Source: Candidatus Multivoradales bacterium (lineage in GTDB: Bacteria > Acidobacteriota > Thermoanaerobaculia > Multivoradales > JAHEKO01). From it: a stretch of 64,000 nt of DNA. The stretch lies in NCBI GenBank assembly GCA_965223855.1, contig CBDCXM010000003.1, positions 32,001 to 96,000 on the forward strand, in the 5' to 3' direction. The position numbers were made by a program, and so were the translations under genes. The notes beneath the pieces are model-generated. The model was not told the DNA's origin. It did not search any database and saw only the letters and a list, made by a program, of their open reading frames with translations. Within the stretch, counting starts at the first letter, position 1, and each line of letters opens with the position of its first letter. Of the stretch, positions 1-64,000 are shown one piece after another.

Positions 1-727
1 TCGTATGTGCTGCGTCCTCGAGGAACGCGACCAGCGGGCCGATCTCCTCGTTGGTCAGGCTGCGCGAGGCGTAGACCGGGCGCATGATCTCCGTCGCCGG
101 GGCCAGCAGCCACGACGCGAGGTTCTTGCGACCCTGAAGTCGCTCGTAGACCCTGGTCAGGTCCGGCCCGAGCCGGCCTCCACCCAGGCCGGAGAGCCCT
201 CCGACCGTGTGGCAGGAGAGGCAGGAGGGGCCGCCGTTGGTGAGCCGCGCCTCGCCGGAGAACAGCGCCATCCCGCGCTCGATGTCGGCTCGCGTGAACG
301 GCTCGTCACCGATATCGAGGCCGGCGAACTGCGACTCGTCCTGCAGCGACTCCGCCGCGATCAGGTCGAGCAGCGCTTCCGCCTGCTTGCGGGTGAGGCC
401 CGCCGAACGCGGCATGATCACGCCACCCGCCTCGTCCTTGATCTGGAGAGCGTAGGCGTCGCCGCGATCGAAGAACGCCTGCGGGTCGAGCACGAAGCCG
501 ACCAGCCATTCGCGATCCTTGCGATCGTCGACGTTCTTGAGATCGGGGCCCACGAGCCGTCCGCCACCGACGGTGTGGCAGCTCACGCAGCTCTGGCGGA
601 AGATCTCCGCGGCCTCCTGCGACCAGAGCGCACCCGTCGACAGCTGGCCCCCGGCCGTGAGGAAGACTGCGACGGCGAGCAGAGGATGTCGAGGTAACGA
701 GAAGGTCCGAAGCGCAAGATCTAGCAA
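1..727 (-). CDS. Di-heme c-type cytochrome (NarC-like), 3' end runs off the window
   Basis: Absent from the ORF track because there is no stop in the window. Manual minus-strand translation: signal-like LLAVAVFLTAGG, then SCVSCHTVGGGRLVGPDL and SCLSCHTVGGLSGLGGGRLGPDL (two CxxCH motifs). Probable TTG start at 727 overlapping the narK stop; start uncertain. Confidence 0.85.
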   Translation of the reverse strand, partial: MLDLALRTFSLPRHPLLAVAVFLTAGGQLSTGALWSQEAAEIFRQSCVSCHTVGGGRLVGPDLKNVDDRKDREWLVGFVLDPQAFFDRGDAYALQIKDEAGGVIMPRSAGLTRKQAEALLDLIAAESLQDESQFAGLDIGDEPFTRADIERGMALFSGEARLTNGGPSCLSCHTVGGLSGLGGGRLGPDLTRVYERLQGRKNLASWLLAPATEIMRPVYASRSLTNEEIGPLVAFLEDAAHT

Positions 728-2286
728 GGCACCTCCGCGCCCTTCCGGGCGTAGTACCACCAGTTGACGACGAGGCAGATGGCGTAGAAAGCGGCGAACC
801 CCCAGAGTGCGTTCTGCGGCGTTCCGGCGCGGATCTGCTCGCCGAAGATCCTCGGGATCAGGAACGCTCCGTAGGCGGCCACGGCGGAAGTCCAGCCCAG
901 CACGGGCCCGGCCTGCTCCTTGTCGAACATCACCCCCATCGATCGGAACGTCGAACCGTTGCCGACGCCCGTGGCAGCGAAGAGCAGCAGGAAAAGGGCG
1001 AGGAACGGCACGAAAAACTGCTCGGGAGTCTCTGAGCGGTACGCGAGGTTCATGAAATAGGCGACCGCCAGCGCCGAGCCGATCATCACCAGGGTGACCA
1101 TCTGGGTGACCTTGGCGCCGCCGATCTCGCGATCCGAGATCCAACCGCCGATCGGCCGGATCAACGAGCCGACCAACGGGCCGAGCCAGGCGAAGGTGAA
1201 GGGGTTCGGAGCGTTGGGGTTGACCCCGAGCTCGGCGCCGGTCGGGTCGTGCACGAAGCCGAAGATCACCTTGATCGAGAGCGGGAAGGCGGCCGAGAAG
1301 CCGATGAACGACCCGAACGTCATGGTGTAGATGAGGGTCATCCACCAGGTGTGTTTGTTGCGGAAGATCGAGAACTGTCGGGCGAGGGGTTCGCGCACGT
1401 CGCCCGGGACCATCTTCATGAGCAAGAGCGTGGAGGCGATCACGAGGGGGAGGACGAGCCACTTCGAAACGCCGACGACCAGCATCGCCCAGAGCCCGAC
1501 GGCGGCAGCCGCGAGACCGACCCCCAGGAGGGTGAAGACGCGCAGGAAGGCCACCAGCGAGGACCTGACTCCGGGCGAGACCCACTCCGTGGTGATGTTG
1601 TTCATGCCGAAGAAGGTGGCGAAGCCGAGCACGATGAGAACCGGGATCCAGACGAGGCCGGCGTTCTGGACGTAGCTGACGGTCCCTGACTCCTGCGGTA
1701 GTGGGTGCCCGGCACCGCCAAGGCTTCCGAAGAGAGCGAAGGTCATGACCAGCGGCAGCAGGAACTGCATGACGCTCACGCCGAGATTCCCGAGCCCGGC
1801 GTTGATGCCGAGGGCCGTACCCTGCATACGCTTGGGGAAGAAGAAGCTGACGTTCGACATCGAGGAGGCGAAGTTCCCGCCCCCGAGACCGGAGAGCGCG
1901 GCCAGGCCCCAGAAGACCCAGAGAGGCGTGTCCGGGTTCTGAAGGGCGATGCCGGCCCCGATCGCAGGCACCAGGAGCAAGCTGGTGGTCAAGAAGATCG
2001 TGTTGCGCCCGCCGGCGATCCGAATCAGGAACGAACTCGGAATCCGCAGGGTGGCACCGACGAATCCGGCGATCCCGGCGAGCGTGAAGAGCTCCTCCTT
2101 CGAGAAGGGGAAGCCGAGATTGAGCATCTCGGTCGTGATGATGCTCCAGTAGAGCCAGACGGCGAATCCACACAGCAGGCTCGGGACCGAGATCCACAGA
2201 TTGCGGCGGGCGACGCGTTGCCCGGTCTTCTCCCAGAACTCGGGATCTTCGATCTCCCACCGCTCCAGGTTGACCTCGGGTCTCAC
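721..2286 (-). CDS. narK: NarK-family nitrate/nitrite MFS transporter
   Basis: W..EDPEFW...RRNLWIS N-terminus, nitrate signature GLGGGNFASSMSN..FFFPK, GNLGVS, GNGSTFR; many TM helices. GTG at 2286 preferred over the ORF-track start at 2496. Confidence 0.93.
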   Translation of the reverse strand: MRPEVNLERWEIEDPEFWEKTGQRVARRNLWISVPSLLCGFAVWLYWSIITTEMLNLGFPFSKEELFTLAGIAGFVGATLRIPSSFLIRIAGGRNTIFLTTSLLLVPAIGAGIALQNPDTPLWVFWGLAALSGLGGGNFASSMSNVSFFFPKRMQGTALGINAGLGNLGVSVMQFLLPLVMTFALFGSLGGAGHPLPQESGTVSYVQNAGLVWIPVLIVLGFATFFGMNNITTEWVSPGVRSSLVAFLRVFTLLGVGLAAAAVGLWAMLVVGVSKWLVLPLVIASTLLLMKMVPGDVREPLARQFSIFRNKHTWWMTLIYTMTFGSFIGFSAAFPLSIKVIFGFVHDPTGAELGVNPNAPNPFTFAWLGPLVGSLIRPIGGWISDREIGGAKVTQMVTLVMIGSALAVAYFMNLAYRSETPEQFFVPFLALFLLLFAATGVGNGSTFRSMGVMFDKEQAGPVLGWTSAVAAYGAFLIPRIFGEQIRAGTPQNALWGFAAFYAICLVVNWWYYARKGAEVPC

Positions 2287-2510
2287 GTCCGATCGCCTTT
2301 CGGTTCGCGGCTCGGGTCGCCCCTGTTCGAGGCCTCCCCACCGCTGGTGACTGTGTGCCTCGCAAGGTAGCGGCTCGCCGGACGAGCGCCAAGCATCCCG
2401 GGGTGGGGCGGAGCCACCCCCAGAGAGGGGGGCGGAAACCCGACTGCGGAGGTGGCGCACGACGCTCTCTCGGATGCCAGCATGGGGGATTGACAAGGAG
2501 AGTTCCCGAC

Positions 2511-3209
2511 ATGCCCGAAGACGACAGACCCTCCCTCATTACCCCGGATTCGACGGTCGGCGCCCTCGCCGCCCGCTACCCGCAGAGCACGCGCGTGTTC
2601 TCGCGACACGGGCTCGACTTCTGCTGCAGCGGGGGCAAGCCGCTCCAGCAGGCCTGCGACGACGCCGGCGCGAATCTCGACACCGTCCTCGCCGAGCTCG
2701 CCTCAGCGATGGAGGCCCGACCCGACGAACACAACTGGTCCGGGGCTCCGCTGGCCGACATCATCGAGCACATCCTCGAACGGTTCCACGCACCGCTGCG
2801 GGAGGAGCTGCCGAGACTCAAGGGCATGGCTCGCAAGGTCGTGGAGGTGCACGGCGACAAGGACCCGCGGCTCGCTCGCATCCTCGAAACGTTCGTGGCA
2901 CTCGAGACCGAGCTGGGGGAGCACATGCTCAAGGAGGAGCGAATCCTCTTTCCTATGATCTTGCGGGGTGAGGGCGCGCTTGCCGGCGGCCCGGTCGCAG
3001 TGATGGAGGACGAGCACGAGTCGGCGGGAGCGGCCCTCAGACAGATGCGCGCCCTTACCTCCGATTTCGTCGCTCCGGAGGGCGCCTGCACGACATGGAA
3101 GGCGCTGTGGCACGGGCTCGAATCGCTGGAGTCGGACATGCACCAGCACATCCACCTCGAGAACAACATCCTGTTTCCGCGCGCACTCGGCAAGGCGGCC
3201 GCCGGCTAG
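2511..3209 (+). CDS. ric: Iron-sulfur cluster repair di-iron protein (Ric/YtfE/ScdA)
   Basis: DFCCSG ScdA-N motif; hemerythrin-like HMLKEERILFP, EHE, HQHIHLENNILFP; AAGGAG RBS at 2495-2500 before ATG 2511. Confidence 0.95.
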   Translation: MPEDDRPSLITPDSTVGALAARYPQSTRVFSRHGLDFCCSGGKPLQQACDDAGANLDTVLAELASAMEARPDEHNWSGAPLADIIEHILERFHAPLREELPRLKGMARKVVEVHGDKDPRLARILETFVALETELGEHMLKEERILFPMILRGEGALAGGPVAVMEDEHESAGAALRQMRALTSDFVAPEGACTTWKALWHGLESLESDMHQHIHLENNILFPRALGKAAAG

Positions 3210-3259
3210 AAGCGCTCGCGCCGTGGCCTGAGGCGACCGGTCCGCCAACGGTTACGCAA

Positions 3260-3835
3260 CTACGGGTACAGCTTCCGAGCGCTCCACCCTTCCTCTCGTA
3301 GCTCGTAGACCCGTCGATCGTGAAGGCGGAACTTTCCCGCCTCCCAGAACTCGAACCGCCAGGGAGCCACCCGAAAGCCTGACCAGTGCGGAGGCCTGGG
3401 GACCGGCTGCCCGGCGAAGCGGGTGCCGTCGCGCACCACTCTCGATAGAAGCGTAGAGCGATGCGGCAGAGGTTGACTCTGCTTCGACGCCCACGCCCCG
3501 ATCTGACTGCCACGATCGCGGGTGGCGAAGTAGCTGTCGGCCTCCTCGGGACTGACCGGACCGGCCTCTCCCTCGATGCTGACCTGGCGACCGAGTCGCC
3601 GCCAGAGGAAGTGGAGGCTGACGTTGGGATTGCGCTCGATCTGTCGCGCCTTGCGGCTGCCGAGGTTGGTGTAGAAGACAAGGCCCCGCCGATCGAGCGC
3701 TTTGAGCAGCACAGCTCGCGAGCTGGGCCGTCCCCGCTCGTCGACGCTGCACAGGACCATCGCGTTCGAGTCCTGCGTCTCGGTGGCGCCGACGGTCTCG
3801 AGAATCTCCGCGAGGAGCCTGAATGGGTCCTTCAA
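3260..3835 (-). CDS. pdxH: Pyridoxamine 5'-phosphate oxidase
   Basis: GRPSSRAVLLK, FYTNLGSRKA, RGSQIGAWAS.QS, EFW....RLHDR, C-terminal LYP; AAGGAG upstream of the TTG. Confidence 0.93.
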   Translation of the reverse strand: MKDPFRLLAEILETVGATETQDSNAMVLCSVDERGRPSSRAVLLKALDRRGLVFYTNLGSRKARQIERNPNVSLHFLWRRLGRQVSIEGEAGPVSPEEADSYFATRDRGSQIGAWASKQSQPLPHRSTLLSRVVRDGTRFAGQPVPRPPHWSGFRVAPWRFEFWEAGKFRLHDRRVYELREEGWSARKLYP

Positions 3836-3869
3836 CCCGCTCTACTCCTTGCTGAAGGGCAACTTCGCC

Positions 3870-5210
3870 TCACTCGACCCCGGGCCGACCGTGGCCGACC
3901 ACGGCCGCCTGCTCGTCAGAGACCCAGCGAACCGCTCTCGAGCAGGGGCACACCCCTCCGACGCGACGCAGGTTCGGCGTCTGGCGGGCGGCCTCGCCCG
4001 CCGTGAGCTCTCCCGCCACGACCTGCCGCAGCAGCTCGACGTACCCCTTGAAGTCCCTACCCGCGCTGTAGGTCTGCGGGAGGTGACCCTTGAGGTGCCG
4101 GGCGTAGTCGTCCACGTCGTCGAAACTCTCGCCCTGGTGGCCGACCATCGTGAAGGCAGGAACGCCGCGGCGCCGGAAGAACCGCATCGCCGGCATCTGT
4201 AGGAGGTCCTCGGGCTGGACCCCATCGACCGTCTCGCCATCCTCGACCAGCCGCGCGTGGGCCTCGGTCGCCTCGGCGTGGGACAGCTCCGGCAGCCGCG
4301 CACGGAGGTAGCGCATGTTGAGATCGGTGACGAGGCGCGAGACCTCGTCGTAGTACTGCTGCTGCGCCTCGGCGTTGGCCATCGGCTTGAAGCCGTAGCG
4401 CACGTTGGTGGCGCCTCCCTTCTCGTGGCCGAACATCTCGAGGCCTCTGGGGATCCACTTGTTGAGGGTGCGCTGGATCAGGTCCATGGTGACGTAGACC
4501 GAGTCCTTGGCCGCCTGCTCGACCCAGCGGCGTAGCGGCAGCACGCCGGCCGCCAGATGGAACGCCTCCTCGCGGAGCATCTCCGGCATGCTCTCGCCCA
4601 TCGGTGCGTACGCGCTGACCTTCTGCATCGACAGCTGGTACTTGCCGACCCGGTCGATCAGGGCGCAGAAGACGATGTTGTCGACGAACGAGTCGAAGTC
4701 GACGTTGAAGGCTCCCAGCACGTGGGAGCCGGTGCGCATTTCGAGCACCTCTTCGATCATCTCGGCGCTCGAGTCGCTCGACGCGATCGACCAGTCTTCC
4801 TCCGCCAGCAGGTGAAGCATCTGGTAGCCGTGGCGTAGCTCCTCGGCCATCATCCGGAGGATCCAGAACTGGTCCTGCTCGTCCTGGGCGCGGCTCAGGG
4901 TGAGCTGATGCTGCTGGATCGAGCCGAACTCGGTCGACGCCTGGGCACGAATGGCGCCGAGGACCTGGCGCGCCTGATCGGGCTCCATCTCGTCGGGGCG
5001 CACGTACTTGTTCTTCCCCTCGTTCTCGCCGCACTCGATGACGCCGCACATGCCGCACTCGCGGTAGGCGCACAGCTTGAACTTGCGGTCGCGCGGGAAG
5101 AAGCGGCTCCACTGCTCGAGGAGCAGCTCGTAGTCGGGGAGGAAGAGGTCGCGCCACTTCTCCACCGCCTGGTGGTACCTATCCGGCAGCAGGACTTCTC
5201 GAAGGCTCAT
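3870..5210 (-). CDS. BoxB/PaaA-like ferritin-fold di-iron aryl-CoA epoxidase homologue
   Basis: Motifs STE, EELRH, IDRVGKYQL and EEAFH match the di-iron ligand spacing of benzoyl-CoA epoxidase BoxB (DTE, EEGRH, TDRDG, EEAHH). Extra Cys residues at both ends. Confidence 0.75.
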   Translation of the reverse strand: MSLREVLLPDRYHQAVEKWRDLFLPDYELLLEQWSRFFPRDRKFKLCAYRECGMCGVIECGENEGKNKYVRPDEMEPDQARQVLGAIRAQASTEFGSIQQHQLTLSRAQDEQDQFWILRMMAEELRHGYQMLHLLAEEDWSIASSDSSAEMIEEVLEMRTGSHVLGAFNVDFDSFVDNIVFCALIDRVGKYQLSMQKVSAYAPMGESMPEMLREEAFHLAAGVLPLRRWVEQAAKDSVYVTMDLIQRTLNKWIPRGLEMFGHEKGGATNVRYGFKPMANAEAQQQYYDEVSRLVTDLNMRYLRARLPELSHAEATEAHARLVEDGETVDGVQPEDLLQMPAMRFFRRRGVPAFTMVGHQGESFDDVDDYARHLKGHLPQTYSAGRDFKGYVELLRQVVAGELTAGEAARQTPNLRRVGGVCPCSRAVRWVSDEQAAVVGHGRPGVE

Positions 5211-5674
5211 GCTTCGCCCTCCTCCACCGCCGGCAGGTCCATGACCAGCGAGACAAGGTTGCCGGTACGGAAGCCGGTCGCCTCGAAGAAGCCGAGGAGG
5301 CCTTTGGCGTCTTCCTCGACGAGGGTTCGTACTCGGGTGGCCCCCAACTCGCGGAACCTCCGGAACAGGCTGTCGGCCAGTCGCTGCGCGATCGAGCGGT
5401 TGCGGAGGTCGGGATCGACACCCAGCACTTCGACCCAGCCGGTCGGCTCCTCGAGGCCGAACTCGCCGGCGCGAACCTCGCCGAAGGCGAAGCCGACGAT
5501 CCGGCCGTCCGCCTCGGCGACGAACGACCCCTCCGGGTCGCGGCGCAGGTAGTACATGATCCGCGATTCCCAGACGTCTGGCTGGTACTCGCCTCGCATC
5601 TTCTCGTCGAGCACGGTGATGCCCTCGACCGAAAGTTCGTCGATCGGTCGGATCGACACTTCAACATCGCTCAT
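5207..5674 (-). CDS. GNAT family N-acetyltransferase
   Basis: SFVAEADGRIVGF, VLGVDPDLRNRSIA (acetyl-CoA motif A), FFEATGF; stop overlaps the next start (ATGA). Confidence 0.88.
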   Translation of the reverse strand: MSDVEVSIRPIDELSVEGITVLDEKMRGEYQPDVWESRIMYYLRRDPEGSFVAEADGRIVGFAFGEVRAGEFGLEEPTGWVEVLGVDPDLRNRSIAQRLADSLFRRFRELGATRVRTLVEEDAKGLLGFFEATGFRTGNLVSLVMDLPAVEEGEA

Positions 5675-5971
5675 CTGGAACCCCTTCCGCTCCGTCACCG
5701 GCGTTGTCCGGGTCGATCCCGTCCACGCAGCGACCGCAAGAACTCCTACTGTCGGGTTGCGAGATCGACCTTCCGCAATCTAGCGCCCGAAGCCGACGAG
5801 CGAACCCTCAGAAAGGGTAGAGGCGTGCCGCCTGCCCGGGTGGGCTGCCCGGTTGACCGTCCGAGTGGTTGTTCGCACGCCTCAACGCACCCGCCGTCTC
5901 CGGCGGTTCGGCTCGGGCACAAGACATTCCGCACGACATCGGAATCGCGGCATGGGAGGATCCGTCTCGCT

Positions 5972-6946
5972 ATGAGGCGAGTGTTGCGACATCCGAGGTC
6001 CGGAGCCTGTCTCTGCCTCTTGCTCCTGTTCTCTTCGTCGGTTCGCGCCGAGCGACGGTCGATGGTGCTGACCTTCGACGACCTCCCGGCGCAGCGCGCA
6101 GCGTTGCTTCCCGAGGGGCGGATCCTCGAGATCAACGAGCGGTTGGTCGCGCTCCTCGTCGAGGAGGAGGTACCCGCCGCCGGCTTCGTCAACGAGGACA
6201 AGCTGGAGATCGACGGGGAGGTGGCTCGAGGGCGGGTGGCGTTGCTCGAGAGCTGGCTCGAGGCCGGCCTCGAGCTCGGCAACCACTCGTACAGCCACCC
6301 CGATCTGCACCGGATGGAGCTCGCCCGGTTCCTCGAGGACGTCGAGCGGGGCGAGCGGCTCACGCGGGAGCTGCTCGGTGCCAGGGGAATGGAGCTGCGC
6401 TATTTCCGACACCCCTTCCTGCACACCGGCCTCGACCTCGAGACGAAGCGCCAGGTCGAGGCGTTCCTGGCCGAGCGCAACGTCCGCGTCGCTCCGGTGA
6501 CGATCGACAACTCCGAGTGGATCTTCGCCCGCGCCTTCGACGAGGCGCTCGACCGGGAGGATCGGGAGCTCGAGCAACGGCTCGGCGCAGCCTACGTCGA
6601 CTATATGGTGGCGATGACCGCCTACTACGAGGGGCAGAGCCGAGCGCTCTTCGACCGCGAAATCCCCCAGGTGATGCTCCTCCACGCCAACGCCCTCAAC
6701 GCGCACTTCCTGGGGGAGCTGGTCGCCCGCTTGCGGGAACGCGGGTACCGCTTCGTCGGCCTCGACACCGCGCTCGCCGACCCGGCGTTCGAGAGCCGCG
6801 ACGAGTACACCGGCAGCGGCGGCATCACCTGGCTCCACCGGTGGGCGATCACGCGCGGGGTCGATCGCTCGATGTTCGCCGGCGAGCCCGTGACACCGGA
6901 CTGGGTGGAGGAGATCGCGGGGCTGAGAGAATCGGCGAGGAACTGA
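5972..6946 (+). CDS. Secreted polysaccharide deacetylase (CE4/NodB-like)
   Basis: Signal peptide, TFDDLP, GNHSYSHPD, YFRHPFL, LLH motifs; GGAGG upstream; start approximate. Confidence 0.9.
   Translation: MRRVLRHPRSGACLCLLLLFSSSVRAERRSMVLTFDDLPAQRAALLPEGRILEINERLVALLVEEEVPAAGFVNEDKLEIDGEVARGRVALLESWLEAGLELGNHSYSHPDLHRMELARFLEDVERGERLTRELLGARGMELRYFRHPFLHTGLDLETKRQVEAFLAERNVRVAPVTIDNSEWIFARAFDEALDREDRELEQRLGAAYVDYMVAMTAYYEGQSRALFDREIPQVMLLHANALNAHFLGELVARLRERGYRFVGLDTALADPAFESRDEYTGSGGITWLHRWAITRGVDRSMFAGEPVTPDWVEEIAGLRESARN
6367..6795 (+). repeat. 429-bp direct repeat, copy 1 (inside the deacetylase gene)
   Basis: Reads identical to 10488-10916 (offset 4121 bp). Confidence 0.95.
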
Positions 6947-6962
6947 AGCGACGCCCCGGAGA

Positions 6963-8396
6963 ATGCTCCTGCGCTATGCGACCGTGGCCGCCGCCACCCT
7001 GCTCGTCCTCGCCTGTCAGCGGGCTGCTCCCGTGCAGCCCGACCTGCTCCTGATCACAGTCGACACGCTCCGGGCGGACCACCTGGGCTGCTACGGCTAT
7101 CCGAGACCGACGACTCCGGAGATCGACCGATGGGCGTCCACGGGAGTGCTCTTCGAGCGAGCCATCGCGAGCTCTTCGACGACCGCCCCTTCACACGCCA
7201 GCCTGCTCACCGGCCTCTACCCGCTGCAGCACGGCATTCGCAAGAATGGCGTCGGGCCGCTGCGCGGCACAATCCCGACCGCCGCCGAACTGCTCGCCGA
7301 GGCGGGGTACAGGACGGCCGCGTTCACGAGCATCCGCGGTCCGTTCGTCGCCGCCGGCCTCGATCGTGGTTTCGAGACGTTCGACGCGCCGCCGTCGGGA
7401 GAGTTCGACGCAGTGGAGACTACGGGCCGGGCTGCGGCGTGGGTCGAGGCCCGGCGGGCGAGCGGGCCGCCCGTCCCCGAGCCGATCTTCCTGTGGGTCC
7501 ATCTCTTCGACCCTCACTCACCCTACGAGCAGCACCCGGCTGGCGCGAGACTCCGGGCCGAACCGCCCAGGCTCGACTTTCTCATCCGCGAGCGCGGCAT
7601 CTCGCTCGCTCCGTTCGGTGGCAGCGAGGAGGCGCTCCTGCGGCTGGTCGACGCCTACGACCACGAGATCGCCCACGTCGACCGCGCGCTCGGAGGGTTT
7701 CTCGAAAGCTGGCAGCGACACCCGTCCGGGCGCGAAGCGATCACGATCCTCACCGCCGACCACGGAGAGGGACTGGGAAGCCACGGCTACCTGCTTCACG
7801 GCAAGCACATCTACAACGAGCAAGTGCGGGTCCCGCTGATCGTGCATTCCTCGGCGGGCCGCTGGCCCGGCAGGAGGATCGGCGAAACCGTCCGGCATGT
7901 GGACCTCTTCGCGACTCTCCTCGAGCTCGCTGGAACGCGGACCGTCGCAGGGCCGGGGCACTCGCTGCTCTCATTGCTCGAGACCGGTAGCGACGAGGGC
8001 GATCCTCGATGGGCGTTCAGCGAACGACGGGAGTTCGCCGCCGCTCCAGCGGTAACCGGCTCTCCCGACCCGGACCGCGGCGACCACGGAGACGACCCTC
8101 TCGACCGTCTGATCCGGGCAGCGGTCGCGGAGAACTTCGAGTCTGGAGACACCTTCAGCCTGCAGGGCGATCGCTTCAAGTACGTCCTCAGGACAGAGCA
8201 TCCCGACGAGTTCTACGACCTCCTCGAAGATCCGATCGAAGCGCGCAATCGGATCGGTGAAGGGCTGGCGGCCGAGAGTCGCCTCCGACGGGAGCTGGAC
8301 GCCATCCTCCGGGAGCTGACCTCCAGCTCACCCGGTCCCCTCGACTTCGACGACTCCGTGCGCGCCGAGCTCGAGGCGTTGGGCTACCTGCCGTGA
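6963..8396 (+). CDS. Sulfatase-like (alkaline-phosphatase superfamily) lipoprotein
   Basis: Lipobox LVLA-C; LITVDTLRADH, TAPSHASLLTG, WVHLFDPH, TADHGE; C-terminal LEALGYL. Confidence 0.88.
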   Translation: MLLRYATVAAATLLVLACQRAAPVQPDLLLITVDTLRADHLGCYGYPRPTTPEIDRWASTGVLFERAIASSSTTAPSHASLLTGLYPLQHGIRKNGVGPLRGTIPTAAELLAEAGYRTAAFTSIRGPFVAAGLDRGFETFDAPPSGEFDAVETTGRAAAWVEARRASGPPVPEPIFLWVHLFDPHSPYEQHPAGARLRAEPPRLDFLIRERGISLAPFGGSEEALLRLVDAYDHEIAHVDRALGGFLESWQRHPSGREAITILTADHGEGLGSHGYLLHGKHIYNEQVRVPLIVHSSAGRWPGRRIGETVRHVDLFATLLELAGTRTVAGPGHSLLSLLETGSDEGDPRWAFSERREFAAAPAVTGSPDPDRGDHGDDPLDRLIRAAVAENFESGDTFSLQGDRFKYVLRTEHPDEFYDLLEDPIEARNRIGEGLAAESRLRRELDAILRELTSSSPGPLDFDDSVRAELEALGYLP

Positions 8397-9784
8397 CGCA
8401 AGGGCGCTCGGAGTTGTCGCGACCTCCACGCAGATCGATGCTCCGGTCGCTCCGGACGTTCGTCTCGCTCGCGGCGTCGATGGTCGCGGGATGCGCCGGA
8501 ACAGCGGATGCCCCGCCCGGGGCCGAGCACGTCGTCCTCGTCACCGTCGACACACTGCGGGCAGACCGGTTGGGCGCGTACGGTCACCCCGATGCCCGAA
8601 CCCCCAACATCGACCTGCTGGGGGAAGGGTCCGTCCTCTTCGAGCGCGCCTACGCGCACGCCTCGATGACGCTGCCGTCGATCGCCAGCCTGCTGACGGG
8701 CCTGCTGCCGTCGCAGCACGGCGTGGTCGACAACACCGGGAGCGTCGACGAGTCGCTGCCCATCCTAGCCACTCGGCTCGAGCAGGCCGGCTTTTCGTCC
8801 GCCGCCTTCGTCGGCAACTTCGCACTCCGGCCGGGAACCGGAGTGGAGCGCGGCTTCGGCACCTACACCACGTCGTTTCGGGCTCAGGAAGGGGTCCGCG
8901 AGCACCCGGAGAATCGCGCCGCCGAACTCACCAGCGAGGCGATCTCCTGGCTCCGTGGGCGCAGTGACGAGGAGCGCCTCTTCCTGTGGGTTCACTACCA
9001 GGAGCCGCACGGCGCCTACATGAGCGCACCCGCACCGGGTTCGATCAATCCTGGCGGGCCTGTGCTCCCTCGCAGTGAGTCCGACTCCGGTTTCCGCGCG
9101 ATTCCGAGGTACCAGTGGCTCGGGCATGGCCGGCTCCGCGACTACGAGGCCCGCTATCAGGCCGAGATCCGCCAGGTCGACCGACAGCTCGGTCGCCTGA
9201 AGGACGCGCTCGAGCGAACCGGGCTGCTCGAGCGCAGCGTCCTCGTGTTCGCCTCCGACCATGGCGAGGCCTTCGGGGAGGGAGAACTCTATTGCGCGCA
9301 TGGGGAGGGGCTGGACGAAGCCCTGCTCCGGGTGCCGCTGATGATCCGCCTCCCTCAAGGACGCGGGACGGTTCGCCGAGACCGGGTGCGGCTGCGGGAC
9401 CTGCCCCGGACGCTGCTCGAGCTGGTCACCGTCGATCCGTCGGGGTTCGGCGGTTCGTCGCTTCTGGTCGACGAGGGAGATCGGCAGGTTGTGGCGCAGA
9501 CCCGCGCCCCGTGGTCGCGCAGAGGCGAGCAGTGGCGGGCCTGTCGTGACGGGGGATGGGAGCTGGTGGAGAGTCTCGGCGACCAGAGCACGCTCCGCCG
9601 CGAGCCTGGAACTCCGGGCACCGGAAGTCCGGGCACCGATCGCGAAGATGCCAGGGAACGGGAGAGCGCCGGAAAGCGACTCGGGACCTGCCTCCGGCAA
9701 CGCGCACCGTGGGTCGTCGACCCTTCGCCCCGCACTCTGACGGAAGCCGAGATCGAGGGGCTGAGGGCGCTCGGCTACCTCTAG
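8393..9784 (+). CDS. Sulfatase-like (alkaline-phosphatase superfamily) lipoprotein, paralogue 2
   Basis: VAG-C lipobox; LVTVDTLRADR, TLPSIASLLTG, WVHYQEPH, SDHGE; C-terminal LRALGYL; GTGA overlap with the upstream gene. Confidence 0.87.
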   Translation: MTQGRSELSRPPRRSMLRSLRTFVSLAASMVAGCAGTADAPPGAEHVVLVTVDTLRADRLGAYGHPDARTPNIDLLGEGSVLFERAYAHASMTLPSIASLLTGLLPSQHGVVDNTGSVDESLPILATRLEQAGFSSAAFVGNFALRPGTGVERGFGTYTTSFRAQEGVREHPENRAAELTSEAISWLRGRSDEERLFLWVHYQEPHGAYMSAPAPGSINPGGPVLPRSESDSGFRAIPRYQWLGHGRLRDYEARYQAEIRQVDRQLGRLKDALERTGLLERSVLVFASDHGEAFGEGELYCAHGEGLDEALLRVPLMIRLPQGRGTVRRDRVRLRDLPRTLLELVTVDPSGFGGSSLLVDEGDRQVVAQTRAPWSRRGEQWRACRDGGWELVESLGDQSTLRREPGTPGTGSPGTDREDARERESAGKRLGTCLRQRAPWVVDPSPRTLTEAEIEGLRALGYL

Positions 9785-9792
9785 CGCACGGC

Positions 9793-9852
9793 CTCTGGCG
9801 ACCCGGGTTCCAGCGATCCGGGCTCCAGCGACCCGGGCTCCAGCGACCCGAC
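9793..9852. repeat. 4 x 15-bp tandem repeat (consensus CTCCAGCGACCCGGG) between convergent stop codons
   Basis: ctctggcgacccggg/ttccagcgatccggg/ctccagcgacccggg/ctccagcgacccgac. Confidence 0.85.
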
Positions 9853-9855
9853 TTC

Positions 9856-10486
9856 TCAGCCTCCGGTGGCCAACGCGAGCCGCGTCCAGGGGTTGGCCGG
9901 CTGGTCCCGAATGTAGACCCAGTAGCGCTCGCCGCCTGGCTCCAACGTCCCCTCGGCCCAGAATCGCCACCCGGCCCTTACCTGATGGAATGACGCCATG
10001 CTCCACTCTTCCCCCAGCTCTCCCGCGACAATGCGGTTGGCGGCCTCGAGAGAGGTCAGTCTCGTCCCCGCGACGGGCTCGGTGAGGCGCACCTCGCCAC
10101 CGGGCCACGCCCTGGCAGGAAGATCGGACGGCTTCGGCACCGCCGTCCGTCTGAAGGCCAGAATCGGGAGCGACCTCGCGGGCGAAGTGTCTCCGCGATA
10201 GGCGTTCGTGAACTCGTCACGGCCAACGAGCACGAAGCTCCGCCCGTCGAGTTGTCGCGCAGCGAGCGTGGCCCAGGTCATCCCCGGATGGTCGGCCACT
10301 GCTTCGGCCTCATCGATCGGCGCGAGGCCGCCGGGACGCGGCTCCGGCGTTCCCTGCCCGAGTCCACCGACCGTCGACGACGGCACCGACGGCTGCGAAG
10401 GATCGGGAACCAGGCGGGGAACCTGTGCGGAGTGAGGTCTCTCCCGGCTCGACTGCGGCTGATCGAGATTCGGAGCTGCTCGGTGC
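9856..10486 (-). pseudogene. Probably 5'-truncated gene for an extracellular GMTW...GDT...DQPANPW domain protein
   Basis: The C-terminal ~141 aa (ATG 10281) resemble a conserved uncharacterised domain (GMTW, AYRGDT, SMASFH, GWRFWA, YWVYIRDQPANPW). A Pro/Ser linker precedes it and runs into the duplicated deacetylase segment without a proper start. It could instead be an intact short gene from 10281. Confidence 0.55.
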
Positions 10487-10502
10487 CGGAGCTGCTCGGT
10501 GC
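10471..10502. repeat. 16-bp tandem duplication at the repeat junction
   Basis: cggagctgctcggtgc x2 at the start of repeat copy 2. Confidence 0.9.
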
Positions 10503-11067
10503 CAGGGGAATGGAGCTGCGCTATTTCCGACACCCCTTCCTGCACACCGGCCTCGACCTCGAGACGAAGCGCCAGGTCGAGGCGTTCCTGGCCGAGCGCA
10601 ACGTCCGCGTCGCTCCGGTGACGATCGACAACTCCGAGTGGATCTTCGCCCGCGCCTTCGACGAGGCGCTCGACCGGGAGGATCGGGAGCTCGAGCAACG
10701 GCTCGGCGCAGCCTACGTCGACTATATGGTGGCGATGACCGCCTACTACGAGGGGCAGAGCCGAGCGCTCTTCGACCGCGAAATCCCCCAGGTGATGCTC
10801 CTCCACGCCAACGCCCTCAACGCGCACTTCCTGGGGGAGCTGGTCGCCCGCTTGCGGGAACGCGGGTACCGCTTCGTCGGCCTCGACACCGCGCTCGCCG
10901 ACCCGGCGTTCGAGAGTCCGGACGAATACACCGGCAGCGGCGGGATCACCTGGCTGCACCGCTGGGCGATCTCGCGCGGGGTCGATCGCTCGATACTCGC
11001 CGGCGAGCCCCTCACGCCGGAGTGGGTGCAGGAGGTCGCGGGCCTGCAGGAGTCGGCTCGAAACTGA
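10488..11067 (+). pseudogene. 3' half of the polysaccharide deacetylase (repeat copy 2 plus a divergent 3' end)
   Basis: 10488-10916 identical to 6367-6795. The last ~150 bp encode a homologous C-terminus (SPDEYTG...LQESARN vs SRDEYTG...LRESARN). Lacks the signal peptide, TFDD and HxxxH motifs. Confidence 0.85.
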
Positions 11068-11138
11068 GTTCCGCCCTGCGATCGATCCCGAGCCCGTCCG
11101 CCAACCTCTTTGGCACGTCCTCCGGTTAGAGTCGAGAG

Positions 11139-12521
11139 ATGAAACGCTCACGTCGTATCGCTTTCGCCCTCGCGCTCGTCGTTGCCGCCTTCTCCTGGAG
11201 CCAGCCCACCGCGGCCGACAACTGGCCGCAGTTTCGCGGCGAAGGCGCCCGCGGTGTCGCCGACGGGGAGTCCCTCGCCTCCGAATGGAACGGCGAGAGC
11301 GGCGAGGGGGTGCTCTGGCGCACGCCGATCCCGGGGCTCGGGCACTCGAGCCCGGTGATCTGGGGAGATCGCCTCTTCGTCACCACCGCGGTGAGCGAGG
11401 CCGACGACGCTGGGATCAAGACGGGGCTCTACGGCGACATCCGGCCGGTGGACGACGATTCGGCACACCGCTACGACGTGTACTGCCTCGACCGCAACAG
11501 CGGTGAGGTGCTGTGGCGGCAGACGGCGGTCGAGACGGTGCCGCAGGTCAAGCGGCACCTCAAGTCGACACACGCCAACCCGAGCGTGGCGACCGACGGC
11601 GAGCACGTGGTCGCGTTCTTCGGCTCGGAAGGGCTCTACGTCTACGACTTCGACGGCAATCTGCAGTGGAAGAAGGACCTCGGCCTCCTCGACTCCGGCT
11701 TCTTCCAGGTGCCGGATGCGCAGTGGGGGTACGCCGCCTCCCCGGTGATCGACAGCGGCCGGATCGTCATCCAGGCGGACGTGCAGGAAAACTCGTTCCT
11801 CGCCGCCCTCGACGCGACGGACGGGACCGAGATCTGGCGCGTCGCGCGCGACGAACTGCCGACCTGGTCGACCCCGACGGTGCACGACGACGGCGAGCGC
11901 AAGCAGGTGATCGTCAACGGCTTCCGCCACATCGGCGGCTACGACTTCGAGACCGGCGCCGAGCTGTGGAAGATGGCCGGCACGGGCGACATCCCCACGC
12001 CGACGCCGTTCGTCGTCGACGACCTGATCTACCTGACGAGCGCTCACGGCCCCGGCAGCCCGATCTACGTCATCCCGACCGACGCCAGCGGCACCCTGAC
12101 GACCGAGAACCTGCGCTGGAGCCAGGAGCGTGGCGGCTCGTACATGCCGACGACGATCGTCTACGACGGCCTCTACTACGTCGGGCGCGACAACGGGGTG
12201 CTCACCGTCTTCGACGCCAAGTCGGGCGAGAAGCACTTCGAGGAGCGTCTCGGCGGCGGGCGCTTCAGCTTCGTCGCGTCACCGGTCGCCGGCGACGGCA
12301 AGGTGTACTTCAATTCCGAGGACGGGGTGACGTTCGTCGTCGAGGCCGGGAAGGAGCCGACCGTGCTCGCGGAGAACGACATCAACGGGCGCATGCTCGC
12401 CTCGCCGGCGATCTCCGGTGGGGTGCTCTACTTCCGGACGCTGGAAGAGATCGTCGCGGTGGGAGGTGACTCGTCTCCGGCCACCGAAGACGAGTCGGCT
12501 ACGGCCGAAGCCGGTCGCTGA
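11139..12521 (+). CDS. PQQ-binding-like beta-propeller repeat protein (BamB-like), secreted
   Basis: Signal peptide, NWPQFRG, repeated SSPV/ASPV/STP blades with G..LW motifs. Confidence 0.88.
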
Positions 12522-12744
12522 AGGCGCGACCGCCCTCGGCTTGCCCGCGCCCGCGGCAACCTCGGAAGCTTCGCCTGCCCGATACCCCCAACGTGGTCGA
12601 TGCAGGGGCGTACGACGTGGAGCACGACGTTGTCATCCACCGTTGTGGCCGGGTCGGCCCACCGCGCGCAGCCGCTCCGCACTCACCGCTGCGGCTGTCG
12701 AAGGAAGGTCGGTCCTGTGCCGCTCGACGACGGATCCTGCAGCT

Positions 12745-14925
12745 CTACTCCTGAGTCCCCCGTCGACCGCTCGACTCCCGCGCTCTCGGCAAGGTGGTGC
12801 CAAGTCCCACCGTGCGAGCCATGAAGGAAAGCTGATCGGCGAAACTCGCCGCCTTGTCGGCCGGGGTCAGCCCGTACGAGTGGCCGGCACCCCAGGCGAC
12901 TCGCAGAAGCGCCGGTTCGGCGCAACCCTCGACACTCTCGAGAGCCGAAGCGAACTTGTAGCCGTGCATCGGCGGTGTCGTCTCGTCCTTCTCACCGGGG
13001 AGGATGAGCATAGGGGGGTAGCAAGCGGTCGGATCGACGTTGTGGACGGGCGAGTATGAGAGCAGGGCCGCCCGCTCCTCGGCGTTCTCGACCGAGCCCA
13101 GCTCTCCTCGCCAGCGTGCGCCGCCGGTGTAGCTCTCGTAGCGCATCAGGTCGAGCAGCGGGAAGCCGAAGATCGCGGCTCCGAAGAGATCGGGCCGCTG
13201 CAGTACGGCCGCTCCGACGAGCGCCGCGCCCGCGCTCTGGGTCTCGGCTGCGAGGGTCCGGGGCGACGCGATCCCCTCGGCGATCAGCCACTCCGCAGCG
13301 GCGATGAAGTCGTCGACGCCGTTCTGGCGATGGACTCCGACACCCGCCCGGTGCCACTCCTCGCCGAACTCCCCTCCACCCCTGAGGGCGGGAAGCGCGA
13401 AGACGCCTCCAAGACGGAAGAACTCCCACATGTGAGCGCGAAACCATGGCCCGGAAGCCCAGGCACCGAAGCCGTAGCCGTACATCATCACCGGTTCGTT
13501 GCCGGTGAGCTTGAGCTCCCGATGGTGGGCGAGGTACATGGGGATCCGCTCACCGGCCGGGCCCGAGTAGAAGACGCGCTTCGTCGCGATGTCACGCGGA
13601 TTCCAAGGCACCTCGGGTTGACGGAAGATCGAGGTCTCCCCGGTCGTGAGGTCGAGGCGGTAGACGGTCCCCGGGTCTGCAAAGCCGCTCACCTGGAAGA
13701 ACGCTTCGGCCGAGCCGTGTCGCCCCATGAAGCCGCTCCACACCGATCCCAGCTCGGGGACCTCGATCTGGTAGAGGTGCCTCCCTTCGAGGTCGAAGAC
13801 ACGCGGCACATAGACGCCTTCCTCACGGTAGCCGACGATGATTCGATCTCCGGCGACGCGAACGGCGACCCAGGTGTCCACGGTGCCGTCGCGCTCCGGA
13901 ATGAGATTCCGCCATTCGTCGGGACGGCCCGCACGTCGCACGTCGGTCATGTCGATGCCGACGATCCTGAAACGCGGCGCGTCCCGGTCGGTCAGAAGGA
14001 AGACCGTCGAGCCCGAGCTGCCGACGAAGGCGGTTCTGGAGTCCGCCTCGGGCGCGAGCGGAACCGGCGTCGGGTCTTCCAGCGAGAGATCGAGGACGAA
14101 GAGACGGTTGGTGATGTCGCGCCCGTCGCGGACCAGCACGCTGAGAAACCTGTGGTCGGAGCTCCCCCTCAGAGTCACGAAGTGGTTGTCGGGGTCCTCG
14201 GGTCGATAGACCACCTTGTCGGCGGCAGCCGGTGTTCCCAATCGATGAAACGCCACCACTTCACCATGCAAAGGGGCAGTCGCGCGCACCTCCGCGGCCG
14301 GTATCTCGTAGCGGTCGTAGTAGAAGCCACCACCGTCGGCCGTCCACCACACCGAAGACAGCGTCCCGACGAGCCCCTCGATTCGATCGGGCAGGGTACG
14401 GCCGCTGTCGACATCGAGCACCCGGAGCGTCGTCCAGCGGGACGCAGGCTCACGGACCGCGTAGGCCACTCGGCGGCCGTCCGGGCTCGGTGCCACGAGA
14501 CGAAACAGCACCTTGCCCTCCTCGGACGCGAGTCGGGCCGCGTCGATCAGGGTGCGCTCGGCGCCGTCGACGCCCTGGCGCATGTGCAGAGAGACTTCGG
14601 CCAGGCCGGGATCGAAAGAAGTGTAGAAGTAGCGGCCTTCCCGCTCGATCGGGGCCATGAAGCGGCGGTAGGTCGAGGCCGAAGCGAGGTTGGCCTCGAG
14701 TTGCCCGCGATCCTCGAAGGCGGCGGCAAAGGCTCGAGCGTGACGGTCCCGCTCCCTGGCCCAGGCGAGGACCTTCGGCGAGTCCATCGCCTCGAGCCAC
14801 TCGAGGTCCGGCCGCTCTGAGCCGGGAACGGACTGTCCTTGCACTCGCTCGATCGGCGAAGCCGCGAGCAGGGTCGGCAGCACGAAGAGCAGGCACGTCA
14901 ACAGGTTCCATCTGGCGAATCGCAT
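12745..14925 (-). CDS. Prolyl oligopeptidase family (S9A) serine peptidase, secreted
   Basis: Signal peptide, beta-propeller region, YGYGFG, LRGGGEFGEEWH, nucleophile TQSAG, LLDLMRY, D (KDETT), H (AGHSYG). Confidence 0.9.
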   Translation of the reverse strand: MRFARWNLLTCLLFVLPTLLAASPIERVQGQSVPGSERPDLEWLEAMDSPKVLAWARERDRHARAFAAAFEDRGQLEANLASASTYRRFMAPIEREGRYFYTSFDPGLAEVSLHMRQGVDGAERTLIDAARLASEEGKVLFRLVAPSPDGRRVAYAVREPASRWTTLRVLDVDSGRTLPDRIEGLVGTLSSVWWTADGGGFYYDRYEIPAAEVRATAPLHGEVVAFHRLGTPAAADKVVYRPEDPDNHFVTLRGSSDHRFLSVLVRDGRDITNRLFVLDLSLEDPTPVPLAPEADSRTAFVGSSGSTVFLLTDRDAPRFRIVGIDMTDVRRAGRPDEWRNLIPERDGTVDTWVAVRVAGDRIIVGYREEGVYVPRVFDLEGRHLYQIEVPELGSVWSGFMGRHGSAEAFFQVSGFADPGTVYRLDLTTGETSIFRQPEVPWNPRDIATKRVFYSGPAGERIPMYLAHHRELKLTGNEPVMMYGYGFGAWASGPWFRAHMWEFFRLGGVFALPALRGGGEFGEEWHRAGVGVHRQNGVDDFIAAAEWLIAEGIASPRTLAAETQSAGAALVGAAVLQRPDLFGAAIFGFPLLDLMRYESYTGGARWRGELGSVENAEERAALLSYSPVHNVDPTACYPPMLILPGEKDETTPPMHGYKFASALESVEGCAEPALLRVAWGAGHSYGLTPADKAASFADQLSFMARTVGLGTTLPRARESSGRRGTQE

Positions 14926-15115
14926 GATGCCTCCTTGTCGAAAGGACGCCGGTTCACTCCGGCACGACGAGCGTGGAGAGGCGGCGAAGGCCGCTCAACA
15001 GAATCCCCCTTGAGAACACCTTGACTGTGAGGTAACTGCGACCGTGAGAGGACAGGAGACAGGGTTTCGGGTGCTAGCCTGATCCGGCCTCATCACAACG
15101 ATCGAGCAGCGCCCC

Positions 15116-17032
15116 GTGAGCTCCCGCCCCGTCCCCTCGCCTCCGCCCCAGCCCTCCTCTCCCGGTCGCGTCCGGTTCGCCGACTTCGAGGTCGATCTCC
15201 GCGCCCGCGAGCTCTACCGGGGAGGCGAGCGGGTACAGCTCCAGGACCGACCGTTCGAGGTGCTCGCCGCCCTGCTCGAGCGGTCCGGCGAGGTCGTCCT
15301 CAGGAAAGAGCTGCGCGAGCGCCTCTGGCCTGGTCACTTCGTCGAGTTCGACAACAATCTCAACACCGCGGTGACCAAGCTGCGCAGAGCTCTCGACGAC
15401 ACGACCCAGGAGCCGAGAATCGTCGAGACGCTGCCCAAGCGGGGCTACCGGCTGCTGGTACCGGTGGAAGCGGTGGGCGACGGCGACCTGCCTTCAGGGC
15501 GACCTCGGGTGACGGTCCGCCGATGGCGCGCCCTCACCTTCGGCCTCCTCGCCGTTCTGGCCGGCGCACTCGCTCTCGCTCTGATGCGATCGTCACCCGC
15601 TACACCGCCCAAGGGCGACGAATCAGCCGGTGCTCCGCTTCGCACGTCGCTCCTGGTCGTGTTGCCCTTCGCCGCTCTGGAAGGAGAGGGTGCGAGCGTG
15701 GCGCTCGCCGACAGTCTGACCGAAGAGCTAATCGGTCGCCTCGCCGAGCTGCTTCCGTCACAACTCGGTGTGATCGCGCGTACATCGTCCATGCAGTTCC
15801 GGGGCAACGAGGCGGATGTCGCTGCGATCCGTCAACTGCTCGGCGTCGACTACCTGCTCGAGGGCAGTGTCTCGCGCGACACGGAGGGGCTGCGCATACG
15901 GACCCGCTTCGTCCACGCTTCGGACCAGGCACATCTGTGGGCCGAGAGCTACGAGGCGTCGCTCGACGAACTTCCGCGTCTGCAGCGATCGATCGCAGAA
16001 CGCATCGCCACGGCAGTCTCGTCTCAACTGCGCTCGGCCGGGGCCCTGGGTGAGCCGCAATTGATCCCGGCTGCAGCGTGGGAGGCGTACCTCCAGGCGC
16101 GATTCCTGCTCGGCTCCCGGCCCGAGCCGACGGAGGAGACGTCGATCGAAGCGATTGCGCTCCTCGAGCAGGCGGTGTCGGTCGCGCCCCACTTCGCTCT
16201 CGCCTGGTCGGCGCTTGCTGATGCGTCCTACCTCGACCCGGCAGGAGGGCGGGAAAGCCAAGTACGGGCGGAGCAAGCGGCTAGGCGAGCCCTGGCGGCC
16301 GACCCCGGCCTCGCCCGGCCGCGTCATCGGTTGGCGATCCTCGCCCTCTACAGAGACTGGGACTGGGAAGAGGCAGAGCGCCAGTTCGACTGGGCTCTCT
16401 CGCTCGCTCCGCACCTTGCGGTCGGTCACCATTCGAAGGCCGCCTGGTTCTCGACGCAGGGACGTCACGAAGAGGCGCTGCAGTCGATCGAGCGGGCGAT
16501 GCGGCTCGATCCCCTGTCTGTGGTGCTGCACGCCGACGCCGGCTGGTACCTGTTCGTCGCGCGGCGCTACGAGGAAGCGATCGAACGTTGCCGGCAGGCG
16601 CTCGAGCTGGATCCGGATCATCGCGGTGCCAACAGCTATCTGTTCCATTCCCTGAACGCACTCCACAGAAGCTCGGAAGCCGGCGAGGTCGCCCGGAGAC
16701 TGCTCACTATCGAAGGCGCTGGCGACGAGCTCCTTCGGCAAGCGACACAGTCCCCCGAGGCTGCCATCGAGGTGCTGAGACGATTTCGGCTGTCGACGCT
16801 GGAAGAGGAGCTGGAGGCCGGCCGAGCCTCCGCCGGCCAAGTCGCCCTCGCCCACCTCGAGCTGGGCGACGGCGAAAGGGCTCTCGAGTTCCTCGAAACG
16901 GGTCTCGAGGAACGCGAAGGCTGGATCTACCCGTTCCTTGCCGTCTACCCCCTGCTCGACCCACTGCGTGACGACGTCCGGCTCGAGAGGTGGATCGATA
17001 CCGTCGGGATCCCGGTCGCGGCTGCGCGTTGA
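15116..17032 (+). CDS. Membrane-anchored regulator: OmpR/CadC-type wHTH + TM + TolB-like + TPR repeats
   Basis: RFADFEVD, LQDRPFEVL, NLNTAVTKLRRAL, ETLPKRGYR; TM helix; VVLPF...VIARTS...LEGSV; TPRs. Confidence 0.9.
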   Translation: MSSRPVPSPPPQPSSPGRVRFADFEVDLRARELYRGGERVQLQDRPFEVLAALLERSGEVVLRKELRERLWPGHFVEFDNNLNTAVTKLRRALDDTTQEPRIVETLPKRGYRLLVPVEAVGDGDLPSGRPRVTVRRWRALTFGLLAVLAGALALALMRSSPATPPKGDESAGAPLRTSLLVVLPFAALEGEGASVALADSLTEELIGRLAELLPSQLGVIARTSSMQFRGNEADVAAIRQLLGVDYLLEGSVSRDTEGLRIRTRFVHASDQAHLWAESYEASLDELPRLQRSIAERIATAVSSQLRSAGALGEPQLIPAAAWEAYLQARFLLGSRPEPTEETSIEAIALLEQAVSVAPHFALAWSALADASYLDPAGGRESQVRAEQAARRALAADPGLARPRHRLAILALYRDWDWEEAERQFDWALSLAPHLAVGHHSKAAWFSTQGRHEEALQSIERAMRLDPLSVVLHADAGWYLFVARRYEEAIERCRQALELDPDHRGANSYLFHSLNALHRSSEAGEVARRLLTIEGAGDELLRQATQSPEAAIEVLRRFRLSTLEEELEAGRASAGQVALAHLELGDGERALEFLETGLEEREGWIYPFLAVYPLLDPLRDDVRLERWIDTVGIPVAAAR

Positions 17033-17053
17033 CGGCCCGGCGCTCGCTCGCGC

Positions 17054-18751
17054 CTACGACGATCGACCTCTTCTGCGACGAGCCTCGAACGCACGTCGAG
17101 TAAAGCCGAGCATCTCTTCCCCCTCCGGATCCAACTCCCAATCGATCCAGGTAGTCTCGTTGTCCTGGCAGTAGGGGTTGTTGTTGCCCCCCTGCGTGCG
17201 GCCGAGCTCGTCGCCGTGCGAGAGCATCGGAACCCCCTCGGTGCGCGCGAGCGTCGCCATCATCGCCTTGCGGACGCCGAGGCGCAGTCGGCGGACCCGC
17301 TGGTCGCTACTCGGGCCGTCGGCTCCCCAGCCGGAACTGTGGTCGTGGTCGGAACCGTCGCGGTTGTCCTCGCCGTTTGCGAGGTTGCGCTTCCGGCGGT
17401 AGGTGACGAGGTCGGCGAGGGTGAAGCCGTCGTGGGCGGTGACGTAGTCGATCGACGTCGTGCGAGGGCGGCCCGGGAACAGGTCGAGGCTGCCGCCGAG
17501 GCGCGCCGGCAGTTCGCGGGCGGCTCCCGCGTCTCCGCGCCAGAAACGGCGGGTGGTGTCGCGGAAGCGGTCGTTCCACTCGCGCCAGCCGTGGGGGAAG
17601 CGGCCGAGGGTGTAGCCGCCAGGGCCGAGATCCCACGGCTCGGCGATGAACTTCGTGTGCGCGAACACCGGATCGGCAGCGAGGCGGCGGAAGAAGCGCG
17701 CCGCCGGATCGAAATCGACCGGGTCACGACCGAGGACGGGGGCCAGATCGAACCGGAAGCCGTCGACGTGCATCTCCTCGACCCAGTACCGGAGGCTCTC
17801 GAGGATCAGCGAGCAGGCGGCATCGCTGGAAGCATCAACGGTGTTGCCGCACCCCGTGAAGTCCAGGCAGCGGCTCCGGTCGTCCGGCCGCGACCGGTAG
17901 TAGGCGGGGTTGTCGAGCCCTCGCAGCGTCACCGTAGCGCCGTCCTCGGCTCCCTCGGCGGTGTGGTTGAAGACGACGTCGAGCAACACTTCGAGGCCGG
18001 CGTCGTGGAGCGCCCGGACCATGATCTTGAACTCCTCGATCTCGCGACCGGGAACCGAGGCGTAGCCGGCGTGAGGCGCGAACCAGGCGAGCGGGTTGTA
18101 GCCCCAGTAGTTGGTGAGGCCCAGCGGCGCGAGGTGACGCTCGCTCGCGTGATGCTGCACCGGGAGGAGCTCCACCGCTGTGACGCCGAGGGCGAGCAGA
18201 TGTTCGATCACCGCATCGTCGGCGAGTCCGAGGTAGCTGCCCCGCCGGGCGGTCGGAACCTCGGGGTGGAGCCGGGTGAGGCCGCGGACGTGCGCCTCGT
18301 AGATCACCGTCTCCTCCCACGGCGTTCGCGGCGGTCGATCGTTCCGCCAGTCGAAGGCGGGATCCACGACGACCGATCGCGGCACGAAGGGAGCGCTGTC
18401 GAGACCGCACCGCTCGCTGCCGTACGGGCCGGCGGCGCCAAAGCCATGGATGGCCGGATCCCAGATGAGCGATCCCTCGACCGAACGCGCCCAGGGATCG
18501 ACCAGCAGCTTCGCCGGGTTGCATCGATGGCCCGCGGCGGGCTCGTAGGGACCGTCGACCCGGTAGCCGTAGCGCTGTCCCGGGCCGGCACCCGGTAAGG
18601 TCCTCGTCCACAAGCCGCGACTCTCCGCCATCGGCAGCCGCTCGGCCTCGCCGCCGTCCGCGTCGAACAGACACAGGTCGATCGCCGTCGCCACGCTCGA
18701 GGGGACGGCGAACTCGACGGCTTCTCCGGTCCAGCGCGCGCCGGGTCGCAA
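17054..18751 (-). CDS. glgX: Glycogen debranching enzyme (isoamylase, GH13), short C-terminus
   Basis: NPAKLLVDP, NYWGYNP, DVVFNHTAEG, GFRFDLA, AEPWD, AHDGFTL, GDELGRTQGGNNNPYCQDN; start approximate. Confidence 0.93.
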   Translation of the reverse strand: MRPGARWTGEAVEFAVPSSVATAIDLCLFDADGGEAERLPMAESRGLWTRTLPGAGPGQRYGYRVDGPYEPAAGHRCNPAKLLVDPWARSVEGSLIWDPAIHGFGAAGPYGSERCGLDSAPFVPRSVVVDPAFDWRNDRPPRTPWEETVIYEAHVRGLTRLHPEVPTARRGSYLGLADDAVIEHLLALGVTAVELLPVQHHASERHLAPLGLTNYWGYNPLAWFAPHAGYASVPGREIEEFKIMVRALHDAGLEVLLDVVFNHTAEGAEDGATVTLRGLDNPAYYRSRPDDRSRCLDFTGCGNTVDASSDAACSLILESLRYWVEEMHVDGFRFDLAPVLGRDPVDFDPAARFFRRLAADPVFAHTKFIAEPWDLGPGGYTLGRFPHGWREWNDRFRDTTRRFWRGDAGAARELPARLGGSLDLFPGRPRTTSIDYVTAHDGFTLADLVTYRRKRNLANGEDNRDGSDHDHSSGWGADGPSSDQRVRRLRLGVRKAMMATLARTEGVPMLSHGDELGRTQGGNNNPYCQDNETTWIDWELDPEGEEMLGFTRRAFEARRRRGRSS

Positions 18752-18765
18752 GGTCCGGGAGTCGC

Positions 18766-20244
18766 TCAGCCCCGCCTCCCCTCCCGACGGCGCCCGCTGT
18801 CGGCAATCCAGCCGCCGAGTCGCTCGAGACTCGCAGCTTCGAGTGTGCGGTCGAGGCGCCAGTTCCAGTTGCCCTCGGTCGTGCCCGGGACGTTCATCCG
18901 CGCCGCATCCTCCAGTCCCAGGACATCCTGGAGCGGTAGGACGACGAGCTCTGCCCTGCTTTCCAGGAGACGTGCGATCAGCCGCTGCGCCAGTTCGTCG
19001 TCGGCCGCGGCGCCGCCGGCGTAGCTCTCGACTCGCACGCGCGTCGCGCTGTCGAGGGTCGCAAGCCAGCCTCGCAGGGTGGCGTTGTCATGGGTACCGC
19101 TGTAGGCGACCGTGTCGCGGCCGTAGCGCTCCGGGTGGTGCTCGCTCTCTTCCTCGTCGAAACCGAACTGCAGCACCCGGGTGCCGGGAAGGCCGAGGTC
19201 ACGGCGCAGCTTGCGCACCGCGGGGGTGATGACCCCGAGATCCTCGGCGATGAACTCGAGACCGCCGAGCTCGGGCTCGACCGCCCGGAAGAGCGCTCGT
19301 CCAGGCCCGCGTTGCCAGCTCCCGCCGCGCGCATCCTCGGCCGGCAACGGTGTCCGCCACCAGGCGAGGAAGCCGCGGAAGTGGTCGAGGCGCAGCAGGT
19401 CGAAACGTCGCGCATGAAGGCGGATCCGCCGCCGCCACCAGAGGAAGTCGCTCTCGCGATGTCGGTCCCAGCGGTAGACCGGGTTGCCCCACAACTGGCC
19501 GTCGTCGGTGAATGCGTCGGGCGGCACTCCCGCGACGGCCACCGGAGCGCCGTCTTCGGCCAGCTCGAAGAGCTCCGGGTGCGCCCACACATCGGCGCTG
19601 TGGTGGGCGGGGTAGATCGGCAGATCGCCCAACAGCCCGACGCCGAGGTTTCCGGCCTCCGCTTGCAACGCGGCGAACTGCCGGTCGAACAGCCACTGGA
19701 GGAATTGCCGATACCCGATCTCGTCGGCGAACTCGCGACGCGCGTGGGCGAGCGCCGAGGGGTCGCGGTGCGCCAGCTCTTCGGGCCAGCGATGCCACGG
19801 ATCGGGGGCGAGCTTCGCGTCGAGGGCGGCGAAGAGCGCCCAGTCGTCGAGCCAGGAGCGCTGCTCCTCGGCAGTGCGGAACGCCTCGAAGGTGTCTCGC
19901 TGCGCGCTCGAGCCGCGAACCACGAACGTCTGCCAGGCGAGCCTCAGCAGGGCGTCGATCGAGTCGTCGCCGGAGCCGCCTCCGGCTTGCCGACGTTCGA
20001 GCAGCCCTTCCTCGACCAGCCTGTCGGGCGAGATCAACCGCGAATCGCCGGCGAAGGCGGAGCGCCCGTCGTAGGGCGATCCGAACGGGCCCGGCACGGT
20101 CAGCGGCAGCATCTGCCAGACGCCGACGCCCGCTCCGGCCAGGGTCTGCAGGAAGCGCGACGCCTCCGGCCCCAGGTCGCCGGTGCCGCGCGGGCCGGGC
20201 AGCGAGGTCGGGTGCAGCAGAATGCCAGTGGCGCGTCCGCGCAT
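18766..20244 (-). CDS. malQ: 4-alpha-glucanotransferase (amylomaltase, GH77)
   Basis: GILLHPTSLPG, GVPPDAF..GQLWGNP, RLDHFRG, IAEDLG, GTHDN, RMNVPG...GNW.WR. Confidence 0.95.
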   Translation of the reverse strand: MRGRATGILLHPTSLPGPRGTGDLGPEASRFLQTLAGAGVGVWQMLPLTVPGPFGSPYDGRSAFAGDSRLISPDRLVEEGLLERRQAGGGSGDDSIDALLRLAWQTFVVRGSSAQRDTFEAFRTAEEQRSWLDDWALFAALDAKLAPDPWHRWPEELAHRDPSALAHARREFADEIGYRQFLQWLFDRQFAALQAEAGNLGVGLLGDLPIYPAHHSADVWAHPELFELAEDGAPVAVAGVPPDAFTDDGQLWGNPVYRWDRHRESDFLWWRRRIRLHARRFDLLRLDHFRGFLAWWRTPLPAEDARGGSWQRGPGRALFRAVEPELGGLEFIAEDLGVITPAVRKLRRDLGLPGTRVLQFGFDEEESEHHPERYGRDTVAYSGTHDNATLRGWLATLDSATRVRVESYAGGAAADDELAQRLIARLLESRAELVVLPLQDVLGLEDAARMNVPGTTEGNWNWRLDRTLEAASLERLGGWIADSGRRREGRRG

Positions 20245-20367
20245 CAGCCGGGGATCATATGCTCCGCCCGCGGCGCGGAACGTGGCAAAGTCGCGTTCCG
20301 GGAACACCCGCGCTCGGACACGGCGCACCGCAGCAACGAGGGCAGATCGGCAAGGAGGCAGGGACCA

Positions 20368-22575
20368 GTGTCAGCAGGATCTCCGCGCATCGCGGTCAGT
20401 CAGGCTCACGAGATCCGCATTCCGGCGGCGCTCGACGGCCTCTACGAGCTCGCCCACAACCTCTGGTGGAGCTGGAACTCCGACGCCCAGGCCCTCTTCT
20501 CCTCGCTTCACAGCTGGGCGTGGTCGCACTACCAGAACCCGGTGGAGGTGCTTCACGCCGTCGACGATCAGCGCTGGGAGACCCTGCTCGCCGATGAGAC
20601 CTTCGTGCAGCGGGCGTCGGCCGTGCTCAGGGACTTCGAGAGCTACCTCGCCGGCGAGGGTGACGGCGAGTTCTCCCGCCGCTGGCCGGACTACGACGCC
20701 GGAGCGATCGCCTACTTCTCGATGGAGTACGGCCTTCACCAGAGCCTGCCGCTCTATTCGGGAGGTCTCGGCGTACTGTCGGCCGACCAGCTCAAGAGCG
20801 CCAGCGACCTCGGCCTGCCGTTCGTCGGGCTGGGTCTCCTCTACCGCTCCGGCTACTTCCAGCAGACGATCGACGCCGAAGGGCTGCAGCAGCACTCCTA
20901 CCCGAATTGCGACTACCGGCGGGTCGGCGTCCGCCCGGTCGCCAATCGCAGCGGCGGCGCGCTGGTGGTGGAAGTGCCGTTCCCCGGCCGCAAGGTGGCC
21001 GCCAAGGTGTGGCTGCTCTCGGTGGGCCGCGTGCCGCTGCTGCTGCTCGACACCGACGTGCGGCTGAACGATCCCGCCGACCGGCCGATCTCGTCCGTGC
21101 TCTACGTGCGGGGGCGCGAGATGCGACTGGCGCAGGAGCTGCTGCTCGGTGTCGGTGGTGCGATGGCGCTCGAGGCGCTGGGAATCGAGCCGGCCGTCTG
21201 GCACCTCAACGAGGGGCACAGCTCGCTGCTGCAGCTCGAGCGCTTCCGGCGCCGCACCGGCGGCGACGGCGATCAGCTCGACGAAGCCCTCGCCGACTGC
21301 CGCGAGCGCACCGCTTTCACTCTCCACACTCCGGTTCCCGCCGGCCACGAGACCTTCGACCGCGTCCTCGCCGCCAAGTGCCTGGCACCCTGGTCCGAGC
21401 TGCTGGGGGCCTCGACCGAGCGGCTGCTCGCTCTCGGCGACGCCGATCCGGCGGGCGGCGAAGGGCCGTTCAACCTGACGGCGCTGGCGCTTCGAACCAG
21501 CAGCTTCGTCAACGGCGTCAGTCGGCTCAACGCAGAGGTGAGCGACCCGAACTGGCGTCACATCCGTGCCGAGACCGGCTCTGCGGCTCCGCCCATCCGG
21601 GCGATCACCAACGGCGTCCACCTGCCGACGTGGATGGGGATGGAGATCAGCGATCTGCTGGCGAGGGAACTCGACGCCGACTGGGTGCGCGCCGACGCCG
21701 ACGAGAGGATCGGCGCCGTGGCCTCGCTGCCCGACGCCGAGCTGTGGCGCGCCCACCGGCAGCAGAAGGAGCGTCTCGCCGCCTTCGCGCACGGCCGGCT
21801 TCTCGACCAGTACGCGCGCCATGGCCGTTCTCCGGATCGGCTCCGCTCCCTGCGAGGCCTCGTCGATCCGGAGGTGCTCACCATCGGCTTCGCCCGGCGT
21901 TTCGCCACCTACAAGCGCGCCGACCTCCTGTTCAGCGATCTCGACCGGGTTCGCAAGCTCCTCTGTCACTCCCAGAGGCCGATCCTCGTCATCTTCGCCG
22001 GCAAGGCGCACCCGATGGACCGGCCAGGCCAGCAGCTGATCCAGCGCATCTTCGGCCTCAGCCAGGACGCCGACCTCGGCCGCCGGGTGCTGTTCCTCGA
22101 GAACTACGACCTGCTCGTGGGCGCGCGACTCGTCCAGGGGGTCGACGTGTGGCTCAACACGCCGCGGCGCCCGCTCGAGGCGAGCGGCACCAGCGGCATG
22201 AAGGCGGCGGTCAACGGCGTCCTCAACTGCAGCATCCTCGACGGCTGGTGGCCGGAGGCGTTCGACGGCGCCAACGGCTGGGCGATCGACGGCGGCAGCC
22301 ACGACGACGAGGCGGCGCAGGACACGGCTGACAGCCTGGCGCTCTACGAGACACTCGAAGAGCACGTCGCGCCGCTCTACTACGAGCGTGACGAGGAAGG
22401 GCTGCCGCGGCGCTGGCTGGCGATGATGAAGCGCTCGATCGCCACCGTCGCCCCGGCGTTCTCGTCCGACCGGATGATGCTCGACTACATCGAACAGGCG
22501 TATCTGCCGCTCGTTCCCGCCGACGCCGACTCCGCGGCGGCGACTGCATCCGCCAGCGGCAGCCGGCGGAGCTGA
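20368..22575 (+). CDS. glgP: Alpha-glucan (glycogen) phosphorylase, GT35
   Basis: LAHNLWWSW, AYFSMEYG, YSGGLG, HLNEGH, GFARRFATYKR, PLP motif EASGTSGMK; AAGGAGG RBS at 20352-20358 before GTG 20368. Confidence 0.95.
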   Translation: MSAGSPRIAVSQAHEIRIPAALDGLYELAHNLWWSWNSDAQALFSSLHSWAWSHYQNPVEVLHAVDDQRWETLLADETFVQRASAVLRDFESYLAGEGDGEFSRRWPDYDAGAIAYFSMEYGLHQSLPLYSGGLGVLSADQLKSASDLGLPFVGLGLLYRSGYFQQTIDAEGLQQHSYPNCDYRRVGVRPVANRSGGALVVEVPFPGRKVAAKVWLLSVGRVPLLLLDTDVRLNDPADRPISSVLYVRGREMRLAQELLLGVGGAMALEALGIEPAVWHLNEGHSSLLQLERFRRRTGGDGDQLDEALADCRERTAFTLHTPVPAGHETFDRVLAAKCLAPWSELLGASTERLLALGDADPAGGEGPFNLTALALRTSSFVNGVSRLNAEVSDPNWRHIRAETGSAAPPIRAITNGVHLPTWMGMEISDLLARELDADWVRADADERIGAVASLPDAELWRAHRQQKERLAAFAHGRLLDQYARHGRSPDRLRSLRGLVDPEVLTIGFARRFATYKRADLLFSDLDRVRKLLCHSQRPILVIFAGKAHPMDRPGQQLIQRIFGLSQDADLGRRVLFLENYDLLVGARLVQGVDVWLNTPRRPLEASGTSGMKAAVNGVLNCSILDGWWPEAFDGANGWAIDGGSHDDEAAQDTADSLALYETLEEHVAPLYYERDEEGLPRRWLAMMKRSIATVAPAFSSDRMMLDYIEQAYLPLVPADADSAAATASASGSRRS

Positions 22576-25007
22576 TGCGGCTGCTGAGCCGCGCGGCGAG
22601 GCTCCGGTACGGGCTCGACGAACTCTCCGTCGCCTCGTCCGCCCGGGTGCGGCAGCTGGCGCACGCGATCAACCAGGCGCGCGGGGGCACGCCGTTCGTA
22701 CACGCCGGCGAGCTCGAGGCATTGCGAGTCCTCGAGCAGCTGCTCACCGGCGCACTCGAGCACGGCCTCGACACGGAGCGGGACGCCGCGCTCGATGCAA
22801 CGCTGGCCGCCCTCGAGAAGGAGCTCGGAAGAGAGGGGCTCTCGAGCCTGCTGGCGGGTCTCGAGAAAGAGTTCGACGCGGCTGCGACGGAGTCGATGGA
22901 CTCTGCGGACTCCGCGGACCGGCGACCGCGCGATGCCGCGACCGAACGACGGGCGGTGCTCGAACTCTTCGTGCTGTGGCAGCTCAACCGCAACCCGGCT
23001 CTCGCCGCGGTGCGGGAGCTGATCGACGACCGGGCACTCGCGCCCGATCTCTACGACCGGGCGATGGCGACCGTGGAGCGCCAGCTCCGCACCCGCACGA
23101 GCAGGGGGGTGCCGCTCGCCGGCGATCTGATCGATCTGATGGAGGCGCCCGCGCGTGCGCAACCGGAGTCGATCGCCGGCCAGCTCGCCCTCTACCTCGA
23201 CCAGCCGACCGAAGATCTCGGGGTCGCCCGCGAAGAGCTCGAGCGGGTTCTCGATTCGTTGGCGGAGGAGCGGCCGCGCCTGCCGCCGGGCCCCCCGGGA
23301 CCGCCGCCTGAAAGCGAGCGGTCCGCTCCGGAGCCGGTGGTCTACGCGCGGCCGCCGCGCGAGGAGCCGCGCTGGATGCGGGAGCTGGTGCTGGGGGCGA
23401 GGAACGCCCACGTCTGGCTCGATCAGCTGGCGCGCTCGACCGGGCGCGAGATCGCCCGGCTCGATCAGGTGCCCGAGGCGGAGCTCGCGCGCCTCGCTGA
23501 ACTCGGCCTGACGGCGGTCTGGCTGGTCGGCGTGTGGCAGCGAAGCCCCGCCTCGCGCGCCATCAAGAGACGCTGCGGCAATCCCCGAGCCGAAGCCTCC
23601 GCCTACGCGATTTCCGACTACGGCGTGGCCGAGGACCTCGGCGGCGACGAAGCGCTCGCCGGGCTGCAGGAGCAGGCCCTCGAGCACGGTCTCCACATCG
23701 GCGTCGACGTGATCCCGAATCACTGGGGGCTCGACTCACGCTGGGTCGTCGAGCACCCGGAGCGCTTCCTTTCGACGGACGAGTGCCCGTTCCCCAACTA
23801 CACCTTCGAGGGCGAGGACCTGTCTGCCGACCCGGAGATCGGGATCTACCTCGAGGATCACTACTACGACCGCAGTGACGCCGCCGTCGTCTTCCGGCGG
23901 CTCGATCGGTCGACGGGACGCGAGACCTTCCTCTACCACGGCAACGACGGCACGACGATGCCGTGGAACGACACCGCGCAGCTCGACTACATGCAGCCGG
24001 ACGTGCGCAAGGCGATGACCGACCTCATCGTCGATCTCGCACGCCGCTACCGGATCCTGCGCTTCGACGCCGCCATGACCCTGACCCGGCTCCATTTCCA
24101 GCGACTGTGGTTCCCCGCTCCGGGCGACGGCGGCGCGGTGCCGTCGCGCAGCGAGCACGGCATGAGCAAGCAAGCGTTCGAGCATTCGATGCCGACCGAG
24201 TTCTGGAGCGAGGTCGTCACCCGAGTCGAGCAGGAGGCGCCCGACACGCTGCTCCTCGCCGAAGCGTTCTGGCTGATGGAGCCCTACTTCGTGCGCACCC
24301 TCGGCATGCACCGGGTCTACAACTCGGCGTTCATGCACCTGATGCGTGAGCGCGAGAACCCGCGCTTCCAGGCACTCCTGGCCGACACCCTCGAGCACGA
24401 TCCCGAGCTCGCCCGGCGCTCCCTCAACTTCATGACGACGCCGGACGAAGCGCCCGCGGCCCACGGCTTCGGTCGCGACGACCGCTATTTCGGCACGACG
24501 GCGTTGATGGCGACCCTGCCGGGACCGCCACTCTTCGGTCACGGCCAGTTCGACGGCCTGACCGAGCAGTACGGGATGGACTCCCTGCGACAGCAGTTGG
24601 ACGAAACTCCGGACCCCGCCGTGGCCGAACGCCACCGCCGCGAGGTCGCCCCGCTACTGCGCGAGCGCGCGAGATTCGCCGACGTCTCCCGGCTCGAACG
24701 GCTCGAGTTCGTCGGCCCCGGCGACCACGTCTGGCAGGACGTCTACGCCTTCGCCTCGGGAGCGAGCTCCGAGCTTCGACTGGTGCTCTTCAACAACTCG
24801 GCGGCCGACGTCGCGGGGAGGGTTCGGGCACCCGCAGGCTCGGACCTGGCCGACCTGCTGCCGGTGGAGGGCACCGTGCTCCGGCTGATCGACCCGCGCC
24901 TCGACTTCGATCTCGAGGTTCCCGTGACCGAAGCCGCGGGGCGGGGGCTGCCCATCGAACTCGCCCCGTGGCAGGCGTTGGTCCTCGAGCCCGCGGCCGT
25001 CAGATGA
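22575..25007 (+). CDS. GH13 alpha-amylase family protein with helical N-terminal extension
   Basis: ASAYAISDY..DLGG, DVIPNH, PWNDTAQLDY, catalytic RFDAAM / AEAFW / TPDE; TGATG coupling to glgP. Confidence 0.87.
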   Translation: MRLLSRAARLRYGLDELSVASSARVRQLAHAINQARGGTPFVHAGELEALRVLEQLLTGALEHGLDTERDAALDATLAALEKELGREGLSSLLAGLEKEFDAAATESMDSADSADRRPRDAATERRAVLELFVLWQLNRNPALAAVRELIDDRALAPDLYDRAMATVERQLRTRTSRGVPLAGDLIDLMEAPARAQPESIAGQLALYLDQPTEDLGVAREELERVLDSLAEERPRLPPGPPGPPPESERSAPEPVVYARPPREEPRWMRELVLGARNAHVWLDQLARSTGREIARLDQVPEAELARLAELGLTAVWLVGVWQRSPASRAIKRRCGNPRAEASAYAISDYGVAEDLGGDEALAGLQEQALEHGLHIGVDVIPNHWGLDSRWVVEHPERFLSTDECPFPNYTFEGEDLSADPEIGIYLEDHYYDRSDAAVVFRRLDRSTGRETFLYHGNDGTTMPWNDTAQLDYMQPDVRKAMTDLIVDLARRYRILRFDAAMTLTRLHFQRLWFPAPGDGGAVPSRSEHGMSKQAFEHSMPTEFWSEVVTRVEQEAPDTLLLAEAFWLMEPYFVRTLGMHRVYNSAFMHLMRERENPRFQALLADTLEHDPELARRSLNFMTTPDEAPAAHGFGRDDRYFGTTALMATLPGPPLFGHGQFDGLTEQYGMDSLRQQLDETPDPAVAERHRREVAPLLRERARFADVSRLERLEFVGPGDHVWQDVYAFASGASSELRLVLFNNSAADVAGRVRAPAGSDLADLLPVEGTVLRLIDPRLDFDLEVPVTEAAGRGLPIELAPWQALVLEPAAVR

Positions 25008-26274
25008 CCGTGCCGTCCGGCACCGTCGCATCGCGAGGGATGATGACGATGCCGTCGCGGATGGAGTAATTGTCGCCGTCCGCCTCTTCGACCCCGGCGG
25101 AATTGACGATCCGCACGTCACGACCGATCCGCACCTGCTTGTCGACGATCGCCGTGCGCACGACCGAGCCGCTACCGATGCCGAGCGGCGGCTCGCCCCG
25201 CTCACGACAGCGCGCTCGGTCGGCCGGCGTCTCGTAGTAGTCGTGACCCATCACCAGAGCGCCGTCGAGCACCGCACCGTCAGCGACCCGTGAACGGATA
25301 CCGATGACCGAGTCGGTGATCGTCGCGTTGCCGACGAGGCTTCCTTCCGCGATCAGCGAGTCGACGACCGTGGCGTCGCCGATACAGGTCGGCGAAAGGT
25401 AGCGCGGCCGCGTGTAGAGCGGTTGCTCGGGATGGTAGAGCGAGTACTCGCCGCGCTTCGCCAGCGCGATGTTGGCGCGGTAGAAGGCGGCCATCGTGCC
25501 GATGTCTTCCCAGTAACCGCGGAAGAGATGGACCGCGACCTTGTACTCCTCGAGCGCGCGCGGGATGATCTCGCGCCCGAAGTCGTGCTGCTCCGGGTAC
25601 TTCGTCAGCAGGTGCTGCAGCACGTCGGGCGAGAAGACGTAGATCCCCATCGAGGCTAGGAACGGCGCCCCCGCCGGCTCACCGCCCGCCAGCGGCGCCG
25701 CGGGATCGATCTCCATCGCGTCGAGCGACTCGCCCTTCGGCTTCTCGGCAAACCCGGTGATCCACCCCTCGCTGTCGCAGTGGACGAGGCCGAACGAGGA
25801 GGCGTGCTCACGGGCGATCGGGCAGACCGCGATCGTCACGTCGGCGCCGATCTCCTCGTGGCGGCGAAGGAACGGCCCGTAGTCCATCCGGTAGAGGTGG
25901 TCGCCGGCGAGGATCAACACCTGCCGGGTCCGCCGGTCGAGGACGTGACGCAGGCTGCGGCGCACTGCGTCGGCGGTCCCCTGGAACCAGTCGCGATGCT
26001 CCGGCGTCAGCTCGGCCGCGATCACCTCGACCCCGGTGCCCAGCAGGCCGCCGAAGTTGTAGGTCCTGGCGATGTGGCTGTTGAGGGACGCCGAGTTGAA
26101 CTGCGTCAGAACGTAGATGCGGGTCAGCCCCGAGTTGATGCAGTTCGACAGCGGAATGTCGATCAGGCGGATCTTGCCGCCGACCGGCACTGCCGGTTTC
26201 GCCCGTTCGCGGGTCAGCGGATAGAGCCTCGTCCCCTGGCCGCCTCCCATGATGATCGTCGCGATGTCCTGCAT
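25000..26274 (-). CDS. glgC: Glucose-1-phosphate adenylyltransferase (ADP-glucose pyrophosphorylase)
   Basis: GGGQGTRLYPLT..RAKPAVP.GG, TQFNSASL, WFQGTADAV, GDHLYRMDY, EKPK, SMGIY, YWEDIGT, C-terminal beta-helix. Confidence 0.96.
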   Translation of the reverse strand: MQDIATIIMGGGQGTRLYPLTRERAKPAVPVGGKIRLIDIPLSNCINSGLTRIYVLTQFNSASLNSHIARTYNFGGLLGTGVEVIAAELTPEHRDWFQGTADAVRRSLRHVLDRRTRQVLILAGDHLYRMDYGPFLRRHEEIGADVTIAVCPIAREHASSFGLVHCDSEGWITGFAEKPKGESLDAMEIDPAAPLAGGEPAGAPFLASMGIYVFSPDVLQHLLTKYPEQHDFGREIIPRALEEYKVAVHLFRGYWEDIGTMAAFYRANIALAKRGEYSLYHPEQPLYTRPRYLSPTCIGDATVVDSLIAEGSLVGNATITDSVIGIRSRVADGAVLDGALVMGHDYYETPADRARCRERGEPPLGIGSGSVVRTAIVDKQVRIGRDVRIVNSAGVEEADGDNYSIRDGIVIIPRDATVPDGTVI

Positions 26275-26296
26275 GAAAGCTCCCCGGATCCCCTCG

Positions 26297-27523
26297 TCAG
26301 GCCGGGCTCGCATGCACCCTGAGGGTGCGGCCGGCCCACTCCACCATCTCACGCAGCGCGTCATAGTCCGGGTGGCGGATTCGCATCCAGGCGTTGGCCA
26401 TGTAGCCCGCCTCGACCGGCTGGGTCGGCGTTCCATTCGGCGGCAGCCGTGCGTCGAGGATCCACTCGCCGAGCTTCGCCTGCACCTCGTCGGCACCCGT
26501 GTAGCCGACGATCACCCCGTCGCGGTCGGGCCGGAAGTTGACGAGAGCCGCGGAGTAGTTGCGCGACGGCTGCGCGCTCGGGCGGCCGTGGACGATGGCG
26601 TGCGCCCACTCCCGGTAGAGATCGAAGTCGTTGGCCGCGGAGTAGAGATCCCAGGTGAGTACCCCGGGCGGCCGGCAGCCAATCTCGGAGAAGCGGTAGC
26701 CGCGCGGCCCGAAGAACCACTCCTGGTGAGTCGCCGAGGTGCCGATGCCGAGCGCACCGATGATCTTCTTGCCCATCTCCCACACCTCGGCGTAGCTCTC
26801 GGAGTGGAGGCGATTCGTCGTGATGAGGTAGGGCGACACCGAGCGGGTGCGCATCGCCTCGAGGACACCCGGGTAGTAGTGGCAGATGAATGCGCAGGCG
26901 ATCTCGCCGTCGATCGTCAGCGTGTCGAAGAATCCTTCGTGCCCCTCGATGAACTCCTCGAGCGCCGCCGTCCCGCCGGCTCCGACCCGGTGCTCGGCGA
27001 GTGCTCGGCGCAGCTCGTCGTCGCTGTCGACCCGGCTCGTCCCCGCCGCTCCGGCGCCGCCGCGCGGCTTGACGATCAGCGGATAGCCGACATCCTGAGC
27101 GAAGGCGAGCGCCTCGGACGCCTCGTCGACCCCGGTCGAGCGGGCGCATGGCACCCCGACTCGGCGCAGAGCCTCTTTCATCGCCGGCTTGTCGCGGCAC
27201 AGGAAAGCGGTCTCCTCCGTGGTGCCGGGGATGCCGCAGGCGGCTCGCACCCGGGCGGTCGGCAGGATGTGGGCCTCGACCGTCGCCTCGAGCCGATCGA
27301 CCCAGCCACGGGCCTGGACTCTGCGCACCGCCGCCATCAGGGCGCCGACATCGCACACCGAGCCGACCTGCTCGTAGCCGACGAGCCGCTCTTGCACCCG
27401 TCGCGGCAGAAAGTCGAACGGCGCCTCGCCGATGGCGGTCACGGCGGCGCCGACCGAGTGGAGCGCCTCGATGAAGTGCGGCTGGTTGGCCGGGAAGGCC
27501 GGCTCGACGAAGATGACGTGCAC
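26297..27523 (-). CDS. ATP-grasp ligase A (L-amino-acid-ligase/biotin-carboxylase-like)
   Basis: RDKPAMK, GYPLIVKPRGGAG, EEFIEG, THQEWF, SEIGCRPPG, RHPD; GTG at 27523; same strand and directly upstream of glgC. Confidence 0.88.
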   Translation of the reverse strand: MHVIFVEPAFPANQPHFIEALHSVGAAVTAIGEAPFDFLPRRVQERLVGYEQVGSVCDVGALMAAVRRVQARGWVDRLEATVEAHILPTARVRAACGIPGTTEETAFLCRDKPAMKEALRRVGVPCARSTGVDEASEALAFAQDVGYPLIVKPRGGAGAAGTSRVDSDDELRRALAEHRVGAGGTAALEEFIEGHEGFFDTLTIDGEIACAFICHYYPGVLEAMRTRSVSPYLITTNRLHSESYAEVWEMGKKIIGALGIGTSATHQEWFFGPRGYRFSEIGCRPPGVLTWDLYSAANDFDLYREWAHAIVHGRPSAQPSRNYSAALVNFRPDRDGVIVGYTGADEVQAKLGEWILDARLPPNGTPTQPVEAGYMANAWMRIRHPDYDALREMVEWAGRTLRVHASPA

Positions 27524-27553
27524 GACTCGCGACGAATCTACTATAAACACCCG

Positions 27554-28495
27554 ATGCCGCCGATCACCCTGCTGGGGCCGCAACGCGACCGCCCATCGGT
27601 CACCGCCGTCGTTCGCCCGCTCGACGCCCCGGTAGGCCTGATCACCGCCGGCTGGAAAGAGAACGAGAACGACCGGCCTCCACGTGGCCTCGGCAGCAAG
27701 GGGACGAACCTGTCGATCTACGCGCGCTCGGAAAGAGTCTTCGATCTCGATCCTGAGCTCGCGGACGCCCATCGGGAGCGGCAGCTGGTGCTCAAGAGGC
27801 TGCAGCGCCTCTACCGCGTGCGGCTCGACCATGCGCTCGACGCGTGGCGCGAACTCGACGCGCTGGCCGAGGAGCACTCCTCTCCCCTCGCCGCCGGCGA
27901 AGCGGACGCGGCAATGGAAGCCGTCCGCCGGCTCGATCGGCACCATCTCGAGCGGGTAACCGAGGTGCATGCCGAGTTCGCGGCGACGTGGCGACCGGCG
28001 GAGCGCGAAGCGGTCGCGCACCAGCGGCGCGCGATCGAAAGCGAGCTGACGGAGTGCGACGCGGTCGTGATCGCCGGCGGTCACGTCGCGCTGCTGCTCA
28101 ACCGGATGCGACTGTTCGACCTGGTGCCGCTGCTCGCCGGCAAGACGCTCGTCGCCTGGTCGGCGGGGGCGATGGTCGCCGGCTCCCACATCGTCCTCTT
28201 CCACGACCATCCTCCGTGGGGCGCGGGCAACGCCGAGCTGCTCGATCGCGGCCTCGGCCTGTTCCGGGGAGTCCTGCCGCTGCCCGACGCCGGCCGCCGG
28301 CTGAGAAGCTCGGACCCGCGGCGGGTGAAGCTACTGACCCGACGCTTCGCGCCGCTCACGTGTGTCGGTCTCGATCGCGGTTCGAAGCTCGAGGGCCGGG
28401 ACGGGCGCTGGCGAGCGAGCGACGCCCTCCACCTCACCCCCGACGGCGCGACTTCGAGGATCGGCCGCCCGGAGTGGGAGGTGCTCGAAGCGTGA
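27554..28495 (+). CDS. Peptidase S51/cyanophycinase-like (class I GATase fold, Ser nucleophile) protein
   Basis: ITAGW.ENE, IAGGHV, VAWSAGAM nucleophile elbow, GLGL; ATG at 27554. Confidence 0.75.
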   Translation: MPPITLLGPQRDRPSVTAVVRPLDAPVGLITAGWKENENDRPPRGLGSKGTNLSIYARSERVFDLDPELADAHRERQLVLKRLQRLYRVRLDHALDAWRELDALAEEHSSPLAAGEADAAMEAVRRLDRHHLERVTEVHAEFAATWRPAEREAVAHQRRAIESELTECDAVVIAGGHVALLLNRMRLFDLVPLLAGKTLVAWSAGAMVAGSHIVLFHDHPPWGAGNAELLDRGLGLFRGVLPLPDAGRRLRSSDPRRVKLLTRRFAPLTCVGLDRGSKLEGRDGRWRASDALHLTPDGATSRIGRPEWEVLEA

Positions 28496-29646
28496 CGCCG
28501 GAGACCGCAAAGCTCGACCTTCGGGCGCTCAGGGCCAACCCGCCGACCACCTCGGAGGAGGTCGACGCACTGCTCGCCGGGCACGACTTCCCCCACGTGC
28601 GCGGCACCCGTGCGACGTTCGCCTACCGCGGCGCGGCGGAGTCGGTCCGGCTGCGGCACTGGATCTACGGCCTCCCGGCCTCGCAGCGCTTCGAGCGCCT
28701 CGGCGAGAGCGACCTCTGGCTGCTGACGATCGACGTCCCCCTGCACTCACGGGTCGAGTACAAGATCGAGGTGAGGCGCGACGGCCGCAAAAGGCTGCTC
28801 CGCGATCCTCTCAACCAGCATCTGGCCCACGACCCCTTCGGCGCCAACTCCGTCCTCCAGGGCGACGGCTACGAGCGCCCCGATTGGGTCGAGCCTGCGC
28901 CCGGCGTTCGCGGCGGCTCGACCTTCGAGCTGGAGTTCGCGAGCGAGACCTACGGCGAGTCGCGGACGGTCGAGGTCTACCTTCCCGCCAGCCGGCGGCG
29001 GCGCCGCCGCTACCCGCTCCTGATTGTCCACGACGGGCGCGACTACCTGCGCTTCGCCGCGCTCCAGACGGTGCTCGACAACCTGATCGACGCGCTCGAG
29101 ATCCCGCCGCTCATCGCCGTCTTCACCGACTCTCCCGACCGACTGAACGAGTACGCGGCCGACGAACGCCAGGACGCCTTCCTGGTCGACGAGCTTCTGC
29201 CGCGCCTCGAGCGGGAGCTCCCGGTGATCGCCGAGCCCGCTCAGCGCGGGCTGATGGGCGCGAGCTTCGGCGCCGTCGCCACGCTCTCGGCCGCCTACCG
29301 CCGCCCCGGCGTGTTCGGCCGGCTGTTGCTGCAGTCGGGCTCCTTCGCCTTCTCCGATCTCTTCGAACAGCACGAGCGTGGAGAGGCGTTCGATCCGGTG
29401 GTGCGCTTCGTCAACGCCTTCCGCGACGAGCCGCGCAAGCCGGCGGAGCGGATCTTCGTGTCGTGCGGCGTCTACGAGTCGCTGATCTACGAGAACCGCT
29501 CGCTGGTGCCGGTGCTGCAGCAGGTCGGCGCCGAGGTGCGCTACGTCGAGGCGCGCGACGGCCACAACTGGGAGAACTGGCGCGACCGGCTGCGCGAGGG
29601 GCTGTCGTGGCTCTTCCCGGGGCCGCTGTGGATGTACTACGAGTAG
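28492..29646 (+). CDS. Alpha/beta-hydrolase esterase (Fes/PF00756-like) with N-terminal E-set/CBM48-like domain
   Basis: N-terminal TFAYRG..V.L...W......RVEYK....DPLN Ig-like domain; VYLP, LLIVHDG, GASFG, QSGSF, GHNWENWR; GTGA overlap. Confidence 0.85.
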   Translation: MTPETAKLDLRALRANPPTTSEEVDALLAGHDFPHVRGTRATFAYRGAAESVRLRHWIYGLPASQRFERLGESDLWLLTIDVPLHSRVEYKIEVRRDGRKRLLRDPLNQHLAHDPFGANSVLQGDGYERPDWVEPAPGVRGGSTFELEFASETYGESRTVEVYLPASRRRRRRYPLLIVHDGRDYLRFAALQTVLDNLIDALEIPPLIAVFTDSPDRLNEYAADERQDAFLVDELLPRLERELPVIAEPAQRGLMGASFGAVATLSAAYRRPGVFGRLLLQSGSFAFSDLFEQHERGEAFDPVVRFVNAFRDEPRKPAERIFVSCGVYESLIYENRSLVPVLQQVGAEVRYVEARDGHNWENWRDRLREGLSWLFPGPLWMYYE

Positions 29647-29719
29647 CCTGAACTTCCTACCAACTTCCTGCTGAGGCTATGCTTGCCGCTCCTCACGGGT
29701 ACGAAGAAAGGTAGCGGGA

Positions 29720-30958
29720 ATGATTCGGAAGATCGGGTTGTCGCTGGGCGCCGACGTCTGCTGGCCGCTGTGCTACGAGGAGCTCATCCGGCAGCTCGAT
29801 CTCGCGCTGCCGATCGGCGACGATGTCGTCAGTTTCGCCGTCGAGCGGGTGATGATCGAGCCGTTCCGCCTCCAGGGACCCTGTCCCTACGACGTGGTGC
29901 TCGACCGGCTCACCCACTGGTACTACCCGAGTCGGGAGTGGATCAAGAAGGCGGTCGTCATGGACGACCTCTACGTCTTCAACAACCCGTGGTCGATCCA
30001 GTCGATGGAGAAACAGACCACCTACTGCGCGATGATGCGCCTCGGTCTGCCGGTGCCCGACACCTGGATGGTGCCCCCCAAGTCGTACGAGCCGAAAGCC
30101 GATCTCGAGCCGACGCTCAGGCGCTACGCCAGGCTGTTCGACCTCGGCGAGGTCGGCGAGCGTCTCGGCTATCCGCTCTTCATGAAGCCCTACGACGGCG
30201 GCGCCTGGGTCGGCGTGCAGAAGATCGACGACGAGGAACAGCTGCGCGCCACCTACGAGGAGAGCGAGACCAAGCTCATGCACCTGCAGGCGGCGGTCGA
30301 GCCGTTCGACCTCTTTGTCCGCGCCCTCGGGATCGGCCCCCAGGTCCGGCTGATGCGCTACGACGCCGGGGCGCCGCTCCACGCCCGCTACGAAGTCGCG
30401 CGCGATTTCGTGGAGCCGGACGAGGCGCGTCTGCTCGAGGACATCGCGCTCACCATCAACACCTTCTTCGGCTGGGACTTCAACTCGTGCGAGACGATGC
30501 GCTCGAACGGCACCTTCCACCCGATCGACTTCGCCAACGCCTGCCCCGACTCGCAGGTGACGAGCCTTCACTACCACTTCCCGTGGCTGATCGGCGCCCT
30601 CTTGCGCTGGAGTCTCTTCTGCGCCGCCACCGACCGGCCGATGCGCAAGACGCTGTCGTGGGAGCCCTACTACGAAGTGGCGGACCGGGGTCTGCCCTAC
30701 CGTGAGCGCCTCGCCGCCTACGGCGCGATCGCCCGCGAGCGACTCGAAGCCGACCGTTTCGAGGAGTTCTGCGCGACCCATCTCGGCCGACTCGACGAGG
30801 TGCTGACCGACTTCTTCGCCACCGACTTCGCGAAGGACGCCGTGCGCCAGAAGGTCGAGGTGCTCTTCCCCGAGCACGAGCATGACGAGTTCACCGACTA
30901 CTTCTGGGAGCGGATCCAGCAGTGGCGGGCCGAGGAAGGAGCGGGAGCCGCATCATGA
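29720..30958 (+). CDS. RimK/glutathione-synthetase-like ATP-grasp ligase
   Basis: VVLDRLTHW, NNPW...EK, GLPVPDT, GYPLFMKPYDGGAW, LQAAV, NSCE, IDFANACPD. Confidence 0.85.
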   Translation: MIRKIGLSLGADVCWPLCYEELIRQLDLALPIGDDVVSFAVERVMIEPFRLQGPCPYDVVLDRLTHWYYPSREWIKKAVVMDDLYVFNNPWSIQSMEKQTTYCAMMRLGLPVPDTWMVPPKSYEPKADLEPTLRRYARLFDLGEVGERLGYPLFMKPYDGGAWVGVQKIDDEEQLRATYEESETKLMHLQAAVEPFDLFVRALGIGPQVRLMRYDAGAPLHARYEVARDFVEPDEARLLEDIALTINTFFGWDFNSCETMRSNGTFHPIDFANACPDSQVTSLHYHFPWLIGALLRWSLFCAATDRPMRKTLSWEPYYEVADRGLPYRERLAAYGAIARERLEADRFEEFCATHLGRLDEVLTDFFATDFAKDAVRQKVEVLFPEHEHDEFTDYFWERIQQWRAEEGAGAAS

Positions 30959-31683
30959 AACTGCGCACCGACTGGTACTCGCAGCACCTCCAGCAGACCC
31001 TGGCGATCGTGCGCTGGGGTCACTCCGGCACCCCGGTGCTGCTGTTTCCCACCGCCGGTGGCGACGCCGAGGAGTGTGAGCGCTTCCTGATGATTCAGGT
31101 GCTCTCGCCGCTGCTGGAAGCGGGCCGGATCAAGATCTACTCGTGCGACAGCATCGCCGGCCGCGCCTGGACCTCGCGCGAGGGGACGGGAGCCCACCGC
31201 GCCCGGGTGCAGACCCGCTGGGACCGCTTCATCGCCGACGAGCTCGCCGGCGCGATCCGCAAGGACTGCAACAGCCCGGAGATGGAGATCGTCACCGCCG
31301 GAGCGTCGATCGGCGCGTTCGCCGCGGTCTCGACGCTCTGCCGCCATCCCCACATCTTCAAGACCGCGATCGGGCTCTCCGGCACCTACGACCTCTCCCG
31401 CTGGCTCGACGGCGAGTGGAGCGACGACTTCTACTTCGCCTCACCCCTCCACTACCTTCCCGGCCTCGACGGCGGCCCGCAGCTCGAGAAGCTCCGTGAG
31501 CGCTTCGTGCTGCTGGCGACCGGCGAGGGGCAGTGGGAGGCGCCGGAGGAGAGCTGGCGGATGGCCGGCGTGCTGGGCGACAAGGGAGTCCCCAACCGGG
31601 TCGACGCCTGGGGCCCGGACTACGACCACAACTGGCCGACGTGGCGCGAGATGCTGCCCAAGTACCTCGCCGAGCTCACCTGA
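30955..31683 (+). CDS. Small alpha/beta-hydrolase esterase (PF00756-like)
   Basis: WGHSGTPVLLFPTAGG, GASIG, LSGTYD, WG..YDHNWPTW; ATGA overlap with the RimK-like gene. Confidence 0.87.
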   Translation: MKLRTDWYSQHLQQTLAIVRWGHSGTPVLLFPTAGGDAEECERFLMIQVLSPLLEAGRIKIYSCDSIAGRAWTSREGTGAHRARVQTRWDRFIADELAGAIRKDCNSPEMEIVTAGASIGAFAAVSTLCRHPHIFKTAIGLSGTYDLSRWLDGEWSDDFYFASPLHYLPGLDGGPQLEKLRERFVLLATGEGQWEAPEESWRMAGVLGDKGVPNRVDAWGPDYDHNWPTWREMLPKYLAELT

Positions 31684-33115
31684 GTCGGCTGTAGAGGTCG
31701 AGGTAGAGCGGCCCCTGCCGCTCCCAGGAGAAGTCCTGCGCCATGCCGCGAGCGACGAGCTCGCGCCAGCCGGCCGGATCGGCCCAGGAGTCGAGGGCGT
31801 AGTCGATCGCCCAGCGCAGCCCCTCGGCGTCGAAGCTGTCGAAGACGAAGCCGGTGCCGGTGTTGCGGGAGCGGTCGTAGAGCTCCACCGAATCCGCGAG
31901 ACCGCCGGTCTTGCGCACCACCGGCACGGTTCCGTAGCGCAGCGAGTACATCTGCGTCAGCCCGCACGGCTCGAATCGTGACGGCACGAGGAAAAGGTCG
32001 GCCCCGGCGTAGATCCGGTGCGCCAGCGGGTTGTCGAAACCGTTGCGGAAGTGCACCCGGCCCGGGAAGTGGCGGGCAAGGCTGTGGAAGAACTCCTCGT
32101 AGCGGCGCTCGCCGCTGCCGAGCACGACAACCTGGCAGGGGCGGCGACCGAGCACCGACGGTAGCGCCTCGAAGCACAGGTCGAACCCCTTCTGCGCCGT
32201 CAGCCGCGAGACGATGCCGATAAGCGGCAGCTCGGCGTCGGTCGACAGCCCCGCCTCCTCGCACAACGCCCGCTTGTTCCACGCCTTCCCCTCGAGATCG
32301 GCTGCCGAATAGGAATGCGGCAGGAAGCGATCCGTCGCCGGGTTCCACTCGCCGTAGTCGACCCCGTTGAGGATGCCTACCAGGTCGCCGGAGCGCGCTC
32401 GCAGCAACGGGTCGAGGCCGAAGCCGAACTCCGGGGTCCGGATCTCCCTGGCGTGGGTCGGACTCACCGTGGAAAGTCCGTCGGCGTGCAGGAGCCCGGT
32501 GGTCATGAAGTTGATCCGACCGCGGCCGAGCTCCTCCTGGTGGAGCTGCCCTCGCGCCTGGGACAAGCCGAGCGCTTCGACCTCGCGCGCCGGGAAGATC
32601 CCCTGGTAGCCGAGGTTGTGGATCGTCAGGAGCGTCCTGGTGCGGGCGAAGAGCGAGTCCCACCGGTAGTGGGCCCGCAGGTAGAGCGGCAGCATTGCCG
32701 TGTGCCAGTCGTGAACGTGGAAGACGTCCGGGCCGAACCCCATCCGCTGGCATGACTCGATCACCGCGCGGACGAAGAAGCTGAAGCGCAGGTGCTCGTC
32801 CCCGCGATCGTCGTAGATGCCGGCGCGGTCGTAGAGCGCAGGACAGTGGATCAGGTAGACCGGCAGCGAGCTGCCGGGCAGCGGCGCCGTGTGGACGCTC
32901 CATTCGACCTGCCGCCCCGCCACCTCGGTGTGGATGCCCTGGAGGAACTCGACCGGCACCCACCCCTCGACCTTCGCGCTCGAGTAGTGCGGCAGGAAGA
33001 GCCGCAGATCGACGCGCTCGTCGTGGAGGAAGCCGGCGAGGCCGGCGACCGCGTCTCCGAGCCCACCGGTCTTGGCGAACGGCGCCAGTTCGGAGGCGAG
33101 CAGACAGATCTTCAC
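31676..33115 (-). CDS. glgA: Glycogen synthase (GT5)
   Basis: ASELAPFAKTGGLGD, HVHDWH, TIHNLGYQG, GILNG.D, SRLTAQKG, PSRFEPCGL.QM. Confidence 0.97.
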   Translation of the reverse strand: MKICLLASELAPFAKTGGLGDAVAGLAGFLHDERVDLRLFLPHYSSAKVEGWVPVEFLQGIHTEVAGRQVEWSVHTAPLPGSSLPVYLIHCPALYDRAGIYDDRGDEHLRFSFFVRAVIESCQRMGFGPDVFHVHDWHTAMLPLYLRAHYRWDSLFARTRTLLTIHNLGYQGIFPAREVEALGLSQARGQLHQEELGRGRINFMTTGLLHADGLSTVSPTHAREIRTPEFGFGLDPLLRARSGDLVGILNGVDYGEWNPATDRFLPHSYSAADLEGKAWNKRALCEEAGLSTDAELPLIGIVSRLTAQKGFDLCFEALPSVLGRRPCQVVVLGSGERRYEEFFHSLARHFPGRVHFRNGFDNPLAHRIYAGADLFLVPSRFEPCGLTQMYSLRYGTVPVVRKTGGLADSVELYDRSRNTGTGFVFDSFDAEGLRWAIDYALDSWADPAGWRELVARGMAQDFSWERQGPLYLDLYSRLR

Positions 33116-33166
33116 GACCGCGGACTATGGCAGATCGGCGCTTCGGACACGTAGACTCCCCGAATC

Positions 33167-34387
33167 GTGAACGTCGCCTTCGTGGCCCCCTATCTCCCGC
33201 CGACGACGCTGCGCTTCGTCCGTGCGGCCCAGAAGCTCCCCGGCGTGCGCCTCGGCCTGGTGTCGCACGACCCGGTCGAGCGGATTCCCGACGACGTGAG
33301 GGAGCGGCTCGCCGGTCACTGGCGGATCGACAACGCTCTCGACGCCGGCCAGCTGGAGGCGGGAGCGCGCGGGCTCGCCGAGCAGATGGGCGGGCTCGAC
33401 CGGCTGATCGGCATTCTCGAGCACATGCAGGTGCCGCTCGCCCGCGCCCGCGAGGCGTTGGGGATTCCCGGCCTCGGGCTGGAGGCGGCGCTCAACTTCC
33501 GCGACAAGGCGCGGATGAAGACGGTGCTGCGCGAAGCGGGGCTGCCGTGCGCTCGCCACGGCCTCGCCGCCGACCTCGACGCGGCGCGCGTGTTCGCGGG
33601 CGCCACCGGCTACCCGCTGGTCGTCAAGCCGCCGGCCGGCGCCGGTGCGGTCGGCACCTTCCGGGTCGACGACGAGCGCTCGCTCGCCGAGGCGATCGGC
33701 GTGCTGCGGCCGACCGCGGACCAGCCGGCGATGCTCGAGGAGTTCGTGGTCGGCGAGGAGCACTCGTTCGACAGCGTCTTTGTCCGCGGGCAGCCTGTGT
33801 GGCACTCGCAGACGCGCTACCTGCCGACCCCGCTCGAGGTGCTGCGCAACTCGTGGATCCAGTGGTGCGTGCTGCTGCCGCGCGAAGCGGACCAACCCGA
33901 GCACGACGACATCCGCGACGCCGCCTATCGCGCCGTCGAGGTGCTGGGTCTCGAAACCGGCCTGACGCACATGGAGTGGTTCCGGCGGCCAGACGGCTCG
34001 CTGGCGATCTCAGAGGTCGCCGCGCGACCGCCGGGGGCGCAGATCACCACCCTCATCTCCGTCGCCCACGACATCGACTTCTACGAGACCTGGTGCCGGC
34101 TGATGATCGAGGAGGCGTTCGATCCGCCGTATCGGCGCTATGCCGCCGGCGCCGCCTTCCTGCGCGGCCAGGGGGGCGGGCGGGTCGCCGCGGTGCGCGG
34201 TCTCGAGCAGGCGCAGCAGGCGGTCGGCGACCTCGTCGTCGAGGCGCGGCTGCCGCGCGAGGGTCAGCCCAAGGCTTCGAGCTACGAGGGCGAGGGCTAC
34301 GTGATCGTCCGCCACTCGGAGACCGAGAAGGTCGTCGAGGCGCTGCGCACCATCGTCTCGACGATCCGCGTGGAGATGTCCGGCTGA
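33167..34387 (+). CDS. ATP-grasp ligase B (paralogue of 26297-27523)
   Basis: RDKARMK, GYPLVVKPPAGAG, EEFV.G, THMEWF, SEVAARPPG, YEGEG.VIVRH. Confidence 0.88.
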   Translation: MNVAFVAPYLPPTTLRFVRAAQKLPGVRLGLVSHDPVERIPDDVRERLAGHWRIDNALDAGQLEAGARGLAEQMGGLDRLIGILEHMQVPLARAREALGIPGLGLEAALNFRDKARMKTVLREAGLPCARHGLAADLDAARVFAGATGYPLVVKPPAGAGAVGTFRVDDERSLAEAIGVLRPTADQPAMLEEFVVGEEHSFDSVFVRGQPVWHSQTRYLPTPLEVLRNSWIQWCVLLPREADQPEHDDIRDAAYRAVEVLGLETGLTHMEWFRRPDGSLAISEVAARPPGAQITTLISVAHDIDFYETWCRLMIEEAFDPPYRRYAAGAAFLRGQGGGRVAAVRGLEQAQQAVGDLVVEARLPREGQPKASSYEGEGYVIVRHSETEKVVEALRTIVSTIRVEMSG

Positions 34388-35604
34388 TGCGCGTCCTGAT
34401 GCTCGCCCCCGCCTTCCCGTCGGAGATGCCGTTCTTCGCCCGCGGTCTGGCGAGCGTCGGCGCGAAGGTGGTCGGCGTCGGCGACCAGCCGGTGGCGGCG
34501 CTGCCGTCGCAGACCCGCGAGGCGCTCGACGACTATCTGCAGGTGCCGACGCTCTTCGACAGCGGCGCCGTCCTCGACGCGGTGCGCTCCTACCACTCGC
34601 GAGCGCCGATCGAGAAGGTCGAGACCCTGTGGGAGCCGCTCGTCCTGCTCGCCGCCGAGTTGCGTCAGGCGCTAGGCCTGCCCGGACTTACGGTCGCCCA
34701 GGCGCACGCCTTCCGCGACAAGGAGCGGATGAAGCAGGTGCTCGAAGAGGCCGGCCTTCGGGTGCCGCGGCACTCGAAGGAGAGCACCGCCCGCGGCTGC
34801 TACGAGGCGGCCGAGAGCATCGGCTTCCCGCTCATCCTCAAGCCGATCGCGGGTGCCGGTTCGGCCGACACCTACCGGGTCGACGATCGGGGCGAGCTCG
34901 ACGCCGTCATGCCGTTGCTGCGCCACGTGCCGGTGGTCTCGGTCGAGGAATTCATCGATGGCGAGGAGTACACCTTCGACACCATCTGCGCTGGCGGCGA
35001 GGTGCTCTACCACAACGTCTCCTGGTACCGGCCGCGGCCGCTGGTGGCCCGCACCGTCGAGTGGATCAGCCCGCAGACGGTGACCTTGCGCGACGTCGAG
35101 CGGCCCGAGCTGGCGGCGGGCGTGAAGCTCGGTCACGGGGTGCTCGAGGCGCTCGGCTACCGCGACGGCTTCACCCACATGGAGTGGTTCCGCACCTCCG
35201 AGGGAGAAGCGGTCTTCGGCGAGATCGGCGCCCGACCTCCGGGAGCGCGGTCGGTCGAGATCATGAACTACGCCTGCGACATCGACGTCTTTTCGGGCTG
35301 GGCCGAGGCGGTGGTGCACGGGCGTCTCAGCCAGCCGATCGAGCGGCGCTACAACAGCGCCATCATCTTCAAGCGGGCGAAGGGGCGCGGCCGCATCACC
35401 GGCATCACAGGCCTGGAAGGCTTCCTCACCCGCTTTCATCGCCACGTCGTCTCGGTCGAGCTGCTGCCGCCGGGGACGCCGCGCCGCAACTGGAAGAGCA
35501 CGTTGCTCTCCGACGGCTGGGCCATCGTGCGTCATCCCGACCTCGGGGCGCTGCTCGAGATCGCCGACCGTTTCGGCACCGACGTCCAGATGTACGCCGA
35601 GTAG
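34387..35604 (+). CDS. ATP-grasp ligase C (paralogue)
   Basis: TGATG-coupled start; RDKERMK, GFPLILKPIAGAGS, EEFIDG, THMEWF, GEIGARPPG, RHPD. Confidence 0.88.
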   Translation: MRVLMLAPAFPSEMPFFARGLASVGAKVVGVGDQPVAALPSQTREALDDYLQVPTLFDSGAVLDAVRSYHSRAPIEKVETLWEPLVLLAAELRQALGLPGLTVAQAHAFRDKERMKQVLEEAGLRVPRHSKESTARGCYEAAESIGFPLILKPIAGAGSADTYRVDDRGELDAVMPLLRHVPVVSVEEFIDGEEYTFDTICAGGEVLYHNVSWYRPRPLVARTVEWISPQTVTLRDVERPELAAGVKLGHGVLEALGYRDGFTHMEWFRTSEGEAVFGEIGARPPGARSVEIMNYACDIDVFSGWAEAVVHGRLSQPIERRYNSAIIFKRAKGRGRITGITGLEGFLTRFHRHVVSVELLPPGTPRRNWKSTLLSDGWAIVRHPDLGALLEIADRFGTDVQMYAE

Positions 35605-35660
35605 GACGGCACTGCTAGCCTGAACTTTCAAAGTCACACGAACACCGCGGGGGAGCAACG

Positions 35661-37208
35661 GTGAGGGAATCCGAAACGACCGCCGGGAAGGATGAGAGCA
35701 TCCGCGACCTGCTGTCGGTCTGGAAGCTGGTCGAGAGCGAGGAGCGCACCGGCTACACCTCGATCGTCGTCCCGTCGCTGTCGCTCGACGTCGACGAGCT
35801 CAAGAAGATCCGCGGCGCCTCCGGGTACGAGGAGCGGCTGCTCTTCACCCTGATCCGCCTGCGCGACCCGCGCGCCAGGGTGGTCTACCTCACCAGCCAG
35901 CCGCTCCACCCCGAGATCATCGAGTACTACCTCGACCTGCTGCACGGCGTCTCGACACGCGACGCCCGGGAGCGGCTGACGCTGCTGCCGCTTTACGACT
36001 CGAGCGCCGCGCCGCTGACCGCCAAGGTGCTCGAACGGCCCCGCGTCGTCGCAAGACTGCGGGACCTGGCCGCGCGCACGACCCACTCCTACCTGACCTG
36101 CTTCAACTCGAGCGAGCTCGAAGCGCGCCTGGCACGGGAGATAGGGGTGCCGCTCAACGGAGTCGCACCCGAGCTGCTCGACCTCGGCACCAAGTCGGGC
36201 AGCCGCAAGGTGTTCGCGGCAGCCGGCCTCGACATGCCACGAGGGTTCGAGGACATTCGCAGCCGCGAGCAGGTGATCGAAGCCCTGTCGAATCTGCGCG
36301 ACGCCGAGCCGGACATCCGCAAGGCGGTCGTCAAGCTCGACGAGAGCTTTGCCGGCGCCGGTAACGCGGTGTTCCGCTACCCGCCGGCGGAAGGGAGCAT
36401 CGAGGAGGCACTCGGTCGGCTCGAGTGCGCGAGTGCCGAGGAGACCCACGAACACTTCCTCGCCAAGCTCGATGACAAGAGCGGCATCGTCGAGGAGTTC
36501 ATGGAGGCCTCCGAGGTGCGCTCACCGAGCGCCCAGCTCCGCATCGGTCCGGCAGGCGACATCGATCTCATCTCGACCCACGAGCAGATCCTCGGCGGCA
36601 GCACGGGGCAGACCTACCTGGGCTGCCGCTTCCCGGCCGACCCCGCCTACCGGCGTCGGCTGGGCGAGTTGGGGTACAAGGTCGGCGAGGTACTGCGCGA
36701 CCGCGGCGTGGTGAGCCGCTTCGGCGTCGACTTCCTCGCCTTCCGCGGCGCCGACGGCGAGTGGAAGCTGCCGGCGATCGAGATCAACCTGAGGATGGGG
36801 GGCACCACCGGGCCGTTCCTGGCGCTCCAGTTCCTCACCTCGGGCGCGGTCGATCCCTCGACCGGCCTCTACCGCTCCGCCACCGGGATCGAGAAGTTCT
36901 ACGTCGCCACCGACAACCTCAGCTCCCCCTCCTACCGCGGCCTGCTGACGGAGGACTTCATGGACATCCTCGCCGGCAGCCGCGTCGGCTTCGACCCGGC
37001 GAGCGAGACCGGCGCGGTGTTCCACATGATCGGCTCGCTGTCGCAGTTCGGCAAGATGGGCGTGACTGCCATCGGCGACAGCCGCGAGCAGGCCGACGAG
37101 ATCTACCACCAGGTGATCGAGGTGTTCGATCGCGCCGGCGAACCCGACCCGGGCATCGCGCCCGATTCGATGCACCCGTTCGACCTGGCGATCCGGTCGA
37201 TCGAGTAG
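35661..37208 (+). CDS. Peptide ligase PGM1-related ATP-grasp protein
   Basis: YEERLLF.LIRLR.PRARVVYLTSQP pre-ATP-grasp region, GTKSGSR, SPSAQ, STHEQILGG, YLGCRFPA, FGVDF, EINLRMGGTT, YVATDN. Recalled as the family named after the pheganomycin ligase PGM1. Confidence 0.8.
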   Translation: MRESETTAGKDESIRDLLSVWKLVESEERTGYTSIVVPSLSLDVDELKKIRGASGYEERLLFTLIRLRDPRARVVYLTSQPLHPEIIEYYLDLLHGVSTRDARERLTLLPLYDSSAAPLTAKVLERPRVVARLRDLAARTTHSYLTCFNSSELEARLAREIGVPLNGVAPELLDLGTKSGSRKVFAAAGLDMPRGFEDIRSREQVIEALSNLRDAEPDIRKAVVKLDESFAGAGNAVFRYPPAEGSIEEALGRLECASAEETHEHFLAKLDDKSGIVEEFMEASEVRSPSAQLRIGPAGDIDLISTHEQILGGSTGQTYLGCRFPADPAYRRRLGELGYKVGEVLRDRGVVSRFGVDFLAFRGADGEWKLPAIEINLRMGGTTGPFLALQFLTSGAVDPSTGLYRSATGIEKFYVATDNLSSPSYRGLLTEDFMDILAGSRVGFDPASETGAVFHMIGSLSQFGKMGVTAIGDSREQADEIYHQVIEVFDRAGEPDPGIAPDSMHPFDLAIRSIE

Positions 37209-37229
37209 CCGATCGCAGCCCGGTCCAGG

Positions 37230-38360
37230 CTACCCCTGGGCCAACGCGGCCGGCGAATCTCCGGAGAGTCCTTCGACCGGCGAGAAGCGCTCGCGCAGTG
37301 CCTCGTCCAGCCTGTCCAGGCCGGAGCCCTCCAGTGCGGAGAGCGCAATCGCTCCGTCTTCCACCGCAGCCCCCGGCGCCGCATCGATCTTGTTGTAGAC
37401 GACGAGCACCTGCTCGTCCTCGACACCGATGTCGGCCAGCACTTCGTTGCCGACCTCGAGATGCTCTCGCCACTGCGGGTGGCTGCGATCGACGACGTGC
37501 AGCACGACGTCGGCCTCGCGGATTCCCTCGAGCGTGCTCCTGAAGCTCGCCACGAGGTGGTGGGGCAGCTTGCGAATGAAGCCGACGGTGTCGGCGTAGA
37601 CGACCGGGGTGCCGTCGGAGAGCACGGTGCGCCTGAGGCGGGCATCGAGGGTGGCGAAGAGGCGGTCCTCGGCGAGCACGTCGGCCCTGGTCAGCCGATT
37701 GAAAAGGGTCGACTTGCCGGCGTTGGTGTAGCCGGCGAGCGCCACCAGGTTGGCGTGGCGGCGGCCACGGCTCTGGACCTTCCTCGTCTTCTCCACCTTC
37801 TTCAGATCCTTCTCGAGGCGCGCGATCTGGTTGCGCAGCATCCGGCGGTCGGCCTCGAGCTGGGTCTCGCCCTCACCGCCGCGCACGCCGATACCGCCGA
37901 CCTGGCGCGAAAGATGGCTCCAACGCCGGGTCAGGCGCGGCAACAGGTACTGGAGTCGGGCGAGTTCGACCTGGGTCCGCGCCTCTTTGCTTTTCGCCCG
38001 CTGCTGGAAAATCTCGAGGATGAGGCCGCTCCTGTCGAGCACCTGACAGTCGACGATCTTCTCGAGCGCCTTGACCTGGGAGCCGGAGAGGTCGTCATCG
38101 AAGATCAGCAGGTCGGCCTTCGCCCCTTTCGCCGCGGCGCCCACCTCCTCCGCTTTGCCGGGGCCGATGAACGTCCGCGGGTGGGGCGCCTTGCGCGACT
38201 GCAGAACCCGCGCCGCGACCTCGACTCCGGCGCTCGTCGTCAACTCCGCCAGCTCGTCGAGGTGCTCCTCGACCACCGAGGGCGGCTGGCCGGTAACGCT
38301 CAGGCCGACGAGCAGTGCGCGACGCCGGGCGTTCGAGGCGGGATCAGAAGTGGAATGCAA
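37230..38360 (-). CDS. hflX: Ribosome-splitting GTPase HflX
   Basis: LDELAEL..SAG, LILEIF..RA, QVELA.L.Y.LPRL, GEGETQLE.DRR, GYTNAGKST, LFATLD, DTVGF, NKID; TTG start approximate. Confidence 0.95.
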   Translation of the reverse strand: MHSTSDPASNARRRALLVGLSVTGQPPSVVEEHLDELAELTTSAGVEVAARVLQSRKAPHPRTFIGPGKAEEVGAAAKGAKADLLIFDDDLSGSQVKALEKIVDCQVLDRSGLILEIFQQRAKSKEARTQVELARLQYLLPRLTRRWSHLSRQVGGIGVRGGEGETQLEADRRMLRNQIARLEKDLKKVEKTRKVQSRGRRHANLVALAGYTNAGKSTLFNRLTRADVLAEDRLFATLDARLRRTVLSDGTPVVYADTVGFIRKLPHHLVASFRSTLEGIREADVVLHVVDRSHPQWREHLEVGNEVLADIGVEDEQVLVVYNKIDAAPGAAVEDGAIALSALEGSGLDRLDEALRERFSPVEGLSGDSPAALAQG

Positions 38361-38931
38361 GTCCGGCGTGGGCGGTGCCCAGGACGCGCATGACGTCCGA
38401 ATCGAGCACGTGGCCGACGATCTCGGCAATGAACACGAAGTTGGGCGTGATCTTGAACTCTCCGGTGGCACCGAGTGCCAGGCCGAGAACCGTGTCGGAA
38501 GTTGCCGGCGCCAGGATGTCGCCCGGCAGGATGCGCCGGCTCTCGAGATCGTAGGCGCCGAGCCCCAGGAATAGACCCGAGTCGTAGAAACTCTCGGCGA
38601 ACTGGTACTCGCCGCCGACGATCGCGTAGGTCGCGGAGCCATCGGTGACGGCACCGACCGAGGAACCGGTCTCGAAGTCGAGCTGCCCGAGACGCAGGAA
38701 GACGTTCGAGCCCGGCTCGAACTGGAGGGCGAGGCCGAGCTGGAAGCCCGGCTCCGTGCCGCCGCTTTCCGAAAGCGCGGCACCGACTCCGCCCATCGCC
38801 GAGACCGTCCAGGTGTAGTCCTGAGCTTCGGCGGTCGCCGCGCACAGCGCCAGGACGATCACGAGCGGCGTGACGAGCAGGAAGCCCCTGATGCCGACCA
38901 GGGCGTGACGGGGGCGGGGCGGGTTCGACAT
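38344..38931 (-). CDS. Small outer-membrane beta-barrel protein
   Basis: Signal peptide (AEA-Q), amphipathic beta strands, C-terminal AGLAFHF (Bam signal); alternative TTG at 38940 near AAGGAG. Confidence 0.75.
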   Translation of the reverse strand: MSNPPRPRHALVGIRGFLLVTPLVIVLALCAATAEAQDYTWTVSAMGGVGAALSESGGTEPGFQLGLALQFEPGSNVFLRLGQLDFETGSSVGAVTDGSATYAIVGGEYQFAESFYDSGLFLGLGAYDLESRRILPGDILAPATSDTVLGLALGATGEFKITPNFVFIAEIVGHVLDSDVMRVLGTAHAGLAFHF

Positions 38932-39084
38932 CGGCGTCAACGAACGTCTCCTTCTTTCTCGACTGCAGCCATGGGGTCGGTCATCGCGCGAAGAACAGCC
39001 CGGCGGCGGCCGCAAGTATAGCCGTCGCCGTTACGTCTGCAGGGTCGGGTGCAGTGTCGCCCTAGAGGTCTACGGAGGAGACGG

Positions 39085-39888
39085 ATGAATGTCACAGACG
39101 GCCGGCTGGGACGGAGCTTCAGGCGTTGCCTCGACTGGCTCCTGCCGCCGCTGTGTCTCGGCTGCCGCAGCTCGGTCGCGGACGGTATCGACGACTTCCA
39201 CCTTTGCCGGCGTTGCCGGACAGGTTGCCGAGAGGCGAGGACCGGCCGCTGCCCCGGCTGCCTGATCAGGATCGCCGACCGCTCGGCCGGCTCGGAGTTC
39301 CGATGCTCCGCCTGCCGACGACGACCGCAGAGTTTCGACCGCGCGATCGCCGGGTGGGCCTACGAGCCGCCGCTGTCGGCCGTCGTCACCGGACTCAAGT
39401 TCGGTCGCCTCGAGTTCCTCGGCGAGGCGCTGGGGAGATCGCTCGCTACCCTGCGCCGGGCCGAGCTGGGCGAAGCCACCAGCGTCGTACCGGTGCCACT
39501 TCATCGCTGGCGCGACCTTCGACGCGGCTACAACCAGGCGGAACGAATCGCCTCGGGCGTCGCTCGGACGCTCTCGCTGCCCGTCGTCGCAGCCCTGCGA
39601 CGACGAAGGCGCACCGTGCCGCAGACCGGTCTCGACCGCAGAGATCGGCGGACGAACGTCCGGTACGCCTTCGCTCCCCGCAGGCGCTACCAGCGCGACC
39701 CTCGCAGCCTGGAGGCCGCGCTCGGACCGTGCCCCGTGCTCGTGGATGACGTCTTCACCACCGGCGCCACCCTCGACAGCGCGGCCGCGGCGCTGCGCCG
39801 CTCGCTCCCGTCGCGGCGCGGCAATCGGGAGTTCGCGATCCTCGCCCTCGCGGCTGCCTACACCCCCCACACCACCCTGCCACGCTGA
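39085..39888 (+). CDS. comF: ComF family protein (double zinc ribbon + PRTase)
   Basis: Four CxxC pairs, PVPLH...RGYNQA, LVDDVFTTGAT; GGAGGAG RBS. Confidence 0.9.
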   Translation: MNVTDGRLGRSFRRCLDWLLPPLCLGCRSSVADGIDDFHLCRRCRTGCREARTGRCPGCLIRIADRSAGSEFRCSACRRRPQSFDRAIAGWAYEPPLSAVVTGLKFGRLEFLGEALGRSLATLRRAELGEATSVVPVPLHRWRDLRRGYNQAERIASGVARTLSLPVVAALRRRRRTVPQTGLDRRDRRTNVRYAFAPRRRYQRDPRSLEAALGPCPVLVDDVFTTGATLDSAAAALRRSLPSRRGNREFAILALAAAYTPHTTLPR

Positions 39889-39944
39889 GCACGGAGGCTC
39901 CCGCCCGATCTACCTCCCCGGAACGGGAATACCGGTTTCCGGCT

Positions 39945-39980
39945 GCCCGTTTTCGACCTGCAGAGGCCCGTTTTCGACCT
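39945..39980. repeat. 15-bp direct repeat GCCCGTTTTCGACCT x2, 21-bp period
   Basis: Copies at 39945-39959 and 39966-39980, upstream of a sigma70-type promoter. Confidence 0.8.
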
Positions 39981-40033
39981 TCGAGAGACAGTGACCACAT
40001 CGATGCCGGCGATCTCTTCGGGCTCTTCGCGTT

Positions 40034-40063
40034 TTGACACCTCGCCGATGCCGGACGTATACT
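40034..40063 (+). promoter_or_regulatory. sigma70-type promoter TTGACA-N18-TATACT
   Basis: Near-consensus -35/-10 ending 18 bp upstream of ATG 40082, in a ~70% GC background. Confidence 0.7.
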
Positions 40064-40081
40064 GTGGAATAGGCAACTCGT

Positions 40082-42079
40082 ATGAACGCGACGACAGCAA
40101 GGTTGTGCAGCTCGCCCGCCGAACGCCGCTCCGGCGCTCGGTGGAGCGTTGTCTGGCGACGCCTCGCTCGACAGCCGTTCGCCTGGGCAGCAGGCCTGAT
40201 CGCCCTCGCGGCCGCGCCGCTCGCCGCAGAGAGCCCGTCGACCGCTCCCGCCAGCGGCGCCTCCCTTCCCGGAAGTGCGCTCGCGACCACCGGATACGTC
40301 CGCGGGCAGGTCCGGGTGGAGAGCGCTCCACTGCCCGGCAGTCAGGTCTACGCGTACCAGCTCGCCGATCTGTCGCTGCGCAAGGTCGCGGCGGATCAGG
40401 ACGGGCGTTTCTCTTTCGAGTCGCTCCCCGCCGGCCTCTACAAGATCGTCGCTTTCAAGCCCGGCTTCATCCCGGGAGTCGCCCTCCTGACTCGCGCGAG
40501 TTCGGATGCGGCGCAGTTCCTCGAGATGGAGCTGCGCGGCCGCGACAACGCGGCGGACTCTTCGACCGACTTCTGGTCGGTGCGTAAGCAGATCCCGACC
40601 GACGTGCTGCGCGACATCGATCTCGCCTCGGCCGTCTACGAGGGAGATCCGGTGCTGCCGCGAGTCGATCGTCTCTCCGCACAGATGAGGACGGTCACGG
40701 GTGTCGATTCGCTGGCGACCGCGGGAGGCGCGCAGCTCAAGGGCGGGCACGTCGCGGTCGAAGGTGAGATCGACGACATCAACGTCGGTGTCGAAGGGCG
40801 CTTCGTCGCGCTGGAATCGACCTCCGGCCTCCAGACGATGGCCGGCGGCCACTCGCAGGCCGTTTCGGTCGATGTGAGCGGAGTCGGGGAGCACCGCATC
40901 CAGGTGACCTCGATCGACAACCGGCTGCGGACGGCGCCGACCGAGGACGGGCGGATCGGGCTGGCGAGCCATCGCCTCGCCTGGTCGCGCGACGTCGGAG
41001 AAGACGGCGAAGCACGGGCAGCGGCCTGGTACACCGAGGAGAACAACTTCCTCGCCGGAGCGGGCAACGCCTCGCTCCTCGAGCTGCCGAGCGCCAGCCG
41101 CACCTGGAATCTCGAAGGCAACTACACCACGCGGATCGGCGAACGCTCACGGCTCGAAGCCGGCGTCTATTACCGCGACCGCGACCTCAATCTCGCCGAC
41201 TCGGAATGGCTCGATCACCTTCCGCAGGAGCGGGTCGAGGTGTTCGGCCGCGCCGGTACTTCGGTTCATCCCTCGGTCCTCGTCGAGTACGGGGTCTACT
41301 CGACCCTGCGAGACGGCTCGGTGTCGCTCATGCCTCAGGGCGGCGTGGTGGTGCAGCTCAACGACTCCTGGCGGGCCGCTACTTCGGCCAGCCTCAAGAT
41401 GCACGACGACCCGATCGAGGCGCGGCGCCTGAACGACTTTCACACCGGCTACTTCCGCGACTACGCCTCCTGCGAACGCGCGGCTGCCGAGTGCTACCAG
41501 CTCGTACTGTCGAAGTTCGAGGATCGGCAGGAGAAGCTCTCGATCTCGGCGATCCATCGCCGGTTCGACGAGTCCCTGCGCCTCCACTTCGACGAGAATT
41601 TTTTCAATTATCACGAGAACCTGCAGTTGGTTCATGGGGACGCCGTACCCGAGCTGCAGTTCGCGATGACCCAGCGGCTCTCACCGACGATCCGGACGCG
41701 CCTGCAGTCCAATCTCGGCGAGGGCGGCGGGGGTACCCTCGTGCTGGCGGACGGCGACCACCCCTACGAGAACAACGTCCGCTACATGGTTACTTCGGTC
41801 GATACCCAGTTCGAGCAGTCGGCGACCGGTGTCTTTGTCGCCTTCCACCACCTCGAACAGGATCTCGAGCCGCTCCAGGAGGAAGAGCGCCTCGAACTGA
41901 TGGACCTGCAGCGACTCCAGCTCATGCTGACCCAGGATCTGGGTATCCTGAGCACGCTCGCTTCCAACTGGGCCGTTCAGCTCAACATGGAAGTGTCGCG
42001 CGGCACCCTGCCCGACAGCGAAGCGGATCTCGACGAGCTCCGCAGTCGCGTCACGGGTGGGCTCGCTGTCAAGTTCTGA
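40082..42079 (+). CDS. Secreted/outer-membrane protein: N-terminal carboxypeptidase-regulatory-like domain, putative beta-barrel
   Basis: Signal peptide, GQVR...ADQDGRFSF.SLPAG.YKI.AFKPGF, beta-strand-rich remainder ending GGLAVKF. Confidence 0.75.
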   Translation: MNATTARLCSSPAERRSGARWSVVWRRLARQPFAWAAGLIALAAAPLAAESPSTAPASGASLPGSALATTGYVRGQVRVESAPLPGSQVYAYQLADLSLRKVAADQDGRFSFESLPAGLYKIVAFKPGFIPGVALLTRASSDAAQFLEMELRGRDNAADSSTDFWSVRKQIPTDVLRDIDLASAVYEGDPVLPRVDRLSAQMRTVTGVDSLATAGGAQLKGGHVAVEGEIDDINVGVEGRFVALESTSGLQTMAGGHSQAVSVDVSGVGEHRIQVTSIDNRLRTAPTEDGRIGLASHRLAWSRDVGEDGEARAAAWYTEENNFLAGAGNASLLELPSASRTWNLEGNYTTRIGERSRLEAGVYYRDRDLNLADSEWLDHLPQERVEVFGRAGTSVHPSVLVEYGVYSTLRDGSVSLMPQGGVVVQLNDSWRAATSASLKMHDDPIEARRLNDFHTGYFRDYASCERAAAECYQLVLSKFEDRQEKLSISAIHRRFDESLRLHFDENFFNYHENLQLVHGDAVPELQFAMTQRLSPTIRTRLQSNLGEGGGGTLVLADGDHPYENNVRYMVTSVDTQFEQSATGVFVAFHHLEQDLEPLQEEERLELMDLQRLQLMLTQDLGILSTLASNWAVQLNMEVSRGTLPDSEADLDELRSRVTGGLAVKF

Positions 42080-42090
42080 ACCAGCTCGCC

Positions 42091-42320
42091 GCTGACGGCG
42101 AGCCGGTTCAGGTGTCGCCTGCTCAGGGCGAGAACGCGCTGAGCAGGCAGACAGCTGAATCAGAGCAATCCGCTCGCGGCGAGCTGATTCAGGTGTCGCT
42201 GGTTCAGGGCGAGAATGCCCTGAGCAAGCAGGCAGCTGAGTCAGAGCAAACCGCTGGCGGCGAGCGGAATCAGGCGCCGCTGGCTCAGAGCGGACACACC
42301 CTGTGCAGGCGGCCGGCCGA
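42091..42320. repeat. ~3 x 81-bp degenerate tandem array rich in CTGANTCAG-type palindromes
   Basis: Units start at 42091, 42172 and 42253; motifs ctgaatcag, ctgattcag, ctgagtcag, ctggttcag, ctggctcag. Confidence 0.8.
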
Positions 42321-42470
42321 ACGGGCGACTTCGGCGAGCCTGGAGCCCGTCGCGAAGGCCGTCATGCAGACGGTTGAATCCAATCGGCTCTCGTGAATCC
42401 AAATTTCTGGATAGTTGTGCTAAATTCCCTTCAAATCATGGCTTTTCGGCCCCTTCAATGCGCTGATTCG

Positions 42471-42485
42471 TGGCACGAATCGTGC
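42471..42485 (+). promoter_or_regulatory. sigma54 (-24/-12) promoter TGGCACGAATCGTGC
   Basis: One mismatch to TGGCACG-N4-TTGC. AT-rich, IHF-like tract at ~42395-42440. The downstream operon encodes a GAFTGA activator. Confidence 0.65.
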
Positions 42486-42511
42486 GAATGTTTCTCATGG
42501 AGTCGTCCGTG

Positions 42512-45276
42512 ATGCCGCATCGCCCCAGTCGCCATCTGTTCCTCGTCGTCGCCGTCCTGGCGGCGATCGGTGTGGCGCTTCTGGGAGCCGCCAGTCTCTA
42601 CCGCAACGTCGGCAGCTTCCAGCAGCTCGGCTTCGAGCCCGAGGCGGCCGGCGGCACGTGGGCGGTCGCCGCGGTGTCGGCTGAATCTACGGGCCTGCTC
42701 GAGGGCGATCAGATCGTCCTCGTCAACGGTTCCGAAGCGCCGACACGCGAGGCGCTCGTGCGGGCGCTGCGGGAGCGGCCGCAGAGCGAGCTCCTGATCG
42801 AGCGCGCCGGCATTCCTGCTCAGGTGCGCTACGAGCGGCCGGGGCTCGCGATCGACTGGCAGTACCTGCTCCTCGCCGTCATCGGCATCGGCTACCTGTT
42901 CATCGGCTTCTACACCCTGCTGCGCGATCGCGAGCGTGCGGGAAGGCTCTTCTACCTCTGGTGCCTCGTCTCCGGCCTCGTTTACGTCGCCTCCGCCCAG
43001 CCGCCGTTCGACACGGTCGGCAAGTGGATCTACATCTCCGAGGAGCTCGGGCGCATCCTGCTCGCCCCGCTGACGCTCCATCTGTTCCTCATCTTCCCGC
43101 GACCGCTGCCGAGTCTCGAGAAGCGGCTCGGCTGGATTCCGTTCCTTTACCTGCCCGCGGCATTCCTGTTGCTCGCCCAGGCCGACCTGATCCTCCTCGG
43201 CGGCCGCGTACTCTCGGGCGGCAACGTCGCCGGCGGTACCAGGCTGCTCGACCAGCTCGTGCTGTTCCAGCTGGCCGGCTTCGCCCTCGCGTCGGCCGCG
43301 GTGCTCTTCACCCGGCTGCGGCGCGGACGGGACTCCGAGCCGCTGCGGCAGTCGATCTGGATTGCGATCGGCCTTCTGGCCGGCTACCTGCCGTTCGTCA
43401 CCCTCTACCTGGTGCCACGCTCATTGGACCTCCAGTGGCCGCCCTACCTGACGACCGCTGCGGTGGCACCGCTGGCGCTGGTACCGCTGACCTTCGCCTA
43501 CTCGATCCTGCGCTACAAGCTGTGGGACATCGGCATCGTGGTGCGCGACACCCTGTCGCTGGCAACGACCATCCTGATCGGCGTGCTCGGCTTCTCGCTC
43601 GTCAATCTGGCGGTCGATCGCGCCGTACCGGAGACGGTCGAGCTCGGCCGCACGCTTCTCTCTTTCACCTCGGGTCTGATGATCGCCGGCCTGATGATCC
43701 CCACCCGCCGACGCATCGGCGCGTCACTCGAGAGGCTCCAGTACGGGGGTGCCTTCCGACGCCGCAGGGGACTCGTCGAGTTCGGCCGCGAGATGCTCGA
43801 GGAGAGAGATCTCGAGCGGTTGTCGAGTGCCCTGCTGGGCGAGCTGACGGCAACCTTCGACCTGGCGCGCGCCAACCTCTACCTCGGGACGAGCGAACGT
43901 CTGAGCGCGCAGCGCCACGAAACCGGCGTGCCGGAGGAGCTGTCGCGTGAGGTCTTCGACGACGCCTTCTGGGGCAGCGACGTCCGCAGCCTCTCGGGAG
44001 TCAGTCTCAGCTCGGAGGCGGCGCCGACCCTCGAGCTCTACTCCGCCGGTTACCGCTATGCCTTCCCGCTGACCTCGCGGCAGCGACCGATCGGGTTGCT
44101 GGTTGTCGGTTACAAGCGGGGCGAGAACGCGCTGTCGAGCGACGACATCGACCTGGTGCGGAATCTGCTCAACCAGGTCTCTCTGGCGATCGACAACGCC
44201 CGTCTGCTCGGCCGCGTTCAGGAGCAGCTGGCGGTCGTTTCGAACCTGCAGGAGACCACCGAGGAGATTCTCGAGTCGTCCCCCGCCGGCATCGCGCTGG
44301 TCGACGGCCACGGCACCGTCGAACGCGCCAACGCCGCTCTCGCCAACCTGCTCGGCGAAGAGCCGAGCGAGCTGACCGGCCGCTCCCTCGCAGCACTCCT
44401 CGGTGAGACCGGCCTCCCCCGCCCCGACGACGGCCTTCGCGAGCTTCGCTGGACCGACGCCGAAGGGGGTGAGCACTATCTCCAGGTGAGCGTCGCTCCG
44501 GTCGCAACCGACCGACAGGGCGCCTCGGTCGTGATGGTCAACGACGTCACCCGCCGGGTGGCGATCGAGAACGCTCTCAAGGAGCAGGAACGACTCGCCT
44601 CTCTCGGCATGCTGGCGGCGGGCGTGGCCCACGAGGTCAACACTCCGATCACCGGCATCTCGAGTTACGCTCAGATGCTGCTCGCGAACACCCCGGAAGA
44701 CGACCCACGCCGCGACCTGCTGCAGAAGGTCGAGCGCCAGACGTTCCGCGCCTCGCGGATCGTCAACAACCTGCTCGAGTTCTCGCGCGACCGGCCGCGC
44801 AAGCCGCGGCCGGTGTCGCTCAACTTCATCGTCGAGGAGTGCCTCGACCTGCTCAAGGAGCGGATCCGGGAGAACGAGGTCGAGGTCGCGTTCACCGCAC
44901 CGGAGACAGAGATCACGGTATCGGGCAACGACGGCGAGCTGCTGCAGGTCTTCACCAACCTGGTCGTCAACGCCACCGACGCGATGAAGGACGGCGGTCG
45001 CCTGGCCGTGAGCTTCGATCTCTCCCACCCGGAGAAGGTGATCGTCGCGGTCGCCGACACCGGCGGCGGCATCCCGGCCGACAAACTCGACCAGATCTTC
45101 CAGCCGTTCTTCTCGACCAAGCTGCACGAGGGCGGCACCGGGCTCGGCCTCTCGATCAGCTACAACATCGTCCAGCGCCACGGCGGCAGCCTGCGGGTGT
45201 CGTCCGCCCCCGGTGAGGGCAGCACCTTCTTCGTCGAACTCCCGACTCAGCAGGAAACACTGACCGCCGGCGACTG

Positions 45277-45277
<1 letters not shown>
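42512..45277 (+). CDS. Sensor histidine kinase (PDZ-like, multi-TM, GAF, PAS, HisKA, HATPase)
   Basis: GLLEGDQIVLVNG, many TMs, AGVAHEVNTP, NLVVNA, DTGGGI, PFFSTK, GTGLGL; GGAG before ATG 42512. Confidence 0.92.
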
Positions 45278-46656
<1,379 letters not shown>

Positions 46657-46887
46657 AGCGAGACCGGGAGCGACTGTCCCCCGGCCACCCAGGCGCGGAG
46701 ATCGCATCCTGCGAAGCGTCGGAATCCCACTGCGGCCGCCCGGCCCGACGCGCCCGACCCCTGGTCCGTACCTATCTACCGACGCCACGCGCCACCGAGG
46801 CCTGGTGCCGGCCCCGGCCCGACGCACCCGGCCTGTCGGCGACGAACCGGAGGTACCCCTTGACGCCTGCGATATCGTTATCTCCTG

Positions 46888-47949
46888 ATGTTCGAGCAGC
46901 TCTCCGAGCTCGAGAAGAGCCACGCCGAACTGACCGAGGCGCTTGCCGACCCCGCTCTGCTGGCGGACATGGATGCGTACCGGCGGACTTCGAAGAAGCT
47001 GGCCGAGATCGGCCGCACGGTCGAGCTGTATCGGGAGTTCCGCGAGGTGACGACCCAGCGCGACGAGACGAAGGAGATGCTCGACGATCTCGACGCGGGC
47101 GACGAGCTGGCGACGATGGCCGAAGAGGAGCTCGCGACACTCGAAGCCCGGGCCATCGACCTCGAGGAGAAGCTCAAGGTCGAGCTCATGCCGAAGGACC
47201 CGAACGACGATCGCAACGTCGTGCTCGAGATACGGGCGGGAACCGGGGGCGACGAGGCGAGTCTCTTCGCGGCCGAGCTGTTCCGTATGTACTCCCGCTA
47301 CGCCGAGAGCCGGAAATGGAAGGTCGAGATCATCGATCTGTCGGAGTCGGGGGTCAACGGCGTCAAGGAGGTCTCGGCGATCATCGAGGGCGCCGGCGCC
47401 TACAGCCGGATGAAGTACGAGGCCGGCGTCCATCGCGTTCAGCGCGTCCCGGAGACCGAGGCTTCCGGCAGGATCCACACCTCAGCGGTGACCGTCGCCG
47501 TCCTCCCGGAGGCGGAGGAGGTCGAAGTCGAGATCGAGGAGAAGGATCTTCGAATCGACCGCTTCTGCTCGTCGGGGCCCGGCGGCCAGGGAGTCAATAC
47601 CACCTATTCGGCGGTGCGGATCACTCATCTTCCGACCGGCCTCGTCGTCTCCTGTCAGGACGAGCGCTCGCAGATCAAGAACCGGGCGAAGGCGATGCGC
47701 GTGCTCAAGTCGCGGCTGCTCGAGATCGAGCGCGAGAAAGCCGACTCGGAGCTCGGCGCCGAGCGACGCAAGATGGTCGGCTCGGGCGACCGGTCGGAGA
47801 AGATCCGCACCTACAACTTCCGCGAGAACAGGGTGACCGACCACCGCATCTCGCTGACGATCCACCGCCTGCCCGAGATCCTCGAAGGCGACCTCGATCC
47901 GCTGATCGACCCGCTCGCCACCCACGATCAGGCGGAGCGGCTGAAGTAA
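46888..47949 (+). CDS. prfA: Peptide chain release factor 1
   Basis: [21 protein letters not shown] (PxT), [18 protein letters not shown]. Confidence 0.97.
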
Positions 47950-47984
47950 GCCTCCGAGCAGGCGACCACCTGATCGTTAGAGCC

Positions 47985-50900
47985 TTGCGCGACCTCGCCC
48001 TCCTGCTGCTCACGCTGATCCCGGCGCAGGCAGGGCTCGCGCAGGAGACGGCGGGCACCATCCCGATTCACGGCACGGTTTCCGGCGAAGCCGCCGAGGG
48101 AGTCCCGGTGGCGATCTTCCGGATCGAGGAGTCGTTCGCCGAGGCCGTGCGACAGCTAGAGGGGGCGCCCCTCGAAGCGGCGGCGACCGCCGTCACGGAC
48201 AGCGGCGGCGCCTTCACGATTCGTGCCCCCGAACCGGGCTTCTGGCGGGTCGAGGTCGGCGGCACCGACCATGCGATGAAGAGCTACTCGTTCCGCAGCG
48301 AGCCGCTCCTCCAGGCGGCTCAGCTTCCGCCGGTCGAGCTCAAGCCCGCAGTCGCCACTCGAATCGTCGTCACCGCCCCGGACGGCTCGCCGATCGCCGG
48401 CGCCTGGGTGACGGCGACGCCCAGGGACGAACCGCCGAGGAGCACGAGAGACATCGGCTGGCGGGCGGAGCTCCTCGCAGTGCGAACCTCCGACGACGGT
48501 ACGACGGTTCTGCGACTCGCCGCCGACACCGACTACGAGATCGAGGCCGGCAGCGGGGAGTTCGGCGAGAGTCGCGAAATCGTCGCCTCCGCGGGCGACT
48601 CCGTGGCGGTAGCCCTGCCGTCTCCTGTGGTGCGGTCGCTCCAGGTCGTCGACGCCGCCGGCCGTCCGCTCGCCGCGGTGCCTGTCTGCGTCGGCGGCTG
48701 GAGCCGACCGGCGACGCTCGAGACCGATGGCGAAGGCCGAGTCGCGCTGCCGGGAGGCGAGAGCGAAGCGGAGGCCTACCTGGTGATGACCGATGGAAGG
48801 CGGGTGCGGGTGCGGCTGACCGGCGACGAGGGCACGCTCGGCCGGGAGCACTCTTTCGTCGTCCCCGAGCCGCTCGTCGTCGAGGGGCGAGTGCTCGATG
48901 CCGAGGATCGCAGGCCGATCGCCGCCGCCTGGGTCTACAGACTGCGGGGTCCGCTCTACTCGGCGATCACCGACGGTTCGGGCGCCTTCCGCATGCCGGT
49001 CACCCCCGCCAGCGTCGCCCCGATCGCCGCGGCCGCCCGCGACCGATTGCCCGCCTTCGACGAGCCGAGGGAAGGGGTCGAGCTCGCTCTGCTGCTGGAG
49101 CCGACGGCATCGATCGCCGGGCATGTCGTGGACCCGGCCGGCGATCCTGCGGTCGGTGCGACCGTTCTCGCCGCCCCTCACGTCGACAGCCTTCGGGCGC
49201 TGCGAACGGCGTTCCGCGGGACAATCCGGCACGCTTCGACCGACGGTGACGGCCGCTTTGTCCTCGATCGGCTGCCGACGGGGAGCGCCTACCGGGTCAG
49301 CGCCCGACTCGAGGGCTACGCGCCGGCCGAGGCGATCGTCGCCGACGTCGCGGAGACCTCCGCCGACGGCCCGCTCGTGCTGCGATTGGGTGCCGGCACC
49401 ACCGTCGTCGGCGTTGTCGTCGACGGTCGATCGAGGCCCGTAGGCGGAGCCGCGATCCGACTCGCGGAGGAAGTCGATCCCTCGACGGCTCAGCTGACGA
49501 GGTTCCGGCGCAACTTCGCACCGCCCGCCCCGGAGACGCGAAGCGACTCCGAAGGGACCTTCAGATTCGAGGCAGTGCCGGCGGGGCGTTTCCTCCTCGA
49601 GATCGAGTCTTCCGGCTACGCGCCGCAGGCGGTGCCGGCCTTCGACGTCGCCGAGGGGAGTCGCGAAGTCGATGTCGGCCTCGTCGTCCTCGAACCTGGC
49701 AGCACCCTCGAGGGGGTGGTGCTCGACGGCGACGGTGTGCCGATCGCCGGCGCGACGGTCGGCTACGAGAAGACCCAGGCGGGCTTCTCGTACTTCGTCG
49801 ACAACCGGAGCGTGACGACCGGCGCGGACGGCTCGTTTCGCATCGTCGATCGACGCGAAGGGGAGATGCTGGACCTCGAGGTGGAGCAGGCGGGGTTCGT
49901 CGAGCTCAACCTGCCGCGCGTCGTCGTGCCGACCCTCGGTGGGCTCGAGATCCGCCTCGAGCACGGAGCGGCCCTCGAGGGACGCGTCGTCGGCGCCGGC
50001 TCGGGACCGGTCGCCGGTGCGTCGGTGCTCGTCACCAGAGATTCCGGCGGCACCGGCAGCAGCTCCGGCTTCATGCCGCTCGGCAGCGGGACCACGGACG
50101 AGGACGGTCGTTTCAGGATCGAGGATCTCGAGCCGACGGTGGCGCGGATCAGCGTCACCGCGAGGGGCTGGCTGAAGATGGAGCGCGGGGAGATCGAGCT
50201 CGAGGTGGGGGACGACCCGACCCAGGTCGAGCTCGAGCTCGAGCGCGGCGCCACCGTAGAGGGACGGGTGCTGCTTGCGGACGGCACGCCGGCCGCCGGC
50301 GCCGAGGTGCGAGCTGTCGACAGTGCAGATCGGAGGCGCTTCCGGCGGCAACAGCCGGCGACGGTCAGCGGCGACGGCAGCTACATCCTGGAGGGTGTCG
50401 AGCCGGGATCGCGCCTGATCACGGTGCAGCTCCCGGACGGCCCTCGGGTCTCGGAGGAGCTGGAGGTCGAGCCAGGCATCAACACACTCGACCTCGTCCT
50501 GCCGGCGGGGGTCGAAGTGTCGGGGCGGGTCCTCGACGAGGACGGCGCCGCCGTCGAGGGCGCCCTCGTGTCGCTGCGCGAAGGCGGTAGCTTCTCCGGC
50601 AACTTCACCGCACGCTCGGGCAGCGACGGCGCCGTCGTCCTCGCTTCGGTGCAGCCGGGTCGCTACGCCGTAACGGCGGAGCATGCCGACCTCGCTGCGA
50701 CCACCCTCCCCGAGCCGATCGAGGTGACCGACGCTCCAATCCTCGGTCTCGAGATCCGCCTGACGTCGGGCTCCCTCGTCACGGGACGCGTCCTCGGCCT
50801 CGCCGCCGAGGAGCTCGTCGGAACGGAAGTGGTCGCCTGGCGCCAGTCCGGAGGGCTCTGGAAGCAGGGCTCAGTCGACTCCGAGGGCGGCTTCCGCCTC

Positions 50901-52073
50901 GGGCCGCTGGAGGCGGGATCGTGGTCCGTCAGCGTCCGGACGCTCGGCGGACGGGCGCTCGAGGAGTCGCTCGAGATCCTCCCGGGTGAGCGCAACACCA
51001 CCATCGACCTCGACTTCGGCGACAAGGAGGGGCTGACGGTCACCGGGCTCGTGCTCGCCGGCGGCACGCCGCTCGCCGGCGCGTTCGTGCTGCTCAACGG
51101 CATCGACTCGTCGCAGGGTGGAACGTCTCAGACCGACCACGAGGGCCGCTTCACGGTCCGCGACCTGCCCGGCGGGAACTACCGTCTCACCGTGCGCGGC
51201 TTCGAGAGGGGGGTCAGCCACACCGAGGAGATCGAGCTGCTGCGCGACGACTTCGTGACGATCGAGATCGACGGCAGCGAGGTCGCCGGCTCGGTCGTGG
51301 ACGCCGCCACCGGAGAACCGCTCGGAGGCACCGACCTGCAGCTCGAACTCACCGGCAGCGACCCGGACAACCCGTGGATGCGCGCGGGTAAGAGCGCGAC
51401 GACCGACTCTCAGGGGCGCTTCCGCATGGCCGACGTGCCGGCGGGGACCTACCGACTGAAGCTCTCTCGTGCCGGCTTCGCCACCTCAGCGATGGAGCTC
51501 GAGGTCGGGAGAGCCGACACCTCGGAGCTCGACCTGGCGCTCGATCCGGTTCAGGGGGTGCGCCTGCAGCTGCGCTTCCCCGGCGGCGCCACCGTCTCAC
51601 GCCTGCGCTACGCGGCGGTCGATGCGACGGGTCGGGGTGTGGCGGACGGCTCCGTGCAAGTGGCGAGCGACGGGCTTGCCAGCCTGACGACGCTGCCGGA
51701 CGGCGACTGGATCCTGGTGCTGGCCGCGAACGGTGCGGCGACCACGGAGCTCGACGTGCGCGCACCCGCCGCCGAGCCGATCGACGTCGCACTCGAGATA
51801 CCGGCCCGCTGGAGCGTTCGCGTGACGGAGCTCGTCGGCGACGCCTCGACGGTCGCCCGGGTCCGTCTCCGGACGCCGCAGGGCGTGCCGTTTCGCGATG
51901 TCCAGTCCGGGGGCGGGGTGCGGGATTCGACCCGCCTCTATGGAGGCGAGACCCACTTCGATGACCTCTCGCCGGGGCGATGGCTGGTGACGATCGAGAC
52001 CACCGACGATCGCCGCTGGGAGCGCAGCGTCACCCTCCAGCCGGGCGAGAACGAGTCGCTCGTCATCGACTGA
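47985..52073 (+). CDS. Large secreted protein with >10 carboxypeptidase-regulatory-like (prealbumin-fold) repeats
   Basis: Signal peptide ([17 protein letters not shown]), repeated G.V.D..G.P..GA.V...TD..G.F....P.G.Y units; TTG start at 47985 inferred. Confidence 0.85.
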
Positions 52074-52079
52074 TTCACC

Positions 52080-52949
52080 GTGCGAACCGTCGGCGAGATC
52101 CTGCGCGAGGGTCGGGATCAGTGGCAGGGACTCGACGGCGCGAGCGGCGAGGCGTTCGGCTCGAGGGAGGTCTCGCTGCTGCTCGCCCACCAGCTCGGGT
52201 GGACGGAAGCCCAGGTGCTGTCGCGGGACGACGTCGCGGTGGAGCCCGCGGTCGAACGACGCTACTTCCAGCACCTGGCGAGACGCCTCGCCGGCGAGCC
52301 GTTCGCCTATCTGGTCGGCGAGCGGGAGTTCTTCGGCCGCCGGTTCCGGGTCGACGGCCGGGCGCTCATCCCGCGACCGGAGACCGAGCACCTCGTCGAG
52401 GCGTGTCTCGGGCTCGATCTCCCGCCTCGAGCCCTCGTCGTCGACGTCGGCACCGGATCGGGCTGCATCGCCCTCACGCTGGCGCTCGAGCGCCCCTCCT
52501 GGAGGGTCGTGGCGCTCGACCGGTCGCCGGCCGCAGCGGTCGTCGCAGAAACCAACCGTCGCCGGATGGGGGCCACGGCCCTGGTCGGTGCCGGAGACCT
52601 CACCGGCGCGCTCCGTCCGGAAGCAATCGACCTTGTGGTGTCGAACCCTCCCTACGTGCCGCCGACCGACCGTCGGAAACTCTCGCGCGACATCCTCGAT
52701 CACGAGCCTCACGAGGCGCTCTTCGCCGCCGAGAACGGCCTTGCCGTGTATCGCCGCCTCTTCACCGAGCTCGGCGCGCTGCGCTCCGGCAGTGCCCTGG
52801 CACTGGAGGTCGGCGACGGCCAGGCGGAGGCGGTGACACGGCTCGGCACCCGGCTGGGATTCTCCTTCGAGGCGCCGATCCGCGACTTCTCCGGGGTCGA
52901 TCGAGTCGTGATAGGAAGAAGAGCCGCGGCGGTGGCCGCGCCTGGCTGA
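52080..52949 (+). CDS. prmC: Release factor glutamine methyltransferase
   Basis: [32 protein letters not shown]. Confidence 0.95.
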
Positions 52950-54205
52950 TGGACCGCTTCGAGATCACCGGACCGACCCGCCTCGAGGGTTCCGTCCGTG
53001 CTGCCGGAGCGAAGAACGCTGCCCTCCCGGCGCTCGCCGCCGCGCTCCTCGCAGACGGCACGGTCACCCTGTCGGGGTTGCCGCTGGTGCAGGACATCCG
53101 CACCATGTCGAGGCTGCTAGAGCACCTTGGCACCACGGTGCGCTGGGACGGCAGCCGGCTCGAGCTCACGCCGAGCGGCACCGCGGTCACCGACGACGCC
53201 GACTACGACCTCGTCAAGACGATGAGGGCTTCGATCCTCGTGCTGGGACCACTCCTGGCGCGACTCGGTCATGCCCGTGTCTCACTACCCGGTGGCTGTG
53301 CCATCGGTGTGCGGCCGATCGACCAGCACCTCGCCGGCCTCGAAGCTCTGGGCGCTCAGGTCGATCTCGAGCACGGCTACGTCACGGCGCGGGCCGAGCG
53401 GCTGATGGGCAACCGCTTCCGCTTCGCGAGCCGGTCGGTGACCGGTACCGAGAACCTGCTGATGGCCGCCTGCCTGGCACGCGGCACCACCGTCTTCGAG
53501 AACTGCGCCTGCGAGCCGGAGGTGGTGGATCTCGCGCGGCTGCTGACCGCGATGGGCGCCCGCATCGACGGCGCCGGCACCGAGAGAATCGAGGTCGAGG
53601 GGGTCGAGCGCCTAGGCGGCACACACCACTCGGTGATCAGCGACCGGATCGAGGGCGGCACCTACCTCGTCGGCGCGGCGATCACCGGCGGCGACGTGAC
53701 GCTCGAGAATGCCCTGCCGGAGGATCTCGAGCCCCTGCTGGCAGTCCTCGAAGCGAGCGGATGCGACGTCGAACGCCGCGCTCGATCGGTCCGGGTCTCC
53801 CGCAACGGTGCGCTCGACGCCTGCTCGATCGAGACCGCTCCTCATCCCGGCTTTCCCACCGACCTTCAGGCTCAGGTGATGGCCCTGATGACGCAGGCCG
53901 AGGGACGCTCCAGCGTGCACGAGACGATCTTCGAGAACCGCTTCCAGCACGCCCCCGAACTCAACCGCATGGGGGCTGCCATCCAGGTCGATGGCGGTCA
54001 CGCCTGGATCGAAGGGCCGACGCCGCTCTCGGGCGCCAAGGTGATGGCCACCGATCTTCGCGCCTCGGCGAGCCTCGTCCTGGCAGGGCTGGTTGCCGAG
54101 GGGACGACGGTCGTCGATCGCATCTACCACCTCGACCGGGGCTACGAGCGGATGGAGGAGAAGCTCGGTGATCTCGGCGCAACGGTCCGCCGCGCTCAGG
54201 GCTGA
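52949..54205 (+). CDS. murA: UDP-N-acetylglucosamine 1-carboxyvinyltransferase
   Basis: [22 protein letters not shown] (active-site Cys retained), [19 protein letters not shown]. Confidence 0.97.
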
Positions 54206-54235
54206 GCCGAACTCAGGGCTGAATCGGACTCGGCG

Positions 54236-56539
54236 ATGAACCGACTCTTGCGTCCACTCTCGACTGCTCTCGTCCTGCTGTCGGCACCGGTCCTTCGGGG
54301 CGAAGAGGACCCCCGCATCGGTTGGACCGAGGCCGAGGACCGCGGCGACGCGATCACCGCCGTGGCGGCGCTCGAAGCGGCGCTCGCGAGCGACGCGCCC
54401 CCGCAAGACGGCGTCTACTGGCTCGGCCGACTGCTTCTCGATCTCGGTGATGTCGACCGCGCCGCCGCCGCCTTCGGCCGTTCGCTCGGCTCGGAGCCCG
54501 AGCTCGCTCCCTGGAGCAGCTACCGCCTTGCCGAGATCGAAGAAGCTCGGGGCAACCCGGAAGTCGCGACCGGGTTGCTCGCCACCCTGCTGGGACATCG
54601 CCCGGCGAAAACTCTGGCCACCGCCGCCGCAGCGTTGCTCGAAGACGCGTTGGCACGTGGCGGTGACTGCCGGGTCCTCGCCGGTCGCGAGACCTGGCGA
54701 CTCGACGATTCGACGCGCCGCCTGCTCGAGCTCGCGGCCGCGTCGTGCGAGGACCGCGACGACAAACCCACGGCGGCCCGGGAACTGCTGGAAGTCCTGC
54801 TGGCTGAGGAAACGGGTGACGGTCCGGCCTACGAGGCCGCATCGAGGCTCTTCGATCGCTTCGACGATCTGTCGGTGCTCGACGGCGCGACACAACTGGC
54901 CATGGCGCGGGCGTTCTTCGCTCAGCGCGACTTCGAGCGCGCACTGGAGCTGTTCTCGCTCGCCCTCGACCCCGAGCGCTCGTCGGTCGAGCTGCGGGCC
55001 GACTTCGAGCTCCACTACGCGATCGCGCGCTCGTACTTCTGGCTGGGCGACTATCGCGAGGCTGCCGCCCGGTTCGAGGCGCTGGTGGGACTCGCCCGGC
55101 GCGGCTCCGATCGTGCCCGCGCCCACTACCAGCAGGCCCGCTCCCTCGAACTCGGCGGCGATCGAGCCGGAGCGGGAGCAGCCCTGGCGAAGGTCCGCTC
55201 CGCCGACCCTGCCGGCAACTGGGCTGCGGCAGCCCTCGTCAGCGGCATCCGTCTCGCCTGGCTCGACGGCGACGAGGAGCGGGCGCTCGATCTCTACCAG
55301 ACGCTCGGCGGTCGCCGCGGCTGGCGGGGATCCCGTGCGCGAGCGGCGCTCTTCCTCGCCGCCAGCGAGCTGTCCCAGGATCGCTCCGACCGCGCTACCG
55401 AGTGGCTCGCCGCGGCGGCGGCGCCCTCCGGTATCCACCTTCCCGAGCTGCGCTTCTGGGAAGGCCGACTCGCGGAGATCCAGGGGGATTCGCGCCGCGC
55501 CGTCGAACGCTATCTGGCCGCGATGGTCGAGGACGCCTACGATCCGTGGTCGCTCGGCGCTCGGCGGCGACTCGCCGAGCCGGCGCTGAGGGCGGAGGCC
55601 GATCGGCGCGCCGTCGAGTTCGGTGCCAGCGACCGGGCGCTCGACCTGGTTCGCGCCTGGCTCCTGACCGAGCACGGCCCCGACCGCGCCACGGCGCTCG
55701 GCAGGGCGCGGGCGGCCCTGTCGGCGGCAGCGGAAACACACGACTTCCTCACGCTCCAGCCGGCCCCACCGGCCGCGTGGCCGCTGTGGTCTTCCCCTCG
55801 AGTCGACGTCGAGGAGAGGCTCCTCGCTCTGGGCGACTGGCGCTTCGGCCTCGGCGCCGCGCCCGAGCACTTCCCCACCCAACAACCCAGTCTCGCCCTC
55901 GCCCGGGCGACCCGACTCGCAGCCCAAGGACTTCCGCGCGCGGGGATTCTCACCGCCGAGATCATGAGCCGTACCGCGCCGGCGACCGTGCCGGGGGTGC
56001 TGTGGCCGCAAGCGCTGCGAAAGGCGCTCTATCCTCTCGCCTACGGTGAGCATCTGGTGCGGGAGACGACCGGGAGGGGGCTCGACCCACGCCTCCTCGC
56101 CGGTCTCATTCGCGAGGAGAGCCGCTTCGACGCCGGAGCACTGTCGGCCGCCGCCGCGCGCGGCCTCACCCAGTTCGTCCTGCCGACCGCCCGCCGGCTC
56201 GGCGGCAAGCTCGGAATGGAAGAGGTCGCGGCGGACGACCTCTTCGAGCCGGAGATCGCGGTGCGGCTCGGCGCCGCCTACCTCGAGGAGCTCGGCGAGC
56301 GCTTCGGACCGAGGCCGCATCAGGTGCTCGCCGCCTACAACGCCGGCGAGCCACAGGCCGAGCTGTGGCGCAGCTACTGCTTCACCGACGAGCCGGAGGA
56401 GTTCCTGTCGAAGCTCGGCTTTCGGGAGACACGCGGCTACGTGCGGAAGGTGTTGCGCTCCTACGCCGTCTACCGCGAGCTCTACCCGGTGCTGCCGACC
56501 ACCCTCGCCGGCAACCCCATCTCTACCTCGTCGAAGTAG
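54236..56539 (+). CDS. Soluble lytic transglycosylase (TPR + SLT domain)
   Basis: Signal peptide, TPR-like helices, IREESRF, ARGLTQ, AAYNAG, ETRGYV. Confidence 0.9.
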   Translation: MNRLLRPLSTALVLLSAPVLRGEEDPRIGWTEAEDRGDAITAVAALEAALASDAPPQDGVYWLGRLLLDLGDVDRAAAAFGRSLGSEPELAPWSSYRLAEIEEARGNPEVATGLLATLLGHRPAKTLATAAAALLEDALARGGDCRVLAGRETWRLDDSTRRLLELAAASCEDRDDKPTAARELLEVLLAEETGDGPAYEAASRLFDRFDDLSVLDGATQLAMARAFFAQRDFERALELFSLALDPERSSVELRADFELHYAIARSYFWLGDYREAAARFEALVGLARRGSDRARAHYQQARSLELGGDRAGAGAALAKVRSADPAGNWAAAALVSGIRLAWLDGDEERALDLYQTLGGRRGWRGSRARAALFLAASELSQDRSDRATEWLAAAAAPSGIHLPELRFWEGRLAEIQGDSRRAVERYLAAMVEDAYDPWSLGARRRLAEPALRAEADRRAVEFGASDRALDLVRAWLLTEHGPDRATALGRARAALSAAAETHDFLTLQPAPPAAWPLWSSPRVDVEERLLALGDWRFGLGAAPEHFPTQQPSLALARATRLAAQGLPRAGILTAEIMSRTAPATVPGVLWPQALRKALYPLAYGEHLVRETTGRGLDPRLLAGLIREESRFDAGALSAAAARGLTQFVLPTARRLGGKLGMEEVAADDLFEPEIAVRLGAAYLEELGERFGPRPHQVLAAYNAGEPQAELWRSYCFTDEPEEFLSKLGFRETRGYVRKVLRSYAVYRELYPVLPTTLAGNPISTSSK

Positions 56540-57201
56540 TACTCCACGTCGGCAGTGCTGCGGAGCTCCTCGGTCCAGCGCCCGATCTCCTCGTTGAGGC
56601 GCTCTTCCTTGAGCAGCGCGCGGATGTCCTCGCGGACGTCCTGCAGCGGCGGGACGGCACTGCCGCGGCGCTCGAGCTCCGGCACCAGGGTCTGGTCGTA
56701 GTAGACGCGGATGTCGTCGAGATCGACGAACACCCGCGGACCGAGCCGTTCGTTGACGAACGAGAGCACCATCAACTGCCGCGCCACGAGCTGACGCAGG
56801 CTGTCCTCCTCGAGCCCCAGCTCCGAGAGCCGTGCCGCGAACTCGTCGCTCGAGGCGAAGCGGGCGCGAATCTCGTCGAAACGCTTCTCGACCTCGCGCG
56901 TCGGCAGCTCGACGAAGCCGTAGCTGTCGATCTCGTGGAACCTCAGGCGCTGCTCGACGAGCCCGTCGAGCACCCTGCGGCGTAGTTCCCGGTCGCTCTC
57001 GTCCTCGAGCGCGTCCACGAGCCCGAGGGCGACCGCCTGCTCGACCTCCGACTGGAGGATCGGATCCTCGTCGACGACCGCCAGCACCCGGTCGATCCTC
57101 TCCAATTCCGCGTCCTGCGCCGCAAGGGAGGTCGCCGCCAGACCGAGGATCCCGACACCGAGGATTCCCCAAGTACGCACAGCGATTCCCGGGCGGCGCA
57201 T
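56482..57201 (-). CDS. SurA N-terminal-domain periplasmic chaperone-like protein
   Basis: Signal peptide, IDRVLAVVDEDPIL.SEV, VLDGLVEQRL; no parvulin domain; 58-bp convergent overlap with slt. Confidence 0.75.
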   Translation of the reverse strand: MRRPGIAVRTWGILGVGILGLAATSLAAQDAELERIDRVLAVVDEDPILQSEVEQAVALGLVDALEDESDRELRRRVLDGLVEQRLRFHEIDSYGFVELPTREVEKRFDEIRARFASSDEFAARLSELGLEEDSLRQLVARQLMVLSFVNERLGPRVFVDLDDIRVYYDQTLVPELERRGSAVPPLQDVREDIRALLKEERLNEEIGRWTEELRSTADVEYYFDEVEMGLPARVVGSTG

Positions 57202-57240
57202 CGGCGGGATGTTACCAGCCTGCTATCGTCCTCCCGAGCC

Positions 57241-57966
57241 ATGAGTTCCGTCTCCAGCGACGCGAGCGGCGGAGTCCTCCACGTCGTCGCCACCCCGATC
57301 GGCAACCTCGAAGACCTCTCACCACGCGCCGCGAGAGTGCTGGGCGAGGCGGACGTCGTCGCCTGTGAGGACACGCGGCGTACCGGCCGCCTGATGCAGC
57401 ATCTCGGGCTCGAGAACCGCCTGATTTCACTCCACGAGCACAACGAAGCGCGAAGGGTCCCCGGTCTCGTCGAGCGGCTGCTCGAAGGCCGGCAGATCGC
57501 CCTCGTGAGCGACGCCGGCACCCCCCTGCTGGCCGATCCCGGCTTCGTGCTCGTGCGCGCAGCGGTCGCCGCCGGGATCCGGGTCGAGGCGGTGCCCGGT
57601 CCCTCGGCCGCTCTGAGCGCACTGGCGATTTCGGCGTTGCCGCCCTATCCGTTCACCTTCGCCGGCTTCGCACCACGCAAGGCCGGCAAGCGGAAGCGCT
57701 TCCTGGAAGAGCTCGCGCCCCTCGGACACACCGTCGTCCTCTTCGAGAGCCCTCATCGCATTCTCGCCACGCTCGAGGCGGCAGCGGAGATCTTCGGGGA
57801 GCGTCCGGCGGCATTGTGCCGGGAGCTGACGAAGCTCCATGAAGAGACCCTTCGGGGCACGGCGAGCGAGCTTCACGCCGAACTCGCCGCGCGCGACTCG
57901 ATCAAGGGGGAGTTCGTGCTCGTCGTCGGACCGCCCGCGACAGGCCGTCGCGCCGAGGACTCGTGA
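57241..57966 (+). CDS. rsmI: 16S rRNA (cytidine1402-2'-O)-methyltransferase
   Basis: VATPIGNLED, ACEDTR, SDAGTP, FESPHR, RELTKLHE, KGE. Confidence 0.96.
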   Translation: MSSVSSDASGGVLHVVATPIGNLEDLSPRAARVLGEADVVACEDTRRTGRLMQHLGLENRLISLHEHNEARRVPGLVERLLEGRQIALVSDAGTPLLADPGFVLVRAAVAAGIRVEAVPGPSAALSALAISALPPYPFTFAGFAPRKAGKRKRFLEELAPLGHTVVLFESPHRILATLEAAAEIFGERPAALCRELTKLHEETLRGTASELHAELAARDSIKGEFVLVVGPPATGRRAEDS

Positions 57967-57998
57967 CGGCGGCCTCGCAGGCGTAGAATTCGGCCGCG

Positions 57999-59150
57999 AT
58001 GGCCGAGAGCTACTTCGACTACAACGCCACCACTCCGCTCGAGCCCCGGGTTCTCGAGGCGATGCTGCCGTGGTTCGCCACCACCGGGAACGCCGCCTCC
58101 GTCCATGGTTTCGGCCGCAGGGCGAGAGAGGCGACCGAGGGCGCTCGCGCCGCCGTCGCCCGCCTGCTGGGGGGCTCGGCTCCCGAGCAGGTCGTCTTCA
58201 CCGCTTCGGGCACCGAGGCCAACAACGCAGTCCTCGAGGCGGTCGGCAGTGAGTTCGACGGCGGCCACGTCGTCGTCTCCGCCTTCGAGCATCCCTCGGT
58301 GCTGCGCGCCGCTTCAAGGCTCGAGCGGCACGGCTTCGAGGTCTCGCGGGTCCGCCCACGCGAGGACGGGAGGGTCGCCGTCGAGGACGTCGCCGCAGCC
58401 CTGCGCCCGGACACCCGCCTCGTCGCCCTCATGCTCGCCAACAACGAGATCGGCACCCTGCAGCCGGTGGCCGAGGTCGCTCGCCTGGCCCGCCAGACCG
58501 GAACGCTCTTCCTGTGCGACGCTGTTCAGGCGGTCGGCAAGGTACCGGTGTCGGTCGACGAGCTCGACGTCGACTATCTCGTCCTCGGAGCTCACAAGTT
58601 CTACGGACCGCTCGGCGCCGCCGCCCTGTGGGTTCGGACGGGAGCGCCGTTCGAGGCCTTCCTCGTCGGTGGCAGCCAGGAACGCAGGCGCCGTGCCGGC
58701 ACGCTCAACGTGCCGGCCATCGTCGGTCTGGGAAAGGCAGCCGAACTCGCCGAAGATGAACTGACCGACTGGTCGGCGCGCATGCTGGCCGCGCGTGACG
58801 CCTTCGAGTCCGGGCTCGCGCGGATCCCCGGTGCCTTCGTCCACGCAGCCGCGTCGCCGCGTCTCCCCAATACCACCAACGTCGCGACCGAAGGTGCCGA
58901 GGCGGAGGCGTTGATGGTGCGACTCGACCTCCGAGGCTTCGCCGTGTCGGCCGGCTCCGCCTGCTCGTCGGGCAGGGTCGAGGTCAGCACCACCATGGCG
59001 GCGCTGGGCGTCGAGCAGGAGATCGCGCTCTCCTCGCTACGCGTGAGCTTCGGCAAGGACACCCGGAGCGAGGAGGTGGAAGGGCTGCTCGCGGCGCTGT
59101 CGGCCGAGGTCGCCGAACTGCGCGGATTGCGCGCCGCGAGCCGCGAATGA
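57999..59150 (+). CDS. iscS: Cysteine desulfurase (IscS/NifS family)
   Basis: YFDYNATTP, FTASGTEANN, ANNEIG, HKFYGP (PLP Lys), SAGSACSS; adjacent to mnmA. Confidence 0.9.
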   Translation: MAESYFDYNATTPLEPRVLEAMLPWFATTGNAASVHGFGRRAREATEGARAAVARLLGGSAPEQVVFTASGTEANNAVLEAVGSEFDGGHVVVSAFEHPSVLRAASRLERHGFEVSRVRPREDGRVAVEDVAAALRPDTRLVALMLANNEIGTLQPVAEVARLARQTGTLFLCDAVQAVGKVPVSVDELDVDYLVLGAHKFYGPLGAAALWVRTGAPFEAFLVGGSQERRRRAGTLNVPAIVGLGKAAELAEDELTDWSARMLAARDAFESGLARIPGAFVHAAASPRLPNTTNVATEGAEAEALMVRLDLRGFAVSAGSACSSGRVEVSTTMAALGVEQEIALSSLRVSFGKDTRSEEVEGLLAALSAEVAELRGLRAASRE

Positions 59151-60256
59151 GCGAGCGCACGGCGGTCGCGATGAGCGGCGGCCTCGACTCCTCGGTCGTC
59201 GCCTGGCTGCTGTCGCGAGACGACCCGGGTGTCATCGGCCTGTCGATGCTCCTGTGGGACGAGTCCGGGGCCGGCCCCGGCAGCGTGCCCGCTGCGGGCC
59301 GTTGCTGCGGCGCCCTCGACCTGGGCGACGCGCGGCGGGTGGCCGAGCAGTGCGGCATCGCTCACTACACCATCGAGATGGAGGACGACTTCCGCCGTGA
59401 GGTGGTCGATCCGTTCGTCGATGCCTATCTCGACGGCCGGACGCCGGTGCCCTGCACGCGGTGCAACACCTTCATCAAGTTCGACCGCTTCGTCGAGCGG
59501 GCGCGGCGCCTCGGCGCCGGCACGATCGCCACCGGGCACTACGCCCGCGTCGAGCAGGGTGACGACGGATGGGAGCTTCACGCCGCGATCGACGGGGACA
59601 AGGACCAGAGCTACTACCTTTTCGAGCTCACGCAGGAGCAGCTCGCCGTCAGCCACTTCCCGCTCGGTCACCGCCGCAAGTCCGAGATCCGCGAGCTCGC
59701 CCGCGAGGCCGGCCTGCTCGTCGCCGAGAAGGGGGAGAGCATGGAGCTGTGCTTCGTCTCCGGCTCGGTGCGCGAGTTCGTAGAGGAGCAGGCGGCGAAC
59801 CACCCCGATCGCTACTCCCGCCCTGTCGGGGGCGACGACAGCCGCCTCGTAGACCGGGACGGCAACACCCTCGGCAGCGGCGAGCCCTACTACCGCTACA
59901 CCGTGGGACAGCGGCGGGGTCTCGGGCTGACCAGTCCGAGTCCGCTCTACGTCCTCGGTGTCGAGCCCGATTCCAACGAGGTGAGAGTCGGAGACGCCGA
60001 GGCGCTCGATGCCAACGGCCTCCTCGGCACTCCGGCGCACTGGATCGGCTCGCAGCCGGCGGGCGAGGTCGAGGCGACGGTCCGGATCCGATCCCGCCAT
60101 GCCGGGGTCGAGAGCCGCATCCGGATGAGGAGCGACGGCACGACCGAGGTCCGCTTTGCGGAGCCTCAGCGCAGCGTCGCTCCCGGACAGGCGGCGGTCT
60201 TCTACCAGGGGACGAGGGTGCTCGGCGGTTGCTGGATCGAGGCCTCGCTCGACTGA
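59147..60256 (+). CDS. mnmA: tRNA 2-thiouridine(34) synthase
   Basis: AMSGGLDSS, TP.PC..CN..IKF, ATGHYAR, KDQSY, ES.ELCF, YTVGQRRG, PGQ. Confidence 0.96.
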   Translation: MSERTAVAMSGGLDSSVVAWLLSRDDPGVIGLSMLLWDESGAGPGSVPAAGRCCGALDLGDARRVAEQCGIAHYTIEMEDDFRREVVDPFVDAYLDGRTPVPCTRCNTFIKFDRFVERARRLGAGTIATGHYARVEQGDDGWELHAAIDGDKDQSYYLFELTQEQLAVSHFPLGHRRKSEIRELAREAGLLVAEKGESMELCFVSGSVREFVEEQAANHPDRYSRPVGGDDSRLVDRDGNTLGSGEPYYRYTVGQRRGLGLTSPSPLYVLGVEPDSNEVRVGDAEALDANGLLGTPAHWIGSQPAGEVEATVRIRSRHAGVESRIRMRSDGTTEVRFAEPQRSVAPGQAAVFYQGTRVLGGCWIEASLD

Positions 60257-60417
60257 GCGGTCGGGGTAGGCCCCGTCGGGTTGGCCGACTGTGGGAGGCC
60301 AGGTTGCCGGACATTGGAAGGCCGGGTTGCCCGACCGTCGAAATACCCGCAGCCCTCGTCGACGTTCTTGCCGACAGGCCCGTACCAGCCTGACCGTCTC
60401 AGGCTAGGATGACATCC

Positions 60418-62940
60418 ATGCCTCACCGCCTCCGCCTTCCCCTCGTCCTGCTGTTGACGCTCGCGCTCGCCCTGCCGTGGGCCGCGGAGGCGAAGCGGCC
60501 GAAGGACGAGGAGCTGGAGGCTCTGCCCGAGCGTTATCGGCACTGGCTCGCTTCGGTGGAGCTCATCATCTCGGAGCAGGAAGTCGAGTCGTTCCTCGCC
60601 ATCGAGGAGGACTACCAGCGCGACGCCTTCATCGAGCGCTTCTGGCGCACACGGGATCCCTATCCCGACACCGCCCGCAACGAGTTCCGCGAGCGCTACG
60701 AGCAACGGGTCGAGGAGGCGCTGCTGCGGTTCGGATCGACCACCACCGAGCGCGCCCGGATCCTGCTGCTCAACGGCACGCCGGATGCCATCGTGCCGAT
60801 CGACTGCTCCGACCTTTGGCCCGCCGAGGTCTGGTACTACTCGCGGGCCGAGACTCTCGGCTCCGAGGTGCTGCTGCTGTTCCTCAACCACTGGGGATCG
60901 GGCAAATGGAGGATGTGGCAGGTGGGGCCGATGGGAGACATGCTGCGCTTCGGCGGCATGTCGACGCCCACCGGCACGGTCGTTCAGGCGATCCAGGACA
61001 CCTGCTCCTTCAGCGAACAGGAGGCGCTTTTTGCCGTCTTCGCCTTCGTGCAGAAGGCGGGCGGCAACATGGGCTACACGTCGCTGACCGCCGAGATGCA
61101 GCAGAACCCGGAGACGCCGAGCGGCGAGTGGGTGGCGACTTTCCACGCCTACTCGACCCAGCTCGATGACGCCATCGAGCGCATGCCGGTCGAGGTCGAG
61201 GTGACCTACCCCGGCCGCAACCAGAGCCGCACGATCACCCACGTTCTGGCCACCGTACCGAAGGCGAACGTCGGACAGGCGGAACTCGCAGGCCACCGCT
61301 CCTACAATCTGCTGGCGACGGGTGAGATCCTGCGCGAGGACCGGCTGTTCGAGAACTTCCGCTACCGCTTCAACCTCTCCGACACCGAGGTACCCGGCGA
61401 GACCATACCGATGGTGCTCGAGAGGAGCCTGCGTCCGGGCGACTACAAGCTGATCCTCAAGATCGAAGATCTCAACAGCGGCAAGGCCCAGCGGATCACG
61501 CGCGATCTGTCCGTGCCCGAGGTCGACCGACTGCCGCCGACGATCGTGGACGAGGAGACCCGGCTGCTCTTCGAGGAGGCGAACCGGGCGATCTCGACCA
61601 CCGACAACACGATCGCGCTGGTCGAGCCCTACGGCGACCTGCAGGCGGGTCTGCTGCGCATCGACACCCTCACCACCGGCCGGGACATCGACCACGTCAC
61701 CTTTTCCATGGAGGGTCGTCCGATCCTCACCAAGCGGCAGGCTCCCTTCAGCGTGGAGCTCGACCTCGGGGACATGCCGCGGATGCGGACACTCACGGCG
61801 ATCGCCTACGACGCCACGGGCGAAGAGCTCGCCCGCGATCAGATGGTGCTCAACGCCAGCTCCCATCGCTTCGATGTCCGCCTCATCGAACCGCGCCGGG
61901 GCGGTCGCTACGAGCAGAGCCTGCGCGCCGAGGCACGGGTCGAGGTCCCGGAGGGCAGGGTCGTCGAGCGGGTCGAGTTCTACCTCAACGAGACCGAGAT
62001 CGCGACCCTCTATCAGGAACCGTGGGTCCAGCCGATCCTGCTGCCTCCTGGCGAGGAGCTCGCCTACGTGCGGGCGGTCGCCTACCAGCCCGACGGCAAC
62101 TCGACCGAGGACCTGGTCTTCGTCAACGCCCCGGACTATCTGGAGGAAGTGGACATCCAGTTCGTCGAGCTCTACATCGCGGTGCTCGACCAGAACCGGC
62201 GGCCGGTCGAAGGGCTGTCCGAGACCGATTTCGTGATCGAGGAGGACGGGGTCGAGCAGACGCCGATGCGCTTCGACGTCGTCTCCAACCTGGCGATCCA
62301 CGCCGGCATCCTGCTCGACGTCTCGGCCTCGATGGAAGAGAACCTCGAGGACTCCAAGCAGGCGGCGCTCGCCTTCTTCGAGCAGACGATCACGCCGCGC
62401 GACCGGGCCACGCTCATCACCTTCAACGACACCCCGTTCCTGGCGACCAAGTTCACCAACCGGCTCCAGGATCTCGGAAAGGGGCTCGCCGGCCTCAAGG
62501 CCGAGCGGGGGACGTCGCTCTACGACAGCCTGATCTTCGCGCTCCACTACTTCAACGGCATCAAGGGGCAGCGGGCGTTGATCGTCCTTTCCGACGGTCA
62601 GGACGAAAGCAGCCGCTTCAGCTTCGAGGACACGCGCGAGTTCGCTCAACGCGCCGGCGTCGCCGTCTACGCCGTCGGCCTCGCCCTCGACAACAAGCAG
62701 CGCGACGCGCGGCGCAAGCTGACGAAGATCGCCGAGGAAACCGGCGGCCGGTCGTTCTTCATCGACGACGCCTCCGAGCTGACCTCGATCTACGCCACGA
62801 TCCAGAACGAGCTCCGAAGCCGCTACTACCTCGCCTACCAGTCGACCAACACCTCACCCGACGAGGAGTTCCGGTCGATCGAGGTCGAACTGTCGCAACG
62901 CGACCTCGAAGCGAAGACGCTGCGGGGCTACTACCCATGA
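60418..62940 (+). CDS. GWxTD-domain + Ig-like + VWA domain protein (Acidobacteria type), secreted
   Basis: Signal peptide; FIERFW.TRDP...NEF..Y..RV...T.R.RI...G.PD; VWA DVSASM, GTSLYD, LSDG; ends TLRGYYP. Start 60409 or 60418. Confidence 0.85.
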   Translation: MPHRLRLPLVLLLTLALALPWAAEAKRPKDEELEALPERYRHWLASVELIISEQEVESFLAIEEDYQRDAFIERFWRTRDPYPDTARNEFRERYEQRVEEALLRFGSTTTERARILLLNGTPDAIVPIDCSDLWPAEVWYYSRAETLGSEVLLLFLNHWGSGKWRMWQVGPMGDMLRFGGMSTPTGTVVQAIQDTCSFSEQEALFAVFAFVQKAGGNMGYTSLTAEMQQNPETPSGEWVATFHAYSTQLDDAIERMPVEVEVTYPGRNQSRTITHVLATVPKANVGQAELAGHRSYNLLATGEILREDRLFENFRYRFNLSDTEVPGETIPMVLERSLRPGDYKLILKIEDLNSGKAQRITRDLSVPEVDRLPPTIVDEETRLLFEEANRAISTTDNTIALVEPYGDLQAGLLRIDTLTTGRDIDHVTFSMEGRPILTKRQAPFSVELDLGDMPRMRTLTAIAYDATGEELARDQMVLNASSHRFDVRLIEPRRGGRYEQSLRAEARVEVPEGRVVERVEFYLNETEIATLYQEPWVQPILLPPGEELAYVRAVAYQPDGNSTEDLVFVNAPDYLEEVDIQFVELYIAVLDQNRRPVEGLSETDFVIEEDGVEQTPMRFDVVSNLAIHAGILLDVSASMEENLEDSKQAALAFFEQTITPRDRATLITFNDTPFLATKFTNRLQDLGKGLAGLKAERGTSLYDSLIFALHYFNGIKGQRALIVLSDGQDESSRFSFEDTREFAQRAGVAVYAVGLALDNKQRDARRKLTKIAEETGGRSFFIDDASELTSIYATIQNELRSRYYLAYQSTNTSPDEEFRSIEVELSQRDLEAKTLRGYYP

Positions 62941-63527
62941 GCCGGCTCATCCTCGCCTCCGGCTCGCCGCGGCGCCGCGACATCCTCGAACAGCTCGGCT
63001 TCGACTTCGAGGTGCGACCGGTCGATCTCGACGAGTCGCGACTCGAGGGCGAGGACGCGATGGCCTACGTCTCCCGCCTGGCGAAGGCGAAGTGCCGGGC
63101 CGAAGCCCGCCCCGGAGAGCTCGTCCTGGCGGCCGACACGATCGTCGCGATCGACGGCCATCTGCTGGGGAAGCCGAAGGACGAGGCCGACGCTCGCGGC
63201 ATGCTGAAACGACTGTCGGGCCGTGAGCACCAGGTGGCGACCGGCGTCGCCGTCTTCGACGTCGACAGCGACCTCGTCGAGCACGCCGTCGTCTCGACGA
63301 CCGTGGCCTTCAACCCTCTGAGCGACACCGAGATCGACTGGTACGTCGCCAGCGGCGAGCCGATGGACAAGGCGGGCGGCTACGCCATTCAGGGCCTCGG
63401 CCGCCTCTTCGTCGGCCGCATCGACGGCAACTACACCAACGTCGTCGGCCTGCCGGTGCCGACCGTCTACGCGCTCCTCACCCGGCTCGGCGCCACCGAG
63501 CTGCCCGCGTTCCCGCCGGCGAACTGA
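62937..63527 (+). CDS. maf: Maf family nucleoside triphosphate pyrophosphatase
   Basis: LILASGSPRR, ADT.V, GKP, DKAGGYAIQG, G.YTNVVGLP; ATGA overlap. Confidence 0.95.
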   Translation: MSRLILASGSPRRRDILEQLGFDFEVRPVDLDESRLEGEDAMAYVSRLAKAKCRAEARPGELVLAADTIVAIDGHLLGKPKDEADARGMLKRLSGREHQVATGVAVFDVDSDLVEHAVVSTTVAFNPLSDTEIDWYVASGEPMDKAGGYAIQGLGRLFVGRIDGNYTNVVGLPVPTVYALLTRLGATELPAFPPAN

Positions 63528-63530
63528 GCG

Positions 63531-63803
63531 TCAGCCGGGTGTTTCGGAAGGCGTCTCGTCCCGAGGCGCTGAATCCACTCCCGAGTCGCCCCCAGCGTCG
63601 CCGTGCGGCGCGACCTTGTGCGTGCGGACGTAGTAGAAGAGGTACAGACCGAACGCGATCAGGACCACTCCGATGATGTTGTGGATCAGGTCCGAGAACA
63701 CGAGCAGCAACCCACCCGCGGCTACGTCCACCGCTGCAGCGGTGTTGATGACGGCTCCAGTCGGCGGATCGTGATCCTTGATTGTGCTTCCACCGTTGCC
63801 CAT
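63531..63803 (-). CDS. Small hypothetical membrane protein (2 TM)
   Basis: AGGAGG RBS upstream of ATG 63803; two hydrophobic segments. Confidence 0.6.
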   Translation of the reverse strand: MGNGGSTIKDHDPPTGAVINTAAAVDVAAGGLLLVFSDLIHNIIGVVLIAFGLYLFYYVRTHKVAPHGDAGGDSGVDSAPRDETPSETPG

Positions 63804-63893
63804 TCGGCACCTCCTGGCTGCGGCACCTCACCGGCGCCGACTCTTCGAGACTGTTGGTATTGGGATTGGCGTCAGTCTAGCAGCGAGCCATCC

Positions 63894-64000
63894 TCAAGAA
63901 CTGGCTCCGATGAGAACGAACGGCGCCCAATAGTAGGGATGCGAATGCACGCCGCTCCTCATGTGCTCGAGCTTCGCCCTTCGCAGTGCCTCGGCCGAGC
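63894..64000 (-). CDS. C-terminus of a CHAT (caspase-like) domain protein, partial
   Basis: Manual translation SAEALRRAKLEHMRSGVHSHPYYWAPFVLIGASS*. The A.AL..A....HPYYWA.F.L.G pattern is the typical CHAT C-terminal motif. Confidence 0.8.
   Translation of the reverse strand, partial: SAEALRRAKLEHMRSGVHSHPYYWAPFVLIGASS

Follow-up and report, generated by a model that had tools for sequence, protein, structure and literature searches.

Why are the glycogen genes of a Candidatus Multivoradales bacterium interleaved with genes for ATP-grasp ligases, esterases and a peptidase? The locus in question lies in a 64,000-nucleotide stretch of DNA, hereafter the window, in which GC3 frame analysis, start-codon scans and scans with Pfam and NCBIfam models confirmed all 14 genes between positions 17054 and 37208 (Table 1). 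A previous sequence-only reading had proposed glg genes interleaved with five ATP-grasp enzymes, two esterases and an S51-like protein, and the family scans bore out this content. Its spacings held as well: agA precedes glgC by 22 nt on their common strand, 51 nt separate the divergent glgA and agB genes, and the convergent est2 and glgA genes overlap by 8 nt at the glgA stop. Refined starts place agA at a GTG (27523) and the S51-like gene at an ATG (27554), leaving a divergent gap of 30 nt. S51 and est1 overlap by 4 nt and agB and agC by 1 nt, the agC start lying on the agB stop; the est2 start is most likely the ATG at 30955, which gives a 4-nt overlap with the agR stop. The glgX product aligns with positions 7-569 of the 688 in model TIGR02100, and the Atlas neighbours of the GH13 protein are unnamed clusters of the alpha-amylase family.

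Table 1. Genes of the locus in window coordinates, with the family matches on which each assignment is based
Gene	Assignment	Position	Strand	Length	Matches
glgX	glycogen debranching enzyme	17054-18751	-	565 aa	TIGR02100 776.6 bits (cut-off 640.9); CBM_48 + Alpha-amylase domains
malQ	4-alpha-glucanotransferase, GH77	18766-20328	-		PF02446 485.5 bits; NF011080 556.4 bits
	alpha-glucan/maltodextrin phosphorylase (DUF3417 + Phosphorylase)	20368-22575	+		TIGR02094 755.8 bits
	GH13-family protein (putative, family level only)	22575-25007	+	810 aa	PF00128 39.1 bits
glgC	glucose-1-phosphate adenylyltransferase	25000-26274	-		NF002772 583.8 bits (cut-off 537)
agA	L-amino-acid-ligase-type ATP-grasp	26297-27523	-	408 aa	PF02786 40.9 bits
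S51	S51-like peptidase	27554-28495	+	313 aa	PF03575 30.5 bits (cut-off 23.9)
est1	two-domain esterase	28492-29646	+	384 aa	PF00756 81 bits
agR	divergent ATP-grasp, Ddl/VanA/LysX/RimK structural group	29720-30958	+	412 aa	
est2	single-domain PF00756 esterase	30955-31683	+		PF00756 35.2 bits
glgA	ADP-glucose-type glycogen synthase	31676-33115	-		TIGR02095 526.1 bits (cut-off 328.45)
agB	L-amino-acid-ligase-type ATP-grasp	33167-34387	+	406 aa	PF02222 40.7 bits
agC	L-amino-acid-ligase-type ATP-grasp	34387-35604	+	405 aa	PF18130 34.2 bits; PF02655 29.8 bits
	PGM1/BesA-like ATP-grasp peptide ligase	35661-37208	+	515 aa	PF24923 86.7, PF18105 44.5, PF18604 31.2 bits (all above cut-off)

Ligases and hydrolases of the locus

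The closest solved relative of agA is the L-amino acid ligase RizA (4wd3; E 7.8e-16). agA, agB and agC are mutually about 33% identical, and each is 55-80% conserved between phyla (56-80% identity to the window protein for agA orthologues). The sole Pfam match of agR is Dala_Dala_lig_C, which at 22.0 bits stays under the 24-bit cut-off. In a Foldseek search, its structural model (pLDDT 88) matched VanA (3se7), ArgX (3vpb), Ddl and RimK best, with TM-scores of 0.44-0.50. The ATP-grasp assignment made for agR by the sequence-only reading stands, but its label 'RimK-like' is loose, as the VanA, Ddl, ArgX/LysX and RimK folds match about equally well. Residues K156, E258, D270 and N273 are invariant in the agR orthologue alignment, and a helical extension of ~100 aa forms the C-terminus. 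The fifth ligase, of the PGM1 type, is missing in three of the five system genomes checked and is a facultative member.

Among the hydrolases, the S51-like protein is distinguished by a long helical insertion; by sequence, none of the solved proteins was found to be related to it. His217, Glu228 and Gly175-Gly176 are invariant among its orthologues, and Ser203 is present in 20 of the 21 alignment rows. The est1 model (pLDDT 89.1) combines an Ig-like/CBM48-like N-terminal domain with a CE1/PF00756 domain. Its Foldseek matches include CBM48+CE1 carbohydrate esterases (E 1e-24 to 1e-22), and over its whole chain it is structurally closest to the enterobactin esterase Fes (TMq 0.70-0.72), whose substrates are seryl esters rather than carbohydrate esters. 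The orthologue alignments show G256-x-S258-x-G260 and H358 of est1 to be invariant, as are G127-x-S129-x-G131 and H236 of est2 (numbered from a start at 30922); catalytic motifs are all retained across the system. Fusions of S51 and est1 are common: a search at E <= 1e-30 gave 54 'longer' proteins, of which 52 measure 691-840 aa and share 47-65% identity with est1, the remaining two being 30-33% identical. Two of these putative fusions were checked, and both have an N-terminal S51 part (42% and 46% identical). The system proteins look cytoplasmic, as a crude scan found neither signal peptides nor membrane segments. A recognised starch-binding module is absent from all genes, except for the CBM48-like N-terminal domain that est1 shares with Fes.

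Linkage to glgA across phyla

We analysed 80 metagenome loci anchored on agA, 80 anchored on the PGM1-like gene, and 401 genomes of the window's phylum. glgA is present in 32 of the 80 agA-anchored loci, and in 19 of the 30 that have at least 8 kb of flank. Where at least 1.5 kb of upstream sequence is available (49 loci), the gene immediately upstream of agA is glgA in 21 cases, 19 of them on the same strand; otherwise it is S51 (9), agB (7), est2 (4) or no system gene (8). The glgA->agA pairs lie on the same strand, a few bases apart, and are flanked by glgB, glgC and malQ in four loci (L175, L178, L186, L208). In a fifth (L180), agA stands where the contig begins and is flanked by the same three genes, without a visible glgA. 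agA also lies upstream of and adjoins glgC on the same strand in the window and in L002, and is directly followed by a GH13 orthologue on its strand in L114 and L135. In other lineages the PGM1-like gene has as its neighbour glgB (L045), glgC (L002, L080) or a GH57 gene (L062, L065, L079). All nine system genes occur in eight of the 80 PGM1-like-anchored loci, in differing orders, in Thermoanaerobaculia, Gammaproteobacteria and Gemmatimonadota. Among the 401 genomes, orthologues of agR and of agB occur in 12 each, with 11 shared and 13 in the union. glgA is present in 13 of these 13 (266 of 401 overall), and in 11 of them no more than 1.5 kb separates agA, agB or agC from glgA or a glgA-like gene.

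A tree built from 38 GlgA rows unites the system-linked sequences from Acidobacteriota, Gammaproteobacteria and Eiseniibacteriota in a single group (support 100/100, stem 0.47), with the gammaproteobacterial sequences nested inside the acidobacterial ones. The GlgA beside the Gemmatimonadota cluster (L029) belongs to another lineage, a sign that it was recruited independently. We also found two predicted agA+esterase fusion proteins and a single GlgA+agA fusion, which could be a frameshift or gene-calling artefact.

Might the ligase and hydrolase genes be mere passengers of a mobile block, with no functional link to their glg neighbours? Their patchy occurrence (12 of 401 genomes), their high identity across phyla and the nested gammaproteobacterial GlgAs, which fit horizontal transfer, would be expected on this account. 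However, we regard it as very improbable: adjacency to glgA survives in at least seven distinct gene orders; where the system is split across the chromosome, glgA is still found with agA or with agB-agC; the Gemmatimonadota cluster has the other GlgA lineage as its neighbour; and 11 of the 13 genomes that carry agR or agB carry both. The enrichment next to glg genes for which the sequence-only reading had called is thus large and spans several phyla, as seen in both sets of anchored loci, the 401 genomes and the GlgA tree. Its claim that these genes are more than mere neighbours is strongly supported by the neighbourhood counts.

Taken together, agA, agB, agC, agR, S51, est1 and est2 co-occur as one system, to which the PGM1-like gene may or may not belong and which stays physically tied to glgA through many rearrangements, and there is strong support for a functional, non-chance tie to the glg genes. 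The best explanation is that the locus represents an accessory system to the ADP-glucose-dependent synthesis of alpha-glucan (glycogen), one that is conserved and has spread horizontally. The recurrence of glgA beside four to five peptide-bond-forming ligases, two esterases and a peptidase in several phyla points to an undescribed glycogen-coupled process; full-text literature searching found no description of such a system.

What the system may build

We tentatively favour a scheme in which the ligases assemble a short peptide or aminoacyl unit, which is attached through an ester bond to the alpha-glucan made by GlgA and taken off again by the hydrolases. That is, the four to five ATP-grasp ligases would activate carboxylates as acyl-phosphates to form the unit, with agA, agB and agC serving as amino-acid ligases and the PGM1/BesA-like enzyme supplying an optional cap. 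Either the VanA/Ddl-like agR or a CE1-type esterase acting as an acyltransferase may then ester-link the unit to a hydroxyl group of the alpha-glucan or maltooligosaccharide, and the S51-est1 pair together with est2 would detach and degrade it; VanA itself makes an ester bond. If true, such reversible decoration could adjust how soluble, how nitrogen-rich or how degradable the reserve polymer is. The sequence-only reading had suggested two chemistries, namely a peptide or acyl unit written onto and erased from alpha-glucan, or a distinct peptide reserve under joint control with glycogen. The former is in keeping with the CBM48+CE1-type fold of est1, the S51-est1 fusions and the close same-strand glgA->agA pairs. 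However, several observations count against this reading, namely the missing starch-binding modules, the frequent distance of the S51-est1-agR module from glgA (9 of 11 agR-anchored loci have no glg gene within ~10 kb), and the use of free amino acids by known L-amino-acid ligases. Moreover, the whole-chain match of est1 to Fes counts against an obligatory glucan substrate, as does a paralogous set without glg genes, comprising est1-like, est2-like and agR-like genes, a GCS2 ligase and M29 aminopeptidases, since here the esterase/ATP-grasp chemistry needs no glucan. agR-like matches of ~30% identity occur in 120 of the 401 genomes. That one GlgA clade is inherited together with the ligases may be due to the block having moved as a whole, not to a common substrate, and we know of no peptide-esterified glycogen.

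Nearly as likely is a free peptide or depsipeptide reserve or osmolyte with amide and ester bonds, mobilised by S51-est1 and est2, in which case the glg link would result from joint regulation of carbon and nitrogen reserves plus block transfer. The Fes-like fold of est1, the glg-independent paralogous set and the frequent separation of the S51-est1-agR module from glgA all speak for this possibility. In addition, builders and breakers are encoded together, in the manner of loci for reserve polymers, the S51-like gene exceeds its Pfam cut-off in a family that includes cyanophycinase and dipeptidase E, and the S51-est1 fusions imply a single substrate carrying both bond types. Against it, co-regulation alone rarely holds glgA and agA adjacent on one strand across rearrangements and phyla, nor does it sit well with the second GlgA lineage recruited in Gemmatimonadota or with the position of agA, which in various lineages immediately precedes glgC or a GH13 gene of its own strand. 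Furthermore, the locus lacks a Mur-ligase-type or polymerase-type enzyme, its scores against the cyanophycin synthetase model TIGR02068 reaching 27-34 bits versus a cut-off of 850.

The linked GlgAs, whose distinct clade has a long stem, might instead glucosylate a small ligase-built acceptor. The product would be a peptide metabolite, for instance a compatible solute or low-molecular-weight thiol, whose esters or thioesters the esterases cut. The paralogous agR-like ATP-grasp and GCS2 (glutamate-cysteine-ligase-family) enzymes resemble the two steps of glutathione synthesis, PF00756 includes S-formylglutathione hydrolase, and weak matches to TIGR02821 (fghA_ester_D) were obtained. We consider this scenario unlikely, however, because this GlgA has the score of an ordinary one (523.7 bits; phylum range about 520-586), retains T16, G17, G18 and L19 of the KTGGL motif as well as R304 and K309 as invariant residues in the orthologue alignment (K15 nearly so), and is accompanied by glgC, glgB, malQ, glgP and glgX. 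A single glgA match was found in the window's own genome and in each of five other system genomes, that is, no second copy in the six checked.

Modification of a protein appears more doubtful still. Here, the ATP-grasp enzymes would tag GlgA or a primer or carrier protein, as RimK does with S6 and LysX with LysW, and the hydrolases would untag it. In its fold, agR is about as close to ArgX/LysX and RimK as to Ddl and VanA, and PGM1 ligates onto the N-termini of peptides. But agA, agB and agC fall in the group of free-amino-acid ligases, the tight intergenic gaps of the window could not accommodate a small carrier gene, and a conserved acidic C-terminal tail is absent from the system-linked GlgAs (17 C-termini read, 15 of them complete).

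Comparison with known systems

Cyanophycin is made by the synthetase CphA, which has an ATP-grasp domain, and degraded by the cyanophycinase CphB of peptidase family S51. The present locus likewise co-encodes ATP-grasp ligation and an S51-family serine hydrolase, in the builder/breaker logic of a reserve, in proteins that look cytoplasmic. It differs in having no Mur-ligase-like domain, several stand-alone ligases instead of one polymerase, two esterases, a long helical insertion in the S51-like protein, and the linkage to glgA. agA, agB and agC share fold and family-level sequence signal with the L-amino-acid ligases RizA (4wd3), BacD (3wnz) and BL00235 (3vot), and the fifth ligase holds all three PGM1-type Pfam domains, although its score against the BesA equivalog model NF042917 (154.1 bits) is far under the cut-off of 750. 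The known ligases of both types belong, to our knowledge, to antibiotic or secondary-metabolite clusters, whereas here three conserved paralogues accompany glgA. With VanA and D-Ala-D-Ala ligases, its top fold matches, agR shares the ATP-grasp Lys, Asp, Glu and Asn, but its domain score is sub-threshold, its TM-scores do not exceed 0.50 and it has the extra helical C-terminal domain. The two-domain architecture, GxSxG serine and histidine of est1 recur in CBM48+CE1 feruloyl/acetyl-xylan esterases (7b5v, 8bf3, 6rzn, 6ne9) and in Fes (3mga, 2b20), two models that differ widely in ester type; est1, however, shares 19-23% identity with them, seems to be cytoplasmic and commonly occurs as a fusion with S51.

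Two systems resemble the favoured glucan decoration in its logic. Starch is reversibly phosphorylated by glucan, water dikinase, a writer with an ATP-grasp-type nucleotide-binding domain, and by phosphoglucan phosphatases; this is a write/erase cycle on alpha-glucan that governs solubility and breakdown. The locus, however, has no PPDK-type dikinase homology or phosphohistidine domain, and in place of phosphatases it has serine esterases and a peptidase as candidate erasers. Mycobacterial methylglucose lipopolysaccharide is an intracellular glucose polymer that is partly esterified with short-chain acids (PMC4555173). It provides a precedent for an intracellular glucan with ester substituents placed on its glucose units by dedicated enzymes, although its acyl groups are fatty acids from acyltransferases rather than ATP-grasp products, and gene set and phylum are different.

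Gene organization of the cluster

The window has a G+C content of ~69%, so that spurious long open frames are common; gene boundaries were therefore set by third-position G+C and start-codon scans, together with Pfam and NCBIfam scans. A sequence-only reading had described a glycogen cluster interleaved with ATP-grasp ligase, esterase and S51-like peptidase genes at 17054-37208, and all of these genes were recovered with exactly the spacings it had reported: agA lies 22 nt from glgC, a divergent gap of 51 nt (33116-33166) separates glgA from agB, and est2 and glgA overlap convergently by 8 nt. Further overlaps join S51 to est1 and agR to est2 (4 nt each) as well as agB to agC (1 nt). Two more divergent gaps measure 30 nt (agA/S51, 27524-27553) and 39 nt (20329-20367), respectively. 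In the former, the A/T-rich stretch TACTATAAA lies immediately 5' of the S51 start codon. Together, the short divergent gaps and this stretch suggest leaderless transcripts and overlapping divergent promoters. The region 27554-37208 was contained in four sequencing runs from one study, and no RNA run was among the matches listed.

Genes of the cluster and two adjoining features, with positions in the window
Feature	Position	Strand
Regulator with OmpR-type winged-helix domain and TPR repeats	15116-17032	(+)
Short ORF	16707-17141	(-)
glgX	17054-18751	(-)
malQ	18766-20328	(-)
Alpha-glucan phosphorylase	20368-22575	(+)
GH13 protein, 810 aa	22575-25007	(+)
glgC	25000-26274	(-)
agA, ATP-grasp of L-amino-acid-ligase type	26297-27523	(-)
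S51-like peptidase	27554-28495	(+)
est1, PF00756 esterase	28492-29646	(+)
agR, divergent ATP-grasp	29720-30958	(+)
est2, PF00756 esterase	30955-31683	(+)
glgA	31676-33115	(-)
agB, ATP-grasp of L-amino-acid-ligase type	33167-34387	(+)
agC, ATP-grasp of L-amino-acid-ligase type	34387-35604	(+)
PGM1/BesA-like ATP-grasp	35661-37208	(+)

The cluster is preceded immediately by the winged-helix/TPR regulator gene and followed by hflX and then housekeeping genes, and these flanking genes look unrelated to it. The short ORF just downstream of glgX, on the same strand, is without a Pfam match. GlgX (565 aa) matches TIGR02100 only at positions 7-569 of 688 and hence appears to lack the usual C-terminal domain. 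For the 810-aa GH13 protein, the Atlas search returned no specific name. In a crude scan, neither a signal peptide nor a membrane segment was seen in the proteins of the cluster. A search of the organism's assembly, which is 92.5% complete, revealed no branching enzyme, either by profiles or by tblastn with a GlgB and a GH57 protein taken from other loci: TIGR01515 gave only a weak match, which fell on glgX, and PF03065 (GH57) gave none. The gene may fall within the portion of the genome that is missing, the 810-aa GH13 protein may act as branching enzyme, or the glucan may be unbranched.

Ligases and hydrolases of the system

Domain scores and the nearest solved relative place AgA, AgB and AgC, which are mutually ~33% identical, in the L-amino-acid-ligase group of the ATP-grasp superfamily, as judged by sequence. 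AgA scores 40.9 bits against PF02786 (cut-off 19.8), AgB 40.7 bits against PF02222 (cut-off 27), and AgC 34.2 and 29.8 bits against PF18130 and PF02655 (cut-offs 27 and 23.2, respectively); among solved structures, AgA is closest to the L-amino-acid ligase 4wd3 (E 7.8e-16). The C-terminal domain 2 of these ligases (PF18603) reaches 24.2 bits in AgB, below the cut-off of 29.4, and has no match in AgA and AgC. The longer relatives of AgA comprise one fusion to GlgA, two to an esterase, and one double ATP-grasp, each represented by a single sequence and weak as evidence. Complex prediction for GlgA with AgA twice returned a score of 0.00 and no answer, and counts neither way.

AgR retains the ATP-grasp residues K156, E258, D270 and N273 invariantly among its orthologues, and we assign it, from these residues and its predicted fold, to the ATP-grasp superfamily only. 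Membership in the D-Ala-D-Ala/D-Ala-D-Lac ligase family was rejected, as scores stayed under the cut-offs of both PF07478 (Dala_Dala_lig_C; 22.0 bits, cut-off 24) and the best NCBIfam Ddl model (24.2 versus 262). Foldseek searches with the AgR model (pLDDT 88) returned VanA, ArgX/LysX, Ddl, RimK and DcsG about equally (TMq 0.39-0.50) and did not separate amide-forming, ester-forming and protein-modifying relatives.

The fifth ATP-grasp is a predicted PGM1-type peptide ligase, with pre-ATP-grasp, IQCH-like ATP-grasp and PGM1_C domains (PF18604, 31.2 bits, cut-off 27.5; PF24923, 86.7 versus 27; PF18105, 44.5 versus 22.5). It does not qualify as BesA, the L-propargylglycine--L-glutamate ligase (NF042917, 154.1 bits, cut-off 750). 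This protein is facultative: it is missing in three of five system genomes checked and in all 30 long metagenome loci, and only one of 80 metagenome loci anchored on agA contains it.

Peptidase family S51 (dipeptidase E/cyanophycinase) is defined by a Ser-His-Glu catalytic triad. The S51-like protein scores 30.5 bits against PF03575 (cut-off 23.9), matching only profile positions 47-158 of 206. Its orthologue alignment displays an invariant Gly-Gly motif and a candidate triad of Ser203 (20 of 21 rows; Ala in the Gemmatimonadota cluster L029), His217 and Glu228 (21 of 21 each); a sequence search of solved structures yielded no relative at E <= 0.1.

Both esterases are assigned to the PF00756/CAZy CE1 type by score (est1 81 bits, est2 35.2 bits, cut-off 22) and by a putative alpha/beta-hydrolase GxSxG serine and catalytic histidine, which are invariant in the alignments of est1 (G256/S258/G260, H358) and est2 (G127/S129/G131, H236). 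The est1 model (pLDDT 89.1) has a predicted two-domain fold, CBM48-like plus CE1: Foldseek matches it to the CBM48+CE1 feruloyl/acetyl-xylan esterases 7b5v, 8bf3 and 6rzn (E 1e-24 to 1e-22), and its highest TM-scores are to the enterobactin esterase Fes (0.70-0.72; 3mga, TMq 0.72). Identity with the enterochelin esterase Fes equivalog was rejected (NF007758, 103.4 bits, cut-off 222). Judging from the alignments, the presumed catalytic residues of est1, est2, the S51-like protein and AgR are kept across orthologues.

At E <= 1e-30, est1 has 54 longer relatives, 52 of which comprise 691-840 aa and are 47-65% identical to est1; several represent clusters of 6 to 11 sequences. In the two that were checked, the N-terminal part is an S51-like domain (42% and 46% identical). 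These S51-est1 fusions suggest that S51 and est1 act on one substrate, which should hold amide and ester (or thioester) bonds. The fusions (P0129-P0180) are common in metagenomes and genomes, some records being labelled Planctomycetota or Actinomycetia, and precomputed Pfam annotation detects the S51 part in only four of them.

Linkage to glycogen synthase

Gene neighbourhoods were searched from four anchors, namely the PGM1-like gene, agR, agB and agA; the counts include kin, so that loci are not independent. For the PGM1-like gene, which has thousands of relatives across phyla (~55% identical), the best 80 genome loci were analysed by tblastn with the window's proteins. They contained agA in 18 cases, agC in 16, glgA in 15, and agB, S51, agR and est2 in 12 each. 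All nine system genes were present in eight loci, in gene orders unlike that of the window: L003 (Thermoanaerobaculia), L029 (Gemmatimonadota), and L006, L016, L021, L025, L030 and L037 (Gammaproteobacteria; L021 and L037 from Woeseiaceae, L016 from Lysobacterales). In L006, a metagenome-assembled genome with a contig of 1.9 Mb, tblastn finds most system genes broken into multiple segments that lie in different frames; this resembles a large number of frameshifts, which may be long-read errors left uncorrected and not decay. By our own count, an alpha-glucan gene lies within 10 kb of the PGM1-like gene in 24 of the 80 loci; directly upstream we found glgB in L045 and glgC in L002 and L080, the latter from a cyanobacterium, and a GH57 gene lies nearby in L062, L065 and L079. 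Another 18 loci (including L028, L033, L036 and L040) carry directly upstream a gene for a protein of ~390 aa, designated F1, with glg genes absent nearby. F1 has no Pfam match and no solved relative by sequence at E <= 1; Atlas features suggest, as a lead only, a resemblance to class-I glutamine amidotransferase/peptidase C26 proteins. Lanthipeptide dehydratase genes also occur in four of the 18 F1 loci.

Among 401 genomes sampled from the phylum Acidobacteriota, agR orthologues (>=60% identity) are present in 12. The 11 agR loci outside the window's own genome contain est1 throughout, S51 in ten (the eleventh ends at a contig end), est2 in six and agA in five; glg genes occur at only two of them (L114 and L121). 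In the five genomes with an isolated S51-est1-agR module, the sole glgA match adjoins agA and/or agB-agC. Orthologues of agB are likewise found in 12 genomes, 11 of which also have agR, and glgA or glgC is a direct neighbour in eight of the 12. Overall, a glgA gene lies within 1.5 kb of agA, agB or agC in 11 of 13 system genomes, counting genome G282 with a glgA-like gene of 34% identity; of the two remaining genomes, G244 is a fragmented assembly and G083 has a partial system at the start of a contig. At the G282 locus (L124/L134, G282:C59:96874-100519), this glgA-like gene stands directly upstream of agC, which is followed by two tandem agB-type genes. The unpublished genomes G024, G049 and G152 enter only the agR and glgA tallies over the 401 genomes and one locus among the agR-like loci, and no specific claim rests on them.

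Metagenome contigs anchored on agA contained glgA in 32 of 80 loci, and in 19 of the 30 with at least 8 kb of flank, the remaining 11 containing other system genes. Where at least 1.5 kb upstream was available (49 loci), the upstream neighbour of agA was glgA in 21 cases, S51 in nine, agB in seven, est2 in four and another gene in eight; judging from gene counts, a random gene would adjoin glgA far less often than once in 100 cases. Across Acidobacteriota, Gammaproteobacteria, Gemmatimonadota and Eiseniibacteriota, no fewer than seven different gene orders preserve the adjacency. The neighbourhood counts across phyla thus support the earlier proposal that a genuine, conserved system is linked to the glycogen genes, and we regard it as very improbable that the genes are merely hitch-hiking.

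The clustered glgA is in all probability the organism's glycogen synthase rather than a side copy: it is the sole glgA match in its own genome and in each of five relatives examined, which disposes of a divergent paralogue beside a housekeeping copy; its TIGR02095 score (526.1 bits, cut-off 328.45; 523.7 in the genome search) falls inside the range of the phylum; and it keeps KTGGL, the N-terminal nucleotide-sugar motif of GlgA, as well as the Arg and Lys that are conserved in the C-terminal domain. Conserved among 17 system-linked GlgAs are T16, G17, G18, L19, R304 and K309 (invariant) and K15 (nearly invariant). A conserved acidic C-terminal tail, of the kind present in RimK/LysX substrates, was not found among the C-termini of these 17 proteins (two of them cut by locus ends), which speaks against the idea that the ligases modify a protein, a reading we consider improbable.

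Within the sample, glgA occurs in 266 of 401 genomes and in all 13 system genomes. In a tree of 38 GlgAs, the system-linked proteins of Acidobacteriota, Gammaproteobacteria and Eiseniibacteriota form one group (support 100/100, stem 0.47), and 19 other non-system acidobacterial GlgAs fall outside it. One non-system GlgA goes with this group, as its sister, and comes from G119 (L225), a 100%-complete genome of the window's own family in which searches for orthologues of agR and of agB found none; G119 may have lost the system. The Gemmatimonadota cluster L029 adjoins a GlgA that belongs to a different lineage and shares only 40% identity. This pattern argues that the system has mostly travelled with its own GlgA and has at least once settled beside a different one.

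Possible products and relation to known systems

A co-inherited and co-located gene set with intact active sites, a tight same-strand glgA-agA pair and the S51-est1 fusion are established, and the system is probably coupled in some way to GlgA-dependent glucan metabolism. The ligases would assemble an aminoacyl unit or a short peptide; the product would include an ester bond and would be dismantled by the three hydrolases S51, est1 and est2. We tentatively rank first the reading in which this unit is attached to the product of GlgA, because glgA, glgC and the GH13 gene persist as neighbours of agA, because a second GlgA was recruited, and because est1 has a carbohydrate-esterase architecture. 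It is conceivable, if rather doubtful, that the storage alpha-glucan of some bacteria carries a reversible decoration of ester-linked amino acids or short peptides, which ATP-grasp ligases write and which the bifunctional peptidase-esterase S51-est1 and a second esterase erase. If so, glycogen would store nitrogen together with carbon, or a chemical switch would govern how soluble the polymer is and how it is broken down.

What speaks most strongly against an obligatory glucan substrate is a paralogous system without glg genes. Genes similar to agR (~30% identity) occur in a further 120 of the 401 genomes; among 18 such loci, an est2-like gene adjoins in nine and an est1-like gene in three. 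The ten larger loci have a common order, namely est1-like and, divergently, est2-like, agR-like, a GCS2 carboxylate-amine ligase (nine of ten) and two M29-type aminopeptidases (the pair in five of ten). In the acidobacterial loci L094, L098 and L235-L244, the agR-like ATP-grasp of this set comprises 310 aa, and a LuxR-type response regulator is sometimes added. These loci suggest that the esterase pair and an agR-type ligase are the core of a wider class of ligase/peptidase/esterase systems that would not need glucan genes. They favour a free peptide or depsipeptide reserve that shares only regulation with glycogen, a possible but doubtful reading that we rank directly after attachment to the GlgA product. 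That the product is a glucosylated small metabolite appears unlikely.

Glycogen metabolism in bacteria is regarded as complete with the enzymes GlgC, GlgA, GlgB, GlgP, GlgX and MalQ. In members of at least four phyla, the sole glycogen synthase gene found sits among the genes of four or five ligases and three hydrolases, which form a conserved set. A product attached to glucan would represent a modified storage polysaccharide of a new class and an ATP-grasp acceptor of a new kind; a free product would represent a non-ribosomal peptide or depsipeptide reserve of a new type, coupled to the storage of carbon. In either case the finding supplies a defined gene set, and it provides a working context for the widespread PGM1-like family, three L-amino-acid-ligase families and a common S51-esterase fusion protein.

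Each of the enzyme families is known, but their combination is not. Full-text literature searches yielded no description of gene clusters of ATP-grasp/L-amino-acid ligases and glycogen synthase, with or without esterases; the 2009 amidoligase survey (Iyer et al.) lay outside this search. Cyanophycin loci encode a CphA-type synthetase with ATP-grasp and Mur-ligase-like domains, which the present system lacks: AgA, AgB and AgC reach only 27.2-34.0 bits against TIGR02068 (cut-off 850), and the Pfam scan detected no Mur-ligase domain in the cluster, which rules out a cyanophycin synthetase system. Antibiotic clusters with L-amino-acid ligases carry export or resistance genes and, unlike this system, have no reserve-polymer context. 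MGLP acylation, in those passages of its description that we draw on (PMC4555173), involves fatty acyl groups and other enzymes and likewise differs from the system reported here. Should the glucan be decorated, the system would parallel in bacteria the cycle of starch phosphorylation, with an entirely different chemistry.
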